Source of the DNA: Marsupella aquatica
Lineage: Eukaryota > Plantae > Marchantiophyta
Length of the DNA: 64,000 nucleotides
Reading direction: 5' to 3'
NCBI GenBank assembly: GCA_973895155.1
Contig: OZ316898.1
Location: 19,603,292 to 19,667,291 of the forward strand
Shown here: positions 1-64,000 of the stretch, one piece after another
Layout of the letters: every line of letters begins with the position of its first letter
Position numbering within the stretch: position 1 is the stretch's first letter
The notes under the pieces: generated by a model
What the model saw: only the letters and a program-made list of their open reading frames with translations
The model's database searches: none
What the model was told of the DNA's origin: nothing
Made by a program: the position numbers and the translations under genes

Positions 1-2062
1 CATCCCTTCGAATTTGCTGCAGCCTACTACCATTGCCGTTTATATGCCCATCTTGAGGCTCTCAAACAATCGTCTGACTGGTTCGATACCATTCGATGGA
101 ACCCAGCAATACCATTACGATACCTTAGATTTTAGTAACAATAAGCTGAGTGGATCAATTCCTTCCATTTGCAACAATGGAAGTAGCCTTTTCTCCCACT
201 TTTGGCTTCAAAACAACCAGCTAGAAGGAGACATTGTCGATTTTCTCGCGCACTCTTATTCTTGTATAGTGGACTTGCAAGTAGCAAACAATTCCTTCAG
301 TGGGGATCTGTCGAGAATAACTTCTATCAGTGAGACTAGTATGGATTTGGTTAGGAAGCGATCGCTACTACAAACCGTAGACCTCAGCAACAACAGTTTT
401 TGGATGAGTACCACAGAAGCCAATCCTGATCCATTGAGGGTTTTGCTGGAGTTTTTTGTGCTCAATACATCTGTGACGAATTTTCGAATCCCAGGGAACA
501 ATTTCTCCGGAATTCGTCTACCTGCATACTTCTCCGTCGCGGCAGATTCCCTCAATTTTCTGGATTTAAGTCACAATCATCTGATGGGGAACATATCTGA
601 CGCAGCATTCAACAGCAGATGGTTCCCGGCAGTCCAATCTTTGAACTTGTCTAACAATGACTTGACGGGACCAATCCCGGAAGCCATTGTCATGCTTCCG
701 AAAATAGTGCTTCTTGATCTCTCCAACAATAGTCTATCTGGGTCGTTTCCTTCCATACTGCCAGCAAGTATCAAGCTTCTCTTTGCAGGCAATGATGGAC
801 TTTGCGGTGGTCCCTTACGAGCTTGTACGCAAGCGACACGTTCACAATGGTGGATATTGGTCGTTGGAATTGGGGGTTCTATTATAATAGTTGTGTTAAG
901 TTGTTTGGTTGTTGCGTGGCGATGGAGAGTGTACCGCAAAATGCACCAACAAGATGCTGATTTAATCAAAACACTGCTGGAGAGAGAATCAGCATCGTTG
1001 ATGTCCCTTCGCGAGCTGAAGAAAGCGACAAACAACTTTGCTGAGGATTCACAAATAGGAGAGGGAGGCTTTGGGACTGTCTACACAGGCAAACTTAATG
1101 ACGGAACCAAAGTGGCCATCAAGAGAAGCAAGTTCGAAGGATTGGAGAAGGACAAACAACGATTCTTGAACGAGGTCAGGATATTGTCCCAAGTAAACCA
1201 CCGTCATCTTGTGAAGCTCCTCGGTTGTTGCATGGAGAACAAGATTGCTTTGCTTGTCTTTGAATTTGTTTCAAATGGCACACTCCAAGAACATCTTCAA
1301 GGAAAGACTGAGGGTATACATTTGAGCTGGAAACAACGGCTTCAGATTGCGATTCAAACAGCAGATTCTCTAAACTATCTTCATTCAGCTGCAAGTTTCC
1401 CAATTTATCATCGGGATGTCAAGTCGGCCAACATACTGTTAGACAAGGATCTTAATGCCAAAGTGGCAGATTTTGGAATCTCGAAGTTGGCTCCCCTCGA
1501 AGCGACGCATGTTTCAACAGTTGCAATCCAAGGCACCATGGGCTATATGGATCCCGAATACTACACCTCCTACAAACTAACCGATAAAAGTGACGTGTAC
1601 AGCTTTGGTGTGGTCCTATTGGAACTCATCTCAGCAAAGGCTGTCATAGACTTTATGAGGGGTGAAGAAAAAACCAGTTTGGTGAATTTTGCAAGCATAC
1701 ACGTCGAGAATGGGGACTTGCAAGAACTGATCGATCAGGCTCTTCTGGAGACCTACAATGATTCGACCGGTAATGGCAGGGAGTCAATCTTGAATGTGGG
1801 CAGGCTAGCTCTGAAGTGTCTGCAGATACGATCCAAGGCCAGACCAAGCATGCACGAGGTGTGGAAAGAGCTGCAAGATATATGGCTGGCGCTTTCATGC
1901 ACGTCCGAGGAATTGTGCTCTATTAATGATGAAAATAATGACATACTGCACAATTACGCAATTATCCTATCTGAATCTTCCCCTTCTGGATCTTCCCCTT
2001 CCAGTTGCCCTAGTTTTAGTGTAAAAAGTGATGATGGTAGTATTGAGATGTCATTAAGGTAA
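1..2062 (+). CDS. LRR receptor-like kinase with WAK/WAKL-type kinase domain, copy 1 (5' part outside the window)
   Basis: Plant LRRs (LxLSNNxLTGxIP), C-cap GNDGLCG, TM segment WWILVVGIGGSIIIVVLSCLVVAW, and a full RD kinase (GEGGFGTVY, VAIK, HRDVKSANILL, DFG, GTMGYMDPEY). No introns in the visible part. Confidence 0.95.
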   Translation, partial: IPSNLLQPTTIAVYMPILRLSNNRLTGSIPFDGTQQYHYDTLDFSNNKLSGSIPSICNNGSSLFSHFWLQNNQLEGDIVDFLAHSYSCIVDLQVANNSFSGDLSRITSISETSMDLVRKRSLLQTVDLSNNSFWMSTTEANPDPLRVLLEFFVLNTSVTNFRIPGNNFSGIRLPAYFSVAADSLNFLDLSHNHLMGNISDAAFNSRWFPAVQSLNLSNNDLTGPIPEAIVMLPKIVLLDLSNNSLSGSFPSILPASIKLLFAGNDGLCGGPLRACTQATRSQWWILVVGIGGSIIIVVLSCLVVAWRWRVYRKMHQQDADLIKTLLERESASLMSLRELKKATNNFAEDSQIGEGGFGTVYTGKLNDGTKVAIKRSKFEGLEKDKQRFLNEVRILSQVNHRHLVKLLGCCMENKIALLVFEFVSNGTLQEHLQGKTEGIHLSWKQRLQIAIQTADSLNYLHSAASFPIYHRDVKSANILLDKDLNAKVADFGISKLAPLEATHVSTVAIQGTMGYMDPEYYTSYKLTDKSDVYSFGVVLLELISAKAVIDFMRGEEKTSLVNFASIHVENGDLQELIDQALLETYNDSTGNGRESILNVGRLALKCLQIRSKARPSMHEVWKELQDIWLALSCTSEELCSINDENNDILHNYAIILSESSPSGSSPSSCPSFSVKSDDGSIEMSLR

Positions 2063-2717
2063 TCGGCCTCAGTAGTGGCCTGCATGCCACAGAGGTTAAG
2101 AAAATTGTGGGTCAGATATATTGAGGTTAAATTCGTACGTATCAGAGAACAGCTGTTAAGGTCTCCCATCCTTAGTTTGAGGAATCTATTGAAAAATGGT
2201 ACCAGTCGAAGGCTCACTGCAGTAACTTATTGTAGCAGGCCGAGAGCAAGCAGGTGAAGAATTGTAGATAGCTAGCCTAGGTTGAGAGAAGTCCTCACGT
2301 TTGATTGAATTGCCTGGCTTGCACGTTATAAGGGTCAGAATTTGTGCCACACAGCTATCTCTTGCATCAATGGGGTCTGGGAACCCGGAGCCATACTCTG
2401 GTCTTCTAGGTGCAGCTACTCCTGTTCGTAGCGTACAGGTTGGCCTTTGGGATTTGCCTTTGGGTTTTGTAGGTTTACGTACTATGTACAAATTGAGTTC
2501 TTAGTTTCTTGTAGATTTAATTAATTATAAAGCCTGAATATGATCAAGAGTCCTGAATCGCTTTCTAAGAGAATTGCAACACGTTCATGTGTGTTGCAGA
2601 GTTTAACAACGTAGCCTTATAGTTCAGATCTACCTCTTGAAATCACTTTTCTTGTCATTGACAGTCTCTTGCAGAGTAGAAGCAATGTTTCTTGGTTTTT
2701 TCGTCGGTAGAGATTAA
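1..2717 (+). repeat. Segmental duplication, copy A (matches 38591-41294)
   Basis: Collinear and near-identical to 38591-41294, including about 650 bp of 3' flank; identity stops after GAGATTAA. Confidence 0.95.
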
Positions 2718-2723
2718 GATTAA

Positions 2724-2744
2724 CCCTAAACCCTAAACCCCTAA
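2724..2744 (-). repeat. Short interstitial plant telomere-type tract, about 3 units of TTTAGGG
   Basis: CCCTAAA CCCTAAA CCCCTAA immediately after a duplicated GATTAA. Confidence 0.7.
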
Positions 2745-3440
2745 CCAACTGTGGTCCCCTATTTTGGCCCTTCTTGGACTCAAACCCAACCACTTGGACG
2801 CAAAGCTAAGTTGTTATGCCCATAACTTTTTGGTAAGATGTTTCTAGGTGAGCTATATTAGCCCATTGTGATCAGGCCTACACATTGCTCATGCCCAAGC
2901 ACTCAAATTCATCATATGTTGAGGTTCTGGGAAACAACAACAAAAATTCCTCGCACGAGCAAATTTTTGCTCATACGACCCCTAAATTTTTTATTTCCAA
3001 CTTACTCCCTTGTTAACAACCTGGTCGATAACATACATTTTTGTAACTCATGTTTTTGCCACCAAACTTGCTACCCATTTGGAGTCATTAAAAACATAAA
3101 ATATATGAAAGGCAAAAAAAGCAAAAGAAATTAAAAACCACTGGTGTCTAGCTAATAACACTTTCCTAGATAACAAAACTCCTGTTTGCTCGCATTATAC
3201 AATACCTCAAGCAGGTCTCCTAGCTAACAAAACGAGTATAACCACCGTTATAATAAACCACAAATAGTTACTCGTAAAAACAAATGGGTGGTAAATTGTT
3301 TGGAATTTGTCTTTTTGGAATTTTTTATTTTTTAACTTTGTACAGTTGACATTTATTTGCACCAGAGCTAGTAATAGTATTGCCTGATACTAGGAAAAAG
3401 TTGTAGTGTTTTAAATTATTTTGGAACTTTTTAGATAAAT

Positions 3441-3535
3441 TTTTAATGACACTTTTTAGATTGTTTTGTTTATTAGTAACAGTGAGTAAAGCTTTTAATG
3501 ACACATTTTTTAGATTGTTTTGTTTATTAGAACAG
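3441..3535. repeat. About 52-bp AT-rich tandem duplication
   Basis: TTTTAATGACAC..TTTTTAGATTGTTTTGTTTATTAG..AACAG occurs twice. Confidence 0.85.
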
Positions 3536-3752
3536 GCCGGGCCGGGCAGGGATAGGCCGGGACAGGCCAGGGGTCGGGCCGGGAGAGGCCGGGGTTGGGG
3601 CCGGGAGAGGCCGGGAGAGGCCGGGAGAGGGTTGGGGCCAGGCAGGGCCGGGAGAGGCCAGGATAGGCTGGGGGTCGGGCCGGGACAGGGTTGGGGCAAG
3701 GTGTGAGCCAGCCGGGGCCAGGAGGTCATGGCCGGGCCGGGCTGGGCCGGGA
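3534..3752 (+). repeat. G-rich GGCCGGG minisatellite, potentially G-quadruplex forming
   Basis: Many GGCCGGG(A/C) units of about 10 nt with numerous GGG runs; shares GGGTCGGGCCGGG with about 62727-62802. Confidence 0.85.
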
Positions 3753-3968
3753 AGAGTTGCAAGTTAACTAACTCTAAAGCCTCTATTTGCCAAGCCTCTA
3801 TTTTTCAGGCAAGTCCAAACCAGGTGAAAATACACTTGCCATCCTCAGGTGAAGATGGAGACACTGAAGATGGAGAAACAATGCCCTCCAATGCCATGAT
3901 GTGGAAACAAGTTACAGAGTAGTACGTTAGACGTACAGGGCTCTGTCAAAATTGGCGAAGAGATCAAA

Positions 3969-4091
3969 ATGGGGCTCAAGCATGGGAGAAAGCCCGAAAC
4001 ATTCCTCGTCAGATTTTTCCCTCTACTTCTTTGGTCAGTGGCTCGGATCATTATTGTAGCTGAAGTTGCAGCGGGCGCAGGCTTGGAGCTG
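3969..4091 (+). pseudogene. 5' half (signal/anchor peptide) of the split alpha/beta-hydrolase-like gene
   Basis: ATG at 3969 gives MGLKHGRKPETFLVRFFPLLLWSVARIIIVAEVAAGAGLEL (41 codons), which joins in frame to 27177. Confidence 0.85.
4054..4091 (+). repeat. 38-bp direct repeat, left copy (target-site-duplication-like)
   Basis: TTGTAGCTGAAGTTGCAGCGGGCGCAGGCTTGGAGCTG; one mismatch to 27139-27176. Confidence 0.95.
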
Positions 4092-4142
4092 TTCCCTCGC
4101 TGAATTTTTTGAAAGCGCCGCAAATGTTTTGAAGTTCCATGA

Positions 4143-5738
4143 ATGCATTTGCCGAATGTTGCAACTTTGAAAATTGGAGTTCCCTCGCTCAATGCGCGGA
4201 ATCTGAATTGGTTCGGATCTACATTCGCGAAGATGGCGTTTACAGGCAACATGTCTCCGCTGAACAATCAAGTTCTTCAGCATCCAGATCGACTCCGCTA
4301 TTCACCTGGTGAAGTTGTGATTCTGGACTCTCAGCTTCCTGAAGCCGGAGTCGACATACAATTGCCAGTTCCAGCAATGGCCATAGGCGGCAATAATCGG
4401 AAGCTCTTGCCACAACATCTCGCACACATTGTTGATTGGTTGGAAGTACCTGAGAACTTTGCCATGCTGAATGGGACGAGTAGTCGGCCGTTTGTCACCC
4501 GTAAACATCCTCCGAAGAAGACAGTGTTCAAAAAAATGCTCATCGACCTTCATGACGCTGGGTTCCCCAAATTTGTGACAACAGGCGATAACCTTGACAA
4601 ACGGTCTCAGCGTTTCATCAAAAAATACAAGGAGGCACTAGCGATAAAGCGAGACTGTGGTGCTGGATTGACAGATGCGGAGTTGAGGCAGGGTCTTACT
4701 CTGGCCAATAAGTATGAGAAGATTTGCCCTCATTTTGAGCGGATGCATGCCATTTATGGGGAGAGGGCGAAATGTTTCACCTCCGAGCACAATCGCTGCT
4801 GGTCTGCCAGGTCACCGTGAATTGTATGTTGACAAAGGATCTGATGATGACGAGGTGCCTCAATCCGAAGTGCCAACTCAAGATCCCCTAGATTATAACA
4901 ATTTGCGTAAGTTCAAACTTTAAATCCCTCAAATCCTCAATTCTTGAATTCTTGAATTCTGAAAATTTACATCTTCTACAATGTGGGAGCGCAAGTTATT
5001 TAGGCCTTTCAATTGTATCATGTTGCAGGTGATGAAAATTTTGATTTTGCTCAAACTCTATCGGACGATGACGTCGATGCCTCTGATGCTGCTGCGGGCT
5101 TCAACAGCGTACCTCAAGAACCAGTCCTTCCCACACCAGGTGACAACCAATCACCCCCTACATCAAGTCAACCTACTGTGGAGGAACCAATGTCCACTCC
5201 AACACCCACAAGGTCACAAGGACAAAGCAGAGGCACTAACTCTACTCATGCAACTCCTACGAACTCCACTCATGCAAGTCCTATTGTCACTCAGGAACGA
5301 GGTGCCCAACGACCCAGACAGGGGAAGAGGCCATCAGCCACACAAACCTCGTCAAGGCCCAATCTTGCTGAGGTGTATGCTGAGAAATTGGCAGAAAAGA
5401 ATGCCTTTAGGATTCAAATGATTGATGCCAAGGACAGATGGCGCGCCCAAGAAATTGCAGATCGGAAGGAGGCCAGAGAAGCAGATGCCGCGACATAGAA
5501 GGCTATGCTTGATGCCCAATCTGCAGAAGTGGCAAGAAGAGAACGGGTTCAACGCAAACAAGAGGAGAAACGAGTCAGAGTTGATATGACTCACTAGCTT
5601 GCTATTATCAAGGCGCAACAAGCCACAGTCTTGTTGACTGAGCTTGTAAGGCAAAATCGGACCGCAGAGCAGTTTAGGGAATTCAAGGCCATTATCGACG
5701 AAGGGGCTACGTTTATCCCCGACTCGGTTGGCCCATAA
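4143..5738 (+). pseudogene. PIF/Harbinger-associated Myb/SANT-like protein, disrupted
   Basis: IVDWLEVPENF...KKYKEA...GAGLT...YEKICPHFERMHAIYGER, then a low-complexity linker and a coiled-coil C-terminus. +1 frameshift near 4770, GT..AG intron about 4907-5028, in-frame TAG at 5496 and near 5595. Confidence 0.7.
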
Positions 5739-5857
5739 CAGTTCTGCAATTATGGTCAATTGTGTTGGAGTATGACATTTTATTCCATTTCTGACATGGA
5801 GTTATTTACAAATGCTGTGGCACATTTCCCACTTCTCCCCGTTGTATTCCTACTTCA

Positions 5858-6201
5858 TGTTGAGCATAGACGACATTCGTAACGGCAAGCCCATGAACCA
5901 TCCAACGCACAAGAGTCGACACAGAGAGATACGTGGTTCACCTCCACATGAGGCTACGTCCACGGGAACACACAAGAGCTTTACTGCACTCTAGGCCGAC
6001 CGGCCATACCAAGCATCCATAGCACAAGCTCTCTCTATCTCTCAACTAGCTCTATAAAAATGAGCCTTTATTCCACCAGGGTCTGGCATCAGCCCTGGCT
6101 ATATGCACAACAGCACTACCGCTAACCTTAGCTAGGTCCTAACCTGAGTTAGCCTAACTATGGTTAGCAAAAGAGTCACAAGACTAGAGCAATATCTAAC
6201 A
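5858..6201 (-). repeat. 3' LTR of copia element 1
   Basis: TGTTGAGC...TCTAACA; about 10 substitutions relative to 12129-12472; adjacent PPT (minus strand TCAAGGGGGAGTT, 6202-6214). Confidence 0.95.
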
Positions 6202-6408
6202 AACTCCCCCTTGACTCTTGTCTTGGGGACTGGACTAAATGCTACCATATGGAATCCTCAGCGGGAAGTTCTAGACAATCACCAAACCAGGTCTCCCCCT
6301 AAAAACCACAAGGGTTAACTAAGGGTTAACTAGAACTAAGCCGTAGCCTAACAGGAATGAGTAATCCATATACAAATAGTCACACATTGCTAAATAACTC
6401 TACTTGCA

Positions 6409-9400
6409 CTACAACTGCAAAACCTGCAAAGTAGCACGGTGTCTTGAGAAACTCTCCAAAGGAATCACTTTGGTAAAGGCATCAGCAGGATTGAGCTTTC
6501 CATCAATCTTGACTAGCTCAAAAGTTTTATCAGACACTGCTTGCCTGATAAAATGGTACCTGATATCAATGTGCTTCACCCTGCTATCCATCACCTGGTT
6601 AGCAGCCAAGTGAAGAGCACTCTGACTATCACAGTTTAGAGTCATTTTTCCATGCTCTAAACCCATCTTCACGATCAACTTATCCAACCAAATTGCTTCC
6701 TTTGCTGCTTCTGTTACTGCAACATACTCTGCTTTTGTAGTAGACTGAGATATGCACTTCTGCAAGGTAGATTTCCAACTGATACATCCTCCTCCAAGAG
6801 TGTAAACAAACCCAGTTGTAGACCTCCTGTATCCAGACAGCCTCCATAGTCAGAATCTACATAGCCAACCAATGTTCTATCTGATCTGTTATCAAATAGT
6901 AATCCATAGTCCTGTGTTCCCTTCACATACCTGAGAATCCATTTCACAGCTTCCCAGTGTACCTTCCCTGGATTTGACATGAATCTGCTAACCTTGCCCA
7001 TCGCTAGGGCCAAGTCAGGCCTAGTACAAGTCATCAAATACATCAGACTGCCTACTGCCTTCTCATACGGAATCTTAGCCATCAGACCTTTCTCCACAGC
7101 ATCCGTAGGAGAGAAAGCCGATGATAACTTGAAATGTGAAGCTAAAGGAATACTCACTGGCTTACAGTTCTCCATGTTGAATCGTGCAAGTACTTTCCTT
7201 GCATACTGGCCTTGACTCAAGCATAACTGTCCAGTCTCACAGTTCCTAAAAATCTCCATCCCTAAGATCCTCTTGGCCTTACCAAGATCCTTCATCCTGA
7301 ATTCAACACTCAATTTCGCCTTGAGACTGTCAACCTTAGATTGATCTTTAGCCACAATCAGCATGTCATCCACATAGATCACCAGAATGATGAAACCGAA
7401 TACATCATTCTTGACTGATTTCGTATACACACAAGGATCATACACCATCCTTGTAAAACCTTGAGCAAGCATGAAATCATCAAACCGCTTGTTCCATTGT
7501 CTGGGAGACTGCTTCAATCCATACAAGGACTTGAGCAATCTGCACACTAAGTTCTCTTGGCCTTTCTTCATAAAGCCTAGTGGTTGTCTCATGAAGATCA
7601 TCTCTTCCAAGTTGCCATAGAGAAAAGCAGTAACAGCATCCATCTGATCCATCACCAGACCAAAAAACACAACAAGCTGACACAAGATCCGAATTGTGGA
7701 ATACTTAGCTACCGGTGAAAAGACCTCATTGTAATCCACTCCTTTCTCCTGAGTGAATCCCTTGGCAACAAGCCGTGCCTTGTAGATCTTATCTCCACCC
7801 TCTGAAGGACTGTCCTTCAACTTGTAAATCCACTTGCTGTCCACCACTTGCTGACCTCTTGGAAGCTCCACCAGCTCCCATGTCTTGTTGTCACTCAAAG
7901 ATTGCAACTCCCTCTGCATTGCTGCATTCCACTCATGCTTCTGCTCTAAAGCACAAGCCTCACTATACAAAGAAGGCTCTCCTTCTTCCAAGATCAAAGC
8001 CATATCATCTTCATCAGGTGCAATGTCAATATCATCTAGCTTAGATGAGTCTGCCCGTTGACCATACCTGGTAGGAGCTCTAGTAGAACGACTGGAAGTT
8101 CTTCTAGTAGATGACTCAGGCTGATCTGCTGCTGCTGCTGCTGGTTGAATTTGAGGTACCCCAGCAACAATCTGCTCCTCTTGTTCCATCACAGAAACCA
8201 GCTCCAAGCCCGAAGCTTCTCCATCTCTCCTGTCATGAACTGCATCATGACTAATCTCCCCCTCAACCCGGTCCGGGATGGGAGATTTCCCCTTGTCAGT
8301 ATGGGAGTCCTGAGAACTCTCACCCTCCTTTGATGATCTGGATTCATTAAAGGACACATCTCTACTGACAATTAGTTTACAAGTTACTGGATCCCATAAC
8401 CTATAACCCTTAACACCTTTCTGATAGCCAAGGAAAATGCACTTCTTCGACTTGGACTCCAGCTTGGATCGAAGCTGGGAAGGTGTAAGCACATAAGCAT
8501 CACATCCAAAAATCCTCAGATGTGAGTAATCTGCTGGACGCCCGTACCTCATTTCAAATGGCGTCTTGAATCCAATAGAACTGGATGGAGAAAAATTTAC
8601 CAAATAAGCTGCAGTGTTGACAGCTTCAGCCCAAAACTCATGTGGTAAGCATGATTGACTCAATATACTCCTCGAGCGGTCCAATAGTGTTCGGTTGAGT
8701 CTCTCAGAAACACCATTCTGCTGAGGAGTATAACTTGTTGTGAGATGACGAGTAATCTCCTGCTCCTTACAATACGTTCCAAATTCCACGGAATTGTATT
8801 CACCGCCGTTATCCGATCGAAGATATCTCACCTTATTACCAGTCTGATTCTCAACTTGGGCTTTCCACTCCTTAAAAGTGGCAAAAACATCAGACTTATT
8901 GTGTAGAAAGTATATCCACACATACCTTGAGTAATCGTCTATGAACGTGACATAGTATAACCGTCCAGAATGTGAGGGAGTAGGGGCTGGACCCCACACA
9001 TCACTATGTACATACTCAAGTACCTCCTTGCTGGTGTGAGTTCCAACTCCGAAGGGTTTCCTGTGCTGCTTCCCTAGCACACAGTGCTCATAAAATTCCA
9101 ACTTACAAGATTGCAAATTAGAAAGTAATCCTTTCTTCTGAAGAATAACCAAACCTTTTTCACTCATGTGGCCCAAATGGAAGTGCCACAGCCGGGCCGT
9201 CTCCTCATGAGATAAGGTTACATTGGCTTTATCACAAACTACACTGCCCTCCAAAACGTATAGATTGCTATGTCTCTTTCCCTTCATTACAACTTTAGTA
9301 CTAGTTGAAACCTGAAGGACACCATTAGCAGAGCTCCACTGATGGCCATTTGCTTCTAAAACTCCAAGTGAAATGAGATTTTTCATCATGCTGGGAATAT

Positions 9401-9629
9401 GTCTCACATTCCTCAACGTTCTCACAACACCATCAAACATCTGAAATCTTACAGATCCAAGTCCAACAACTTGACATGGGATTCCATTTCCCATCAACAC
9501 TGACCCGTTGGAAACCGTGTAAGAACTGAAACAATCTCTCCTAGAGCAAATGTGAAAAGTACATGCACTATCTAGAATCCAGTCATCTTTACCTGGATTT
9601 GACACTACGTTGAGAGCATAACTTTGACA
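6409..9629 (-). pseudogene. Copia pol (protease, integrase, RT, RNase H), frameshifted in RNase H
   Basis: WILDSACTFH, HSDVWGP, RSDNGGEY, GVKGYRLWD, YKARLVAKG, YVDDM, CDSQSA. 1-nt frameshift near 6828; integrase zinc finger reads YEHC instead of CEHC. Confidence 0.93.
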
Positions 9630-10742
9630 TCACAATATGTCATCATCATCGAGTAAATCTACCTCATGCGAGCTCGATGCCGCATTAGCAGAGGCAATAG
9701 GGACCTTTACTTGACAATCCCTTTTCATGTGGCCAGGCTTGCCACAATTCCAACATGCAAGAGGCTTCCTCTCTTGCGATTTCCCTCTGGATTTAGATCT
9801 CCCTCGTGATGTAGATCTAAACTTGTTCTGCCCATTCGTGCGCTGCGCTGCTCTTCCCCTGTTCATATTCAGCGTAGTGCCAGAAGAAGATGCTGTCTGT
9901 GATAGACCCAGCTTCTTCTGAGCATCATCAGACAGTAATGAGCTCACCACCTCATTATACGAAATAGACTTCAGATCTCTATACAAGAGAACCTGTTTCA
10001 AGCCCTGATAAGACGGCGGTAAGGAGCTTAGTAGAAGCAAGGCCTTATCCTCATCTTCAACTCCTTTTCCCAGGTTTGACAGATCCACCGCAAGACTGTC
10101 AAATTCATCTAGGTGATCCTGCATCTTGCTCCCTTCCTTGAGCCTAAGGCTCATCAAGAGAGACTTCTTGTACAGCCGGTCTGACGCATCTTCCCGGTAG
10201 TACTTCTCTCTAAGAGCCTTGAATAGTGACGCGCAATCCACATAATCATCCAGCTGCTTGATGATGTGCGGCTTGAGATATAGCATCACTGCATTGACAG
10301 CAATCACCTTCTTTTGTCTCCACTGTCTCAAAGAAATCTCCTCCTCTCCATCATACTGCTCTCGCAAAGAGAGCAGATGAGCTAAGCCCATGGCCCGTAG
10401 AACACCCTTCACTTGCTTCTCCCACAACAAGTAGTCAGTACGACCATTGTACTTCTCCACCTCAAACTTTACTCCTCCGAATCTAGCCATCTCCCTCTTC
10501 TTCCCTACTACCGATAGCTCTGGTAGTAACACAGCTTCCTCCACTGCATGCCACACCGGTGATTGTACCGGTGTCACTAGTTCTTCCTCAAATGGTAGCA
10601 GCTCCTCCTCAGACTCTCCGTCTGACCGTCGCGATCCTGAAGCTCCACCGACGCCAATTCTTCCAGTATCCTCCGAGTCACTCATCTTGGGAAACTCCCC
10701 CATTTTGACCACCTCGAAGAATAACCAAAATACCCAGTACAA
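9630..10742 (-). CDS. Copia gag
   Basis: MARFGGVKFEVEKYNGRTDYLLW (ATG at 10490), LLLSSLPPSY, zinc knuckle CWNCGKPGHMKRDC; ends at an in-frame TGA just before the protease. Confidence 0.9.
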   Translation of the reverse strand: MYWVFWLFFEVVKMGEFPKMSDSEDTGRIGVGGASGSRRSDGESEEELLPFEEELVTPVQSPVWHAVEEAVLLPELSVVGKKREMARFGGVKFEVEKYNGRTDYLLWEKQVKGVLRAMGLAHLLSLREQYDGEEEISLRQWRQKKVIAVNAVMLYLKPHIIKQLDDYVDCASLFKALREKYYREDASDRLYKKSLLMSLRLKEGSKMQDHLDEFDSLAVDLSNLGKGVEDEDKALLLLSSLPPSYQGLKQVLLYRDLKSISYNEVVSSLLSDDAQKKLGLSQTASSSGTTLNMNRGRAAQRTNGQNKFRSTSRGRSKSRGKSQERKPLACWNCGKPGHMKRDCQVKVPIASANAASSSHEVDLLDDDDIL

Positions 10743-12114
10743 CCCATCGTCAGAATCGCCATGTGATCGGTGCGCCGTGTTGCTAACTCCAGTGGCAACG
10801 TCCTCACCGAAAAAGAACCAAAAAAGTTACCGTTCGGCGGACAGAATCTTTGTCGGACGGCCAAAAAACAGCTCTCTATTTTTCGGGAATATTCCCGCAC
10901 AGTACAGCAGGTCTCACAGGGGGCAGTTCCCCCTGTCCAAGCGGTTAAAATGGAGGGCGGCAGGTCCCAGCACAAGGGACAAACTAATGAGAGGGAAAAA
11001 AGGCTAAAAATGGGCACTAAAGGGGGTGCTTAAGCCCCTTAAAGCCTAAAATACCCCGTAAAGGGCCGGGGGAACGAAGGGCGTATGGCCGGCGTCGGGG
11101 CGGGATGAGGGTACAACCGCGTACAAGCGGCGTAGAGCCGCAAAGGGCTGGGCATACGATGACAGGGCGGTACCGCGGCAACGACCGACACAGTATGGCG
11201 GAGGGCGTACGAGCGCGCAAAAAACGCCGGCCGGTGTTGCGCAGCTCGTTGCCGTGACTGAAGGATGAGGGGAAAACAAGGTGCAGGGGGGGTCGGGCGT
11301 ACAAGGGGAAATGATGGGGGACCAAGGGTCGGGAGGGTGTGTATACACACCAAAAGTGGCCCTAACCTAAGCCAAAATTTGACTTCATAACAAAAAAGCC
11401 GTTTACACACCTTGAACGCCGCTGTTTTAAGTGAGGAAAGTGAACGCCGCCGACGGGAAATGTTGCCGAATTGCATCGGCGCAGTCTACTGCTCCAACAG
11501 AATAAAAAAAAATTCCGTCGCGTCCCCTTCACTCCGCATCAAGTGCCAATCCCAGGCTCAAAACGACCGCCTCATCGCGATCAAACCGTTGAGCCGTAGC
11601 ACTTCGCGTCTCTTCCACCGAGTCGGACGTTACAAAGAAAATCCCGGTTCAGATGAGAACAAGCTCCATAGCTTGTGAAAAAAAAAACCTGAACGCCTCC
11701 GTCACTCGTCACGTCGCACTCGGTAACAACTCGGCAGCAATCCAGCTACTGAAATGATCAGCTTTGCCCGATCTACGATTTGAGCTAAAGGTTTGACGCC
11801 TCGCGCACCACAAAGCTCACACCGTCGAGAAAACGATCTCAGTTCCCCCCCAAAAGAACCATCGAAGAAAACCGTCGTACACGAATCACAAAAAATCCAG
11901 AACGATGGAAACGTGAATTCCTCCGCACCACAAACTCTGTTCAGAGATTTCTTTGCACCGTTGGAAAGCCCTTGCCCCGATCTATCCGTTGAGCCCAACA
12001 CCTCCAAGTTCCATGCGACAGAACTCCGTGAAATCCACCGACTCTAACCGCTGGAAAAACCGTCACCAACATGTCACAAAAATTTTGATCACCTTAACGT
12101 CACCTCCTAGGCTT

Positions 12115-12126
12115 GCTCTGATACCA
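12115..12126 (-). promoter_or_regulatory. Primer-binding site, tRNA-iMet
   Basis: Minus strand TGGTATCAGAGC, 2 nt from the 5' LTR. Confidence 0.95.
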
Positions 12127-12128
12127 CT

Positions 12129-12472
12129 TGTTGAGCATAGACGACATTCGTAACGGCAAGCCCATGAACCATCCAACGCACAAGAGTCGACACAGAGAGA
12201 TACGTGATTCACCTCCTCATGAGGCTACGTCCACGGGAACACACAAGAGCTTTACTGCACTCTAGGCCGACCGGCCATACCAAGCATCCACAGCACAAGC
12301 TCTCTCTATCTCTCAACTAGCTCTATAACAATGAGCCTTTGTTCCACCAGGGTCTGGCATCAGCCCTGGCTATATGCACACTAGCACTACCGCTAACCTT
12401 AGCTAGGTCCTAACCCGAGTTAGCCTAACTGTGGTTAGCACAAGAGTCACAAGACTAGAGCAATATCTAACA
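12129..12472 (-). repeat. 5' LTR of copia element 1
   Basis: 344-bp direct repeat of 5858-6201. Confidence 0.95.
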
Positions 12473-15300
12473 CTTCACACATATAATAAATTCACAGCAC
12501 AGATCGTAAATAATGGTACCAAAGCTCCATTTTTGACACACGTACAAGCAGTACCTGTCAAGTGCTTCACGAGTCTTGACAAGGTAAATCTCAGGTGCCG
12601 TAGGGGGCATCGACACTACGAGGTTGAATTACATGTGACATTCCCACCACGGCCCTATGAAACGCGTGGGATGGGAGGGAATCCAAGGCCTTTGAGGTGG
12701 ACATAAAATAGTGTGCTCAGCCATAGCCAACTCCACCATTTCACAATCCACCGACGAAGTGTATTTTGCATACAAAATCATAACATTTGGATTAAGACAC
12801 TATGTTCTTCTTTCTTTTCTTCCTTTGCGCAATGGCTCCTCAAACACGCTCGGCCAAAGCGAGTTCTAAGTTGGAAATTCCTCCAGTGCCAAGTCCAGAG
12901 CTGGCCATTGTCATAGGCTTGACGGGAGGCTTGAGCGACCACGATGAGCCAACAAAAAAAGAAGAGCAGCCTTGCAAAGCGATACCCATTCAATCACGTC
13001 GTCCAAGAGAAGAAGGTAGCTCTGAACATGAACAATTGTGGAGGACATTGCTACGTCCCATGACAGAAGAGACTCAGATTGGAGAGGGAGAAAGAGCAAG
13101 AAAGGGAGAAGGAAGCTCGTGAGCACTCCGACTAAGAGCAACACTCCGACCATGAGAAACACAACACTTTGGGTCCCTCTCTGTGAAGCAATGAAGCTCA
13201 ATGTGGCCGCATTTTGTACTTGCTTGTAGCGTTAGCAATAGTAGTAGTAGTTAGTAGACAAGCAATGTCTACAGTTAGCAATAGCAATAGTAGTAGACAA
13301 GCATGTGGTCCTAACGCTACCACTATGTTCACGCTGTATGAGCCTATAAACATTTTGCAATAATATTCGGATTCATTTGAAGCTTCCATTCATTGTGGAC
13401 CACGTACTTGTCCCTATTATATTGTGTATGTATACCATACTTCGAAGCAAGGCTTGCACACAAATTGCACACTTGACGTACTTGCAAAACAAGTTTCAAA
13501 ATTATATATCCTTTGGGTGTTACAAGGACGGCCTCTGCCAACTTCAACGCCTTAAAATACCCTAAGCCCCTTGCCTAGTGGGAAATAGCACGAAGTACAT
13601 GGGGCCTGGTAGCTATAAACTGCAAGGCAGAGTTCGAGCCTTCAAAATGCTACCTAAACCCTAAGCACACAACAAGCAGTCGGGCGTCATTACTCCTTCG
13701 AGTCTCCATTGACTGAAATCTTATGGCACTCCAACTTGTCTCCGCCTCTCTTAGAGCAGACCTCGTTGTTATCCACTTCCCCCGTCCCATCACCTTGTGT
13801 CAAGTTGCTTGACGTCTCCTCTGCAAAATCCTCAATCCTGATGACTGGGAGGTGCGCCATACAGGGCTGCATTCCCTCCAATCGTTTCTCCCTCCCAAAA
13901 AGTGCAGCCTCTGTGTGTATGTGGGCGAGCTTGCTCTCAACCTCCAAGACTTGCACACCACGAAATGTTGGGTCAAAATTTTCAACATCACCAAAAGTAG
14001 TCTGGAAGGAAAGACGAGGGCCCAATGGCCATGTGGGGAACCCTCGGATTGCAATCCACATGGATGCATCGGTTATCCCCCTCCCAACGTGCCATAGCTT
14101 TTGATTCTCCATTATTCGCTTTCTGTGTACACAAACAATTTGTGTGAGTGAATGAGACGCGAACATACAGTGATCAGACAAATGAGAACCAAAGTAAGAG
14201 GAGGGCCCATGAAATAAATATGGTGAGTCCACCAGGCGATGAAGATTACCAGTACTCGGCCTACTGCGTTTCCATTGACAAAAATCTGCCTGGGGCTCTA
14301 TTAAATGCTAGTGCATGGTCCATGACTTGCACTAGCAAGGCATTCCCTGCCTGTGATGTTGCTCGCCTAGTACTCCTTGGCTGATGTTCATTGTACGTCT
14401 GCCGGGTCTGCCTCGTCCGGCAGTGGTGCCTCCAATTCCTCCATTTGATCAGCTTCAGTCCATTCGTCATTCTTACTTATGACATAATTGTGCAGTTTAC
14501 AACAAAGGCCTATCCGTCAAGTTTCTTTTTTATGAATTAAGCCTTGATTGAAGGCCATCCAAAAATCTTGGGTTATCACACCCTACCCCCATGCCTACGA
14601 TTTAGATCACCTAATACCCTCGCTAATACCCAAGGGCAACCTATTACCGTTCGATGTCAACCGTAAGTTTCCCGCGGACGGTGCTATTTTACGCGCCCTA
14701 GGTTTTGGATACCATTTACACGGAGAATCATCGAGTAAGCTGCCAATGTTTTGGTTTTCAGCATTGTGCGAAGAAGATACCGTCGGGGCGAGAGACTTTG
14801 TGCAGTGTGAAGCACTGTGTTTTCCGCACCAGAGCTTTCAAAGTAGGGTTGTCGATTGATGTTTGCGGATTTGGTGACGGGGAGTGCGGAGCTGCGATTT
14901 GTGGGAGCGAGTTGTGGTGTGCGTAGGCTTTGACATTTTGAGAAGGGAGCTGAAAATCCTCTGTTGTTCGGCGTCAGTGTGGAAGGGAGCTGAAATTGCA
15001 AGGTGAGATGCTGACCCAAGTGCAAGTGTTCAACCTTTCTTGAATCGACGTTGGGAGGTGTTAGGATTTTCTGAAGAAACCCGCAAGTGTTCAACCATTA
15101 CACTGCATTGGCAATGCAATAGAGGTTCGCTACAAGCTTTGACCTGCTCAGCTGAATTTGCAATGCTGTTACGAGCCTTTAGTGACCTGAACTGAGCCGA
15201 CACCTATTGGTTTGCTTTTCGTTGCGCTGCAAGGTTAGCGGATTTGTGGATTGTAGTGCGCCTACTGTCATTGCACACCGATTGAGTTGCTTTCATTTGC

Positions 15301-15329
15301 ATTGAGATTGAGATTGAGATTGAGATTGA
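15301..15329. repeat. (ATTGAG)n microsatellite
   Basis: About 5 hexamer units. Confidence 0.9.
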
Positions 15330-16248
15330 CCTACGCTGACATTGCTGCGTTGGGCATCTATGAGATGCGACTTGCAGTGTGAGACGCACCAACATTAGTT
15401 TTAGGAGGCGCAGCAACCTCAGTTTGAGGCTCAGGCGACTTGACATGCGACTTGCAGCAGTTTCAGGAGGTGCAGCAAGATCAGTTTCAGGAGGTGACTT
15501 GAGATGCGACTTGCTGCTGCTGATCAAGTTTGAGACTTAACAGTGAGTTTAAATTCTATTGCAACCTTTGAGTTGGGCTACATTTGTAATGCTGCAAGGT
15601 TTGAGGTGACCTGTACTCAATTGAAGCCTGCCAACTGCTACGATGGTCAGTTCACTTGCGCTGCAAATTGCTGTGAGTTTTACTAGCTACAACTTAATTA
15701 AAATTTGTTATATAGGTGTTTGAGTGATCAGCGATTGATTGACTTGCGATGCTCACGCAAATGCAGTACCATAGACAGATTGGCCGTAGTAAGTTAATGT
15801 CGATTTGGCCCAGACTTCAGAGCTTCGTGATGAATTTCATGATTCCGGCATCCCAGGTAAAGGACGGCAGCCGAACAATGCTCCAAATCCAATCTTGCCT
15901 GATCACTTGAGTCCATAATGGACCTGACGAGAGTCTCACCTCATCTCCTAAGCAAAAAGGTGTAGTATATAGCAATCCTATTCTCATGTTTTAGCTCTAT
16001 CTTTCTATAATATTGCACTACTGATCATGTATGATATTTGGTTGGCTGGCATGGATTCACAATCAGAAAAGAAATGATCTACATCACATTGAAGAGCTTC
16101 CCACATGAGTTTTTCTCATTCAACCTTGGAGCAAGTATGCGGAGCGCCATGCAGTGAAGAAAGCCTGTGCTATTTGGCTCAATCTTTGTGGACAGTAGGT
16201 GAGTATTGGGATTCACTGGTAGGATCATAGTTAAGAAAGAAAGTACCA

Positions 16249-19200
16249 ATGGATACTCACGTCAATTTTTGTCAAATTCGAGGGTTGAGAAACCTGACAA
16301 GGAGCCCGGATGGCTTACTCCGGCGAGATGATAAGCTATGGCGGCACCAGGTTGCAGAGTGTAGAGCAGTCGGGACAACAAAGATAAAGTGTCCCTGCTT
16401 TGTTTGTAATTGTAGAGGTAATAGACTCAAACTTGCTACCGTGAGAAAACACTTAATTGCCCATTCGCGACACTCATCCCAAAGGCGCTGGTGGGGAGAT
16501 GAGTGTGATTCGTCTGATGAAGAATGGAATGCAGGGGTATGTGATGGGACTACTAACTTACGGGATAGGGCAAGAGGTAACTTTAGTGTAGAGCCAACTG
16601 CAGAGGGAGGTGATCTACATGGTGACCTCCATATCCCTGAGATGTTGCAAGATCTAGCTGGGCAGGGAATTTCCAATCCTGGCCCAACTATTGTAGAAGA
16701 CCTGGGACCAGATGAAAATGTAGAGGAAGATAGAGAGGATCAATTCAACTTGGATGATCTTCTTTCAGACATCAATGTTGCACCTGAAGAGCCAACACCA
16801 ATGGTGTGGGATCAAGAATCAGAACAGAGAATGATGGACGCGTTTACAGAAGCATGTTCACCTCTATATGAGGGATCTAATACTTCTCAATTGTCGTTTG
16901 TGTTGACATTTCTCAACACTTGCCACAACCATGGCTTTACCAACTCAGGCATAAATGAGCTTCTTTCCTTGATGGCCAAACATCTGATGCCATCTACGCA
17001 CTTACTTCCCAAGAACCTGTACGCATGCAAAAAACTCATTAGTTATGCAGGCTTGGATTATGTGAAAATTCATGCATGTGAGGATGGATGTGCATTATTC
17101 AGAAAGGAGCATTCAAACTTGGAGCACTGTCCAGAGTGTAAAAAACCCAGATACAAGCAGGTTGGAAAATCCAAGCAACCAGTAAAAGTACTGCGGCATT
17201 TTCCGCTCATACCTAGGCTAAGACGAATGTACAGGTGCAAGGCCATTTCTAAACTTATGACATGCATGGCATGGAGACAATAAGAGCACCGATGGGAAGG
17301 TTTGCCATGTTGCTGATTCAAAGGCTTGGAAAGAGATAGAGGTTGGGATTGATAGAACTTTTGAACTAGAGCCTCGCAATGTCCATCTTGGATTAGCCTT
17401 AGATGGGGTTAATCCCTTTGGTGAGAATAATTTGAAGCATTCAACATGGCCGGTTGTATTGCTAAATTATAATTTACCACCTTGGTTGTCAACAAAAAAG
17501 TTTTTCATCATGCTATCTTTGCTAATTCCAGGACCTGAAAGTGTGACTGATCGAAACATTGACATTTACCATTGTTAGAGGAGTTAATCGAGCTATGGAA
17601 GGGAGTAAGGTGCTTTGATTCGCTAGATAGGCCTAGCAGGGAACAGTGGTTTAATCTTAGGGCTATTTTGCTGTGGACTATCAATGACTATCCAGCCATA
17701 GGCTTGATATCAGGTCAGGTGACAAAAGGTTACCATGGATGTGTAGTCTGTGGACCTCATGTGACTGTTAGAAGGTCTGGGTCCCTTTCAAAGTGTGTGT
17801 ATCCTGGTAGTCGAAGGTGGCTGGAAGAGAATCATAGGTATCGTACCCACAGTTATGCAACCAAGTTTGATGGGAAGTGTGAGACACGTGGTCCTCCCCC
17901 AAGGATGACATGCACTGAAAAATTGACTTATGCTGCTGAAGTTGTTGAGTTTTTGAAAACCAATGGGGCTGTTCAAGGTCGCAAGAATTGCCCATCAAAA
18001 CTACATGGAGTGAAGAGGAGACAAAGTCTTGCAGAGCTGCCATACTGGAAGGTGAGGTAGTATTTCAATTTACTGTTCAATTCAATTAATCACTTTGATT
18101 GTTTAACCTATAATTTCTTTCAAGTTTGTGGCCAGTCAGAGTACTGTGTTGCAACATGTTTAAACCGCAGCATGCAATTCAATCAACTACTGAGCAAGGG
18201 AAACTAATGCTCGGTCTTTGTGTGCAGAAATTATTGATCAACCATGTGCTTGATCCGATGCACACAGAGAAAAACATAGCACAGAACTTGATCCAGACTT
18301 GTTGTGGGAAAAAAAATACTGCAGCTATTCGAAATGACATGGAGGCAAAAGGTGTTCATGAACAGCTTTGGATGAAGCCGCATCCAAACCAAAAGAAGGA
18401 CCACTTTGTGAAACCAAAGGCGCCCTATGTCATGAGCAAACAAGAGTTACAACAGTTTCTTCTTACTCTGAAGAATTTGAAATATCCAACTGACTTCGGT
18501 AGCTCCTTAGCAAAATGTGTTAGAGAGAGCAACAAGTTGGCAGGGTTGAAGTCTCATGACTACCATTGTCTAATGCAGCAAATTCTACCTTTGGCATTGA
18601 AGGACCTCATGGCTACAGGACCTCGACTAGCTATTGTGAGTGTTTGTTGCATCTGGCGCAAAGTTTGCTGCAAGGTGTGGGACCCTGCCACAAAAGATGA
18701 ACTAATGAAAGACGTGGCACATACTTTGTGTGCTTTGGAGATGCATTTCCCAGCATCCCTGTTTGATGTCATGACGCATCTTATGATTCACATAGTTGAG
18801 GAGCTAGATATATGTGGGCCTGTTTCTCAGCGATGGATGTATCCCATCGAGCGTTACTTAAAAAATCTGAAGGGGTTTGTGAGGAATAGGGCACGTCCAA
18901 AGGCATCAATGGCTGAAGGCTACATTCTAGAGGAGGCATTAGGATTTGTTACTGAGTATATGGTTGATTGCCAAGCTACTCAAAGACGTATTTGGGATTC
19001 TGAAGAGGAGGAGGGTGTGAAAGGTGTGATGCTTGAAGGGGCCTCATCTAAAGTGTTGTTAAGTGTTGAGGATCGAGATGCTGCTCATAAATATTACTTA
19101 CAAAATAATGTGTTGGTAGCACCCTGGTTGAGGTAAGTACTGAAATATTTAAATTGTAGAGAGTTTTTTCTTTCATTAGGAACAACGTACTTGCAACTTG

Positions 19201-20223
19201 TCAGTTTTAGGTGATGTTCCTGTGATTTGGTTGTGCAGTTGAAATACTAGCTTGTTGACCCTTTCACTTGGCTTTTTCAGGTTGTATGAGGCTAAAGAGG
19301 AGGAACTAAGGAGAGCAAGAGAAGCATTTGTAGTACGCTATAATGAGACACGACTTCCACGCAGTAGCAGAACAGTGTCCCTTCCACCCGAACTTGCCTC
19401 AATTCCATTCGGAACCTGGTTCAGGGATCAGATTCACAGAGCTAACTTAGAGGAAAACGACGCTAGAATACTATTGACTGCAATCTCATTTCCTCCAAAC
19501 CAAAGGGCTCTCACTTATAATTCAATGAAGGCTTACGGTAACCATTATAGGGTAATGCGCTGTAAGGATAGAGATGGTCAATGGCGTGAACTGTCCCAAC
19601 TTAGGAGCACTGACTCGCAGGGCTATGCTACATTTGACTCTGGTGTTGCTACAACATTTCATGAGGAAAGGACAGGCCAAATAGGGGTGAATCTGGCTAA
19701 GCTAACTTATGTGGGGGTTTTGACTCAAATACTTGTGCTAGACTATGGCCCTTTACTTCGTTATGACCCTGCCATTATCCTAAAGGCAAAATGGGTGCGG
19801 TCTAATTGGGGACCAGAGAATAGAAATCCATCTATGAAACATGATGAGACGGGTCTTTGGCTAGCCAATTTTAATATGCCTTATCCTTCAGCAGAGAAAC
19901 TAGACTATGTTCTACCGAATCAAATTGAACAGGTTTTCTTCTATCCAAATGAGGCCAAGGTCTCTTGGAGACATGTGCTTCATAAGGAAGGAAGGTCTCG
20001 CAGAGTAGTTGAGGGTATAGAAGATCTGGAATACAATGATCTTAGACCTCGTCATGAGGCAGTCAAAGTTGGGCTTGTTGCTGCGGCTAACGTGGCTGTG
20101 CCTTTAGAGGATGGAGAGACCCTAGTTATTGTGCCAGGGGCGGTGCCCATGACAGATGATTCAAATGAGGATACTATAGATGATGATACTTGGGAAGATT
20201 CTGAGGATTCTGAGGAAGAGTGA
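16249..20223 (+). pseudogene. CACTA TnpD-like transposase (transposase-associated, Tnp2/Transposase_21, DUF4218- and DUF4216-like regions)
   Basis: IKCPC..C, KIHACEDGC, VLRHFPLIPRLRR, DGVNPF, YNLPPW, WTINDYPA, LDPMHTEKN, GLKSHDYH, WMYPIER. Frameshifts near 17265 (CATG duplication) and near 17568; introns about 18052-18227 and 19133-19280. Confidence 0.92.
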
Positions 20224-21480
20224 CAAGTGAACTGTTTGTTCCAGTGTTTTGATGCAGTCGTCATCAAAATCTGAAGGTGATGCAGAAGTTGGACTTCCGA
20301 GTGGGAATGCGTATGAGGCTTGGAGAGAGGCTAACATAGCAGCCAACAACGTTTACATTAAAGAGAATCTTAGAGATTCAATCATAGCAATTAATAGGTA
20401 CTAATAAGTCCACTTGAGCTTTTCTTTGAGTATTACTTTGTTGTTTACTTCTATGGATCGATCTACACCCCAATGTATACTAGTGGTTATTTTATCTTCT
20501 TATTACCAGTTGTGTACAAGGAACCTCACTTGGGGGAGAGAAAAAGAGACGTAAGAGTTCCACCAAGACATCACAAAGTGCAAGTTTATTGCCCCAAAGA
20601 AGGAGCTCAAGAAACATCGGGAGACATTTTCCAGATATGGCAGACAATGAGTCAGGAGGGAGTCAATCGCAAAAATCATCTGCTGCAGACTATGAAAATG
20701 AAGACAAGCACTATCTAACTCCCGTTCTAACTCAGAGGATGAGCAACTGGATGAGGTAAAGGCTAAATTTATTGTATCCCTTGGCCTGCCTTATAAAGGC
20801 CCTTGTTGTTATTGTTCAGAGTCATATGAGGGATAGAATTCTTCACACAAAGAGACAGTCTACCCAATTAAATGATGGATTATATGATTGATAAGTTCAC
20901 TTTGTTTTTCTTGTGATGTGTACATACTGTGGTATTGACTGTGCTATCATGTACAACTTTAACAACAGCCGAGTGGACACACAAGGCCAAAATATTATAC
21001 TGATCCTATCACTGGTGAAATCTCTTTGTGTAAGTCAACTCTGAGCCATTTTGCTCTCTAATTTGCTGTACTCAACTATTTATTGAAGTGCTCAACTATC
21101 TTTGGCAATTAATTATCCATAGCCCTCTGATCACTAAATGTTATATGTAAGTGTGGTCACTTATTGCCATATGTGATTAACACGTGATTTTTAACTAGGT
21201 TGTTTATTGTTGTAGTGACACCAATACCAAGGGCAACTGCAGCTAAGATACCCATGAGCAGTAATGTACGATACTTGGGGTCAATGCAGCGTCAGTCATC
21301 TAGACAGGCAAAAAAGCAATGGACGAGATAACCGAGGAACGAGTCAAGATGGGCATGAAGAAAGCATCAATCTCTGTATGTAATTTAATATTGTTCACTT
21401 AGATTGTTGATTTTCCTTGATTCTTCTCTTGCCCATTAGTGTCGTAATTGATACTTCCCCTGCCCTTGCTTTGTGTGCAG

Positions 21481-23711
21481 ATTTGGAATAACGATGTCAA
21501 AGACAAAGATCAATATAGGAAGCAATGGAGAGATGACCTGCGTGCTACTTGTATTGGTAGACTTGATCCTTTAGTGCGTGATATTAGGCAAGTAGATAAG
21601 AATGTGTTGTCACATGTCTATGATGTGATGACAAAGGATTGGCAATATGTAGATGGAACTTTGTCAATGACAAAATTCAGATCTCACTATTCAAAGGTAA
21701 TGAAGGGACAACGCGCGAGACTTCACAAGCATTTTGTGTCAAATGGGAAGCGCATGGACAAGAAACCACCTGAAAACGTAAAGCCTGAGCACTGGAAAAA
21801 CCTCTGTGAGTGGTGGCTATCCCCAGATGGCATTACCTGTACTGAGAAAATGACAAAAGCTCGCAGCAAAGTGGTAAATCCATCTCGGGTTGGAAGAGGT
21901 GGTTACCGTGGGAAAGAAGCTAAGTTAGTAAGTCAAACTTTTCTCTTGGCCTGTATGAGTTCATTTCGTCGCCTTCTGTAATTACTTGGTCAATAATTTG
22001 AACAAAATTAATTCTCCTAATTGTTTGCATCCATTTGCCGCAGAGGAAGAGAGGTCATAGTCCGGACCTATCAGAGTTGCAAGGTCAGCCTGTGGATGCT
22101 AGAAAACAGCGGACTGGTCAATCAGTCAGTCCATCAATGGCAAGTACTGATTGGGCCACACCTACGCATCGACAAGGGAGGAAGTCCATTGTGAGCATCT
22201 GAGTCATACTTTTTATTTGGGTTTACTTTTGACTTAGATTCACAACACTCAATTCTAATTAATATTTGCTTTCTGTTTCTTGCTTACAGACACCCTTATC
22301 AAAGACGGGGTCAGAGGATGTGCTTGAAACTCAGAGCCTTCTTTATGAGAAATTAGCATTGTCCATCAATTGTTCGATGATGGCTGGATTTGAGAAAATG
22401 ACACAATCATTGGTAAACACATTATCAAATGTCCAACAACCTCAGCTTCCTTCCTCTGCTTGGAATCCCAACTTGGATGCATACAATGGACCATTAGGAG
22501 CAGGTCAGAGTTCTCGATCAGGTGCACTTCCCCATGACATTTCAGTTATAGCCCCAAAAAGTAGAGGAAATTCAGCAGCTATCCATGTTGTGTCAGGTCA
22601 AAGTGGTTCAGGGCCTAAGACTTCAGCACAGAAGAGCTTGGGGTTTGAGCATGACGCAGTGGACCATTCAAAAGAAGGTTCCCCTCATGCTCCTAAAGAT
22701 TACAAGTCATCAGTGACAGGGAAGCTTGAGAAAGTAAATGCCACCAACACTATACAAGCAGTGAAAGATGCAGTGCTTGGGAAGAATGTGGAACAAACCA
22801 CAAAAGAAGATGAAAGCGGGATTTCTCCTCTTTCTGCTCCAAATAGAAGTAAGGTTAAAAAAACAAAAGGAAAGGTAAGATTCTTTAAGTTTAATTTTGC
22901 TGTAGAATGTTAAGTTCAGCCTTGTTTCCCATAGTCCTGGATGCAATGGCAGTGCAATTACAGTCCATTCTTGTGTGGCTTTTAGCTCTCTACTTTATTA
23001 CGAGTGATTAGAGTTTTGTTGGAAGTTGTTCTTCCATGCAACATAGTTCATCTAGAGATATTAACTTTCATTTGTTTGATTCTGAAATTCAGGTTGCAAC
23101 AGAGGTAGGGCCTCCTGTTGCTGATGACAAAGTTCAGGATTCCCAACAAGATTATCCAACCCCTGGCCGTAGAGTATCTGATACTGCATTGAAGACAGTA
23201 ACTTCACCAACGGTTCTCAAGGTGAGTTTTAGCTTATGGTTTAATTTCTCTTTTGCAATCATTTTGTATTGTGCAATATGGTGGGAATGGTGAGAACATA
23301 CAAATTGTTAACCTGTGCAGGATTTATTGGTAATTGAATATGCTAGCATTCTAACCTCACTGAATGATCACTAGTAGTCTTCAACTATCATCATTTGGCA
23401 CTACAGATTAATTATTATCCTTAATGATTTTCAATTTGCTTTTGTGACAGTTTAAGATTGGGGATGTGGTTAAATTGAAATCTCCCGTGGATCAGCAGAT
23501 TGTTGCACTTGCAACAGTGATGGGCATTTGGAAAGAAGATTTCTACTATGACAAGGAGATTCCAATTGGACATTTGATGGTGACTGCTAAGACAGTGCTT
23601 GAACCAGATACACCTCTGCTTGAGAAAGGGCACCCAGAGTCCAAGGTAGAATTCTTGAAGGATGTGGAGAACAAACCCTTTCTGTGGTACCAGAAGTTAA
23701 TGAGGAAATAG
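21481..23711 (+). pseudogene. CACTA TnpA-like (Ptta/En/Spm) multi-exon gene; further exons probably from about 20255
   Basis: PPENVKPEHWKNLCEWWLS...RSKVVNPSRVGRGGY; terminal exon KIGDVVKLKSP...VALATV...PFLW. Confidence 0.7.
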
Positions 23712-24224
23712 TTACTATGACTGTGCCATTGGAAGCAGTAAGTAAACTGAAAATCTAGCCCTTCTTGTTACGTTTTTGGAACAATTTGGATTGCTCAAGG
23801 CAGTACATAGCTTTATAGGATTGAGGCAGTAGTGAGGGCAGTAGCTCTATAAAATTGAGGCAACTTTACTGCAGGTAGTATGATTTATGGATCCTCTTCA
23901 TACAGGAAGATATCAAATATACTTTTTGTCATGTTTCAAGCTTTTTAGAAGCATTCCACCAATTCTATGAAATGTCTGCTCTGTGAATTGTGCATGACTG
24001 TTGTATCAAGCTTCCATGGCACAACCTAGCAAGTGGATTGTTGGTAGAATCACTACACAATCAGTCAGGATACACCTTGCAGGACTGAGCACAAATCTCA
24101 AATGTGTTTACAAAGCCATGACACAAATGACTCTAATTATAGTCATACTCACAAGTCACTATAGGACCAGTTATTACCCGTGTATTTGAGGTTCTAATAG
24201 CCATTCAAAAGCAACTTGAAATAA

Positions 24225-24650
24225 AGTCATACATACCATTCACAAAAGCACTCCTAAATCAGTCATCACATGCGCCTTACTCAGTTGTAAAAAGTTGTAA
24301 ACAAGTGACTTCAATTACAGTCATATTGGTCGCTCATAAAAACACTCCAAAACCAGTCATTCACTACATTTATTTGAGTTATAGGAAGCTGGAAACATTG
24401 ACTACAATTTGAGTCATACATATCACAAAAGCACTCCAAACAAGTAATTATCCACATCTTTTTCAGTTGTAGAAAGGTATGCAGAAATAACTCCCAGGCA
24501 GGTAAGTTGTATATATCATTCACAAAAGCAGCCCGGAACCAGTCATTATTTGCACATTTTTGAGTTTTAAAAAGGTGGGCAAAAATTACCCTAAGATGAG
24601 TTATATGTGTCATTCACAAAAGCACTCCACATTTAGTCGTTATCCACATT
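24225..24650. repeat. Degenerate tandem array of about 94 bp, 5 units (CACTA subterminal region)
   Basis: Core TCACAAAAGCACTCC recurs near 24240, 24334, 24423, 24520 and 24614. Confidence 0.8.
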
Positions 24651-24821
24651 TCTAAAGGACTCTTGAATTTCAGTTGTTGACTTATACCACTATGTGTCTG
24701 AAACAACATTTGCACCAATGCAACTTGTCTTTGTGCACTCAAAAGTTCAGTCGTAAATTGTCTGAGTTGACTTGAAATATAGTTGTTTTTGAAGTCATAA
24801 AAAACCAGTTTCCTACTAGTG

Positions 24822-25280
24822 GGTCTAGATTTACTTGCTCAAATGAATTCTGCGGGTTGGAGGAGCATGAGATTTGGGTCTAGATTATCTCGACCCTACA
24901 CTGAACAGTTACGATGTGAGTTGTAGATATACATATTCTTACTAGAAAAAAGAGTGAAGCTATGCGTACCATCCACTTGGGTCTAGATGCTGTTGATCCT
25001 CTTTTACTTGTAGATATGTTCTCAGAAAAAGGTTATTTGGGTCTCGACCCTATACAAAGAGAATAGCTAGAGATATAGATTCAACAACGGGTCAAAATTA
25101 TGTGGACCCTACATTTGGGTTGAGATAATCTCGACATAGATTTTTACATAGTAATTGATATACATTCAACAACCGGTCAAAACCATCTAGAGCCTGCATT
25201 GGGGCAGACGTGATCTCGACCCTGTAAAAATAGGTTTTGTACTTTTATAATACATCACCGGTTTACCTTCCCTGTTTGTG
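24822..25280. mobile_element. Terminal remnant of a second CACTA-like element
   Basis: Repeated TGGGTCTAGAT and TCTCGACCCT motifs in both orientations, ending ...CCCTGTTTGTG (reverse complement CACAAAC). Confidence 0.45.
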
Positions 25281-25599
25281 TAACTTGGTTATCACGGGTC
25301 ATTTGAATTTATTATATTGTAAAACTGATATTGTCTTATTCTATTTTTCATTGTTTATATTGTATATAATAAGAACACTTTAATTATTATCTTTTAATTA
25401 ATAAGTATTTATAATTGATAACTGAATTAATTAATAATTTGGGCATTAGAATTGTAATTTTAGACCTCAAAAATTGTATATTTGGCCACTAAAATGTATG
25501 CTTTTGGGGAACAAGTTATAGAATTTTTGGGGGTAAAATAATAAATTTGAAGGTCAACTTCTGGACTAGAGAAATTCCAGTTTTAATGAATAGGGTGAT

Positions 25600-26073
25600 C
25601 ATCGTGGCCTAGTCTATCCAGACAAACTGCAAGCTGCTTGATGATGGGGGCCTGGCTATGATGAGAATGGTTCTCAAATATGGGGTGAGATTCTATTTTG
25701 TCAACTAAGCCAAAGAATGTGGTTTTGTCCATCCTGGTAAGCTGCCTGCATAGTGTATCAGACAAGTTATGGAAGAATTGGGTAGCAAACTCATCTGACT
25801 TGCTGGTGACATGTCTAGGAACAAAGAACCTGGTGTTGTACATGACAAAGAACGCTCATTAAACCTGATGCAAAATTCACTGCAATTAAATGAAAGCAGA
25901 TATTCTTCGTCTGCTGAACAATATATGACTCAATTGTATGCAATGAGAGTTAAACAATTCGGGCACAAATGTGCTTTACAATTCAGAATTGTGACTGAGT
26001 ACATATTGAAAACAAGATATCCCATCTAGTCGTCTAGGTCAGTATCTTTCAGAGCCTCTATCAAGTCAGCCAT
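25600..26073 (-). pseudogene. PIF/Harbinger transposase, N-terminal fragment
   Basis: CRQLTRMDKTTFFGLVDKIESHPIFENHSHHSQAPIIKQLAVCLDRLGHD fits the Harbinger pre-catalytic HTH region; truncated before the DDE core. Confidence 0.75.
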
Positions 26074-27122
26074 AATTGTTTTGGCACTCTTAGGCTTTGT
26101 GGGAGTGCATTCCCGAAATTCAGACCGTTTTGGTGTACCCTGGCTAGGTGAGTTGCCTATGCTTTTACCTAACTGGACCCCAGGGCTGCTTGTACATCCT
26201 TCATGAACAAATGCCAGGCATACAATGTGCAGCTCCAGGTCCTTAACTGAAAGCCAGACTTGCAGTTTAGGACATTTTTGCAAGACCTTCTGGACTGTGA
26301 CTAACTGCTGAGCTTCACCTAACAGGCTGAATGGCCTTGGCTGGATATTGAGAAGCACAATTGCCTGATCCTAGATTAGAGCTTTCAGTGGCGGGATCCA
26401 ACCGTTAACAGTATCAAACAAAATCAACTGGAATCAAAATTTGAGCTCTCCAGGGGCGGAATGCCCACATTTGTGACCAAATTCCAGGGACCTCTTACAA
26501 GCTACGCCAGGCTCCATGGGCTCGGTGCATGCTGAATAGGTGAACTTCCTTGGGAATGGGCTTCATGCCACATAGTTCCCTGCCTAGACTAGGGAGGGCG
26601 AAAATGACTCGGTTTTGCCACATTGTCTAGCGTACTCCACCTGCGAAAGGGAAGTCCAATCCCCCATTGCCTGGAATGGTAGCGTCAAACAAATGATCCA
26701 TGACGACAATGCATATACAAATAATATTCTTTGCTGAAAAAATTAAGGACTACCTTGGAATATCAGCGCAATCTGAAGCCACCATAAAGCACATCAGCCC
26801 TCTCACGCCGTGCGCCCTGATTCACTCCCTGATGGAGCCGACAATGCAGCGATGTGTGAGTCTATGCTCGGCTGGAACGTGCGCGGAGCTTCGCTGATTC
26901 GAATTCCTGCAGTGTGAAAAGGTCGAGGCCGCTGACTCGACGACTACTCTGCGCGGCGGATCGTTCGTAAACCCTATACGTTTAACCAGGGTTAATTGCG
27001 GTCAGGCGGGGGTTTCATGGCAATTTCCCGTGCGTGACTGGTCGGGCACCAATTGTGGTGCCCCACCAGTCATGTCCGGAGTTCCGGGCACCGATACTCC
27101 CGGGCGCTCAAATATCCCGCCA

Positions 27123-27130
27123 TATATAAG
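27123..27130 (+). promoter_or_regulatory. TATA-box-like motif at the right end of the large insertion
   Basis: TATATAAG after a GC-rich segment, 8 nt before the right direct repeat. Confidence 0.5.
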
Positions 27131-27138
27131 ACGCCCTC

Positions 27139-27176
27139 TTGTAGCTGAAGCTGCAGCGGGCGCAGGCTTGGAGCTG
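27139..27176 (+). repeat. 38-bp direct repeat, right copy
   Basis: TTGTAGCTGAAGCTGCAGCGGGCGCAGGCTTGGAGCTG. Confidence 0.95.
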
Positions 27177-28155
27177 GTGAGCCCGGCGCCATGTTCCTGC
27201 AGGGATCCACTGTCGGATCCAATTCACGGAATCCATCATGGACACGACGTCGTATGGCAAATTCCGTCCCACCGCAAAGCTGTCCTGCTCTTCGCACACG
27301 GATATGGCACGGACGCGTTCGTATACTTCGCTCCAGGACCCAACTGTGAGCAATGCTATGGATTGCCTGAACATCGGACCGTAGTCCTGGAAGCTCTCCG
27401 GAGACGGTATGCTGTCATAGTAGTGTCGGTCGATGCCGCAGATATGGAAGGCGCCGACGCGGCCATTGTGTATACCGTCGTTAAGGAGTGGATGGCAGAG
27501 CACATGTTGGACAGCCTGCCCTTGGCGGTGTGGGGTCATGCTTCAGGGACCTATCTCGCGACGGCTCTAACCCTGAGCCTTCCAATACAGGCGATGGTGC
27601 TCATGTGTGGCGAAGGGATCTTCGAAGTGGAAGAGGTGGCGACCCCGCTAAGTTTTCCACCAACGATCTTCGCGTACATGCCTGTTGATGAATCCGATCG
27701 ATTCTTTGAACCACACAGGAAAGGCCAAATCAGCGATGGCGGTCCTCAGCTTGCTTGGAGTGAAAGTGGCTGACACAGAGCTTTGGCCGAAGCCGCTTTC
27801 CCCGCTCTTCTTCACGGAGCGCATTCTGTGCATGAGCGAGGAGGTGTCACGGGCGATCTATGCGGCTTATGAAGCTGCTGGATGGATAGACGCCAATGGG
27901 TATCTCACGAGAGACCCAAGCCAGGAGGACTGGCAATCCGTGTTACTGAATGCTAAAGCGCTGCCCTTATGCCGGTTTGGGAATCTTTGCCTAGGTGCTC
28001 AAGTGGAGCAGGAGCTGAAGATGGCATTCGCTATGCACTCGTTCACGAGCGATGGTAATGGCGTGATTTTTCCTTGGCTGGACTCGACCATTAGCTCTTC
28101 TTCTAGTGGTGAAGCATCAATTCTTGAATCTCCCGCACTCACTGCAACGATTTGA
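27177..28155 (+). pseudogene. 3' part of a plant alpha/beta-hydrolase-fold gene, intronless and frameshifted
   Basis: VVWQIP..KAVLLFAHG...CEQCYGLPE...LPLAVWGHASG...FPPTIFAYMP, +1 frameshift at about 27685-27720, then PLSPLFFTERI...IDANGYL...VEQELKMAFAMH. Family recognised from recalled motifs, not from a search. Confidence 0.8.
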
Positions 28156-31100
28156 ACATTTCGGATGGTTTGAAAATATTCGTGACTCCTCTTGACCATC
28201 AGATACTCAGGCGATAATATTTATGAACTCCATCTCCCATCTCTTCAGCTCGAGATTTTCCATCATTATGTTGCTACTCAGAATTGAATTTCAATTTACT
28301 TCCCCCTAGCAGAAATTCTTTTCCACCCTCTAGCTCCTAACTGCATCCATTCTCTCGCCATCCTTCCATGTTCCATCTGGACATCTTCGATCACTCTTGT
28401 TGCTGTCATTCCTCGTGCTTCCATTGCCCAACTGTGGAACCATCCCTCTCGTGTAGTTTTGTCCTAATTTGGTTACCATTCGCTCTATCAACTGCTGTTG
28501 TCCTATTGTTCTCCAAAAAGCAAACCTTGCATGATTGTTGCTCCCTGCGTTCTCAACTCCCTGTGCCTCATCCCCCTTAGATTTTGCTTTTTCTGGATTC
28601 AACCTCCGACCCATCTCCCTGCTGACATTATTTGTTTGGTCTAGCTAGTTTCCATGCCCTCGGCTCCTGAATTTCTTTCCTTCTTGTGGCTGAATTTTGT
28701 GTCATTGGCCAAATACTCCTCTTAGTGTTTCATGCGCAAGTGCCTTACTTTTAATTGTCTGGAAATTCTCGTCCATTCTTATTCTTCACTGTTTTGTTCT
28801 AATATTGGTTTTATGCTGTCTTGCTTCGATTGCATTCCTGAGCTCTATATCAAATCAGTCGCACCTCCTTCATCATTCCCCAACATTGGTGTTAACAAAG
28901 TGACTCTGAACTAGATTTTTGCAGTTCCAATCCCTCCTTTGCTGACAAAATCCCTCCTTTACTGACAAAGAGTGAGCGCTCTCGCTCTTTACGGTTCATA
29001 TCTCGTTTGTCATAGTTGTCTTATCTCCCGTTTTTAATTGCTTCATTTCCCTCTGGAATAGGGCTTTCTTCTCGTTCCATCTCCTTCTCTAGGTCAAAAC
29101 TCCCTTAGTTTCGTATCATACAAGAAATTTTGTTTGCGCCAGCGATATTCTATTGATCTCCTCATCTCACCTACAACCTCTCTACACCTGAAGAACCGTC
29201 ATTTTCCCTTCAGTATGCTCGGATTATTCTAGTGCAGCATTTGTGGTTACCTGTAACTGTTCGCTCTTCCAATTTGACTTCTTCAATTGCTTCAGGTATA
29301 TTCTTCTAATGTTGAGTTTGCGTAATCACTACTTAGCAGCACACACATCCAAATAAACACCTACATCCTCCAAATCGAATCACCCACTTATCTCATTTGA
29401 ACAGTTCTTCTATATGAGTTTGTGCCTTTCTATATTTTCCTGACCTTCCCTTTGAGACAACACTCCGGCTCATGAGAGTCCGTCAATAGGGAGCAGCAAT
29501 TTTCTTGGTTTCCTTTGCTGGAGGATGACGAGCTTTTCCTCGGTTCCTCTGTAAGCACGCTGCTTCTCTGCTTCGGTTGTTCCCATCAGATGCTTTATGA
29601 TGGTGCAAACTAAATGTTACTCGGAATCATGCTCCTTTTCCGGCCAGTTTTCAGTATCGGGAATACTCTCTCCGTTTTGTCATTCTCTAGACACAGAAGG
29701 ACAATCGCAATACAATGGGCCAAGAACTCTTGGCGAAATTATGTGGATCTTGTTTCAGCGTCCTATGCGTTTCTTTGGAAATGTTGGCAGCTTTGCTTTC
29801 ACGAAAATGCGTAGCCTGAGGCTTGTTTATAAAATAGAGCCAGAATTGTGACCGATGGGGGGCTTTTCAAGTTGTGTCTCGGGTACTGATGGCGAACGTG
29901 ATGATAATTTGAATCGCAGAAATAGTCATGAAGCCCATGTCACAGGGAAAATTCTTCCAAAATAATGTGTGCCTATTCATTCTTATAACCAAGTTGTTCA
30001 GGCCCTGAGAGCGATCATGGTGTATGTTTACTTTACGTAGACGAAGTTATTTCAAAGCTTCATCTATGATTCGAGAAACGCATGAAGCAAAATTACGTGA
30101 GGGCTAACGGCTGTGGTGTACAAGGTAAGTGATGTCGCCTCTGAAGGGAAAAGGGGCTCTTCAAGCTCTTGGAGTGCTCTAGGTCATGGAACTAGCCGGG
30201 TTAGGACGAGAAAAGCCCTCTTAAGTCGTAGAAAGCACATTCTAAACGGTTGTCAAATTCTCAGGTGGCCTTCCATCGAGGGTCATCCGACTGCCTTCAG
30301 TAGAATTGACGAGTCCTGGTCCAAGGTTCAATTTTCTACTCAGTGCGATTCAGCAAGAGCTTCCAGGTTCCCTTCTAGATATATGACAGATATCAAGTAT
30401 CTCGTTACTGGATAGAACCTCTACAGCCTGTCCTTTTCAGTATTCACATTGTATGAGTACACTTCATTTTATATTCTTAAAATTGAACAACCAACCTTTT
30501 GTTCATTCGGATAATTGTAATCCTTCATAATCCTCTCACAATTAAAATCATCTCGATAATGCAAATTTGGTCTCATCCTTATATTGTGTCAATAGGACTA
30601 AGGTTGCACTGTTTTCCTGTTCTAGCCATCTGTTTTGATTAGTTGGTTCATATGGAATGAGAGTTCATATTCAATTTTGGAAGAATTTCTTAATGGAGTC
30701 ACGACGATTTTATGGTTTTTCTATGCATGACTCGAATAATTGGTGTTTGTTAATGTGCATGAGGAAAGGAACAAACAACTCTGACGAAGACTAAGAATTC
30801 AATTTATTTACTTAGTTATAAAAACAACATAAGAATTGATTCCGGGTAGGTTAATAAACGAGTTAAAAAGTAGACTATGAAATTGAGCAAGTTCATAGCT
30901 TATCCCCTAGTCCTGGCCAGTCTGGATGAGGTTTACTTTTATTTGTTTATAAAGGGAAACCTTGATCCAGAGCAGGTTGAAGACACCCTTGTAGACGTAG
31001 GTAACCAAAACGATGTGGCACTTTCCTCTTCCAAGTAATAGAGCAGAAAATCAAAGAGCTAAGGTAACCTCTAATCTGGAGGTCAATCTTCACTCAAAGA

Positions 31101-33395
31101 AGACTACTACAGTATGTGCTACAGCACTATCTTCCACTCAAAAACAAGGCCTGGGTTCATGCTCCAATTGCACAACAAACAGAACAACAAGGAGAGGGGT
31201 TACTGAGCTCAGTCATGGCCGCTGTTGTGTTGTGATTCTCCTCTGTGCTTGCTATTCAACTATGAGGGGAGCACTACAATTAATTACAGTGAAGCGTGGA
31301 AAGTGCAGGCTGCGTGGAAAGTGCAGGCTACTGTGTACATTCACAGGATATAATTTATGCACATATCCATATGTGCATAGTTTGCACTATCCTGGACACT
31401 ATCTAATATGTGCAAGAGAAATCTCTTATGCATTTTCTCATATGTATTGTCAGGTCACACACATTGGACTCCTCATAACCCAAGCCCTCATTCACCTGCA
31501 TAAGTGTAATATGAAACTATTTGTTGTAGTTGTTTACTCCACTTATCACTAAATGTTTCCTATGTATGCTCTGGAGTACCTTATAAATGCATGTTACGCT
31601 TGTTCACGGAAATGCACCTTTCAGGTGCATTTACAAAGTAATTTGCTGTAATATCCTTGTGGGGAACTGCATGGCCGGCCTACACTTAACCACAGTGCGC
31701 TTATCTGTGGTGCAGTTATCTATTTCTCAGTGTACAACTTTGTCTCGCCCAACTGTAACATGCATTTCTAAATGACTGAGAAAACAAATAACTAAGTAAG
31801 AAAAAGTGTCATCATGTAGATTTCCCTGTCATATGGTTCTGCTTATATAATGTTTTGGCCTTGATGGATGTATCATTGTCATTTGTCCCACAAATTTGCA
31901 GGGCATCAACCTTTTGAAAGACTCTAACTTACTGGATTGAGAGACCATGTGGGGTGAGTCCTCACAAAATATATGCCACTGTGATACAGAGAAGTAGTAG
32001 GGGGGGGGGAACCTCTAAGAAGACTAATTTGAGAAGGCAAATTTTCCTATTTGCTATAGAAGGGAATTGAGTGGTTGCACACACACCCACACCCATAAAA
32101 ATGGAGAATGACGGGAAATGCGTAACAATCATGGAACGTAGAAAATTTGGAGGGGCAGCGGGTTGGTACAGAGTATGCTAAGGCCCTGTCCCAAGTACCT
32201 TGTGGAAATAAGGTCCAAATATAAGAGTGGGCTTAATAGAGTGGGCTTAAGCCCTATGTCAAGAGACTTTCATTCTCGTAAGAACAAGAGTAGTAAGCAT
32301 TTATCGGGGTCTATTTTAACACAGTAACTATGTTTATTTGTTTTTTAAAAAGGAGAAATGTGTGAAACCTCACAGAAAGTGAATAGTTAGTTATAATATT
32401 TGAACCTTAGACTTATGAATCTCTAGACATGCTTATGTGCCAAACTAAATTTTAAACTGGTTCTATTTCTCAGGGCGTTTATGACAGTTGTAAGAATGAT
32501 CTAACAAAATTTCCAAAGCCAGTTGCGCTGCTTGCTCTCGTGCGATTTCAACTTAAATAAAGGAAGAGAGTAAGGGACCATCGCTTCTACTGTAGTGTGG
32601 GACTGGGTTCTCCCTGAGCTGACTCGATCAAAGGTTTGAATTGCTTTGTTTGTTTTGTTTTTTCTCTGGGAACTGTAGGCATAGATTTTCTGCCGCGTTG
32701 AAATCTTTTCTGGATTGCTACAGTCTTGAATTTCTTAGGTTGAGTCCTACAATTATGACGCAGGCATGCCTGGCCACATTCGAAAAGTTTTAGCTATCAT
32801 GGGTCCCTCCCTCCCTTGAATCCTTGAATTGCCCCCCGGCCTACAAAAATGGCCATTCGAGGCAATGTGGGTTTATATTGTATCGTAGATTCCTATCATT
32901 CCAATCATGTCAATGGAGGAAATGAGGAATGGGTCAGAACGGGTCCCAAAGCTTGTATAATCAACAGCGACCATCCCTCCCTATTCTCGTATTCCTTGAT
33001 TAGACTGTGGGACCTCACATTGGCCAGCCTGGATATCTTTTGACAGCAGGCTTGGGACGGATTTGTCAAATCTACTGCAGACTGGACTTGTTCAAGCTAC
33101 AGCACAGCTCGAGGACACTGATTGCACATATTGCAGGTGAAGACACAGCGCGTGCTTTTCTCTGGTCCGTTGATATGTGGAAGAAACGTCGACTCTATCT
33201 TAGTATAATCTTGTACCGTCAAACAAATTAGTCTAGTACAAGCTCTCTGGGATTGATCCTTGTTCTTCTCAACTAGGGGCCAATTTGGGAACATACACCT
33301 CAACTTACCACTTTAGAGGAATGAAAAGTGTTACTTGATGAGATCTGAGGTTTTGGGTAAGTTGATTTAGCTTCCCACTTTACAGAAATTGGTGG

Positions 33396-33522
33396 TTGAT
33401 GGACCCCCAAAATGAAAAGTGCTATTTGATGGGACCCCTAAGGTTTGGGTAAGTTGATTTAAGGTCTATTGGTCACTTAGGGGTCCCATCAAGGAACACT
33501 TTTCCTTTTAGGGGTCCATCAA
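33396..33522. repeat. Imperfect inverted repeat with 47-bp arms (MITE-like remnant)
   Basis: TTGATGGACCCC...TTGATGGGACCCCTAAG pairs with CTTAGGGGTCCCATCAA...GGGGTCCATCAA; part of the left arm also recurs directly at about 33321-33370. Confidence 0.75.
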
Positions 33523-34030
33523 GCATAAACGGGTTTGGCTTCTAAACGGACATCGAGGATGTTCCACTTGAGAACAGCCAAGTTTCACTTACAGATTTAG
33601 TTACTACAGAAGATGCCTGTGTACTATTATCCAATCACACTATTGCAGTGGTCTTCTTCACCTATCATTTGCTTAGTCTGGCGTTTGCATCACCCCTCTT
33701 CATTGGTTGGTGTCGGCCTCCTTGGACCTCTTTCGCTTTTATTCTATAGTACTTTGTTTGGCCCTCTTTTACCTGCCTAGAAATTTGGATTGTAGAGGTG
33801 TATATTGGCAAAAAGCAATCGTCTGCTACCAGCTCTAGCTTGGGAATGATACGTACTTCTCCTTCAATCAAGCAACTTGAAGGTGAACAAAAAGAAATAC
33901 AGAAACATCCCAATGGAGGAAAGAAAACAGGGGAGAATCAGTGCACCAAAAGTACACTTGATCCCGCACTTGATGCCAAATCAGATATCAGAATACACTC
34001 AGCTTCTTTCCACTCTTCTTTTAAGAGATA

Positions 34031-34400
34031 CTAGCCCCGACTACCCGTTCTTTGAACATGAATAGCGGAGAGTACAATAAAAAAATTATCAAAATATATT
34101 TTCTATTCATATTCTTTAAAAATTAATGAAATAATAATATATTATTTTCTTGTATGTGCACATCAGTCTTTTTGTGTGCACATTCATCTTCTATGCACAT
34201 ATGTTGTGGTGGGGCCATAGTGCTTATATTTTTTGAATGTAATAATTAAAAATTATTATAAAAAATTAACATGTACATGCATCATAGTCATGTCATGAGT
34301 TTCTCTCATGAACATGATGACCATAGAGTTACGGTCTAGAGGCTTCACTCTAGACCTAGACTCTTAATCATAGACTTCAGTTTGCGCTTTTATATTAAGA
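34031..34400 (-). mobile_element. Non-autonomous Helitron, family A
   Basis: 5' TC, 3' CTAG, inserted between A and T, decayed GTTC-AAA-GAAC hairpin; homologous to 44297-44744 and 63169-63582. Confidence 0.75.
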
Positions 34401-35329
34401 TATTTTCATTATTTTTAGTGTAATTATTATTATGCCATGTTCTCACAAAATATATGCCACTATGATACAGAGAAGTACTAAAAACACTATGTAGTTATTG
34501 GCCCTTTGCACTTCCTTGGGTTTTGGGTTGTTTTATGCTCTCTGTTTGATACTTTGTTCTTTTGCAGAGTTATATATATATATATGCCCAGTTTGCTAGC
34601 ATAGGACTTAGATCCCCTCTCCTAGTTGAGTACAGTCAGCTCATAATAGGTCTCGTTATGAGCAGTAAGTCATGAATCACTAATATTAAACATAGATAGT
34701 GTAGGTTGTAAAATGGTTAAATCCATATTAAAGGTGACACATTTGTGCCAGTGGCATGACTTTGTAGTAGCTCACTTGAGTAGAGACTGATCGGTCTTGT
34801 GGTCAATTACTGTGGCTGACTCTTCCCTTTTCTTGGGGTTTCACAGATTACCCCTTTAGAAAATAAAAAATAAAAAATTTCTCAATTTAAAAAAGTTGAC
34901 ACATTTGTTGTGGAAGATTGATCTCCAAGAGGGCAAGGAAATTTGGGTAGGGAAACCTTTTACCTACAAAGTGTTTGAATACCAAGGTTTTTGTTGGAAG
35001 CAAAACTTGCACCTCAATGCCAACTTGTATGCAAATGAGTATCTTGCATTGGTGCGGACATTGGTGCTATTCAACAGTGCGCCAAAAACCATGCAATGTA
35101 TATAACATTGCCAAAGAACCCAAGAAGACCCAAGAGCTAGAAAAAGCCCAAGAGTATGTGTCCCAGTGTATTCTGCCTTAGATTGAATTCTGACTCTAGT
35201 CTTGTAGCTTGAGAATTTGGTAGCATGTAGCGAAAAGACCTGATTTTGACAATTGCTTGTGATAACCATGTTGTCAATTAGCCAAAGGGTCCACGAACTA
35301 ATTTTTCAGTTTGACATGCTTTTCTAATC

Positions 35330-35645
35330 TTCTCGATCATATTTATCTCTCCTCAACATCCTTTCCTTGACTCAAGTGCCATCTTTTTCTCACCTAGCCT
35401 CACCATCTTTTCTCACATTGATATCTTTATCTTACCACGATATTTTATTCTCACTTGACATTTATCTCTCAACTTTAATTTTTTTTCTCTCCAGGACAAT
35501 TTTTGTCAACTTGACAGTTTATGTTTTTTTTCATCTTGCTATCATTTTTTCACTTTGACATCTTTCTCTCATCACAATATCATTCTCTTAACCTAGATAT
35601 TTTTTCTCTCCTCTAGATCTTTTCTCCTATCTTTTACTCATCTTT
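35330..35645. repeat. Degenerate pyrimidine-rich minisatellite, units of about 20 bp
   Basis: Recurring TTGACAT(C/T)TTT(C/T)TCTCA-like units; resembles the reverse complement of about 51210-51390. Confidence 0.5.
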
Positions 35646-37694
35646 ACAAAAAAAATATTACTAACTAATTTGCCAGTTAGTCCTGGTACACAACTCCCTT
35701 TTTTATGAGGCAAATATTTGAAATATTAGTAAATTTAAATCCTGTAAAGATGAGGCTACCGTTAGGGAGAAATCTAGGCTCACCATAATTTCCATAGTTC
35801 ATCCTCACTGTTGAGAACTACAGTATTGCACACACGTATAAATATGTACATTGTACAGCTCCAGATAGTAGATCGAGACGGTGCTGATCATGCAGCTAGC
35901 TAGATAGTAAACTTCACGTCAACGGAAATCTTTAGTCCACAGCCTCAGCAATCCATTGTTCGGGTACCACTTCCGCTACGTCGATCAGTTACATACATCA
36001 TCGAGAGGGTTTGAGGCTCAATATGTATAGAAATCTCTATGATCTCACATTCAAGTTCATTACTAGGAATCCGGTTTGATTGTATCGTTATCCACATGTC
36101 CATAATTTCGCTAGTCCATTGTTGGAAACCCGGTTTCATTGTGTACGTACTGATCGGCCACTCCGTGCATGAGCTAGGCAGTGAGACTATGGATATGATG
36201 TAGTCGCGACGAGTGGAAGACAAGCATGATCGACATATCCCTTCAATTTCGAAGGCCATGCATGCTGCGAGAGCTGCAAGGTCGTGCCGTCGGTACCATC
36301 CATCTCTGCAACTGGTCTAGAGGTGAGCATCTGGACTGATCGACTAGAGAGATATTACTTAACCATGCCAGGGCCTTTGCACATATCGTGAAAGATCTGT
36401 TACAAAGTTTGGGAGAGGATTTTAAGATTATTCGATACAGTTTCGCCTTCTCAGCGCTTTAATTTGTGCTATCAGATTCACAATTATATAAGCGAAGTTG
36501 TTGTTGTATTTAACTATCTGAGTCTCTGCTGACAGCCTCCTTGTCAATCATTAAATACTCTCCAACCCTGGATGCTGGGAAGCTAGTATTTCAGTCTGCC
36601 ATGTCAAGCAGTTAGAGTATTATTGCAGTCTCGATTATCGTTAGCTGCACCACTGCCATGAGTTGTTTGGCTTAGTCTACGTAGTATCAGGTGGCATCAT
36701 TTTCCGCATTCGCAGGTTGATCGATAACACAAATCCTTAACGAGGTTCATCTTAAAATCTTGATATATGTGTTTGTCAATTTTGCACATTTCAGGAGTTC
36801 TGTTGGCGTGCGACAGGTAACGATTTCATTGATTCTGTCAACCAGAAGTGACTACGTACATAAATAGGCTCTTCATCGGATCTTGGAGAAGAATTTGAAC
36901 AGCCTCAAAGGAGACTGCTCTCTTGAACGACTTCAATTGTGCTACAGCGCATGACTAACGCTCTTTGTCGACAAGTTGCACTCCAAGCCAGTAGCGGAGT
37001 CGCCGACTCGGTAAGCCGACCATACCAATTCCATTTCTGGGAAGTTTATATTTACCATTACAAACCACACTAACTTTCGAGAAGGAAGCCAGAAAGCAAG
37101 CTTCGGGTTTCCGCACCTTCCTATGCGAATCTCTGAAATCGATGGAGTTGCAGTAGACTCGCGTCCGGGTAGGTACTAATAAATCGACGTGAGAGAGCTT
37201 TGGAAACCAATTATTCAGCCCATCACTTCAATGAAATGGCTTCCAAAGGTCTCCGCAACATGTTACATTAATATTCTCATGATGCATGATGGTCAGAAAT
37301 GACAGCCCTACGTTTCCTATGAAAACATTTAAGTATGGGTGAATATCACTTCAATTGAAGGTGTCTATCTGTTGCTTTTTAAGCCATCTCTCCCTGATGC
37401 AGCGTAGCCGGTCTATATATACTATCACGCACTTTTTCTAGCTACGATCGTAACTTCGTGACTCACAACTTTCACTGGCACCATCGTGCAAGACCTGCCT
37501 GTCAAAGTACATGTCTACGAGACGTCCGACGATATGTTGGGGATTCTCAAGACCAAGAGGAGGGTTCCAACTGCTTTCTATGATTTCAATAGGCTTCCAT
37601 TTGAAGCGTGTCAGCTCAATGCATGAATGTGAGATAATTTGGGAAGCCGTTCGAATTGCAAGAACCTGGAGAATAGACTTTAATTGATTCTAAC

Positions 37695-40652
37695 TTGTTG
37701 GCACCCCGAGCAGCAGACAGGAACCAGTTGACCGAAGTTCAGACTCTTTTGAAGTTCAAATATTTGACGGCCTTAGATACTTGGATATTAACCAGAGGGT
37801 ACTACAGTACGTGGAAGGACACAGACCAAAGTCCCTGTTCTTGGTGGGGAGTAACTTGCTCGGAAAATTTCACGGTAACGAGGCTTAGTCTTTCGGGTTG
37901 GGGACTGACGGGACTGCCAAGTCTCGGAGTTTTGTCGAACCTTACCGATCTTCGCGAGTTGGATTTGTCATTCAATAGTTTTAGAAGTAGTGTCGACGTC
38001 GGTGCTGTAAAAATTAGCATTCCTGGCGACATCGGATCCTTGGTTGCGCTTACTCACCTTACCCTTGCAGTTAACCAGTTCTCAGGTCCGATACCTAGTA
38101 GCATTTCTGCCTGCCGCAGCCTACAGTACCTAAATGTGGGATCCAATGAACTTAACGGTGTGATCCCCGATCTGAGCGCCTTGCGCAACCTACAGTTTCT
38201 CTACGCCGAAGGCAATCATCTTAGTGGCCCTTTTCCGCAATGGCTAGGGCAATTACACAGCCTTCTGGCGGTGAAACTGTCGGGTAACAATTTTACTGGT
38301 AAAGTCCCCTCTCTTTCGAACCTAACCGAGCTATTGGAGATAGTACTTGATGACAACGCCTTTACGGGGTTTGAAGAGCCAGTGTTCCCAGGTTCACAGA
38401 ATTTAGAGCACTTGTCCGTGCAGAACAATCAACTAGGGGGTCCGATTCCACCTAGCATTACTAATTTTCGGAATATGAGGATGCTTAATTTGTCCAACAA
38501 CCAACTCATTGGCCAGATCCCTCGTGGGTTTTTGCTAAATATGAGCCGAGCCATCTCGTTCGATTTATCTTATAATCAACTCACGGGAAACATCCCTTCG
38601 AATTTGCTGCAGCCTACTACAATTGCCGTTTATATGCCTGTCTTGAGGTTCTCAAACAATCTTCTGACTGGTTCGATACCATTCGATGGAACCCAGCAAT
38701 ACCATTACCATACCTTAGATTTTAGTAACAATAAACTGAGTGGATCAATTCCTTCCATTTGCAACAATGGAACTAGCTTTTTCTCCCACTTTTGGCTTCA
38801 AAACAACCAGCTAGAAGGATACATTGTCGATTTTCTCGCGCACTCTTATTCTTGTATAGTGGACTTGCAAGTAGCAAACAATTCCTTCAGTGGGGACCTG
38901 TCGAGAATAGCTTCTATCAGTGAGACTAGTATGGATTTGGTTAGGACGCAATCGCGACTACAAACCGTAGACCTCAGCAACAACAGTTTTTGGATGAGTA
39001 CCACAGAAGCCAATCCTGATCCATTGAGGGTTTTGCTGGAGTTTTTTGTGCTCAATACATCTGTGACGAATTTTCGAATCCCAGGGAACAATTTCTCCGG
39101 AATTAGTCTACCTGCATACTTCTCCGTCGCGGCAAATTCCCTCAATTTTTTTGATTTAAGTCACAGTCATCTGATGGGGAACATATCTGACGCAGCACTC
39201 AACAGCACATGGTTCCCGGCAATCCAATCTTTGAACTTGTCTAACAATGCCTTGACGGGACCAATCCCGGAAGCCATTGTCATGCTTCCGAAAATAGTGG
39301 TTCCTGATCTCTCCAACAATAGTCTATCTGGATTGTTTCCTTCTATACTGCCAGCAAGTATCAAGCTTCTGTTTGCAGGCAACGATGGACTTTGCGGTGG
39401 TCCCTTACGAGCTTGTACGCAAGCGACACGTTCACAATGGTGGATTTTGGTCGTTGCAATTGGGGGTTCTATTATAATAGTTGTGTTAAGTTGTTTGGTT
39501 GTTGCGTGGCGATGGAGAGTGTACCGCAAAATGCACCAACAAGATGCTGATTTAATCAAAACACTGCTGGAGAGAGAATCAGCATCGTTGATGTCCCTTC
39601 GCGAGCTGAAGAAAGCGACAAACAACTTTGCTGAGGATTCACAAATAGGAGAGGGAGGCTTTGGGACTGTCTACACAGGCAAGCTTAATGACGGAACCAA
39701 AGTGGCCATCAAGAGAAGCAAGTTCGAAGGAATGGAGAAGGACAAACAACGATTCTTGAACGAGGTCAGGATATTGTCTCAAGTAAACCACCGTCATCTT
39801 GCGAAGCTCCTCGGTTGTTGCATGGAGAACAAGATTGCTTTGCTTGTCTTTGAATTTGTTTCAAATGGCACACTCCAAGAACATCTTCAAGGAAAGACTG
39901 AGGGTATACATTTGAGCTGGAAACAACGGCTTCAGATTGCGATTCAAACAGCAGATGCTCGAAATTATCTTCATTCAGCTGCAAGTTTCCCAATCTATCA
40001 TCGGGATGTCAAGTCGGCTAACATTCTGTTAGACAAGGACCTTAATGCCAAAGTGGCAGATTTTGGAATCTCGAAGTTGGCTCCCCTCGAAGCGACGCAT
40101 GTTTCAACAGTTGCAATCCAAGGCACCATGGGCTATATGGATCCCGAATACTACACCTCCTACAGACTAACTGATAAAAGTGACGTGTACAGCTTTGGTG
40201 TGGTCCTATTGGAACTCATCTCAGCAAAGGCTGTCATAGACTTTATGAGGGGTGAAGAAAAAACCAGTTTGGTGAATTTTGCAAGGATAGACGTCGAGAA
40301 AGGGGACTTGCAAGAACTGATCGATCAGGCTCTTCTGGAGACCTACAATGATTCGACCGGTAATGGCAGGGAGTCAATCTTGAATGTGGGCAGGCTAGCT
40401 CTGAAGTGTCTGCAGATACGATCCAAGGCCAGACCAAGCATGCAAGAGGTGTGGAAAGAGCTGCAAGATATATGGCTGGCGATTTCATGCACGTCCGAGG
40501 AATTGTGCTCTATTAATGATGAAAAGAAGGACATACTGCGCAATTACGCAATTATCCTATCTGAATCTTCCCCTTCTGGATCTTCCCCTTCCAGTTGCCC
40601 TAGTTTTAGTGTAAAAAGTGATGATGGTAGTATTGAGATGTCATTAAAGTAA
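37695..40652 (+). CDS. LRR receptor-like kinase with WAK/WAKL-type kinase domain, copy 2 (start and signal peptide probably in an upstream exon)
   Basis: LRRNT (EVQTLLKFK...SPCSWWGVTC), about 20 LRRs, TM segment and RD kinase in a single long ORF; no ATG before the LRRs. Confidence 0.93.
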   Translation: MLAPRAADRNQLTEVQTLLKFKYLTALDTWILTRGYYSTWKDTDQSPCSWWGVTCSENFTVTRLSLSGWGLTGLPSLGVLSNLTDLRELDLSFNSFRSSVDVGAVKISIPGDIGSLVALTHLTLAVNQFSGPIPSSISACRSLQYLNVGSNELNGVIPDLSALRNLQFLYAEGNHLSGPFPQWLGQLHSLLAVKLSGNNFTGKVPSLSNLTELLEIVLDDNAFTGFEEPVFPGSQNLEHLSVQNNQLGGPIPPSITNFRNMRMLNLSNNQLIGQIPRGFLLNMSRAISFDLSYNQLTGNIPSNLLQPTTIAVYMPVLRFSNNLLTGSIPFDGTQQYHYHTLDFSNNKLSGSIPSICNNGTSFFSHFWLQNNQLEGYIVDFLAHSYSCIVDLQVANNSFSGDLSRIASISETSMDLVRTQSRLQTVDLSNNSFWMSTTEANPDPLRVLLEFFVLNTSVTNFRIPGNNFSGISLPAYFSVAANSLNFFDLSHSHLMGNISDAALNSTWFPAIQSLNLSNNALTGPIPEAIVMLPKIVVPDLSNNSLSGLFPSILPASIKLLFAGNDGLCGGPLRACTQATRSQWWILVVAIGGSIIIVVLSCLVVAWRWRVYRKMHQQDADLIKTLLERESASLMSLRELKKATNNFAEDSQIGEGGFGTVYTGKLNDGTKVAIKRSKFEGMEKDKQRFLNEVRILSQVNHRHLAKLLGCCMENKIALLVFEFVSNGTLQEHLQGKTEGIHLSWKQRLQIAIQTADARNYLHSAASFPIYHRDVKSANILLDKDLNAKVADFGISKLAPLEATHVSTVAIQGTMGYMDPEYYTSYRLTDKSDVYSFGVVLLELISAKAVIDFMRGEEKTSLVNFARIDVEKGDLQELIDQALLETYNDSTGNGRESILNVGRLALKCLQIRSKARPSMQEVWKELQDIWLAISCTSEELCSINDEKKDILRNYAIILSESSPSGSSPSSCPSFSVKSDDGSIEMSLK

Positions 40653-41294
40653 TCGGCCTCAGTAGTGGCCTGCATGCCACAGAGGTTAAGAAAATTGTGG
40701 GTCAGATATATTGAGGTTAAATTCGTACGTATCAGAGAACAGCTGTTAAGGTCTCCCATCCTTAGTTTGAGGAATCTATTGAAAAATGGTACCAGTCGAA
40801 GGCTCACTGCAGTAACTTATTGTAGCAGTCCTTTAGCAAGCAGGTGAAGAATTGTAGAGAGCTAGCCTAGGTTGAGAGAAGTCCTCACGTTTGATTGAAT
40901 TGCCTGGCTTGCACGTTATAAGGGTCAGAATTTGTCCTACACAGCTATCTCTTGCATCAACGGGGTCTGGGAACCCCGAGCCATACTCTGGTCTTCTAGG
41001 TGCAGCTACTCCTGTTCGTAGCGTACAGGTTGGCCTTTGGGATTTGTAGGTGTACGCACTATGTACAAATTGAGTTCTTAGTTTCTTGTAGATTTCATTA
41101 ATTATAAAGCCTGAATATGATCAAGAGTCCTGAATCGCTTTCTAAGAGAATTGCAACACGTTCATGTGTGTTGCAGAGTTTAACAATGTAGCCTTATAGT
41201 TCAGATCTACCTCTTGAAATCACTTTTCTTGTCATTGACAGTCTCTTGCAGAGTAGAAGCAAATTTTCTTGGTTTTTTCGTCGGTGGAGATTAA
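38591..41294 (+). repeat. Segmental duplication, copy B (matches 1-2717)
   Basis: Collinear near-identity; lacks the 13-bp tandem duplication present at 2443-2468. Confidence 0.95.
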
Positions 41295-42539
41295 TCTGTC
41301 GGCATCTGAAATTTAAGGCTGGTCCTGATTCTCTCTAGTGGGATAAACAGAACCACTTGAGGTTAATCAGATAGCATGCAGAATTTCTTTCTCCTAAATT
41401 CTCCAATTCTCTCTATCGATGTAAATAGGATCATGTTTCCTTTCCAGCTGAGAGCTTTAATTTTCTAGAAGTCAACGTACAGGTGCACCTTTTCGTGGTT
41501 TCTGCTATTCTTCTGCTGGCATTGAAGTGAAATCATATGCTGTAGATTCACAGAAGTTGTGTAGAAACCAGCTGCTGCACTTTGCTTCTTTGAATTTGGA
41601 CTTCAAATTGGCAGCGTTGATTTTACCTATGGCAATCTGCATGCATCAAAATTCATTCCACCACTTCACATCCTAAACTTGGTCAGGAAAGGAGCCAGAA
41701 TTCGATTGAGGAGAGGGGAACTTCAATTTTGTGCCATTCCAATTGAGTCAGTGTGGCGAAAAATTTATCTAAACTTCTACAGTTTAAGCAAAGCTCAGAA
41801 AAAAGACAGATTTCTTTCAGAAGTCCGAAGTCTACTTATCTTCCAATGAAGTTTAATCTATGGAGTGGATCATGCTGTCTGACCTCGCGGTTCAATGAAG
41901 CACTGTACGAAGTATTCTGTACACCAAAGTATCCACCAATGAGCGAGTTACCCAAAACGCAGTTGGCATTGTGAAAAGATCATGTAAGTGACGGACTGGG
42001 AATTTAATGAATTCAAGCCCAGGCCCTGCCAATACTACCATACAGCGTTAGAGTTGAACATACGATCGTTTGGTGGAATCCCATGAGGACCGATTTTCAG
42101 AATCTATATTCTTATCCCATAATATGCAACATACAAGAAATTGGTTTCATTGAATAGTTTGTACGAGAAAAGCTATACGAGAATGTGCATACTTTACGAG
42201 GTATTCTATGTTGCGAGCAAAGAGGAGATTTTGATAGTGACTAGATTTTGATAGCAAGACAAAAATGGTTCAAAATTTCAGTTGCTTTTTGGTGCCTTTT
42301 ACATTTTTTGTGTTTTTTAAAGAGTCCAGATGGCAAAAAGGGAATCCCCAAAAGGGATGTTACCAACCAGGTAGTTGATAGCGAGGTAGTTGCATGTAGA
42401 AAAATAAGGATCATGCAAGAATGTTTTTTGCTCGTGCAAGGAAAATTTTTACTGTTTGCTCGCACGTTACAATTACCCATACTTTACACCCAGCAACATT
42501 TTACTTGGTGCTGATCACTCCATGCCCTGCTCAATCATC

Positions 42540-43947
42540 GTAATTAGTGTGACCAACACTTGTCTAATTTGAGAGGTGTTGATCACTCCCCTACACTCTT
42601 CACCTTAATTAGTGTGACTAACACTTATCTAATTTGAGAGCTCTGATTTTCAGGTCTACTCTCAAATTAGTGTTAGTCACACTAGTTTTGTGCTAACAGT
42701 ATTTCTGGGCTATGAATTAGTGCTAGTGTGATCTCAAGAGTGGAAAAATAGAGGAGGAAAACTATATGGAAAAATCTACAAGAAGTAATGTATTTTGGAC
42801 TCAAACTCATCCATTTTCTATGAGCAATTTAAACAGGGGTGGAAAAAAACTATTCTAAAAAATTGCAAAAATTAATGTCACTTGCACTCAATTATTTTGA
42901 CCAAAATTAGTGTTAGTAAAACAAATTTTGTACTAATGCTAATTTTTGCATTACTCTAATTTAGGTGAACAGTATAGATCCTTGTATTGTACTCATGGTA
43001 AGACATTTACCTCCTGGCTACTCAAATGGCTTTGTTGTCCATGATGCACTATACTGGTATTGTTGTTCAGAAGCCATTACTCAGCACGTGGATATATTGG
43101 GAGCAAGTATTTGGGTAGGAAGCCTTGGTGGACAATTAGAGTGGGGAGGGGCCCAAGTTGGGAGCAAGCAGGGGGCAAAGGGAAAATGGGTGGGGGAAGG
43201 GAGCTTTCCTTTGTGTCACTTCTTGCACGCTTGAGAGGTGAATAGGTGAGAGCATCTCCATGGCAAGACAGATAACTACATCTAGAGTTGAGGCTTCTAA
43301 GGCACTTAATGCCCTTAACAAATTTTCAATCTGTATTTTTGGTGCTTTTATATAGAAGAATGCAGAGCCCACATTTGGATGGGGCATTCTGAAACTTCTC
43401 CTCCACCTTTAGCAAAGCTAGTAGAAGAGGGCACTTAAATAGGCCTTTAAGTGCACTAATGCCCTGGTATGAAGGCATCATGGGCAACAGTATCTCCTCA
43501 AAACTTGAGCTAAAGCCTTGAGTTCATTTCTCAGGGGTTTACGTCCCACAATGCGTAATGCCCTGGCTGTTATCAGGGCATTTGTATGTGCTTAGTTAGT
43601 AATGTCTGTGATTTTACTCTTTGTAATTTTCAAGCTTGGAAAGAAATAATGCACACTCAAGATTCATTGGATCAGCTTATTACAAAAATTCTCCTCAGTC
43701 TACTTTAGCTGAAACTGCTTGAAACACAAACTTCACAGACCTTTAAGTGCATTAAGGTCCCTGTTATCTAGGTGGGCATTAAGACAAACAATACCTTGTA
43801 AACATCACTTGTCTATATCCAAACAGTCCCACTGCTTTCTCTCGTGAACAAAAGTTGGCACTAGGAGGAATTTCAAAGTTTTCATGCAAAAAAGTAGCCC
43901 TAATGCCTGTCGTGCCAACTTACTGTATTCTAGTATGTTTTGTGGTG
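42540..43947. mobile_element. Degenerate DNA-transposon remnants with subterminal repeats
   Basis: Direct and inverted AATTAGTGT(G/T)A motifs (42540-42960) and TAATGCCCT/GGGCATT motifs (43290-43910), ending TTTTGTGGTG. Confidence 0.4.
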
Positions 43948-44296
43948 AGTCCCCTAATTGCACATCAAACTGTGACAATACATATTATACTATGAAATAA
44001 CACACACTCAACTATATTAAGAGAATTATTGGGTATATCTTGGTATGTGGTGACAGACTCCACCCTATATTGTTGCATTGTGTGTCCTCCATTCAGGTTG
44101 ACAAAATGAACCAGAAGCAATCCTAGACAGATAGTTAGTAGTTCAACACAAAAGAGTTGGTAAGTGGTAAATGCAAATTTCCTATATGAGTAGGAATCAA
44201 TTGAATAATTGCAAATTGTTCTAGGAGGCTGCATGCCATAATTGATTCTATTTTTTTTTTTTAGAAAAGTAGGCCGCTGATAGCAAACCACCATAA

Positions 44297-44744
44297 TCTT
44301 ACTTATAAATCAAGCGCCAACTATAAGCTAGAGTGGTGACCTAGGCTTCCGTAGAGTGAAGCCTCTAGATCATAACTCCATGGCTCATCATGTGAATGTA
44401 AAATTCATGACTATGATGTATGTCAATTGATAATCATGCATATTTTTTGTCATGATTTTTATTTGCATTAAAAAATGTAACATATGTGCACGGAAAGAGA
44501 GATGTGCACAAAAAAAGAGTATCATATGTTATGAATGATTATTAAAATGATGACATGTATGATATTTTTTTAATCATTAGACTTAATGATCCACCTGGGC
44601 TTCAGTTTCTAGATAAGTGCCTCTAAAATAACATGGGGGTACACGGATTAATTCAAAAGAATATGAGTAAAGTACATATTTTGGTGATATTTTTTTTGTC
44701 TTCCCCTCTCTATTCATGGTCAAAGAAGGGGTAGTCGTGGCTAG
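44297..44744 (+). mobile_element. Non-autonomous Helitron, family A
   Basis: A|TCTTACTTATAA...TCAAAGAAGGGGTAGTCGTGGCTAG|T; homologous to the two minus-strand copies. Confidence 0.75.
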
Positions 44745-46706
44745 TAAGAGAGAAACAATTGAGTTTGGGCAATATGCAATTACCAAACTTTACGAGGCAT
44801 GTTTTTGTCTCTAGTATTTTGTATTTTCTCGTCATTTGGAGTGAAGGTGCTCTGGCGTGACAAGGCAAAGAAGGATCAAGAGGAGCCTGTCTCTACACCC
44901 TTGACAAGAGAGCCATCCCAGTGACAGTGTCAAAGAAGAACCAAGACGAGGCGAAAACAGTTCCATCCTCGAATCCTCTACATTTGATCTGCCACTGAGA
45001 GGACATAATAATAATGATGAGAGAAATGAGTAACATTTGACGACAGGGGCCCGAATGACTGAATGGATCTGCAGCAGCACGGTCAGAATCCAAGCTGATC
45101 GACGATTGTCCGTAATGGGTACCCGCCTGTTATGGCCGTTTGGGAGCATTGCCAATTGCAAATTGGGCAGCCCAGCGTCTGTGTCTGCCCAGCTGCTTTC
45201 ATCCTCGTCCATCACCGTCTTGAAACCACAAAATCAGCTGCATTCATTACTATTGTAAGCTCTCGCAACGAGAATACGAGATTGATCATCAGTTGACTGA
45301 AGAGAGAAAGCTTCTCTGTACAGTAGATTGATGGGATTTCGTCTAGGAGGATCGATTTCTCTTCGGTTGGGGAGTTGGGCTGCTGCCTTGTCATCTGGCG
45401 GCTGTTGGGGCACTCAGTAGTTTGAAGAGCCGTCCGTTCGAGTCTGTTATTAGAGGCTGACGAGGGACGTGAGGGGCCTTGAACGCCATGCTCCCGTGTC
45501 GTCACCAGCTTTGTTTTACGTGCAATCACAGTCGTTTGATTGATGCTTTCTTCTACTGTTCTGGAGCTACGTTGAACTATGCCAGTCAGAGATGATGATT
45601 CAGGATCTGGTTGCGGGTTGGTGAGGTGGGCAGGTAGGCTAGCACTGTTACTCAATTCTTGATCCTATGAGTCTTTCCCGCAAAGAAAATCCCAAGTTCA
45701 GTAACTTGACCTCGTCTGTAGAAGAAGTTCTCGTGCGATCTTGGAATCGTAGCTGGCTAGCTACCTCTCTATACTGACAACTAGTGAATCAGCAGATAAT
45801 CAATCATGTAGACTGGCAGACAATCAGTGCTGTCGGAGTCGAGAATTTTCCCTCGTCGTACTGCCGCTGAGCGACTTTCTTGACGACTTTCAGAGGATGT
45901 AATTTAAAACGAAAAGACTTTCAGATTACTGTTTGGCCAATCGAAAGCCGATTCTGTTGGCAGATCGCATTGCCGAGGGCGGGCTCGCTATGTATACGTT
46001 CGGGTGTCATGTAGACATACGTCAGCAGCACGATGTTATACATTCATACCAATCAGTCAGATCGACAAGTTCTGCATTCCATACAGTGGGCGAAAGAGGG
46101 GAATTTTCCCTGTCAGTAAGATAATCACAGCAGGGTTCGGTATGGTTTGATCTTGGTGCCCCACCTTGCCTCGCCAAGACCCGTTGCTACTACAGTGGAG
46201 AGCTCACCACTTAGAGCTGGTTTTGTTCAGAGAAGGGGAATGAAATGAAGCAGCAGAGGAGAAACGGATTCCGAACTTCTGACGATCATCTCTGCAAGTA
46301 TGCGCTCTGCCTTTTCATACCAACAATTGTCCGTTCGAGAGTGAGGCAGTGAGCGAGTCGTCATCGGTAAGCAAGTTGGGTAGATGCCTGCCTAGGGTAG
46401 GGGGGGTGGGGGGTGTGTAAGGGAGGTAGGAAAAAAGAGGGACCACCCACGTATACGTGTCCGTGGGGAGTTTCAACTAATCAAGCTGATCGTGCCTGTC
46501 CCCCTCACCACGCCTGCCTCTTTCCTCTGTGAAACCGAGTACTGCCTATTTCTTGAATTCTGGTATGTCATGGTTTCGTGAATGTGATTTTCCGACGTAG
46601 GCTTTAAGAGAAGATTTCCATGTCACGTCTTCTTAGCTAGTGTCTTGGTGAGTACCACCCTGCCCAGAAGATGGGTGGAAATAGCAGTGAAGGCTAGCTC
46701 GCTGTG

Positions 46707-46737
46707 GCTGAGCTGAGCTGAGCTGAGCTGAGCTGAG
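46707..46737. repeat. (GCTGA)6 microsatellite
   Basis: Perfect pentamer run. Confidence 0.95.
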
Positions 46738-48676
46738 ATGAGCAGAACTGAGTCGAAAAACGCTCTGCACACGCTAGTCATGAGGAGCTGTAAAGCATCG
46801 AGTGAACAGTCTACAGTGTTGCATTCAAGACTGTTGCTGAGATTCTCTGGGAAAGGTAGTGTGAATTGTTTCGCTGACTGCCCTTCGGGGACGAGATAGT
46901 AAGTTGATTACACCGATGACGACATCATATGACCCTCCCCTGATGTGTCGATATTGTTCGCCAAGAGAAGGATGGGCTGTTGTTGTTTTGCCTACTGTAT
47001 AAAATAATTTGTTGAGTTGTTTAGCCTTCTTGGGCGAGAGAGAAAGCTGGGTAAAATAGGGCCAATTCTTCACTTCTTTGACAAGCTTCGTATCAGTCAG
47101 CTGAGGCTAAGGGATATAAATGAACAGAGAATGAATTAAGCAAGGGATTTTTTGACTGGACGAAGCGAAACAAGCTTTCGATTTTTCCATCAGTAGCAGG
47201 TGAAGATGTATAGATTCTTTAGTATAACAGTAATGCGGAATTGGTCGGCGTGCCCATCGCAAATTCGAGAAATTGAAAGAAACACTGGCTGATTACGAAC
47301 TTCGCATTCCTGCAGGAATCAGAACAGGGTTCGCTCCTAGGTAGTAGAAGCTTCCGTCGGGAGTTTTGTTGGACGCTGGCGGAGTACGGTAGATCACAAA
47401 TCCGGCAAAGGTGCCTTCGAGGAATGCCTTCCAAGTTGTTTAAAGGTCAGTTTTATCTCCCCTTCGGTTTTACTCTCTGGCGCTACTCTCCTCTCCATGA
47501 CATCTTTTTCTCGGTTTTTTATGAATTCGGTTTTATTCGTCCGTCGTGCTTCTGCTGAATGTTTTCCTCCTAAGCTGTGGTCAATGAGAGAACGCTCGGA
47601 GTTGCCCTTGGCGCTCCGAATGCAACCTGTGCTGCATCTCCGGGAGACAATTCAGAAAGCTTCCGGCCAGTAAAACCCGAAACAGCATTTTGCTTTTGTC
47701 ATTCTTTATTCGAAACAATCTTGCCTTCGAGATTGCTTCCTCACGTTCCTCTCCTATGACTCCCCGATTTGAGCACGATCCACATATTTGACGGTACTTA
47801 GGCAATAACAATAATAAGACAAAGTCACCCCACCTCAGGTGATTCTATTGAATTTTACATTTTGCTGGACTGCGGCCATCTCACTTCCCGCGCTCTTTGC
47901 TGGGAAGGTGCCCAACTCCATCAACCATAAGAGGCTATGGGTGCCGCTTTATAGCTTTAATTCGGGAGCTCTTTGTGCTGGGCCCACACTCAACAAGTCC
48001 ACTCCAAAGGACTTGTGGCTGGGGTAAACATTTATGGACATTTTTGGTTGGCTTTGCCTCGGATCGCTCTGGCATTTCTGAAATTTACGTCCAATTCAAC
48101 GGGATCTCATGCGGAATCGTTGGAATTGTTGAAGGATGATTTCCTCGTTAAGAAGGCGTTGGTGTATTGGTGTAATCAGCAACGGGGCAGCCGAATCTTG
48201 ATTCCTACGTCTACAGGAAGACGTCTTTCATATCCCTGACGATTCTGCACGACATCACTGTAGAATGCAGAAGTCCACAGAATATCAGTAGGAGCGACGG
48301 ACAGAAAATCGATGCGGAATTGAAGCGCATCTAGTGTCTCCCTTGGTGAATTTTCTAAGGGTGAATTTTCTTGATAATTATATCCATGAAATTGCGTCTG
48401 TGATGGCTTCCGTTCGTTTTCTAGCTCGATTGTTTCGTTCCAATCAGTTGTATTCCTCTGTTTGGTCAGTTGTTCCAACACGGTTCAGGCTCTCGTCGTA
48501 ATAAATTGGAGCCGTATATAGCGAGTTGGAGAATTTATGGTAGTCACAGTGTTGAACTCCAAGGTCTGTTTTGCCAACATTTCTGCTGCCTTTTTCTGCA
48601 GGTAAAAAGACGAATCCGGCTACTGCGAACTGATAAATTCTTCTATAAAGTTTAGGGGTATAGTTCAAAGGCAGCC

Positions 48677-49159
48677 ATGTCGACAACCGAATGTGGGGGT
48701 TATCACTGGAGTCAGGGACAGTACGTCGTATCAAAGTGCAACCCAGAGAGCTCTACTTTCTTCATCATACTCGGCTTCACTATGCTTGTATTAGTGCTAC
48801 TTCTTTTCGCTGTCGTTATTATTGCCTGCATAAGAAAACAACGACTGCGAACAAGGCCCCGGCCAAGTCCTCCAACGCCCCTTCAAGAAAACGAGGACGA
48901 CTGTGTGATCGATCTTGCTGGGATTGGGCAGACAGAGGACGGCTTGAACGGTAGAAATCTGGAAAATGTTAAGGCTGTAATTATGGCTGGTGACGAGAAG
49001 GCCACTTTTATTGCCCATCCTATTCCACTCAGTTCCCCTTCCCCTAGCGAATCGCCTGACGAAGAAGAGCCAGAGGTGAACCTCGACGATCTAGCACGGT
49101 CAGCACCACCAAGGCCGGGTGAAGAACCAATTCAGGGGGTGCGTCAGGAAGTGAGTTGA
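48677..49159 (+). CDS. GDU: GLUTAMINE DUMPER-like single-pass membrane protein (VIMAG family)
   Basis: One TM helix ending IIAC, basic stop-transfer, hallmark motif VIMAGDEKATFIAHP; probable 5'-UTR intron about 47446-48601. Confidence 0.85.
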   Translation: MSTTECGGYHWSQGQYVVSKCNPESSTFFIILGFTMLVLVLLLFAVVIIACIRKQRLRTRPRPSPPTPLQENEDDCVIDLAGIGQTEDGLNGRNLENVKAVIMAGDEKATFIAHPIPLSSPSPSESPDEEEPEVNLDDLARSAPPRPGEEPIQGVRQEVS

Positions 49160-51183
49160 GATATTGGATTAACCTAGTAGAACGGAAGATTAAAGGGTGC
49201 GGAGCTCACGAGGACTTAACGTTACCAATTTGGTAACTCGAGGAGTTTGTTGACCTCCTCTGCCCTTTTTGGGCTAGACAATATCTTCTTCCCCGAAAGC
49301 AAGCTTGATCTGTGGGACTCACGGATTGAAATGGCGAGAGCAGTTCACCCGGGAAATGAGTTTGGAGCATTACCATGTCCTTGCGGTACATATTCCAGAA
49401 AATATCAGGTCATGTTTCCAGCGATCGACTAGCCTGGGAGGTTAAATTTCTGAATCACAAGCTTTTATCGTCCAACCATCGTCCAGGAACAACTGTGACA
49501 TCCATCCCGTTCCTCTGTTTACCAACAATTTTGAGATCTATACCACACTTGAGTACTAGTGGCAAAGCCAAATTCAGTCATGTAGACTTAAAGAACAATT
49601 TTTTCATTCTTCACCGATGTAGTTCTATATCGAGGCTACAAGTCTCAGAGAGGCTAATCATACCACTTCAAAGAGAAAGATTTGTACAGTTTTCCAGCAA
49701 CATTCTGCTCAATTTCTTTGTACCTAAGCTTCCGAGGCTACTTGCCCAGGAATGTGAAGCACGAACAGTTTCATACAGCTATATGGTAGTCTCCTTTTTT
49801 ATATGGATTCGATAGATTAAATTCCACAAGCAGTTGTATAATAATTCTATCATTGAAACGTTTCGCTTGCATTTGATCCCGAGGAATCCCTGGAAGCAAT
49901 TCCAGGCTGACCTCTTTTGTCAACCTCATGAATCTCGCCTCGTCTCCAATCTTTTTCCTCCACCTTCTATCTCCATTTTAGCTTGTCCCTTGTCATCATT
50001 TTCAACAGTGATGTGGCTTCCTCTGGAGATTGCTACCTTTCCGTTCGTAGCCTAGAAACATGTCTGCCTGCTCGCTCGAATTTGAGCTTGGAGTATGGCC
50101 ACAAAGTTCGGTTCCCCAGGGTTGCGACTGCTTACAAATCCTCGACTGCTTACAAATCCTCCTGCTTACAATTGCTATGACGAATGGACTTCACAGAGTT
50201 ATTGCTCAATTCATGGCTTTCATCTCATGCACCTGGACGAGACATGACCCCCATGTCCCACCTGCTGCAAGACCGATCCGAATGCAGATCGATGTAAGCG
50301 AATGAAACGAGCAGATAGAAGCCTTGCCAAGACTGTTAAAGCCAACGAATTCATATTCAAAACAATGCTAATCTTTCATATTCAAACAGTGCTAATCTTG
50401 CCATGCCACACATTGTCATCACCACACTAGAACCCAGCTCCACTTTTAGAACTCTTAGCTATTCAATTCCGACCCTGGCATTCCGATACCATGCACTCTC
50501 CTCTCCTCTGGAAAGGGTAATTGTAAAGTGTGAGCAAACAATACAAAATTTCCTCTTTGCAGGAGCAAAAAACATTCTTGTATGACCCCTATTTTTCTTC
50601 ATCGAACTGCCTGGCTATCAACTACCTGGGTGGTAACATCCCTTTTGGGGACTGCCCTTTTTGCTAGCCATCTGGAGTCTTTGTAAAAACACAAAAAAAA
50701 TACAAAAGGCGCGCACCTGAAAGTAAATGAAATTTTGAAACCAATAGTGTCTTGCTAATAACATTTTCTTCCCTATCAAAATCTCCTGTTTTCTAGCAAC
50801 AAAGAATACCTCCTCTAGAAAGACCTTGGCCACTAATTGAAGATCAGTTGCCTTTAGAAGAAGCGAGAGTGTCCATAATATATGACGGTTAGTCAAAGCA
50901 ATTGCAGTGAAATTGCTTCCTTCATTGGACTGCGCAGAGCACAACCCCAAAACTAATCAAATCCACAAATGCTATTGAGGACCATAGACAGAACTGTTGG
51001 CCACAAACTGAGCAACTATTGGACTTCAACCTTGACCCACAAGTAGTACTCAATTGCCAAAACAACATTTAGGGACATGGTCACTAAAGATGATTGATTG
51101 TTTTTTGTCAGTAAAGATGTTCAAACTGTAGGGCTCCTAGTGTTTTCATTGTATTTACAAATATGCCACTAGTTATATATGGA

Positions 51184-51915
51184 CTAGTCCAATGCCCGTG
51201 CATTGCACCAAAGATGTTGAGGTGAAAAAATATGTCGAGCTGAAAAAAATGTTAAAGGGAGAAAACGGTGTTACGGTGAAGGAAAGATGACAAGGTGACA
51301 TATCAATGTTGAAGCAAAACAAGATGTCAAGGTGATGCAAAACATTGTTAACGCAATGTAGAGGTGAGAAAAATGGTGAGAAAAATATGTCAATTGCGGT
51401 CTTTCTCTCTCCTCATGGTGCATAGTGTAATAATGACATTCCTCCATAACCCCAATGACAAATTAGAAAGTACACTCTATATAGCTCCATAATTATTATA
51501 CCTTCAAGTATAATTGTACACAGGTGTAGAGCATGTAAAGTGGTCAAATATAGCCGCATAATTATTGTACCTTTCAGTGTACAATTGTACAGAGGTGTAG
51601 AGCATGTAAAGGTGGTTAGGTGTGCCTTGGCTTCTACAATGAGGTGTTCCCATGTACCTTGGCCTTACCTACCTTTTGAGTGTGAGATAGAAATGAGAGG
51701 AGACACGTGGCTTGGTGTACCCTTTGGTCTTCTTTTAGGGTCCTTTCCCCTCCTTCCCCCCTTCATTGAGCTGCTATTATGCCATTGGGATCATATCTCC
51801 CTTGGCTTGGTGAACCCTTTGGTCTTCTTGGGGTCCTTTCCCCTTCCCTTCATTGAGCTGCTATTATGCCATTGGGATGTTTTTGCCCTTTGGCAGTGTG
51901 ATATACTACTAGAGA
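51184..51915 (-). mobile_element. Probable non-autonomous Helitron, family B, with internal tandem duplications
   Basis: Minus-strand 3' end GTGCAATGCACGGGCATTGGACTAG|T; candidate 5' end TCTCTAGTAGTAT; internal duplications of about 69 and 90 bp. Confidence 0.5.
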
Positions 51916-52311
51916 CCTGGATGATTTTGGTGTCATTTAATGGTCATGAAAAATCTTGTTTTCAATAGACGATCTGGATTTGTTCTCGTGTTTTTAGATT
52001 TTCATAAGAAGGCAAAGCCCAGAATGGTCGAGATTGTATATTATACTCTAAGTTGATTTATCCATTCGAAACTTCAAATTAGGAGTCGATTCAGTCGCAG
52101 TTCCCTGTGGCGGGCGGTTCATATTTTAATGGCGTTCCCACTCATCAGTGTTTTTTTCTTTAAAAATTCTTGCAGCCCACCTCTCCAGGTCAGCAAAGAC
52201 GTTACTCGATCGGGCGATCGGAACGACAACTCTATTTATTAAACGATGTCCTCCATCTCACTGTAGAGTATCTCTCTAACGCTTCCTCTCGCTCGCTCTC
52301 AGACTCGCCCC

Positions 52312-52312
<1 letters not shown>

Positions 52313-52350
<38 letters not shown>
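52313..52350 (+). repeat. (CT)n microsatellite, 5'-UTR-like
   Basis: About 18 CT units followed by ATG ACA GAT TTT CTC GAT CAG GT. Confidence 0.9.
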
Positions 52351-52353
<3 letters not shown>

Positions 52354-52399
52354 TCGGGTCTCGGATGACAGATTTTCTCGATCAGGTCACCTTCTACCC

Positions 52400-55300
52400 T
52401 GTTAGAAACTGCGCTGTACTCGTGACATTAAGGGAGTAATAGACCACTCGCTGTCCTTAGTACTATGAGCTTGACAGGAGCGCATTATGCGCTCCCCACT
52501 TACGGTAGTAAATACAGTAGGTGCGCCCCATGCGCTCCCCACTCTGCTTAGTTAGCGGTGTCTCTTATGACTAGTAGGTCTAGGTTAGTAGCCCAGTCCG
52601 TCGATCTCCCTTGATCTGCGATCTCCTCTCTCTACTTATATGGCCCTCCGCTGCATCTTCAGTATTCAGTCTACTTACGATAGATTCCAACATGGTATCA
52701 GAGCCAGGGCTCTGAAAGATTAGCTACATCTTCGTAATCTGAGATTAGAACGATAGTGCAGTCATCAGGTAGAAAGTGTCCCTGATTAGCGCACTCTTTA
52801 GACAGCTCCTCGTGTAGAAACGAGATACGTGTAACTACAGTCTGAGTGAGAATTCCTCAAACTGCACTTACACCATCGGTAATCCCAGATGGACCTACTT
52901 AGATTATTCTCAGAGAGCGACAAGCTCGATGGCTCTGTGAATCACATGACTTGGACCATAGTGGTCAAGAATCTCTTGCGAAGAGATGAACTATTTGATG
53001 AGCTGAACTTTGGCGTGAAGCCAGACGCCAATGGTGACATTGTTGACGGAGGTCAGCACCTGACGGCAGCTGAAAAGCAGAAGAAGAAGGTTCGGGCAAC
53101 TTCAATCTTGGCAGCTACAGTCAAGTCCAAGTTCCTGCCCACTGTTGACCGATACAATGCTGACCCTGCCAAATGCTGGGCACACTTTCAGCAACGATTC
53201 GAAGGCAATCTTCTTCAGCGACAGTTACTGTCAACGGTTGAAACGGTTAACGAGCTCGGTTGAAACGTACATCAACACTGTTAACGAGCTTGCTGGTCAC
53301 TTGTCCAACATCAATGCCGAAACCGATGAGACTCGCCTAATACACATCGTACTTAAAGGGCTCCCAAGTTCCTGGGGTCCCTTTGTCTCTATGTTTGCAG
53401 CTGATCTGTCTCGCACTCCAAAGCCAACCTACTCCAGTCTGGTTGAACGCCTCCAGGCTGAAGAGTATTGGAAGAAGGGGAAGCAGATCGAGGTGACGGA
53501 GGAAGCAATGGCTGTTACACGTCACTTTGGTCGAGGTCGGGGACGCTTTCAGCCACGAAATGATGGCTACAATCAGCCACGAGGAAACGGCAACTTTGGC
53601 AACTTTCGTAATCCACGTCCAAATCCTGCTGGACGTGGCAGGAGGCTCGGGAACTGCAACTATTGCAGCAAGGTAGGTCACTGGGAAGCTGATTGTGACC
53701 TTAAGAAACTAGATGATCAGATTGCTGACCTACAGTTGAAAGCTACAGGCATTCGCAGGTTCCGTCCCCAGGCCAACATTGCTGAGCTCCTCCCTGAGGC
53801 AGAGGTCAACGAAGAAGACCAGATTGAGTTTGCCACTGACGAAGGCGAACCTATCGAGATCAACTTCACTGAGATCAATGCTCAGCGTAGCTCTAGCGAA
53901 TGGATTTTAGACTCCGGTGCAAGTACTCATGTGAGCGGTGATAATGTTGTGTTCCACAATATCACCCCAGGTGCCCGCTCTGATTCTGTAACCACTTCCA
54001 GTGGCACTCAGCGTCCCGTAGCTGGCCAGGGCAGTGTCTCCGTTGATGAGAATAAAGTTGTCTCCAATGTTTTGTACGTCCCGGGTCTGAAACGTAATCT
54101 TCTATCCATCGGAAATCTAACAGATGCAGGACACCTTATTCTCTTCAATTCTAAGTCCTGTTTCATCTTTGACAAAGATAATCCACGGAAGGTCTTCCTC
54201 CACGGCACCAGAGATCCTCGGAACAAGCTTTATAAGCTTCGTCAACGACTTCCTATTCTCACTCCTCCCTATTCACCATTACGTGTACAGCTTTGATCAA
54301 CTCCTGCACTGGTTACTGAGGTCTCAACTCCTGATCATGCTGCACCAGTCTCGACCACTGCTACATCGACTTCCGATCAAGTCGAACTCTGGCATCGACG
54401 CTTAAGTCACGTCAATTACCAGATGGTACACCATATGTCTAAGGGCTCCTTAGTTACTGGTATTCCGCTGCTACCACGAGTCAAACGAGTTTGCCATACC
54501 TGCACACTTGGCAAACATCATCGAGAGAAGATTCCAAAACATTCCATGACTCGCACTTGTCGCCCTTTGGAACTTATTCACACTGATCTATGTGGACCAG
54601 TCCGAGGTCCTGCCCCTTCCAAGTATATCCTAACCTTCATCGATGATTTTTCCCGTTTCACGTGGGTTTATTTCTTATCCAGAAAAAGTGAGACATTTGA
54701 TATCTTTAAGGAATTTCAACTTATGGTTGAGAATAAATTCTCCCACAAGCTAAGTTGTCTCCTCTCTGACCGTGGTGGAGAATACATGTCTACCGAGTTC
54801 CTTGAGTTTTGTAGAGAAAATGGCATTCGACAACAATTGACTATGGCTAATGCCCCTCATCAAAACGGGGTGGCTGAACGGAAAAATCGCACACTTCTTG
54901 AAGGCACTCGCAGTATTCTCATCGGTTCACACACCCCTCTCTCACTTTGGACTGAGAGCATCCGCACGGCCAACTATATTCAAAATCGTTTAGGCATGAA
55001 GGCCCTCCGTCAGACTACTCCGTTCGAAGCTCTTCATGGTACTAAGCCTGACCTTGGGCACCTTCGCGTGATTGGCTGCACGGCATACGTGCTTCTTCCA
55101 GACTCACTATGCTCCAAATTAAGTGCTAAGTCTATCCCTACTTTATTTCTTGGTTATGATGAGGAGTCCAAGGCTTATCGATGCTACGACACCGTGCGCC
55201 ACAGAATTCTCATTTCCAAAGATGTTATTTTTGATGAGAATACGATGTGCATCCCTTCCACAGTTCGTTCCTCTGCTGCTGATTTTTTCACCAGACTTCT

Positions 55301-57831
55301 CTCAACTTCAGATGAGGATCCTCTCGACCAACAACATCGACCTGGGCCTCTCGTCCCAGAGGGGGAAATTCTTCCTGGACCCGAGCAAGTCCAGCATGGC
55401 ATCGTGGACCAGGCCAACATCATACCTGCTGATGCTGCTCAACCTGAGCCCGCTACGCCAAATATTCAGCCCAACATTCCAGCAGTTCCTCCTCCACCTC
55501 GGCCGGCTGCCACTCGACATTCTCTAAGAGCTCATCGACCACCACCTTGGCACGATGACTACGATATGAGCACCAACTTAGTTGAATCTGCTAGTCCAGA
55601 ATGTGAGCAGCTATCTCCAGAGGAGGCTCTCAAACATCCTGGCTGGAAAAAGGCTATGGAAGAAGAGATTGCATCTCTCCTGAATATGGGGACTTGGGAA
55701 CTTGTGTACCTCCCCGCTGGCAGAAGAGCTCTTACAGCCAAATGGGTCTTTCGGGCCAAACCCGACTCCACCCGGTTTCGTCTCAAAGCAAGGTTAGTTG
55801 CTCGTGGATTTGAGCAAAAATTTGGTGTAGACTATAATGAAACCTTTGCTCCTGTAGTTAAATGGTCAACATTGCGCACCATCATTGCCTTAGCTGTTGC
55901 CAACGGATGGCCTCTCCATCACATGGACGTTGTCACCGCCTTCCTGAATGGCACCCTTACGGAAGAAATTTATATGCACCAACCACAGGGTTTTGTCATT
56001 CCTGGCAAAGAAGGCATGGTCTGCAAACTACGACGGTCCCTTTACAGATTAAAACAATCCCCCCGGGCATGGTATGAAGAAATTGACTCTCACTTAAGAT
56101 CTACCGGATGGACTCGGAGCCTTGCTGACCCAAATCTCTACTTTCGACACCAAGATGGTCAGTTAGTTATCATCATGCTCTACGTTGATGATCTACTTAT
56201 CACCGGTAGCTGCTCAGATCAAATTGCTACAGTCAAGGCTCACCTTCATCAAAAGTATCATATGAAGGACTTAGGCCTGGCACAAAAGTATCTTGGAGTC
56301 GAATTTCTTCCCACCCCATCTGGAATGATTCTTCACCAGACGGCTTACTGTGAACAACTTGTTCAGGAATTTGGCATGCAGGACTCCAAACATGAGCATA
56401 TTCCGCTCCCAGAAGGACACGTTCTTACTTGTGACACTAGCACGCCCTCTGTGGATGTCACTGATTATTGTCATGCTGTTGGCAAGTTAATATTTCTCAC
56501 CCATACTCGACCCGACATCGCATACGCTGTGGGGATTGTCAGCCGCTATATGTCTTGTCCACAAGAACGTCACTGGGAATCCGTCAAGCATATTCTTCAT
56601 TACCTAAAGGGGACTACCAATTTTGGCATTCAATTTCAGCGCTCTAATACGTCTCTTCTTCAAGGCTTCACGGATGTTGACTTTCTAGGCTATCCTGATA
56701 CTCGTCGCTCCCGAGGTGCCTACCTCATTCAGCTTGCCAATGGACCTATCTCCTGGTCCAGCAAACTCCAAACCACTGTATCGGATAGCATTACTGAAGC
56801 GGAATACAAAGCGTTATCTGAGGGCACCAAGGAGGCTATTTATGTGCGACGACTCCTTCTGGAACTTAATGATACCTCGGCTATTAAGGTCCCTATTGGT
56901 ATTTCAAATCCAACCATCCAGGGCAATCTTGCTCAGGCCTCTACTCCTACTTCTTTAGACGTTCATTTACATTGTGACAATCAGGGCTCTATCAAGCTGG
57001 CCAAAAATCCTGTGTTCCATGCATGCACCAAGCACATCGAAGGAAAGCATCATTTCGTGCGCGAAAGAGTGCTAGAGGGGGAAGTTAATCTGTCTTACAT
57101 TAACACAGCTGATAATCCCGCAGATTTACTCACGAAACCTCTTTCGAGACACAAATTCGAAAAACATCGACAATTTATTGGGGTCACTTCGATTTCAGAA
57201 GTAGATGTTCAATCCTAGTATTGCTGAAATCGATCAGCTCTACCTCCTGTAAAGTCTTATAACGCCTCACCACTACTCTCCTCCACCAGCTGCATCGACT
57301 CACCCGCCACTACTGACAACAAACTACCGGCTCTACCGGCTCTACTGGCTCTTGCATCAATGGAATCCACCGTGCCATTATCCGGCAACCGATGTGCAGC
57401 ACAGTAAAGGCATACCCAAGCATCTCGCAGCTTGCACTGAGACACACTATCAAGATGCCAATGAACGACATTTTTTCTCTCTCATCTCGCCGCACTCCGC
57501 CTTCTGCACTCTGTTCCTCCCTTACTCACTCGAGAGGGGGTGTTAGAAACTGCGCTGTACTCGTGACATTAAGGGAGTAATAGACCACTCGCTGTCCTTA
57601 GTACTATGAGCTTGACAGGAGCGCATTATGCGCTCCCCACTTACGGTAGTAAATACAGTAGGTGCGCCCCATGCGCTCCCCACTCTGCTTAGTTAGCGGT
57701 CTCTTATTACTAGTAGGTCTAGGTTAGTAGCCCAGTCCGTCGATCTCCCTTGATCTGCGATCTCCTCTCTCTACTTATATGGCCCTCCGCTGCATCTTCA
57801 GTATTCAGTCTACTTACGATAGATTCCAACA
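52400..57831 (+). mobile_element. Full-length Ty1/copia LTR retrotransposon, defective, no TSD
   Basis: LTRs 52400-52692 and 57541-57831 (TG..CA; one 2-bp indel and one substitution), PBS TGGTATCAGAGCC at 52693-52705, PPT GAGAGGGGG at 57532-57540. Confidence 0.97.
52889..57218 (+). pseudogene. Copia gag-pol polyprotein, disrupted
   Basis: KLDGSVNHMTW, CNYCSKVGHWEADC, WILDSGASTH, LWHRRLSH, HTDLCGP, SDRGGEY, KARLVARG, YVDDL, CDNQGSI. Frameshift at about 53230-53256; in-frame TGA at 54294-54296. Confidence 0.93.
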
Positions 57832-58580
57832 ATTTGTACGTAATAATTCTTAGGCTCCAGTGGTCGTGAGCCACTTATCAATCGAGGTCTAACTTCAAAC
57901 ATTTCCTATTTGTGGACTATTGTTTTGTCTACAAACTTTGCTCCCTCACTGACGGTGTGTAGTTAAAAGTTCTATTTACCTGATTCTTCGGCGATGGCAA
58001 TTCGAGAAGGTGACTTAATATCTCGTTAGATTTCGTATCAATCAATCTGCAACTAGTTGCCAACCTTCAGAATTCAGAGTAGCCTGGTGGATAATGTATC
58101 TGCATGTCTGAATTCCTAACGAGTAAATTAGTTTCCTCCCAGTAGATTATTTCCTACCAAGGGGCATCGAGACTATTTCCGGTACAAATAAGATTAGTCT
58201 TTAAGCAAAAACGCGAACTGAATCTCACGACTAAATGCTAATTTCAAACGTTGAGAATACGACTTAAGTCAATTTTAACAGTTTTGCCATGACTCTTGTT
58301 TTGCAATTCGATTCATTACCTCCCTGGGCATTTCTTATTTGCTGTGCAGCAGGTCGGAAACGGGGTCATGTGTGGATGGAGAGCGTGAATTTGAATCTTG
58401 TGCACTTGGTGCGACAGTTCTGCAAAATCCTTTCCGTCAAGGCAATTGAGGACATCTACGTACAGGTACAGTAGGTACTTTGGAACAAAGATTCGTAAGC
58501 TCTGGCCGGGGTAGCAGACGAATTCTCAGCCATGAGTACCGTAACGCAGCAACTGCCACAGTGAGAGTGAGGAAAGGGAA

Positions 58581-59913
58581 ATGGAAGACGAGGAGGCGAG
58601 CGAGCAGGAGGTCACCTGCACGGAATTGCTTCCAGGGATTTCCGACTCTATTACCGTGCATAGTATTAGTCCACGCTTGCGGTGGACAACACTTCACACT
58701 CTAACATCAGTAAGCCGTGGCTGGCAAGAATCCGTTCGACGTCACGAGATTTATAACGCAAGAGTTCGCTCTCACTCAACAGACGAGCTTGCTGTCATCA
58801 AATATAGTAGTGGTCACGCGAATTATCCTTATCATAGCAATGACATTGCTCTCTATTGCGTGAAAGAGAAAGTTTGCTATCAAATTCCTGCCTTCGCAAT
58901 TGTTGGCAGTGAATTCCCGAAGGCATGCGAATGCGTAACGGTGGATGGGAAAATCTATCTTTTGGGAGGATTTTCACGCAAATCGTGCGTTCGCAGCAGT
59001 AGTAAAGTATATGTGTTGGATCTGGCTGGGCAGAGGCCGTGGAAAAGGTGTGCAAATATGCTTCAAAAAAGACATAACTTTGGATGTGGGGTTATCTATC
59101 TTTGGTGGTATTACTCTCAGGCCTTGTGATGAAGCAGCTCAGGTTTATGATCCAGATGTAGATGGTTGGAGGTCGATGAGGCCTCGTGATGAAGCAGAGG
59201 TTTATGATCCAGATGTAGATGGTTGGACGTCGATCAAGCCTCGTGATGAAGCAGAGGTGTATGATCCAAAAGTAGATGTTTGGACTGCGATCAAGCCCAT
59301 GGCACGACCGAGGTTCTGGCACAAAGTTGGAACAGTGGGAGACGAGCTGTTGCTCTACGGTGGAATTTCTATCAATCCTGATTGGCAGCCTGAACCTGGC
59401 GATAAAATTTCATCGATATTGAGCGACACTAATATTGCAAATAATTTGGAAATATACAACCCTGTACAGGATACATGGAGAATCTTGCCAGACGGTCCTT
59501 GGAGAGATTCGCACCAAGAAGCACTTTTCATGTCTGAAGGCAAATTGTATTCCATGACTGTGTCCAGCATTTTTGTCTTCGATTTTGAGAACAAATCAAA
59601 GACACTTCTACAGTCTTGCTCGTATGCAATTGAAGGATTGCTGGATGTGCCGGAGTTAGGGCCAGTAGCAATTGTACCCTTGGATGGTGAACTTTTAGCA
59701 ATACTTCGATACCGTGTCGAGCGCAATCCAATTCAATTACCTAACTTTGGCGCAGCACGTAACCGTCAAGGATATAGGTTAAGCGCTCCAGGTCTTCTTC
59801 GGAGTAGAGGCTTTGGCGTCGAGGGCAACCCAATTGTGTGGGAGAGAGCAGAGTGCTCTCTTTCCTTAGAATTTGTGATGGAGTCAAGCTTCATAGTTCC
59901 CCTTCGACTTTGA
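58581..59913 (+). pseudogene. F-box/kelch-repeat protein, frameshifted
   Basis: F-box-like LLPGISDSITV..I.PRL...SVSRGW; kelch motifs DGKIYLLGG, IFGG..EVYDP..W, LLLYGG. Deletion and frameshift near 59095. Confidence 0.85.
59119..59292 (+). repeat. In-frame tandem triplication (60, 57 and 57 bp)
   Basis: RP(C/R)DEA.(Q/E)VYDP(D/K)VD(G/V)W... three times. Confidence 0.92.
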
Positions 59914-60718
59914 CCAGATTATACGTAGCCTGGTCGAACAACTTTCGGTAGGCGAGGTCTTACTTCGACGGAGCTTGAAATGTGTTTCAGAGTATCTCGA
60001 TAGGACTTTCTTTCGTCAAGACTCCTATTGATATTCGAGATTGCTGTTGATGCTCGAGGAGAGCTCACCGGTCCAATTTATCTGTTGTTAGACAAGTTCT
60101 GTGCCAAATAATCCAGGCATTCCAAGTTCAATGTCGTGATTTTCAGTTAATTTCAAAAATTTTAGGTAAGTTAAATTTTAAAATTCGTTCGCACGCTAGT
60201 CAGAGTCTTTGCACTGTATTAGCTTTAGAAGTTCAGTTCAACTTGAGGAGCAGAATTTTATTTCATTTTCCATTTTTTTCTAAGGAGCAGGATTAGTGTT
60301 AAGCACTCGAAAAGTGTAACACTTTGATGGATCTACGTTTCACATATTCTAGTAGTATCTCCTTTCTCAAGTCGGAAGTATGCTGTTGCCCTTCTCAACG
60401 AGCCATGGCTCATTAGGTTGAGAGTTAGCTGAAAACTAACGACCTATCGTGCCCTGGCAAGTAATTAGAGGGTGGCGATGTAACAACGAGTCCTTCCTAA
60501 AATGTAGTGCCTAGACGAAGAACTGAGTCATCGCTCTTACTGCTTGCTTGTTCTCCGCATGTCAACAAGTAAGGACCAGCAGAGTAGTGTCTCCCAGTTG
60601 AGTGGCAATTGCGAGTCACAGCTGATCTCGAGAAGTCATACAAGGTCACTCAAGCTGACTTGCAGAGTACGTTGGGATGCGCACATGCATGATCCTTATG
60701 CAAAATGGACCTGTCCAG

Positions 60719-61243
60719 TCACACATATGTTGAAGGAGGTGAGCTTTCAGAAGAAGTCGGTAGATTCAGTGGTTGACCTTGGTCCTTTCGGAGGAGGACA
60801 TAGAGAGCATAAAGTATACCAGGGATGTACCCAAACAGAGTCATAACCAAGTCGATCCAGAATTCTTTCTGCCAAAACATACACCACAGTGAACACAGAA
60901 TTCCGAAATGTGTTACTAAGGATATGCGATCATTTCAGATCTGAAAAAGCTCAGAAGAGTTCCAAACTGGACATGCAGACATTCTATTGAGCACATAACC
61001 AAACGACTGCAAAGATGTTTAATTAAGCAGTTTATATGAATCCGTGTCGATGGCCCTGGGCATGTGAGACTGCTGATGTAACGTTGTCAGACAAGGTAAG
61101 TTATAAAGGTAGGTTATAAGCACCGTTCTTCTGTTTTCTATTACCTCGAACCTGTAGCCGAGAAAGACACCCAGTGGGGGTAGAAAAATTGCCAGTAGAA
61201 CATCGCAGAAAGTTGGAGTTTCCCCAAAATATCTGGGACCCAT
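60719..61243 (-). CDS. RCI2: RCI2/PMP3 (UPF0057) small membrane proteolipid, 2 exons, 82 aa
   Basis: Exon 61243-61145 (..TFCDVLLAIFLPPLGVFLGYRFE), GT..AG intron, exon 60868-60719 (KEFWIDLVMTLFGYIPGILYALYVLL plus a hydrophilic tail). Confidence 0.93.
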
Positions 61244-63168
61244 CCTGGACCTGCAAATGATTCAACCAATCATAGAGAATTCAAGATTTTATCAGGATTG
61301 ATCGATAGCCTTGTCCAGTAAGAAGTTAGATTTTGTTGATTCGTATACTAAGCCTTCTTTCGGGCTAATTAAGGGTGGATCCCAGAGATCTCCATAACTG
61401 CCAGCAGGCGCAATCCATCAGAAAAGCTGCACATCGAAGCTTTGTTTCCAAATGTTGATTGATTTCTCAAAATCGTACATAGCTCCGAAACGAGTTACAT
61501 AAGAGGAGCAACACATTGCACTATGATGACCCCAACGAAATTAATGCCACCAACGTAATTTTACGAGACTTTGCGTCCAGCATCACCTTAATTAGAAGAT
61601 GATCTAACTGAGACGTGCTGAGCTGCTGCTGCCTCGATCTTCTACCAATCCTTCGCTGATAAAACAGCGTGCAACCTCCAGAAGGATGAATTCAACTGCC
61701 TGTCGTCAGAATATTGCTCGATCTCCGCATGGGGAATCGACGTGCGGTTAGGCTGAAGAGAACTGTCCAGTACTTCCACAGCTGACGATCGACTTCTCCC
61801 GACGACCTTGAAAACTCTCCAGCAACCTCAACGCTGGTTCAGATTTAGTTCCCGTCCAAGAGGCTCCAGGTGTAGCGAAAATCATGTAAAGCAGAATCGA
61901 GGATTCGGAAATAAAGTGGGATCGACTGAGCTTTCGTTTAAAATACTGGCCTGTACAGTGAAGGCGGGGCAGTGACTAGAAGCGGACTGTTAATGGTTTC
62001 TGCAAGCACTTCGCAAAAGAACGTATTATCGTCGGACGGTAGGTGTGGTTCCCAACTCGATCTGCCTGGGTTGAATCATCGTCATGAGCTCCCGGATGAG
62101 CAACAATAGATTATTGGTTGGCTTGTCGAGAGACTGGTGACCTGCACAAGCCTCGCCCGATTATTACAGTGAGTCGCTGGGGAGCTCGCCATGATGATTG
62201 CTGGAGGAAGAAGGTCAACACGGGTTTACTTACAGCATTATTTTGGGATTTTCGTATTAAGTGAAGTTTGGCTTATGCCAACAAATGATCAAACTTTGGA
62301 GCATGTGGCTTGACAACCGATCAACTTAGAAGTGTTGTAGAAGCATGTCGCTAGTAAAAGATATTGTAGTCAATGGGAGTATGGGAGGCTCTGGGTTCAT
62401 TTCAGCTGGGCACCCCCACCTACACCAGATGGGTTTGAATTAGGAATAAAGTACAGTGTCATAAGTGATGGCCTCAGTAATCGCATTTGGATTTTGCCCA
62501 AAAATGTGCAAGCTGACATTGTGTGAAAGCAATGATGTATTGACTTGTCATAATTGCCGAGTTAGTGAAGGGAAGGTGATCCACCTTTCTTGTCTGCCCA
62601 CCATCAGTCAAGCTCTGAAATGGCATGATCTGATAACTTGAATTAATGGCCAATATTGGGTTTGGACTTGTCCGACAAATAGGGCCTCTGGGGTCCGAAA
62701 ATGACATATGTTGCCCCGGTCAATCCTGGGCGGCCGGGTGATAGGGTCGGGCCGGGCGGGAGAGTTTGGGAGGGTTCGGGAGAGTCCGGGACCGGCCCGG
62801 GGATAGTTCAGGAAATTTTGGTCGTGGCCAGGGAATCAACAACTATAATAAAGAAGCCCGCCAAAAGTAATCAATCGTCCCTCTACAAACTCAGATTTTG
62901 TGGGAACAAAGCCTGACCATTGGATTTATGTTAGGTTTAATTCTAACCCTAGATCAGCTAGAACTAAGTGTCCACCAAAGCAAATAGGACCTTAGGGTAA
63001 GTAGGTGATAATAATTATGAGGGGCAGTAATAATTATAAGGGGAGACCCAAGGGGTACAAGTATACCAAGACATTTTGGTACACATAAATATATTTAATA
63101 GAGGTACTCAATCATTACATGCTAAAAGCCTATGTATCTAAAAGGAAATAGATGTAAAATTAGGAATA

Positions 63169-63582
63169 CTGGCCCCGATTATGCGTTCTTTGAATGTGAA
63201 TAGCAGAGAGTACAATAAAAGAATTATCAAAATATATTTTTGATTCATATTCTTTGAAGATTAATGAAATGATAAAAAAACCTATCATTTTAATAGTCAT
63301 AAGTAATATATCATTCTCCTTGATGTGCACAGGTTTTTTTAATGCACATTCATATTCTATGCACATATGTTGTGGTGGGATCATACTACCTATATTTGGT
63401 TAATATAAATATTTAAAAATTATCACATAAAACTGGCATGTATATATATCATAGTCATGTCATAAGTTTTTCCCATGTAATGATGACCATGCACATGATG
63501 ACCATAGAGTTACAGTCTAGAGGTTTCTCTCTAGACCCTAGCTTGTGAAAAGTAGGCTACAATTCGCGCTTTATTAGTAAGA
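63169..63582 (-). mobile_element. Non-autonomous Helitron, family A
   Basis: A|TCTTACTAATAAAGCGCG...ATCGGGGCCAG|T; aligns with 34031-34400. Confidence 0.75.
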
Positions 63583-64000
63583 TGAAATAAACTAAAATGG
63601 ATGTATGTGATTGTGAAAATTATATTTTTTAATGGGAGTGAACTTAAGTAATTTTTTTTTTCAAAAAGCTAAAAACTAATTATTTGAGGCCAATTAAAAA
63701 AAAGTCATGGAAAAGTGGAAACCTTTGTCTAAACTATTTTTAAAAATTTTGTCAGATTTATCCATGAACCTCATTTAAAATAAAATGCTTGCCCTTTAGC
63801 CTGCCCACAAAAACATAATTAAACTCTATGATGTAGTGGCTACTATCTTGGGTCTCTAATTTTTATGTGCAACGCACGGGTTATTGAACACGACCACAAC
63901 AACTATATAATCATTCAAGATCACACATAACATGTCTCACCACTACATCGCAAAGCGTTTTTGTTTTTGCCTTGCCTTGACATGTTTTTTTAACCTTTAC

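Follow-up and report, generated by a model that had tools for sequence, protein, structure and literature searches.

The 23-kb insert analysed here lies in a window of 64,000 nucleotides of Marsupella aquatica DNA. Very probably, a secreted, single-exon hydrolase-like paralog of the type found in Calypogeia was struck within the coding sequence for its N-terminus by a Harbinger-Pangu element of ~6.3 kb, a copia retrotransposon and a CACTA-bearing block later came to lie inside this element and brought it to 23 kb, and the gene then decayed, as seen from a frameshift and an altered GxSxG motif. More tentatively, the 39-bp direct duplication at the edges of the insert may stem from a half-canonical integration, which we regard as possible at somewhat under even chances. 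Taken as a whole, our best explanation, a Harbinger split with a half-canonical 39-bp junction, comes close to an even chance.

Results

Sequence comparison indicates that the insert interrupts one putative secreted alpha/beta-hydrolase-like gene. Its 5' part (positions 3969-4091, plus strand) holds an ATG start and a 41-codon frame for a signal/anchor-like N-terminus, which ends in ...VAEVAAGAGLEL; the gene body follows at 27177-28155 on the same strand, and the frame across 27138-27773 reads LVAEAAAGAGLELVSPAPCSCRDP.... The preliminary description of this DNA had assigned both parts to one gene, and the intact paralogs to which it appealed are indeed found. In Calypogeia fissa, single-exon paralogs join an N-terminus of the same kind to the same body, and once the insert is taken out together with one copy of the repeat, N-terminus and body follow each other as they do in six or more intact paralogs of 359-362 amino acids. 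In an alignment into which the gene halves were entered as separate pieces, the paralogs P0001-P0007 (P0001 being a single exon) join both halves colinearly, and the DNA of the 5' part aligns with the 5' end of the paralog L002. Among themselves, the paralogs share ~76% DNA identity, and their N-terminus cannot be aligned by BLASTN.

The gene body was identified by tblastn, by alignment with the paralogs and by a weak Abhydrolase_6 match (24.6 bits, under the cut-off of 26.3). The paralogs match it with 65-69% identity in two frames (tblastn). These frames span 27030-27773 and 27685-28155; the frameshift between them, near 27715, was absent from the preliminary description. The nucleophile elbow GxSxG is not kept, the window copy reading GHASG where the paralogs have GHSAG, a change that would fit decay of the split hydrolase copy. 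An AlphaFold model of P0001 (pLDDT 60, pTM 0.62) has only carboxylesterases, lipases and other alpha/beta-hydrolases as PDB matches, and the host family is predicted to have the alpha/beta-hydrolase fold; a PDB sequence search and NCBIfam gave no match to the family.

The insert is flanked by a direct repeat of host sequence (4054-4091 and 27139-27176) that is identical at 37 of 38 positions. Direct comparison, the repeat search (family D8) and self-BLAST (E 6.6e-11) agree that this repeat, noticed earlier, is real. Counted from the transposon terminus, the duplication is 39 bp long (4053-4091 and 27138-27176, 37/39 identical), if the T at 27137, which is assignable to host or transposon, is taken as the last transposon base; the added mismatch is an A at 4053 versus a C at 27138. 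At the internal mismatch, the right copy has the same C as the paralog, and it is thus the left copy that mutated. Both copies share one reading frame, and the left copy has its homolog in L002, in coding sequence that is present there once. The duplication opens with the triplet ATT on the left (4053-4055) and with CTT on the right, the latter a departure from ANT that requires one substitution. The divergence between the two copies (2/39) and that between the copia LTRs described below (10/344) were counted as consistent in age. A flanking duplication of 39 bp is atypical for every element in the insert, as had been argued before from the TSD lengths of the known families.

The core of the insert is a two-gene PIF/Harbinger-Pangu (PHIS) DNA transposon of ~6.3 kb, colinear with two relatives from C. 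fissa (L001 and L003). Its left arm (4092-5857, plus strand) is truncated, lacks a TIR and carries the accessory gene as two ORFs (4143-4820 and 5013-5498) with homologs P0014-P0017; its colinearity with L001 and L003 was established by tblastx. The middle part (12478-14513, minus strand) was recognized by tblastx and tblastn matches to the L001 transposase and to DDE_Tnp_4 proteins from Riccia and C. fissa; it contains a C-terminal transposase remnant at 14276-14513, which is interrupted by stops. The N-terminal transposase remnant (25601-25852) matches P0051 and P0053 with 57-61% identity in tblastn, and together with a complete right arm it makes up the segment 25601-27137 on the minus strand. 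Accessory ORF, C-terminal and N-terminal transposase parts are arranged and oriented just as they are in L001 and L003. Both remnants match DDE_Tnp_4-type transposases of C. fissa and Riccia, and no catalytic DDE core is detectable in them, so that the Harbinger transposase is a pseudogene. The accessory ORFs have homologs in P0017 and in the partner gene of L003, both of which adjoin DDE_Tnp_4 genes within TIRs; they have no Pfam match, and the Myb/SANT families offered for them by the protein atlas, at scores near 0.8, are a lead only.

The right terminus of this element is canonical. Its reverse complement begins AGGGCGTCT, as in the relatives. Reverse-complemented, the 9 nt directly at the junction (27129-27137) are identical to the opening 9 nt of the left TIR of L001 and agree with the L003 TIR at 8/9 positions. 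The terminus adjoins the duplication, whose first triplet, the host ATT, fits the ANT target of Pangu elements, for which a 3-bp TSD has been reported (PMC4482050). In L003, the 19-nt TIRs are perfect and the TSD, AAT/AAT, is of this type. In place of a 3-bp TSD (TWA for PIF, ANT for Pangu), the window copy has a duplication of 39 bp, of which only the first triplet is ANT-like. Inverted matches between the left end and the right end do not exceed shuffle level, and the window as a whole contains no further copy of the right TIR at 15/20 or better, leaving a TIR at the right end only. The earlier statement that the insert lacks TIRs thus holds for its left end, whereas a Harbinger/Pangu TIR terminus is present at the other end. 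The left arm measures 306 bp where L001 has 677 bp, and 498 bp where L003 has 1148 bp, that is ~0.4-0.65 kb less than in the relatives, whereas the right arm (1285 bp) agrees within 55 bp with theirs (1240 and 1294 bp). We found no close relative of the window's Harbinger element, and the original left end can be estimated from relatives only 40-60% identical in protein.

Several candidate ends were rejected. A stretch at 4112-4126, aligned by MAFFT with the relatives' termini (~10/13), matches the element's own right TIR at only 9/16 positions, and a GGGCGTC 7-mer at 13682 is a chance match whose extension fails. LINE, Helitron and retrocopy ends were discarded as well: both ends of the insert lack a poly(A) tail, as previously noted, and also any simple-repeat tail, there are no 5'-TC/CTRR-3' ends, and a hairpin at 27037-27075 lies ~60 bp from the end.

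Two further elements are nested in the Harbinger DNA. A Ty1/copia retrotransposon occupies 5858-12472 on the minus strand, with Pfam matches in the order gag, integrase and reverse transcriptase (RVT_2). Its LTRs (5858-6201 and 12129-12472) have TG...CA ends and are 97.1% identical over 344 bp (10/344, 2.9% divergence), and its 5-bp TSD, CTTCA, is found inside Harbinger DNA at 5853-5857 and 12473-12477. The insert contains no reverse transcriptase besides that of copia, nor the combination of reverse transcriptase/endonuclease and 3' tail expected for a non-LTR/LINE element with long TSDs. The second nested segment, a block at 14514-25600 (plus strand), lies within the Harbinger transposase gene, whose halves flank it, and bears a CACTA element. 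CACTA transposase ORFs extend over 16249-20223 and possibly reach 22913; they are of the tnp2 type, with Pfam matches to Transposase_21 and DUF4218 (E 1e-28 and 5e-33), and weak Transpos_assoc and Transposase_24 matches are also found in the block. Terminus searches yielded no TSD-proven CACTA boundary: candidate ends at 14813/24956 match at 10/13 positions with a TSD AAG, which is near chance expectation, and those at 16214/24821 match at 10/11 and 14/19 positions with a mismatched TSD. A 'VDGTH' first-D motif formed by joining the two sides of the candidate CACTA site was dropped, its alignment score being no better than that of shuffles. The Harbinger DDE_Tnp_4 remnants, the CACTA tnp2/DUF4218 transposase and the copia integrase together contradict the initial impression that the insert holds no recombinase gene.

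Discussion

It is most likely that the primary event was the insertion of one ordinary-sized transposon, in which only the left joint is non-canonical. The non-canonical integration proposed in the preliminary description would hold for the left joint, which is clipped and without a TIR, and fails at the right joint, a TIR terminus at an ANT-like site. The ~16-kb composite block that was thought to have entered in a single event is not needed, since the non-copia DNA consists of the ~6.3-kb Harbinger element and the CACTA-bearing block in its transposase gene.

How could such a pair of joints arise? In the half-canonical integration that we tentatively favor, the intact right end would have been joined by transposase at an ANT-type target (the host ATT at 4053-4055). 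The left end would by then have lacked its TIR and some hundreds of base pairs, and hence would have been incapable of strand transfer. The opposite target strand may instead have been broken 39 nt off, the 39-nt overhangs filled in, and the clipped left end attached through host end-joining. The outcome would be a target duplication of 13 times the normal length next to a clipped end.

A nearly as likely origin of the duplication, though on its own account rather unlikely, is a canonical 3-bp ANT insertion whose left junction was broken later, for instance by one-ended cleavage in an abortive excision, and healed by templated 'filler' repair. The transposon side would have been resected by ~0.4-0.65 kb, and the 3' end on the host side, which terminated in the TSD, would have annealed to the TSD of the right flank, copied 36 nt and been end-joined to the resected transposon. 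The structure expected from this scenario is precisely the one seen: the left end has been clipped, the copy begins in register at the TSD, and a 4-nt match, TATT, could prime the synthesis. Templated filler is known from plant break repair. It has been documented at breakpoints of mPing-associated rearrangements (PMC7584900). However, later repair requires a template ~6 kb distant and zero loss on the host side.

The remaining alternatives fare less well. A composite of 16-23 kb (Harbinger and CACTA, with or without copia) could have integrated in one non-canonical event, for example as extrachromosomal linear or circular DNA captured at a staggered break. The CACTA boundary without TSD proof would allow this, as would the divergences measured for the duplication and for the copia LTRs, from which no order of events follows. 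We nevertheless consider it very unlikely, since the genes run colinearly with those of L001 and L003, unpermuted, which excludes a circularly permuted insert, and since a random circle break would not land exactly on the TIR terminus at an ANT-like site. The clean 5-bp copia TSD within Harbinger DNA also makes in-place nesting the simpler history. Slightly more improbable still is an older 39-bp tandem duplication, with Harbinger entering at the ATT between the copies and a later deletion taking the left TIR and left TSD. Break repair commonly gives rise to small tandem duplications (PMC8355091), and the right copy does begin with the presumed target triplet (now CTT, versus ATT on the left), but three independent events must coincide to the base, and no paralog contains such a duplication. 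An artefact, be it an assembly error or a false pairing of halves from two different paralogs, is hardly credible, given an overlap 95-97% identical versus ~76% DNA identity among the paralogs, two diverged copies where a false join via a shared 38-mer would leave one, a right joint exactly on the transposon terminus, and decay (frameshift, 2.9% LTR divergence) that fits an old, real insertion.

What had appeared to be a 23-kb insert without ends or enzyme proves to be three transposons of known kinds, stacked in an ordinary manner within a dead copy of a gene; it is an ordinary gene disruption whose junction is unusual and probably a one-off. The residual interest lies in the junction pair, in which a perfect TIR joint is found with a clipped opposite end and with a duplication 13 times as long as is normal in the family. 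It is conceivable, if rather doubtful, that Harbinger/Pangu elements in this liverwort genome recurrently integrate half-canonically, with transposase acting on one end, host end-joining on the clipped end, and duplications of tens to hundreds of base pairs. If this is true, such sites would document one-ended integration, as carried out in nature by a eukaryotic DDE transposase. Further copies of this kind, if they exist, would reveal how plant cells resolve half-finished DDE transposition, and would caution annotators that TSD-length filters drop real insertions.

We compared the insertion with known systems. As in PIF/Harbinger-Pangu (PHIS) elements, two convergent genes, a DDE_Tnp_4 transposase and a second ORF, tentatively Myb/SANT-like, are contained in 6-7 kb. 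The window TIR starts AGGG, where Pangu TIRs usually start AG or GG, and the relative L003 has a 3-bp ANT duplication. The window copy departs from these families in having one recognizable TIR, a duplication of 39 bp rather than 3 bp, and a transposase pseudogene without a detectable DDE core. It resembles the aberrant or alternative transposition and fractured elements of maize Ac/Ds and rice mPing/Ping (PMC7584900), where transposase acts on one end, host repair completes the reaction, and clipped ends, filler DNA and non-standard flanks result. Those cases, however, mostly arise from pairs of linked elements or from sister chromatids and lead to deletions, inversions and large duplications, whereas here a single element is flanked by a short, in-register duplication.

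PMC9977147 and PMC5488345 cite exceptionally long target duplications for rotifer R9 LINEs (126 bp), Chlamydomonas Dualen and some HERV-K LTRs. In all of these, as proposed here, duplication length equals the spacing of the target-strand breaks and lies far above the family norm, and the HERV-K cases likewise involve a DDE-type integrase. In R9 and Dualen, both non-LTR retrotransposons, the long TSD characterizes the family, whereas here it has so far been seen in one aberrant DNA transposon copy. Staggered-nick, 'patch-mediated' repair of plant DNA breaks, reportedly described by Vaughn and Bennetzen in 2014, is said to leave duplications flanking inserted DNA. Here too, a direct duplication of tens of base pairs flanks an insert, and would arise by fill-in of long overhangs. 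Patch-mediated repair, however, needs no transposase, whereas one joint of the window insertion is precisely a TIR terminus at the target motif of its family.

Results

We compared the host sequences on either side of the insert. The 38-nt stretches 4054-4091 and 27139-27176 differ at a single position, and the pair is among the few long-range matches in a self-comparison of the window (E 6.6e-11), recovering the 37/38 repeat of the preliminary description. Both copies lie in the same reading frame; the left one forms the 3' end of a 41-codon frame with an ATG start (3969-4091), and the right one leads into a long frame extending to 27773. Counted from the right transposon joint, the duplication measures 39 bp (4053-4091/27138-27176, 37 of 39 matching).

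A search with the gene body returned matches from Calypogeia fissa proteins only, a family of 356-362 residues with 54-69% identity. The two gene halves were aligned to these paralogs as separate pieces and not as a joined sequence. The paralog N-termini are laid out like 3969-4091, starting basic and passing through a hydrophobic stretch to V-x-A/V-E-A-A, and continue unbroken into ...PCS-x-x-DP...HGHDVVWQIPSH, the start of the window's body. The gene of one paralog, P0001, is a single exon (10001-11080 of its locus, L002) and contains ...cagctgaagctgcc...gagctg, which corresponds to the window's repeat and occurs there once; by this comparison, the repeat is host coding sequence present once in the normal gene. 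Since the paralogs run unbroken from N-terminus to body and the repeat is single-copy in the P0001 gene, we conclude from the alignments that the 5' half and the body are parts of one gene, as had been proposed.

The family scores slightly under the Pfam cut-off for Abhydrolase_6, and neither the PDB nor NCBIfam returned a sequence match for it. A predicted P0001 model of medium confidence has PDB matches solely among carboxylesterases, lipases and folds of that kind, which points to an alpha/beta-hydrolase-like family. The window copy is damaged beyond the split, with a frameshift near 27715 and GHASG at the nucleophile motif, which is GHSAG in every paralog. In the right subterminal region of the insert, an in-frame ATG at 27072 is a putative start that would give a signal-less hydrolase body. 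A GC-rich minisatellite of 10-12-nt, GGCCGGGAGAGG-like units (3535-3700) precedes the hydrolase start codon by ~270 bp.

Four relatives were found for the ORF adjoining the left junction (4143-4820). Among them is C. fissa P0017, from a locus (L001) that also has a DDE_Tnp_4 gene in convergent orientation. Tblastx against L001 located, in colinear order, the accessory gene (4398-4851 and 5337-5477), the C-terminal part of the transposase (14258-14520, minus strand) and its N-terminal part (25601-25852, minus strand), and tblastn searches using transposases from C. fissa and Riccia agree with this order. A second C. fissa locus, L003, carries the same accessory and transposase genes. The DDE core is no longer detectable in the window's transposase gene. 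Because the gene parts are colinear with L001 and the same genes occur in L003, the outer element is classified, by sequence, as a Harbinger-type transposon. Its own DNA amounts to ~5.3 kb after removal of a copia element and the CACTA-bearing block 14514-25600, or ~6.3 kb if the narrower CACTA candidate is removed instead; the L001 and L003 elements are 6.9 and 6.8 kb long.

L003 has perfect 19-nt TIRs starting AGGGGGTCTC and a flanking duplication AAT/AAT. Within the PHIS superfamily, the Pangu group is defined by a 5'-ANT-3' target and has TIRs that mostly start AG or GG (PMC4482050); the L003 duplication is such a Pangu-type target. The left TIR of L001 starts AGGGCGTCTC. The flanks of L001 differ, ACT vs TAG (9441-9444 and 16355-16357), and its right TIR has an 11-nt insertion; L001, unlike L003, may thus also have a disturbed end.

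The insert had been described as lacking recognizable ends. This does not hold for its right end, the reverse complement of which starts AGGGCGTCTT exactly at 27137 and shares nine of nine terminal bases with the L001 TIR at the very junction. The three bases after 27137 are CTT, where the left host copy has ATT. Given this terminal match and the CTT/ATT triplet, the right joint looks transposase-made. The right subterminal region (27035-27135) also contains an imperfect palindrome with 16-nt arms (~27037-27075) and a TATATAAG box (27125-27132).

No inverted match was found between the two insert ends, and a scan of all 64 kb for the right TIR, with 15/20 as the minimum match, gave no further copy. 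The left junction lies 306 bp from a conserved accessory-gene point that is 677 bp from the end in L001, and 498 bp from one that is 1148 bp from the end in L003. The right-arm distances are 1285 bp in the window, 1240 bp in L001 and 1294 bp in L003. Judged by the shorter left distances, the Harbinger left arm lacks ~0.4-0.65 kb, and the element appears clipped on this side.

The copia element is a clean nested insertion, with polyprotein and gag (6714-10742, minus strand, Pfam), 97.1% identical LTRs (5858-6201 and 12129-12472) that start with TG and end with CA, and CTTCA duplicated on both sides. The CACTA-bearing block has one half of the Harbinger transposase gene on either side and encodes, on the plus strand, a CACTA transposase with Pfam matches to Transposase_21 (17572-18060) and DUF4218 (18126-19136). 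One candidate pair of CACTA termini (14813/24956) has a matching 3-bp TSD, AAG, and a weak TIR (10/13); the other (16214/24821) has a good TIR (10/11) and a TSD without a match. Reading across the candidate CACTA site suggested a transposase motif that scored no better than shuffled sequence and was dropped. Short-unit arrays adjoin the CACTA 3' side (24220-24643 and 24865-25230), one with a 15-nt motif repeated five times in direct orientation about every 90 bp, the other with about six GGGTC...GACCC palindromic units; a similar unit lies on the opposite side (14568-14594). These arrays may be part of a further nested non-autonomous element.

Another non-coding insert, of 2.44 kb, lies inside a second direct repeat of 39 bp (31958-31996 and 34439-34477, 37/39). 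Ten consecutive G open this insert, an AT-rich, (ATT)n-like tail closes it, and further copies of its 3' region occur at 63160-63541 and, in inverted orientation, at 44352-44746. It resembles a non-LTR retroposon flanked by a long TPRT-type duplication, and its mechanism would therefore differ from that of the split-gene insertion. The split gene itself is located between two copies of a segmental duplication (1-2717 and 38591-41294; 96.9% over 2.7 kb) that takes in an LRR receptor-kinase gene's 3' part; where copy 1 stops, there is a short telomere-like CCCTAAA repeat (2723-2745) with no counterpart at copy 2. A second copia-like element (52400-57831) has 99% identical LTRs (52400-52692 and 57541-57831) and, judged from translations, long open gag and pol frames (53145-54296 and 54423-57218); it appears young.

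Discussion

The insert has one canonical and one clipped, non-canonical joint, is flanked by a 39-bp in-register target duplication and carries nested elements; how these arose beyond that, we infer. In our preferred reading, the right end would have performed strand transfer at an ATT site, the left end being damaged and hence incapable of it. The second target strand would then have broken 39 nt away, with the overhangs filled in and the clipped end ligated via end-joining. Almost equally good is a reading in which the element inserted normally and the left joint broke afterwards, with resection into the element; here, the host end would have primed on the other TSD copy, copied 36 nt of right flank and been end-joined. 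A 39-bp tandem duplication present before insertion, capture of the whole 23 kb in one step, or an artefact is less likely. Colinearity with L001 and L003 contradicts a reading of the insert as a permuted circle. The earlier proposal of a ~16-kb composite block (excluding the copia) integrated in one event, without a recombinase inside, is not upheld: the Harbinger, colinear with L001 and L003, carries the nested copia and CACTA block, and DDE_Tnp_4 parts, Transposase_21/DUF4218 and a copia polyprotein are all present.

Nested transposons disrupting genes are routine. What we describe is a Harbinger/Pangu insertion with one end clipped and a 39-bp target duplication, and in a limited full-text literature search, no earlier case of a long duplication next to a clipped Harbinger end came up. 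The junction is unusual, probably a one-off, and of modest interest unless further such copies turn up. Very long target duplications are a family trait of a few non-LTR elements and rare events for HERV-K (cited in PMC9977147, PMC5488345). Aberrant PIF/Harbinger transposase reactions are on record for mPing in rice, where filler DNA occurs at the breakpoints (PMC7584900).
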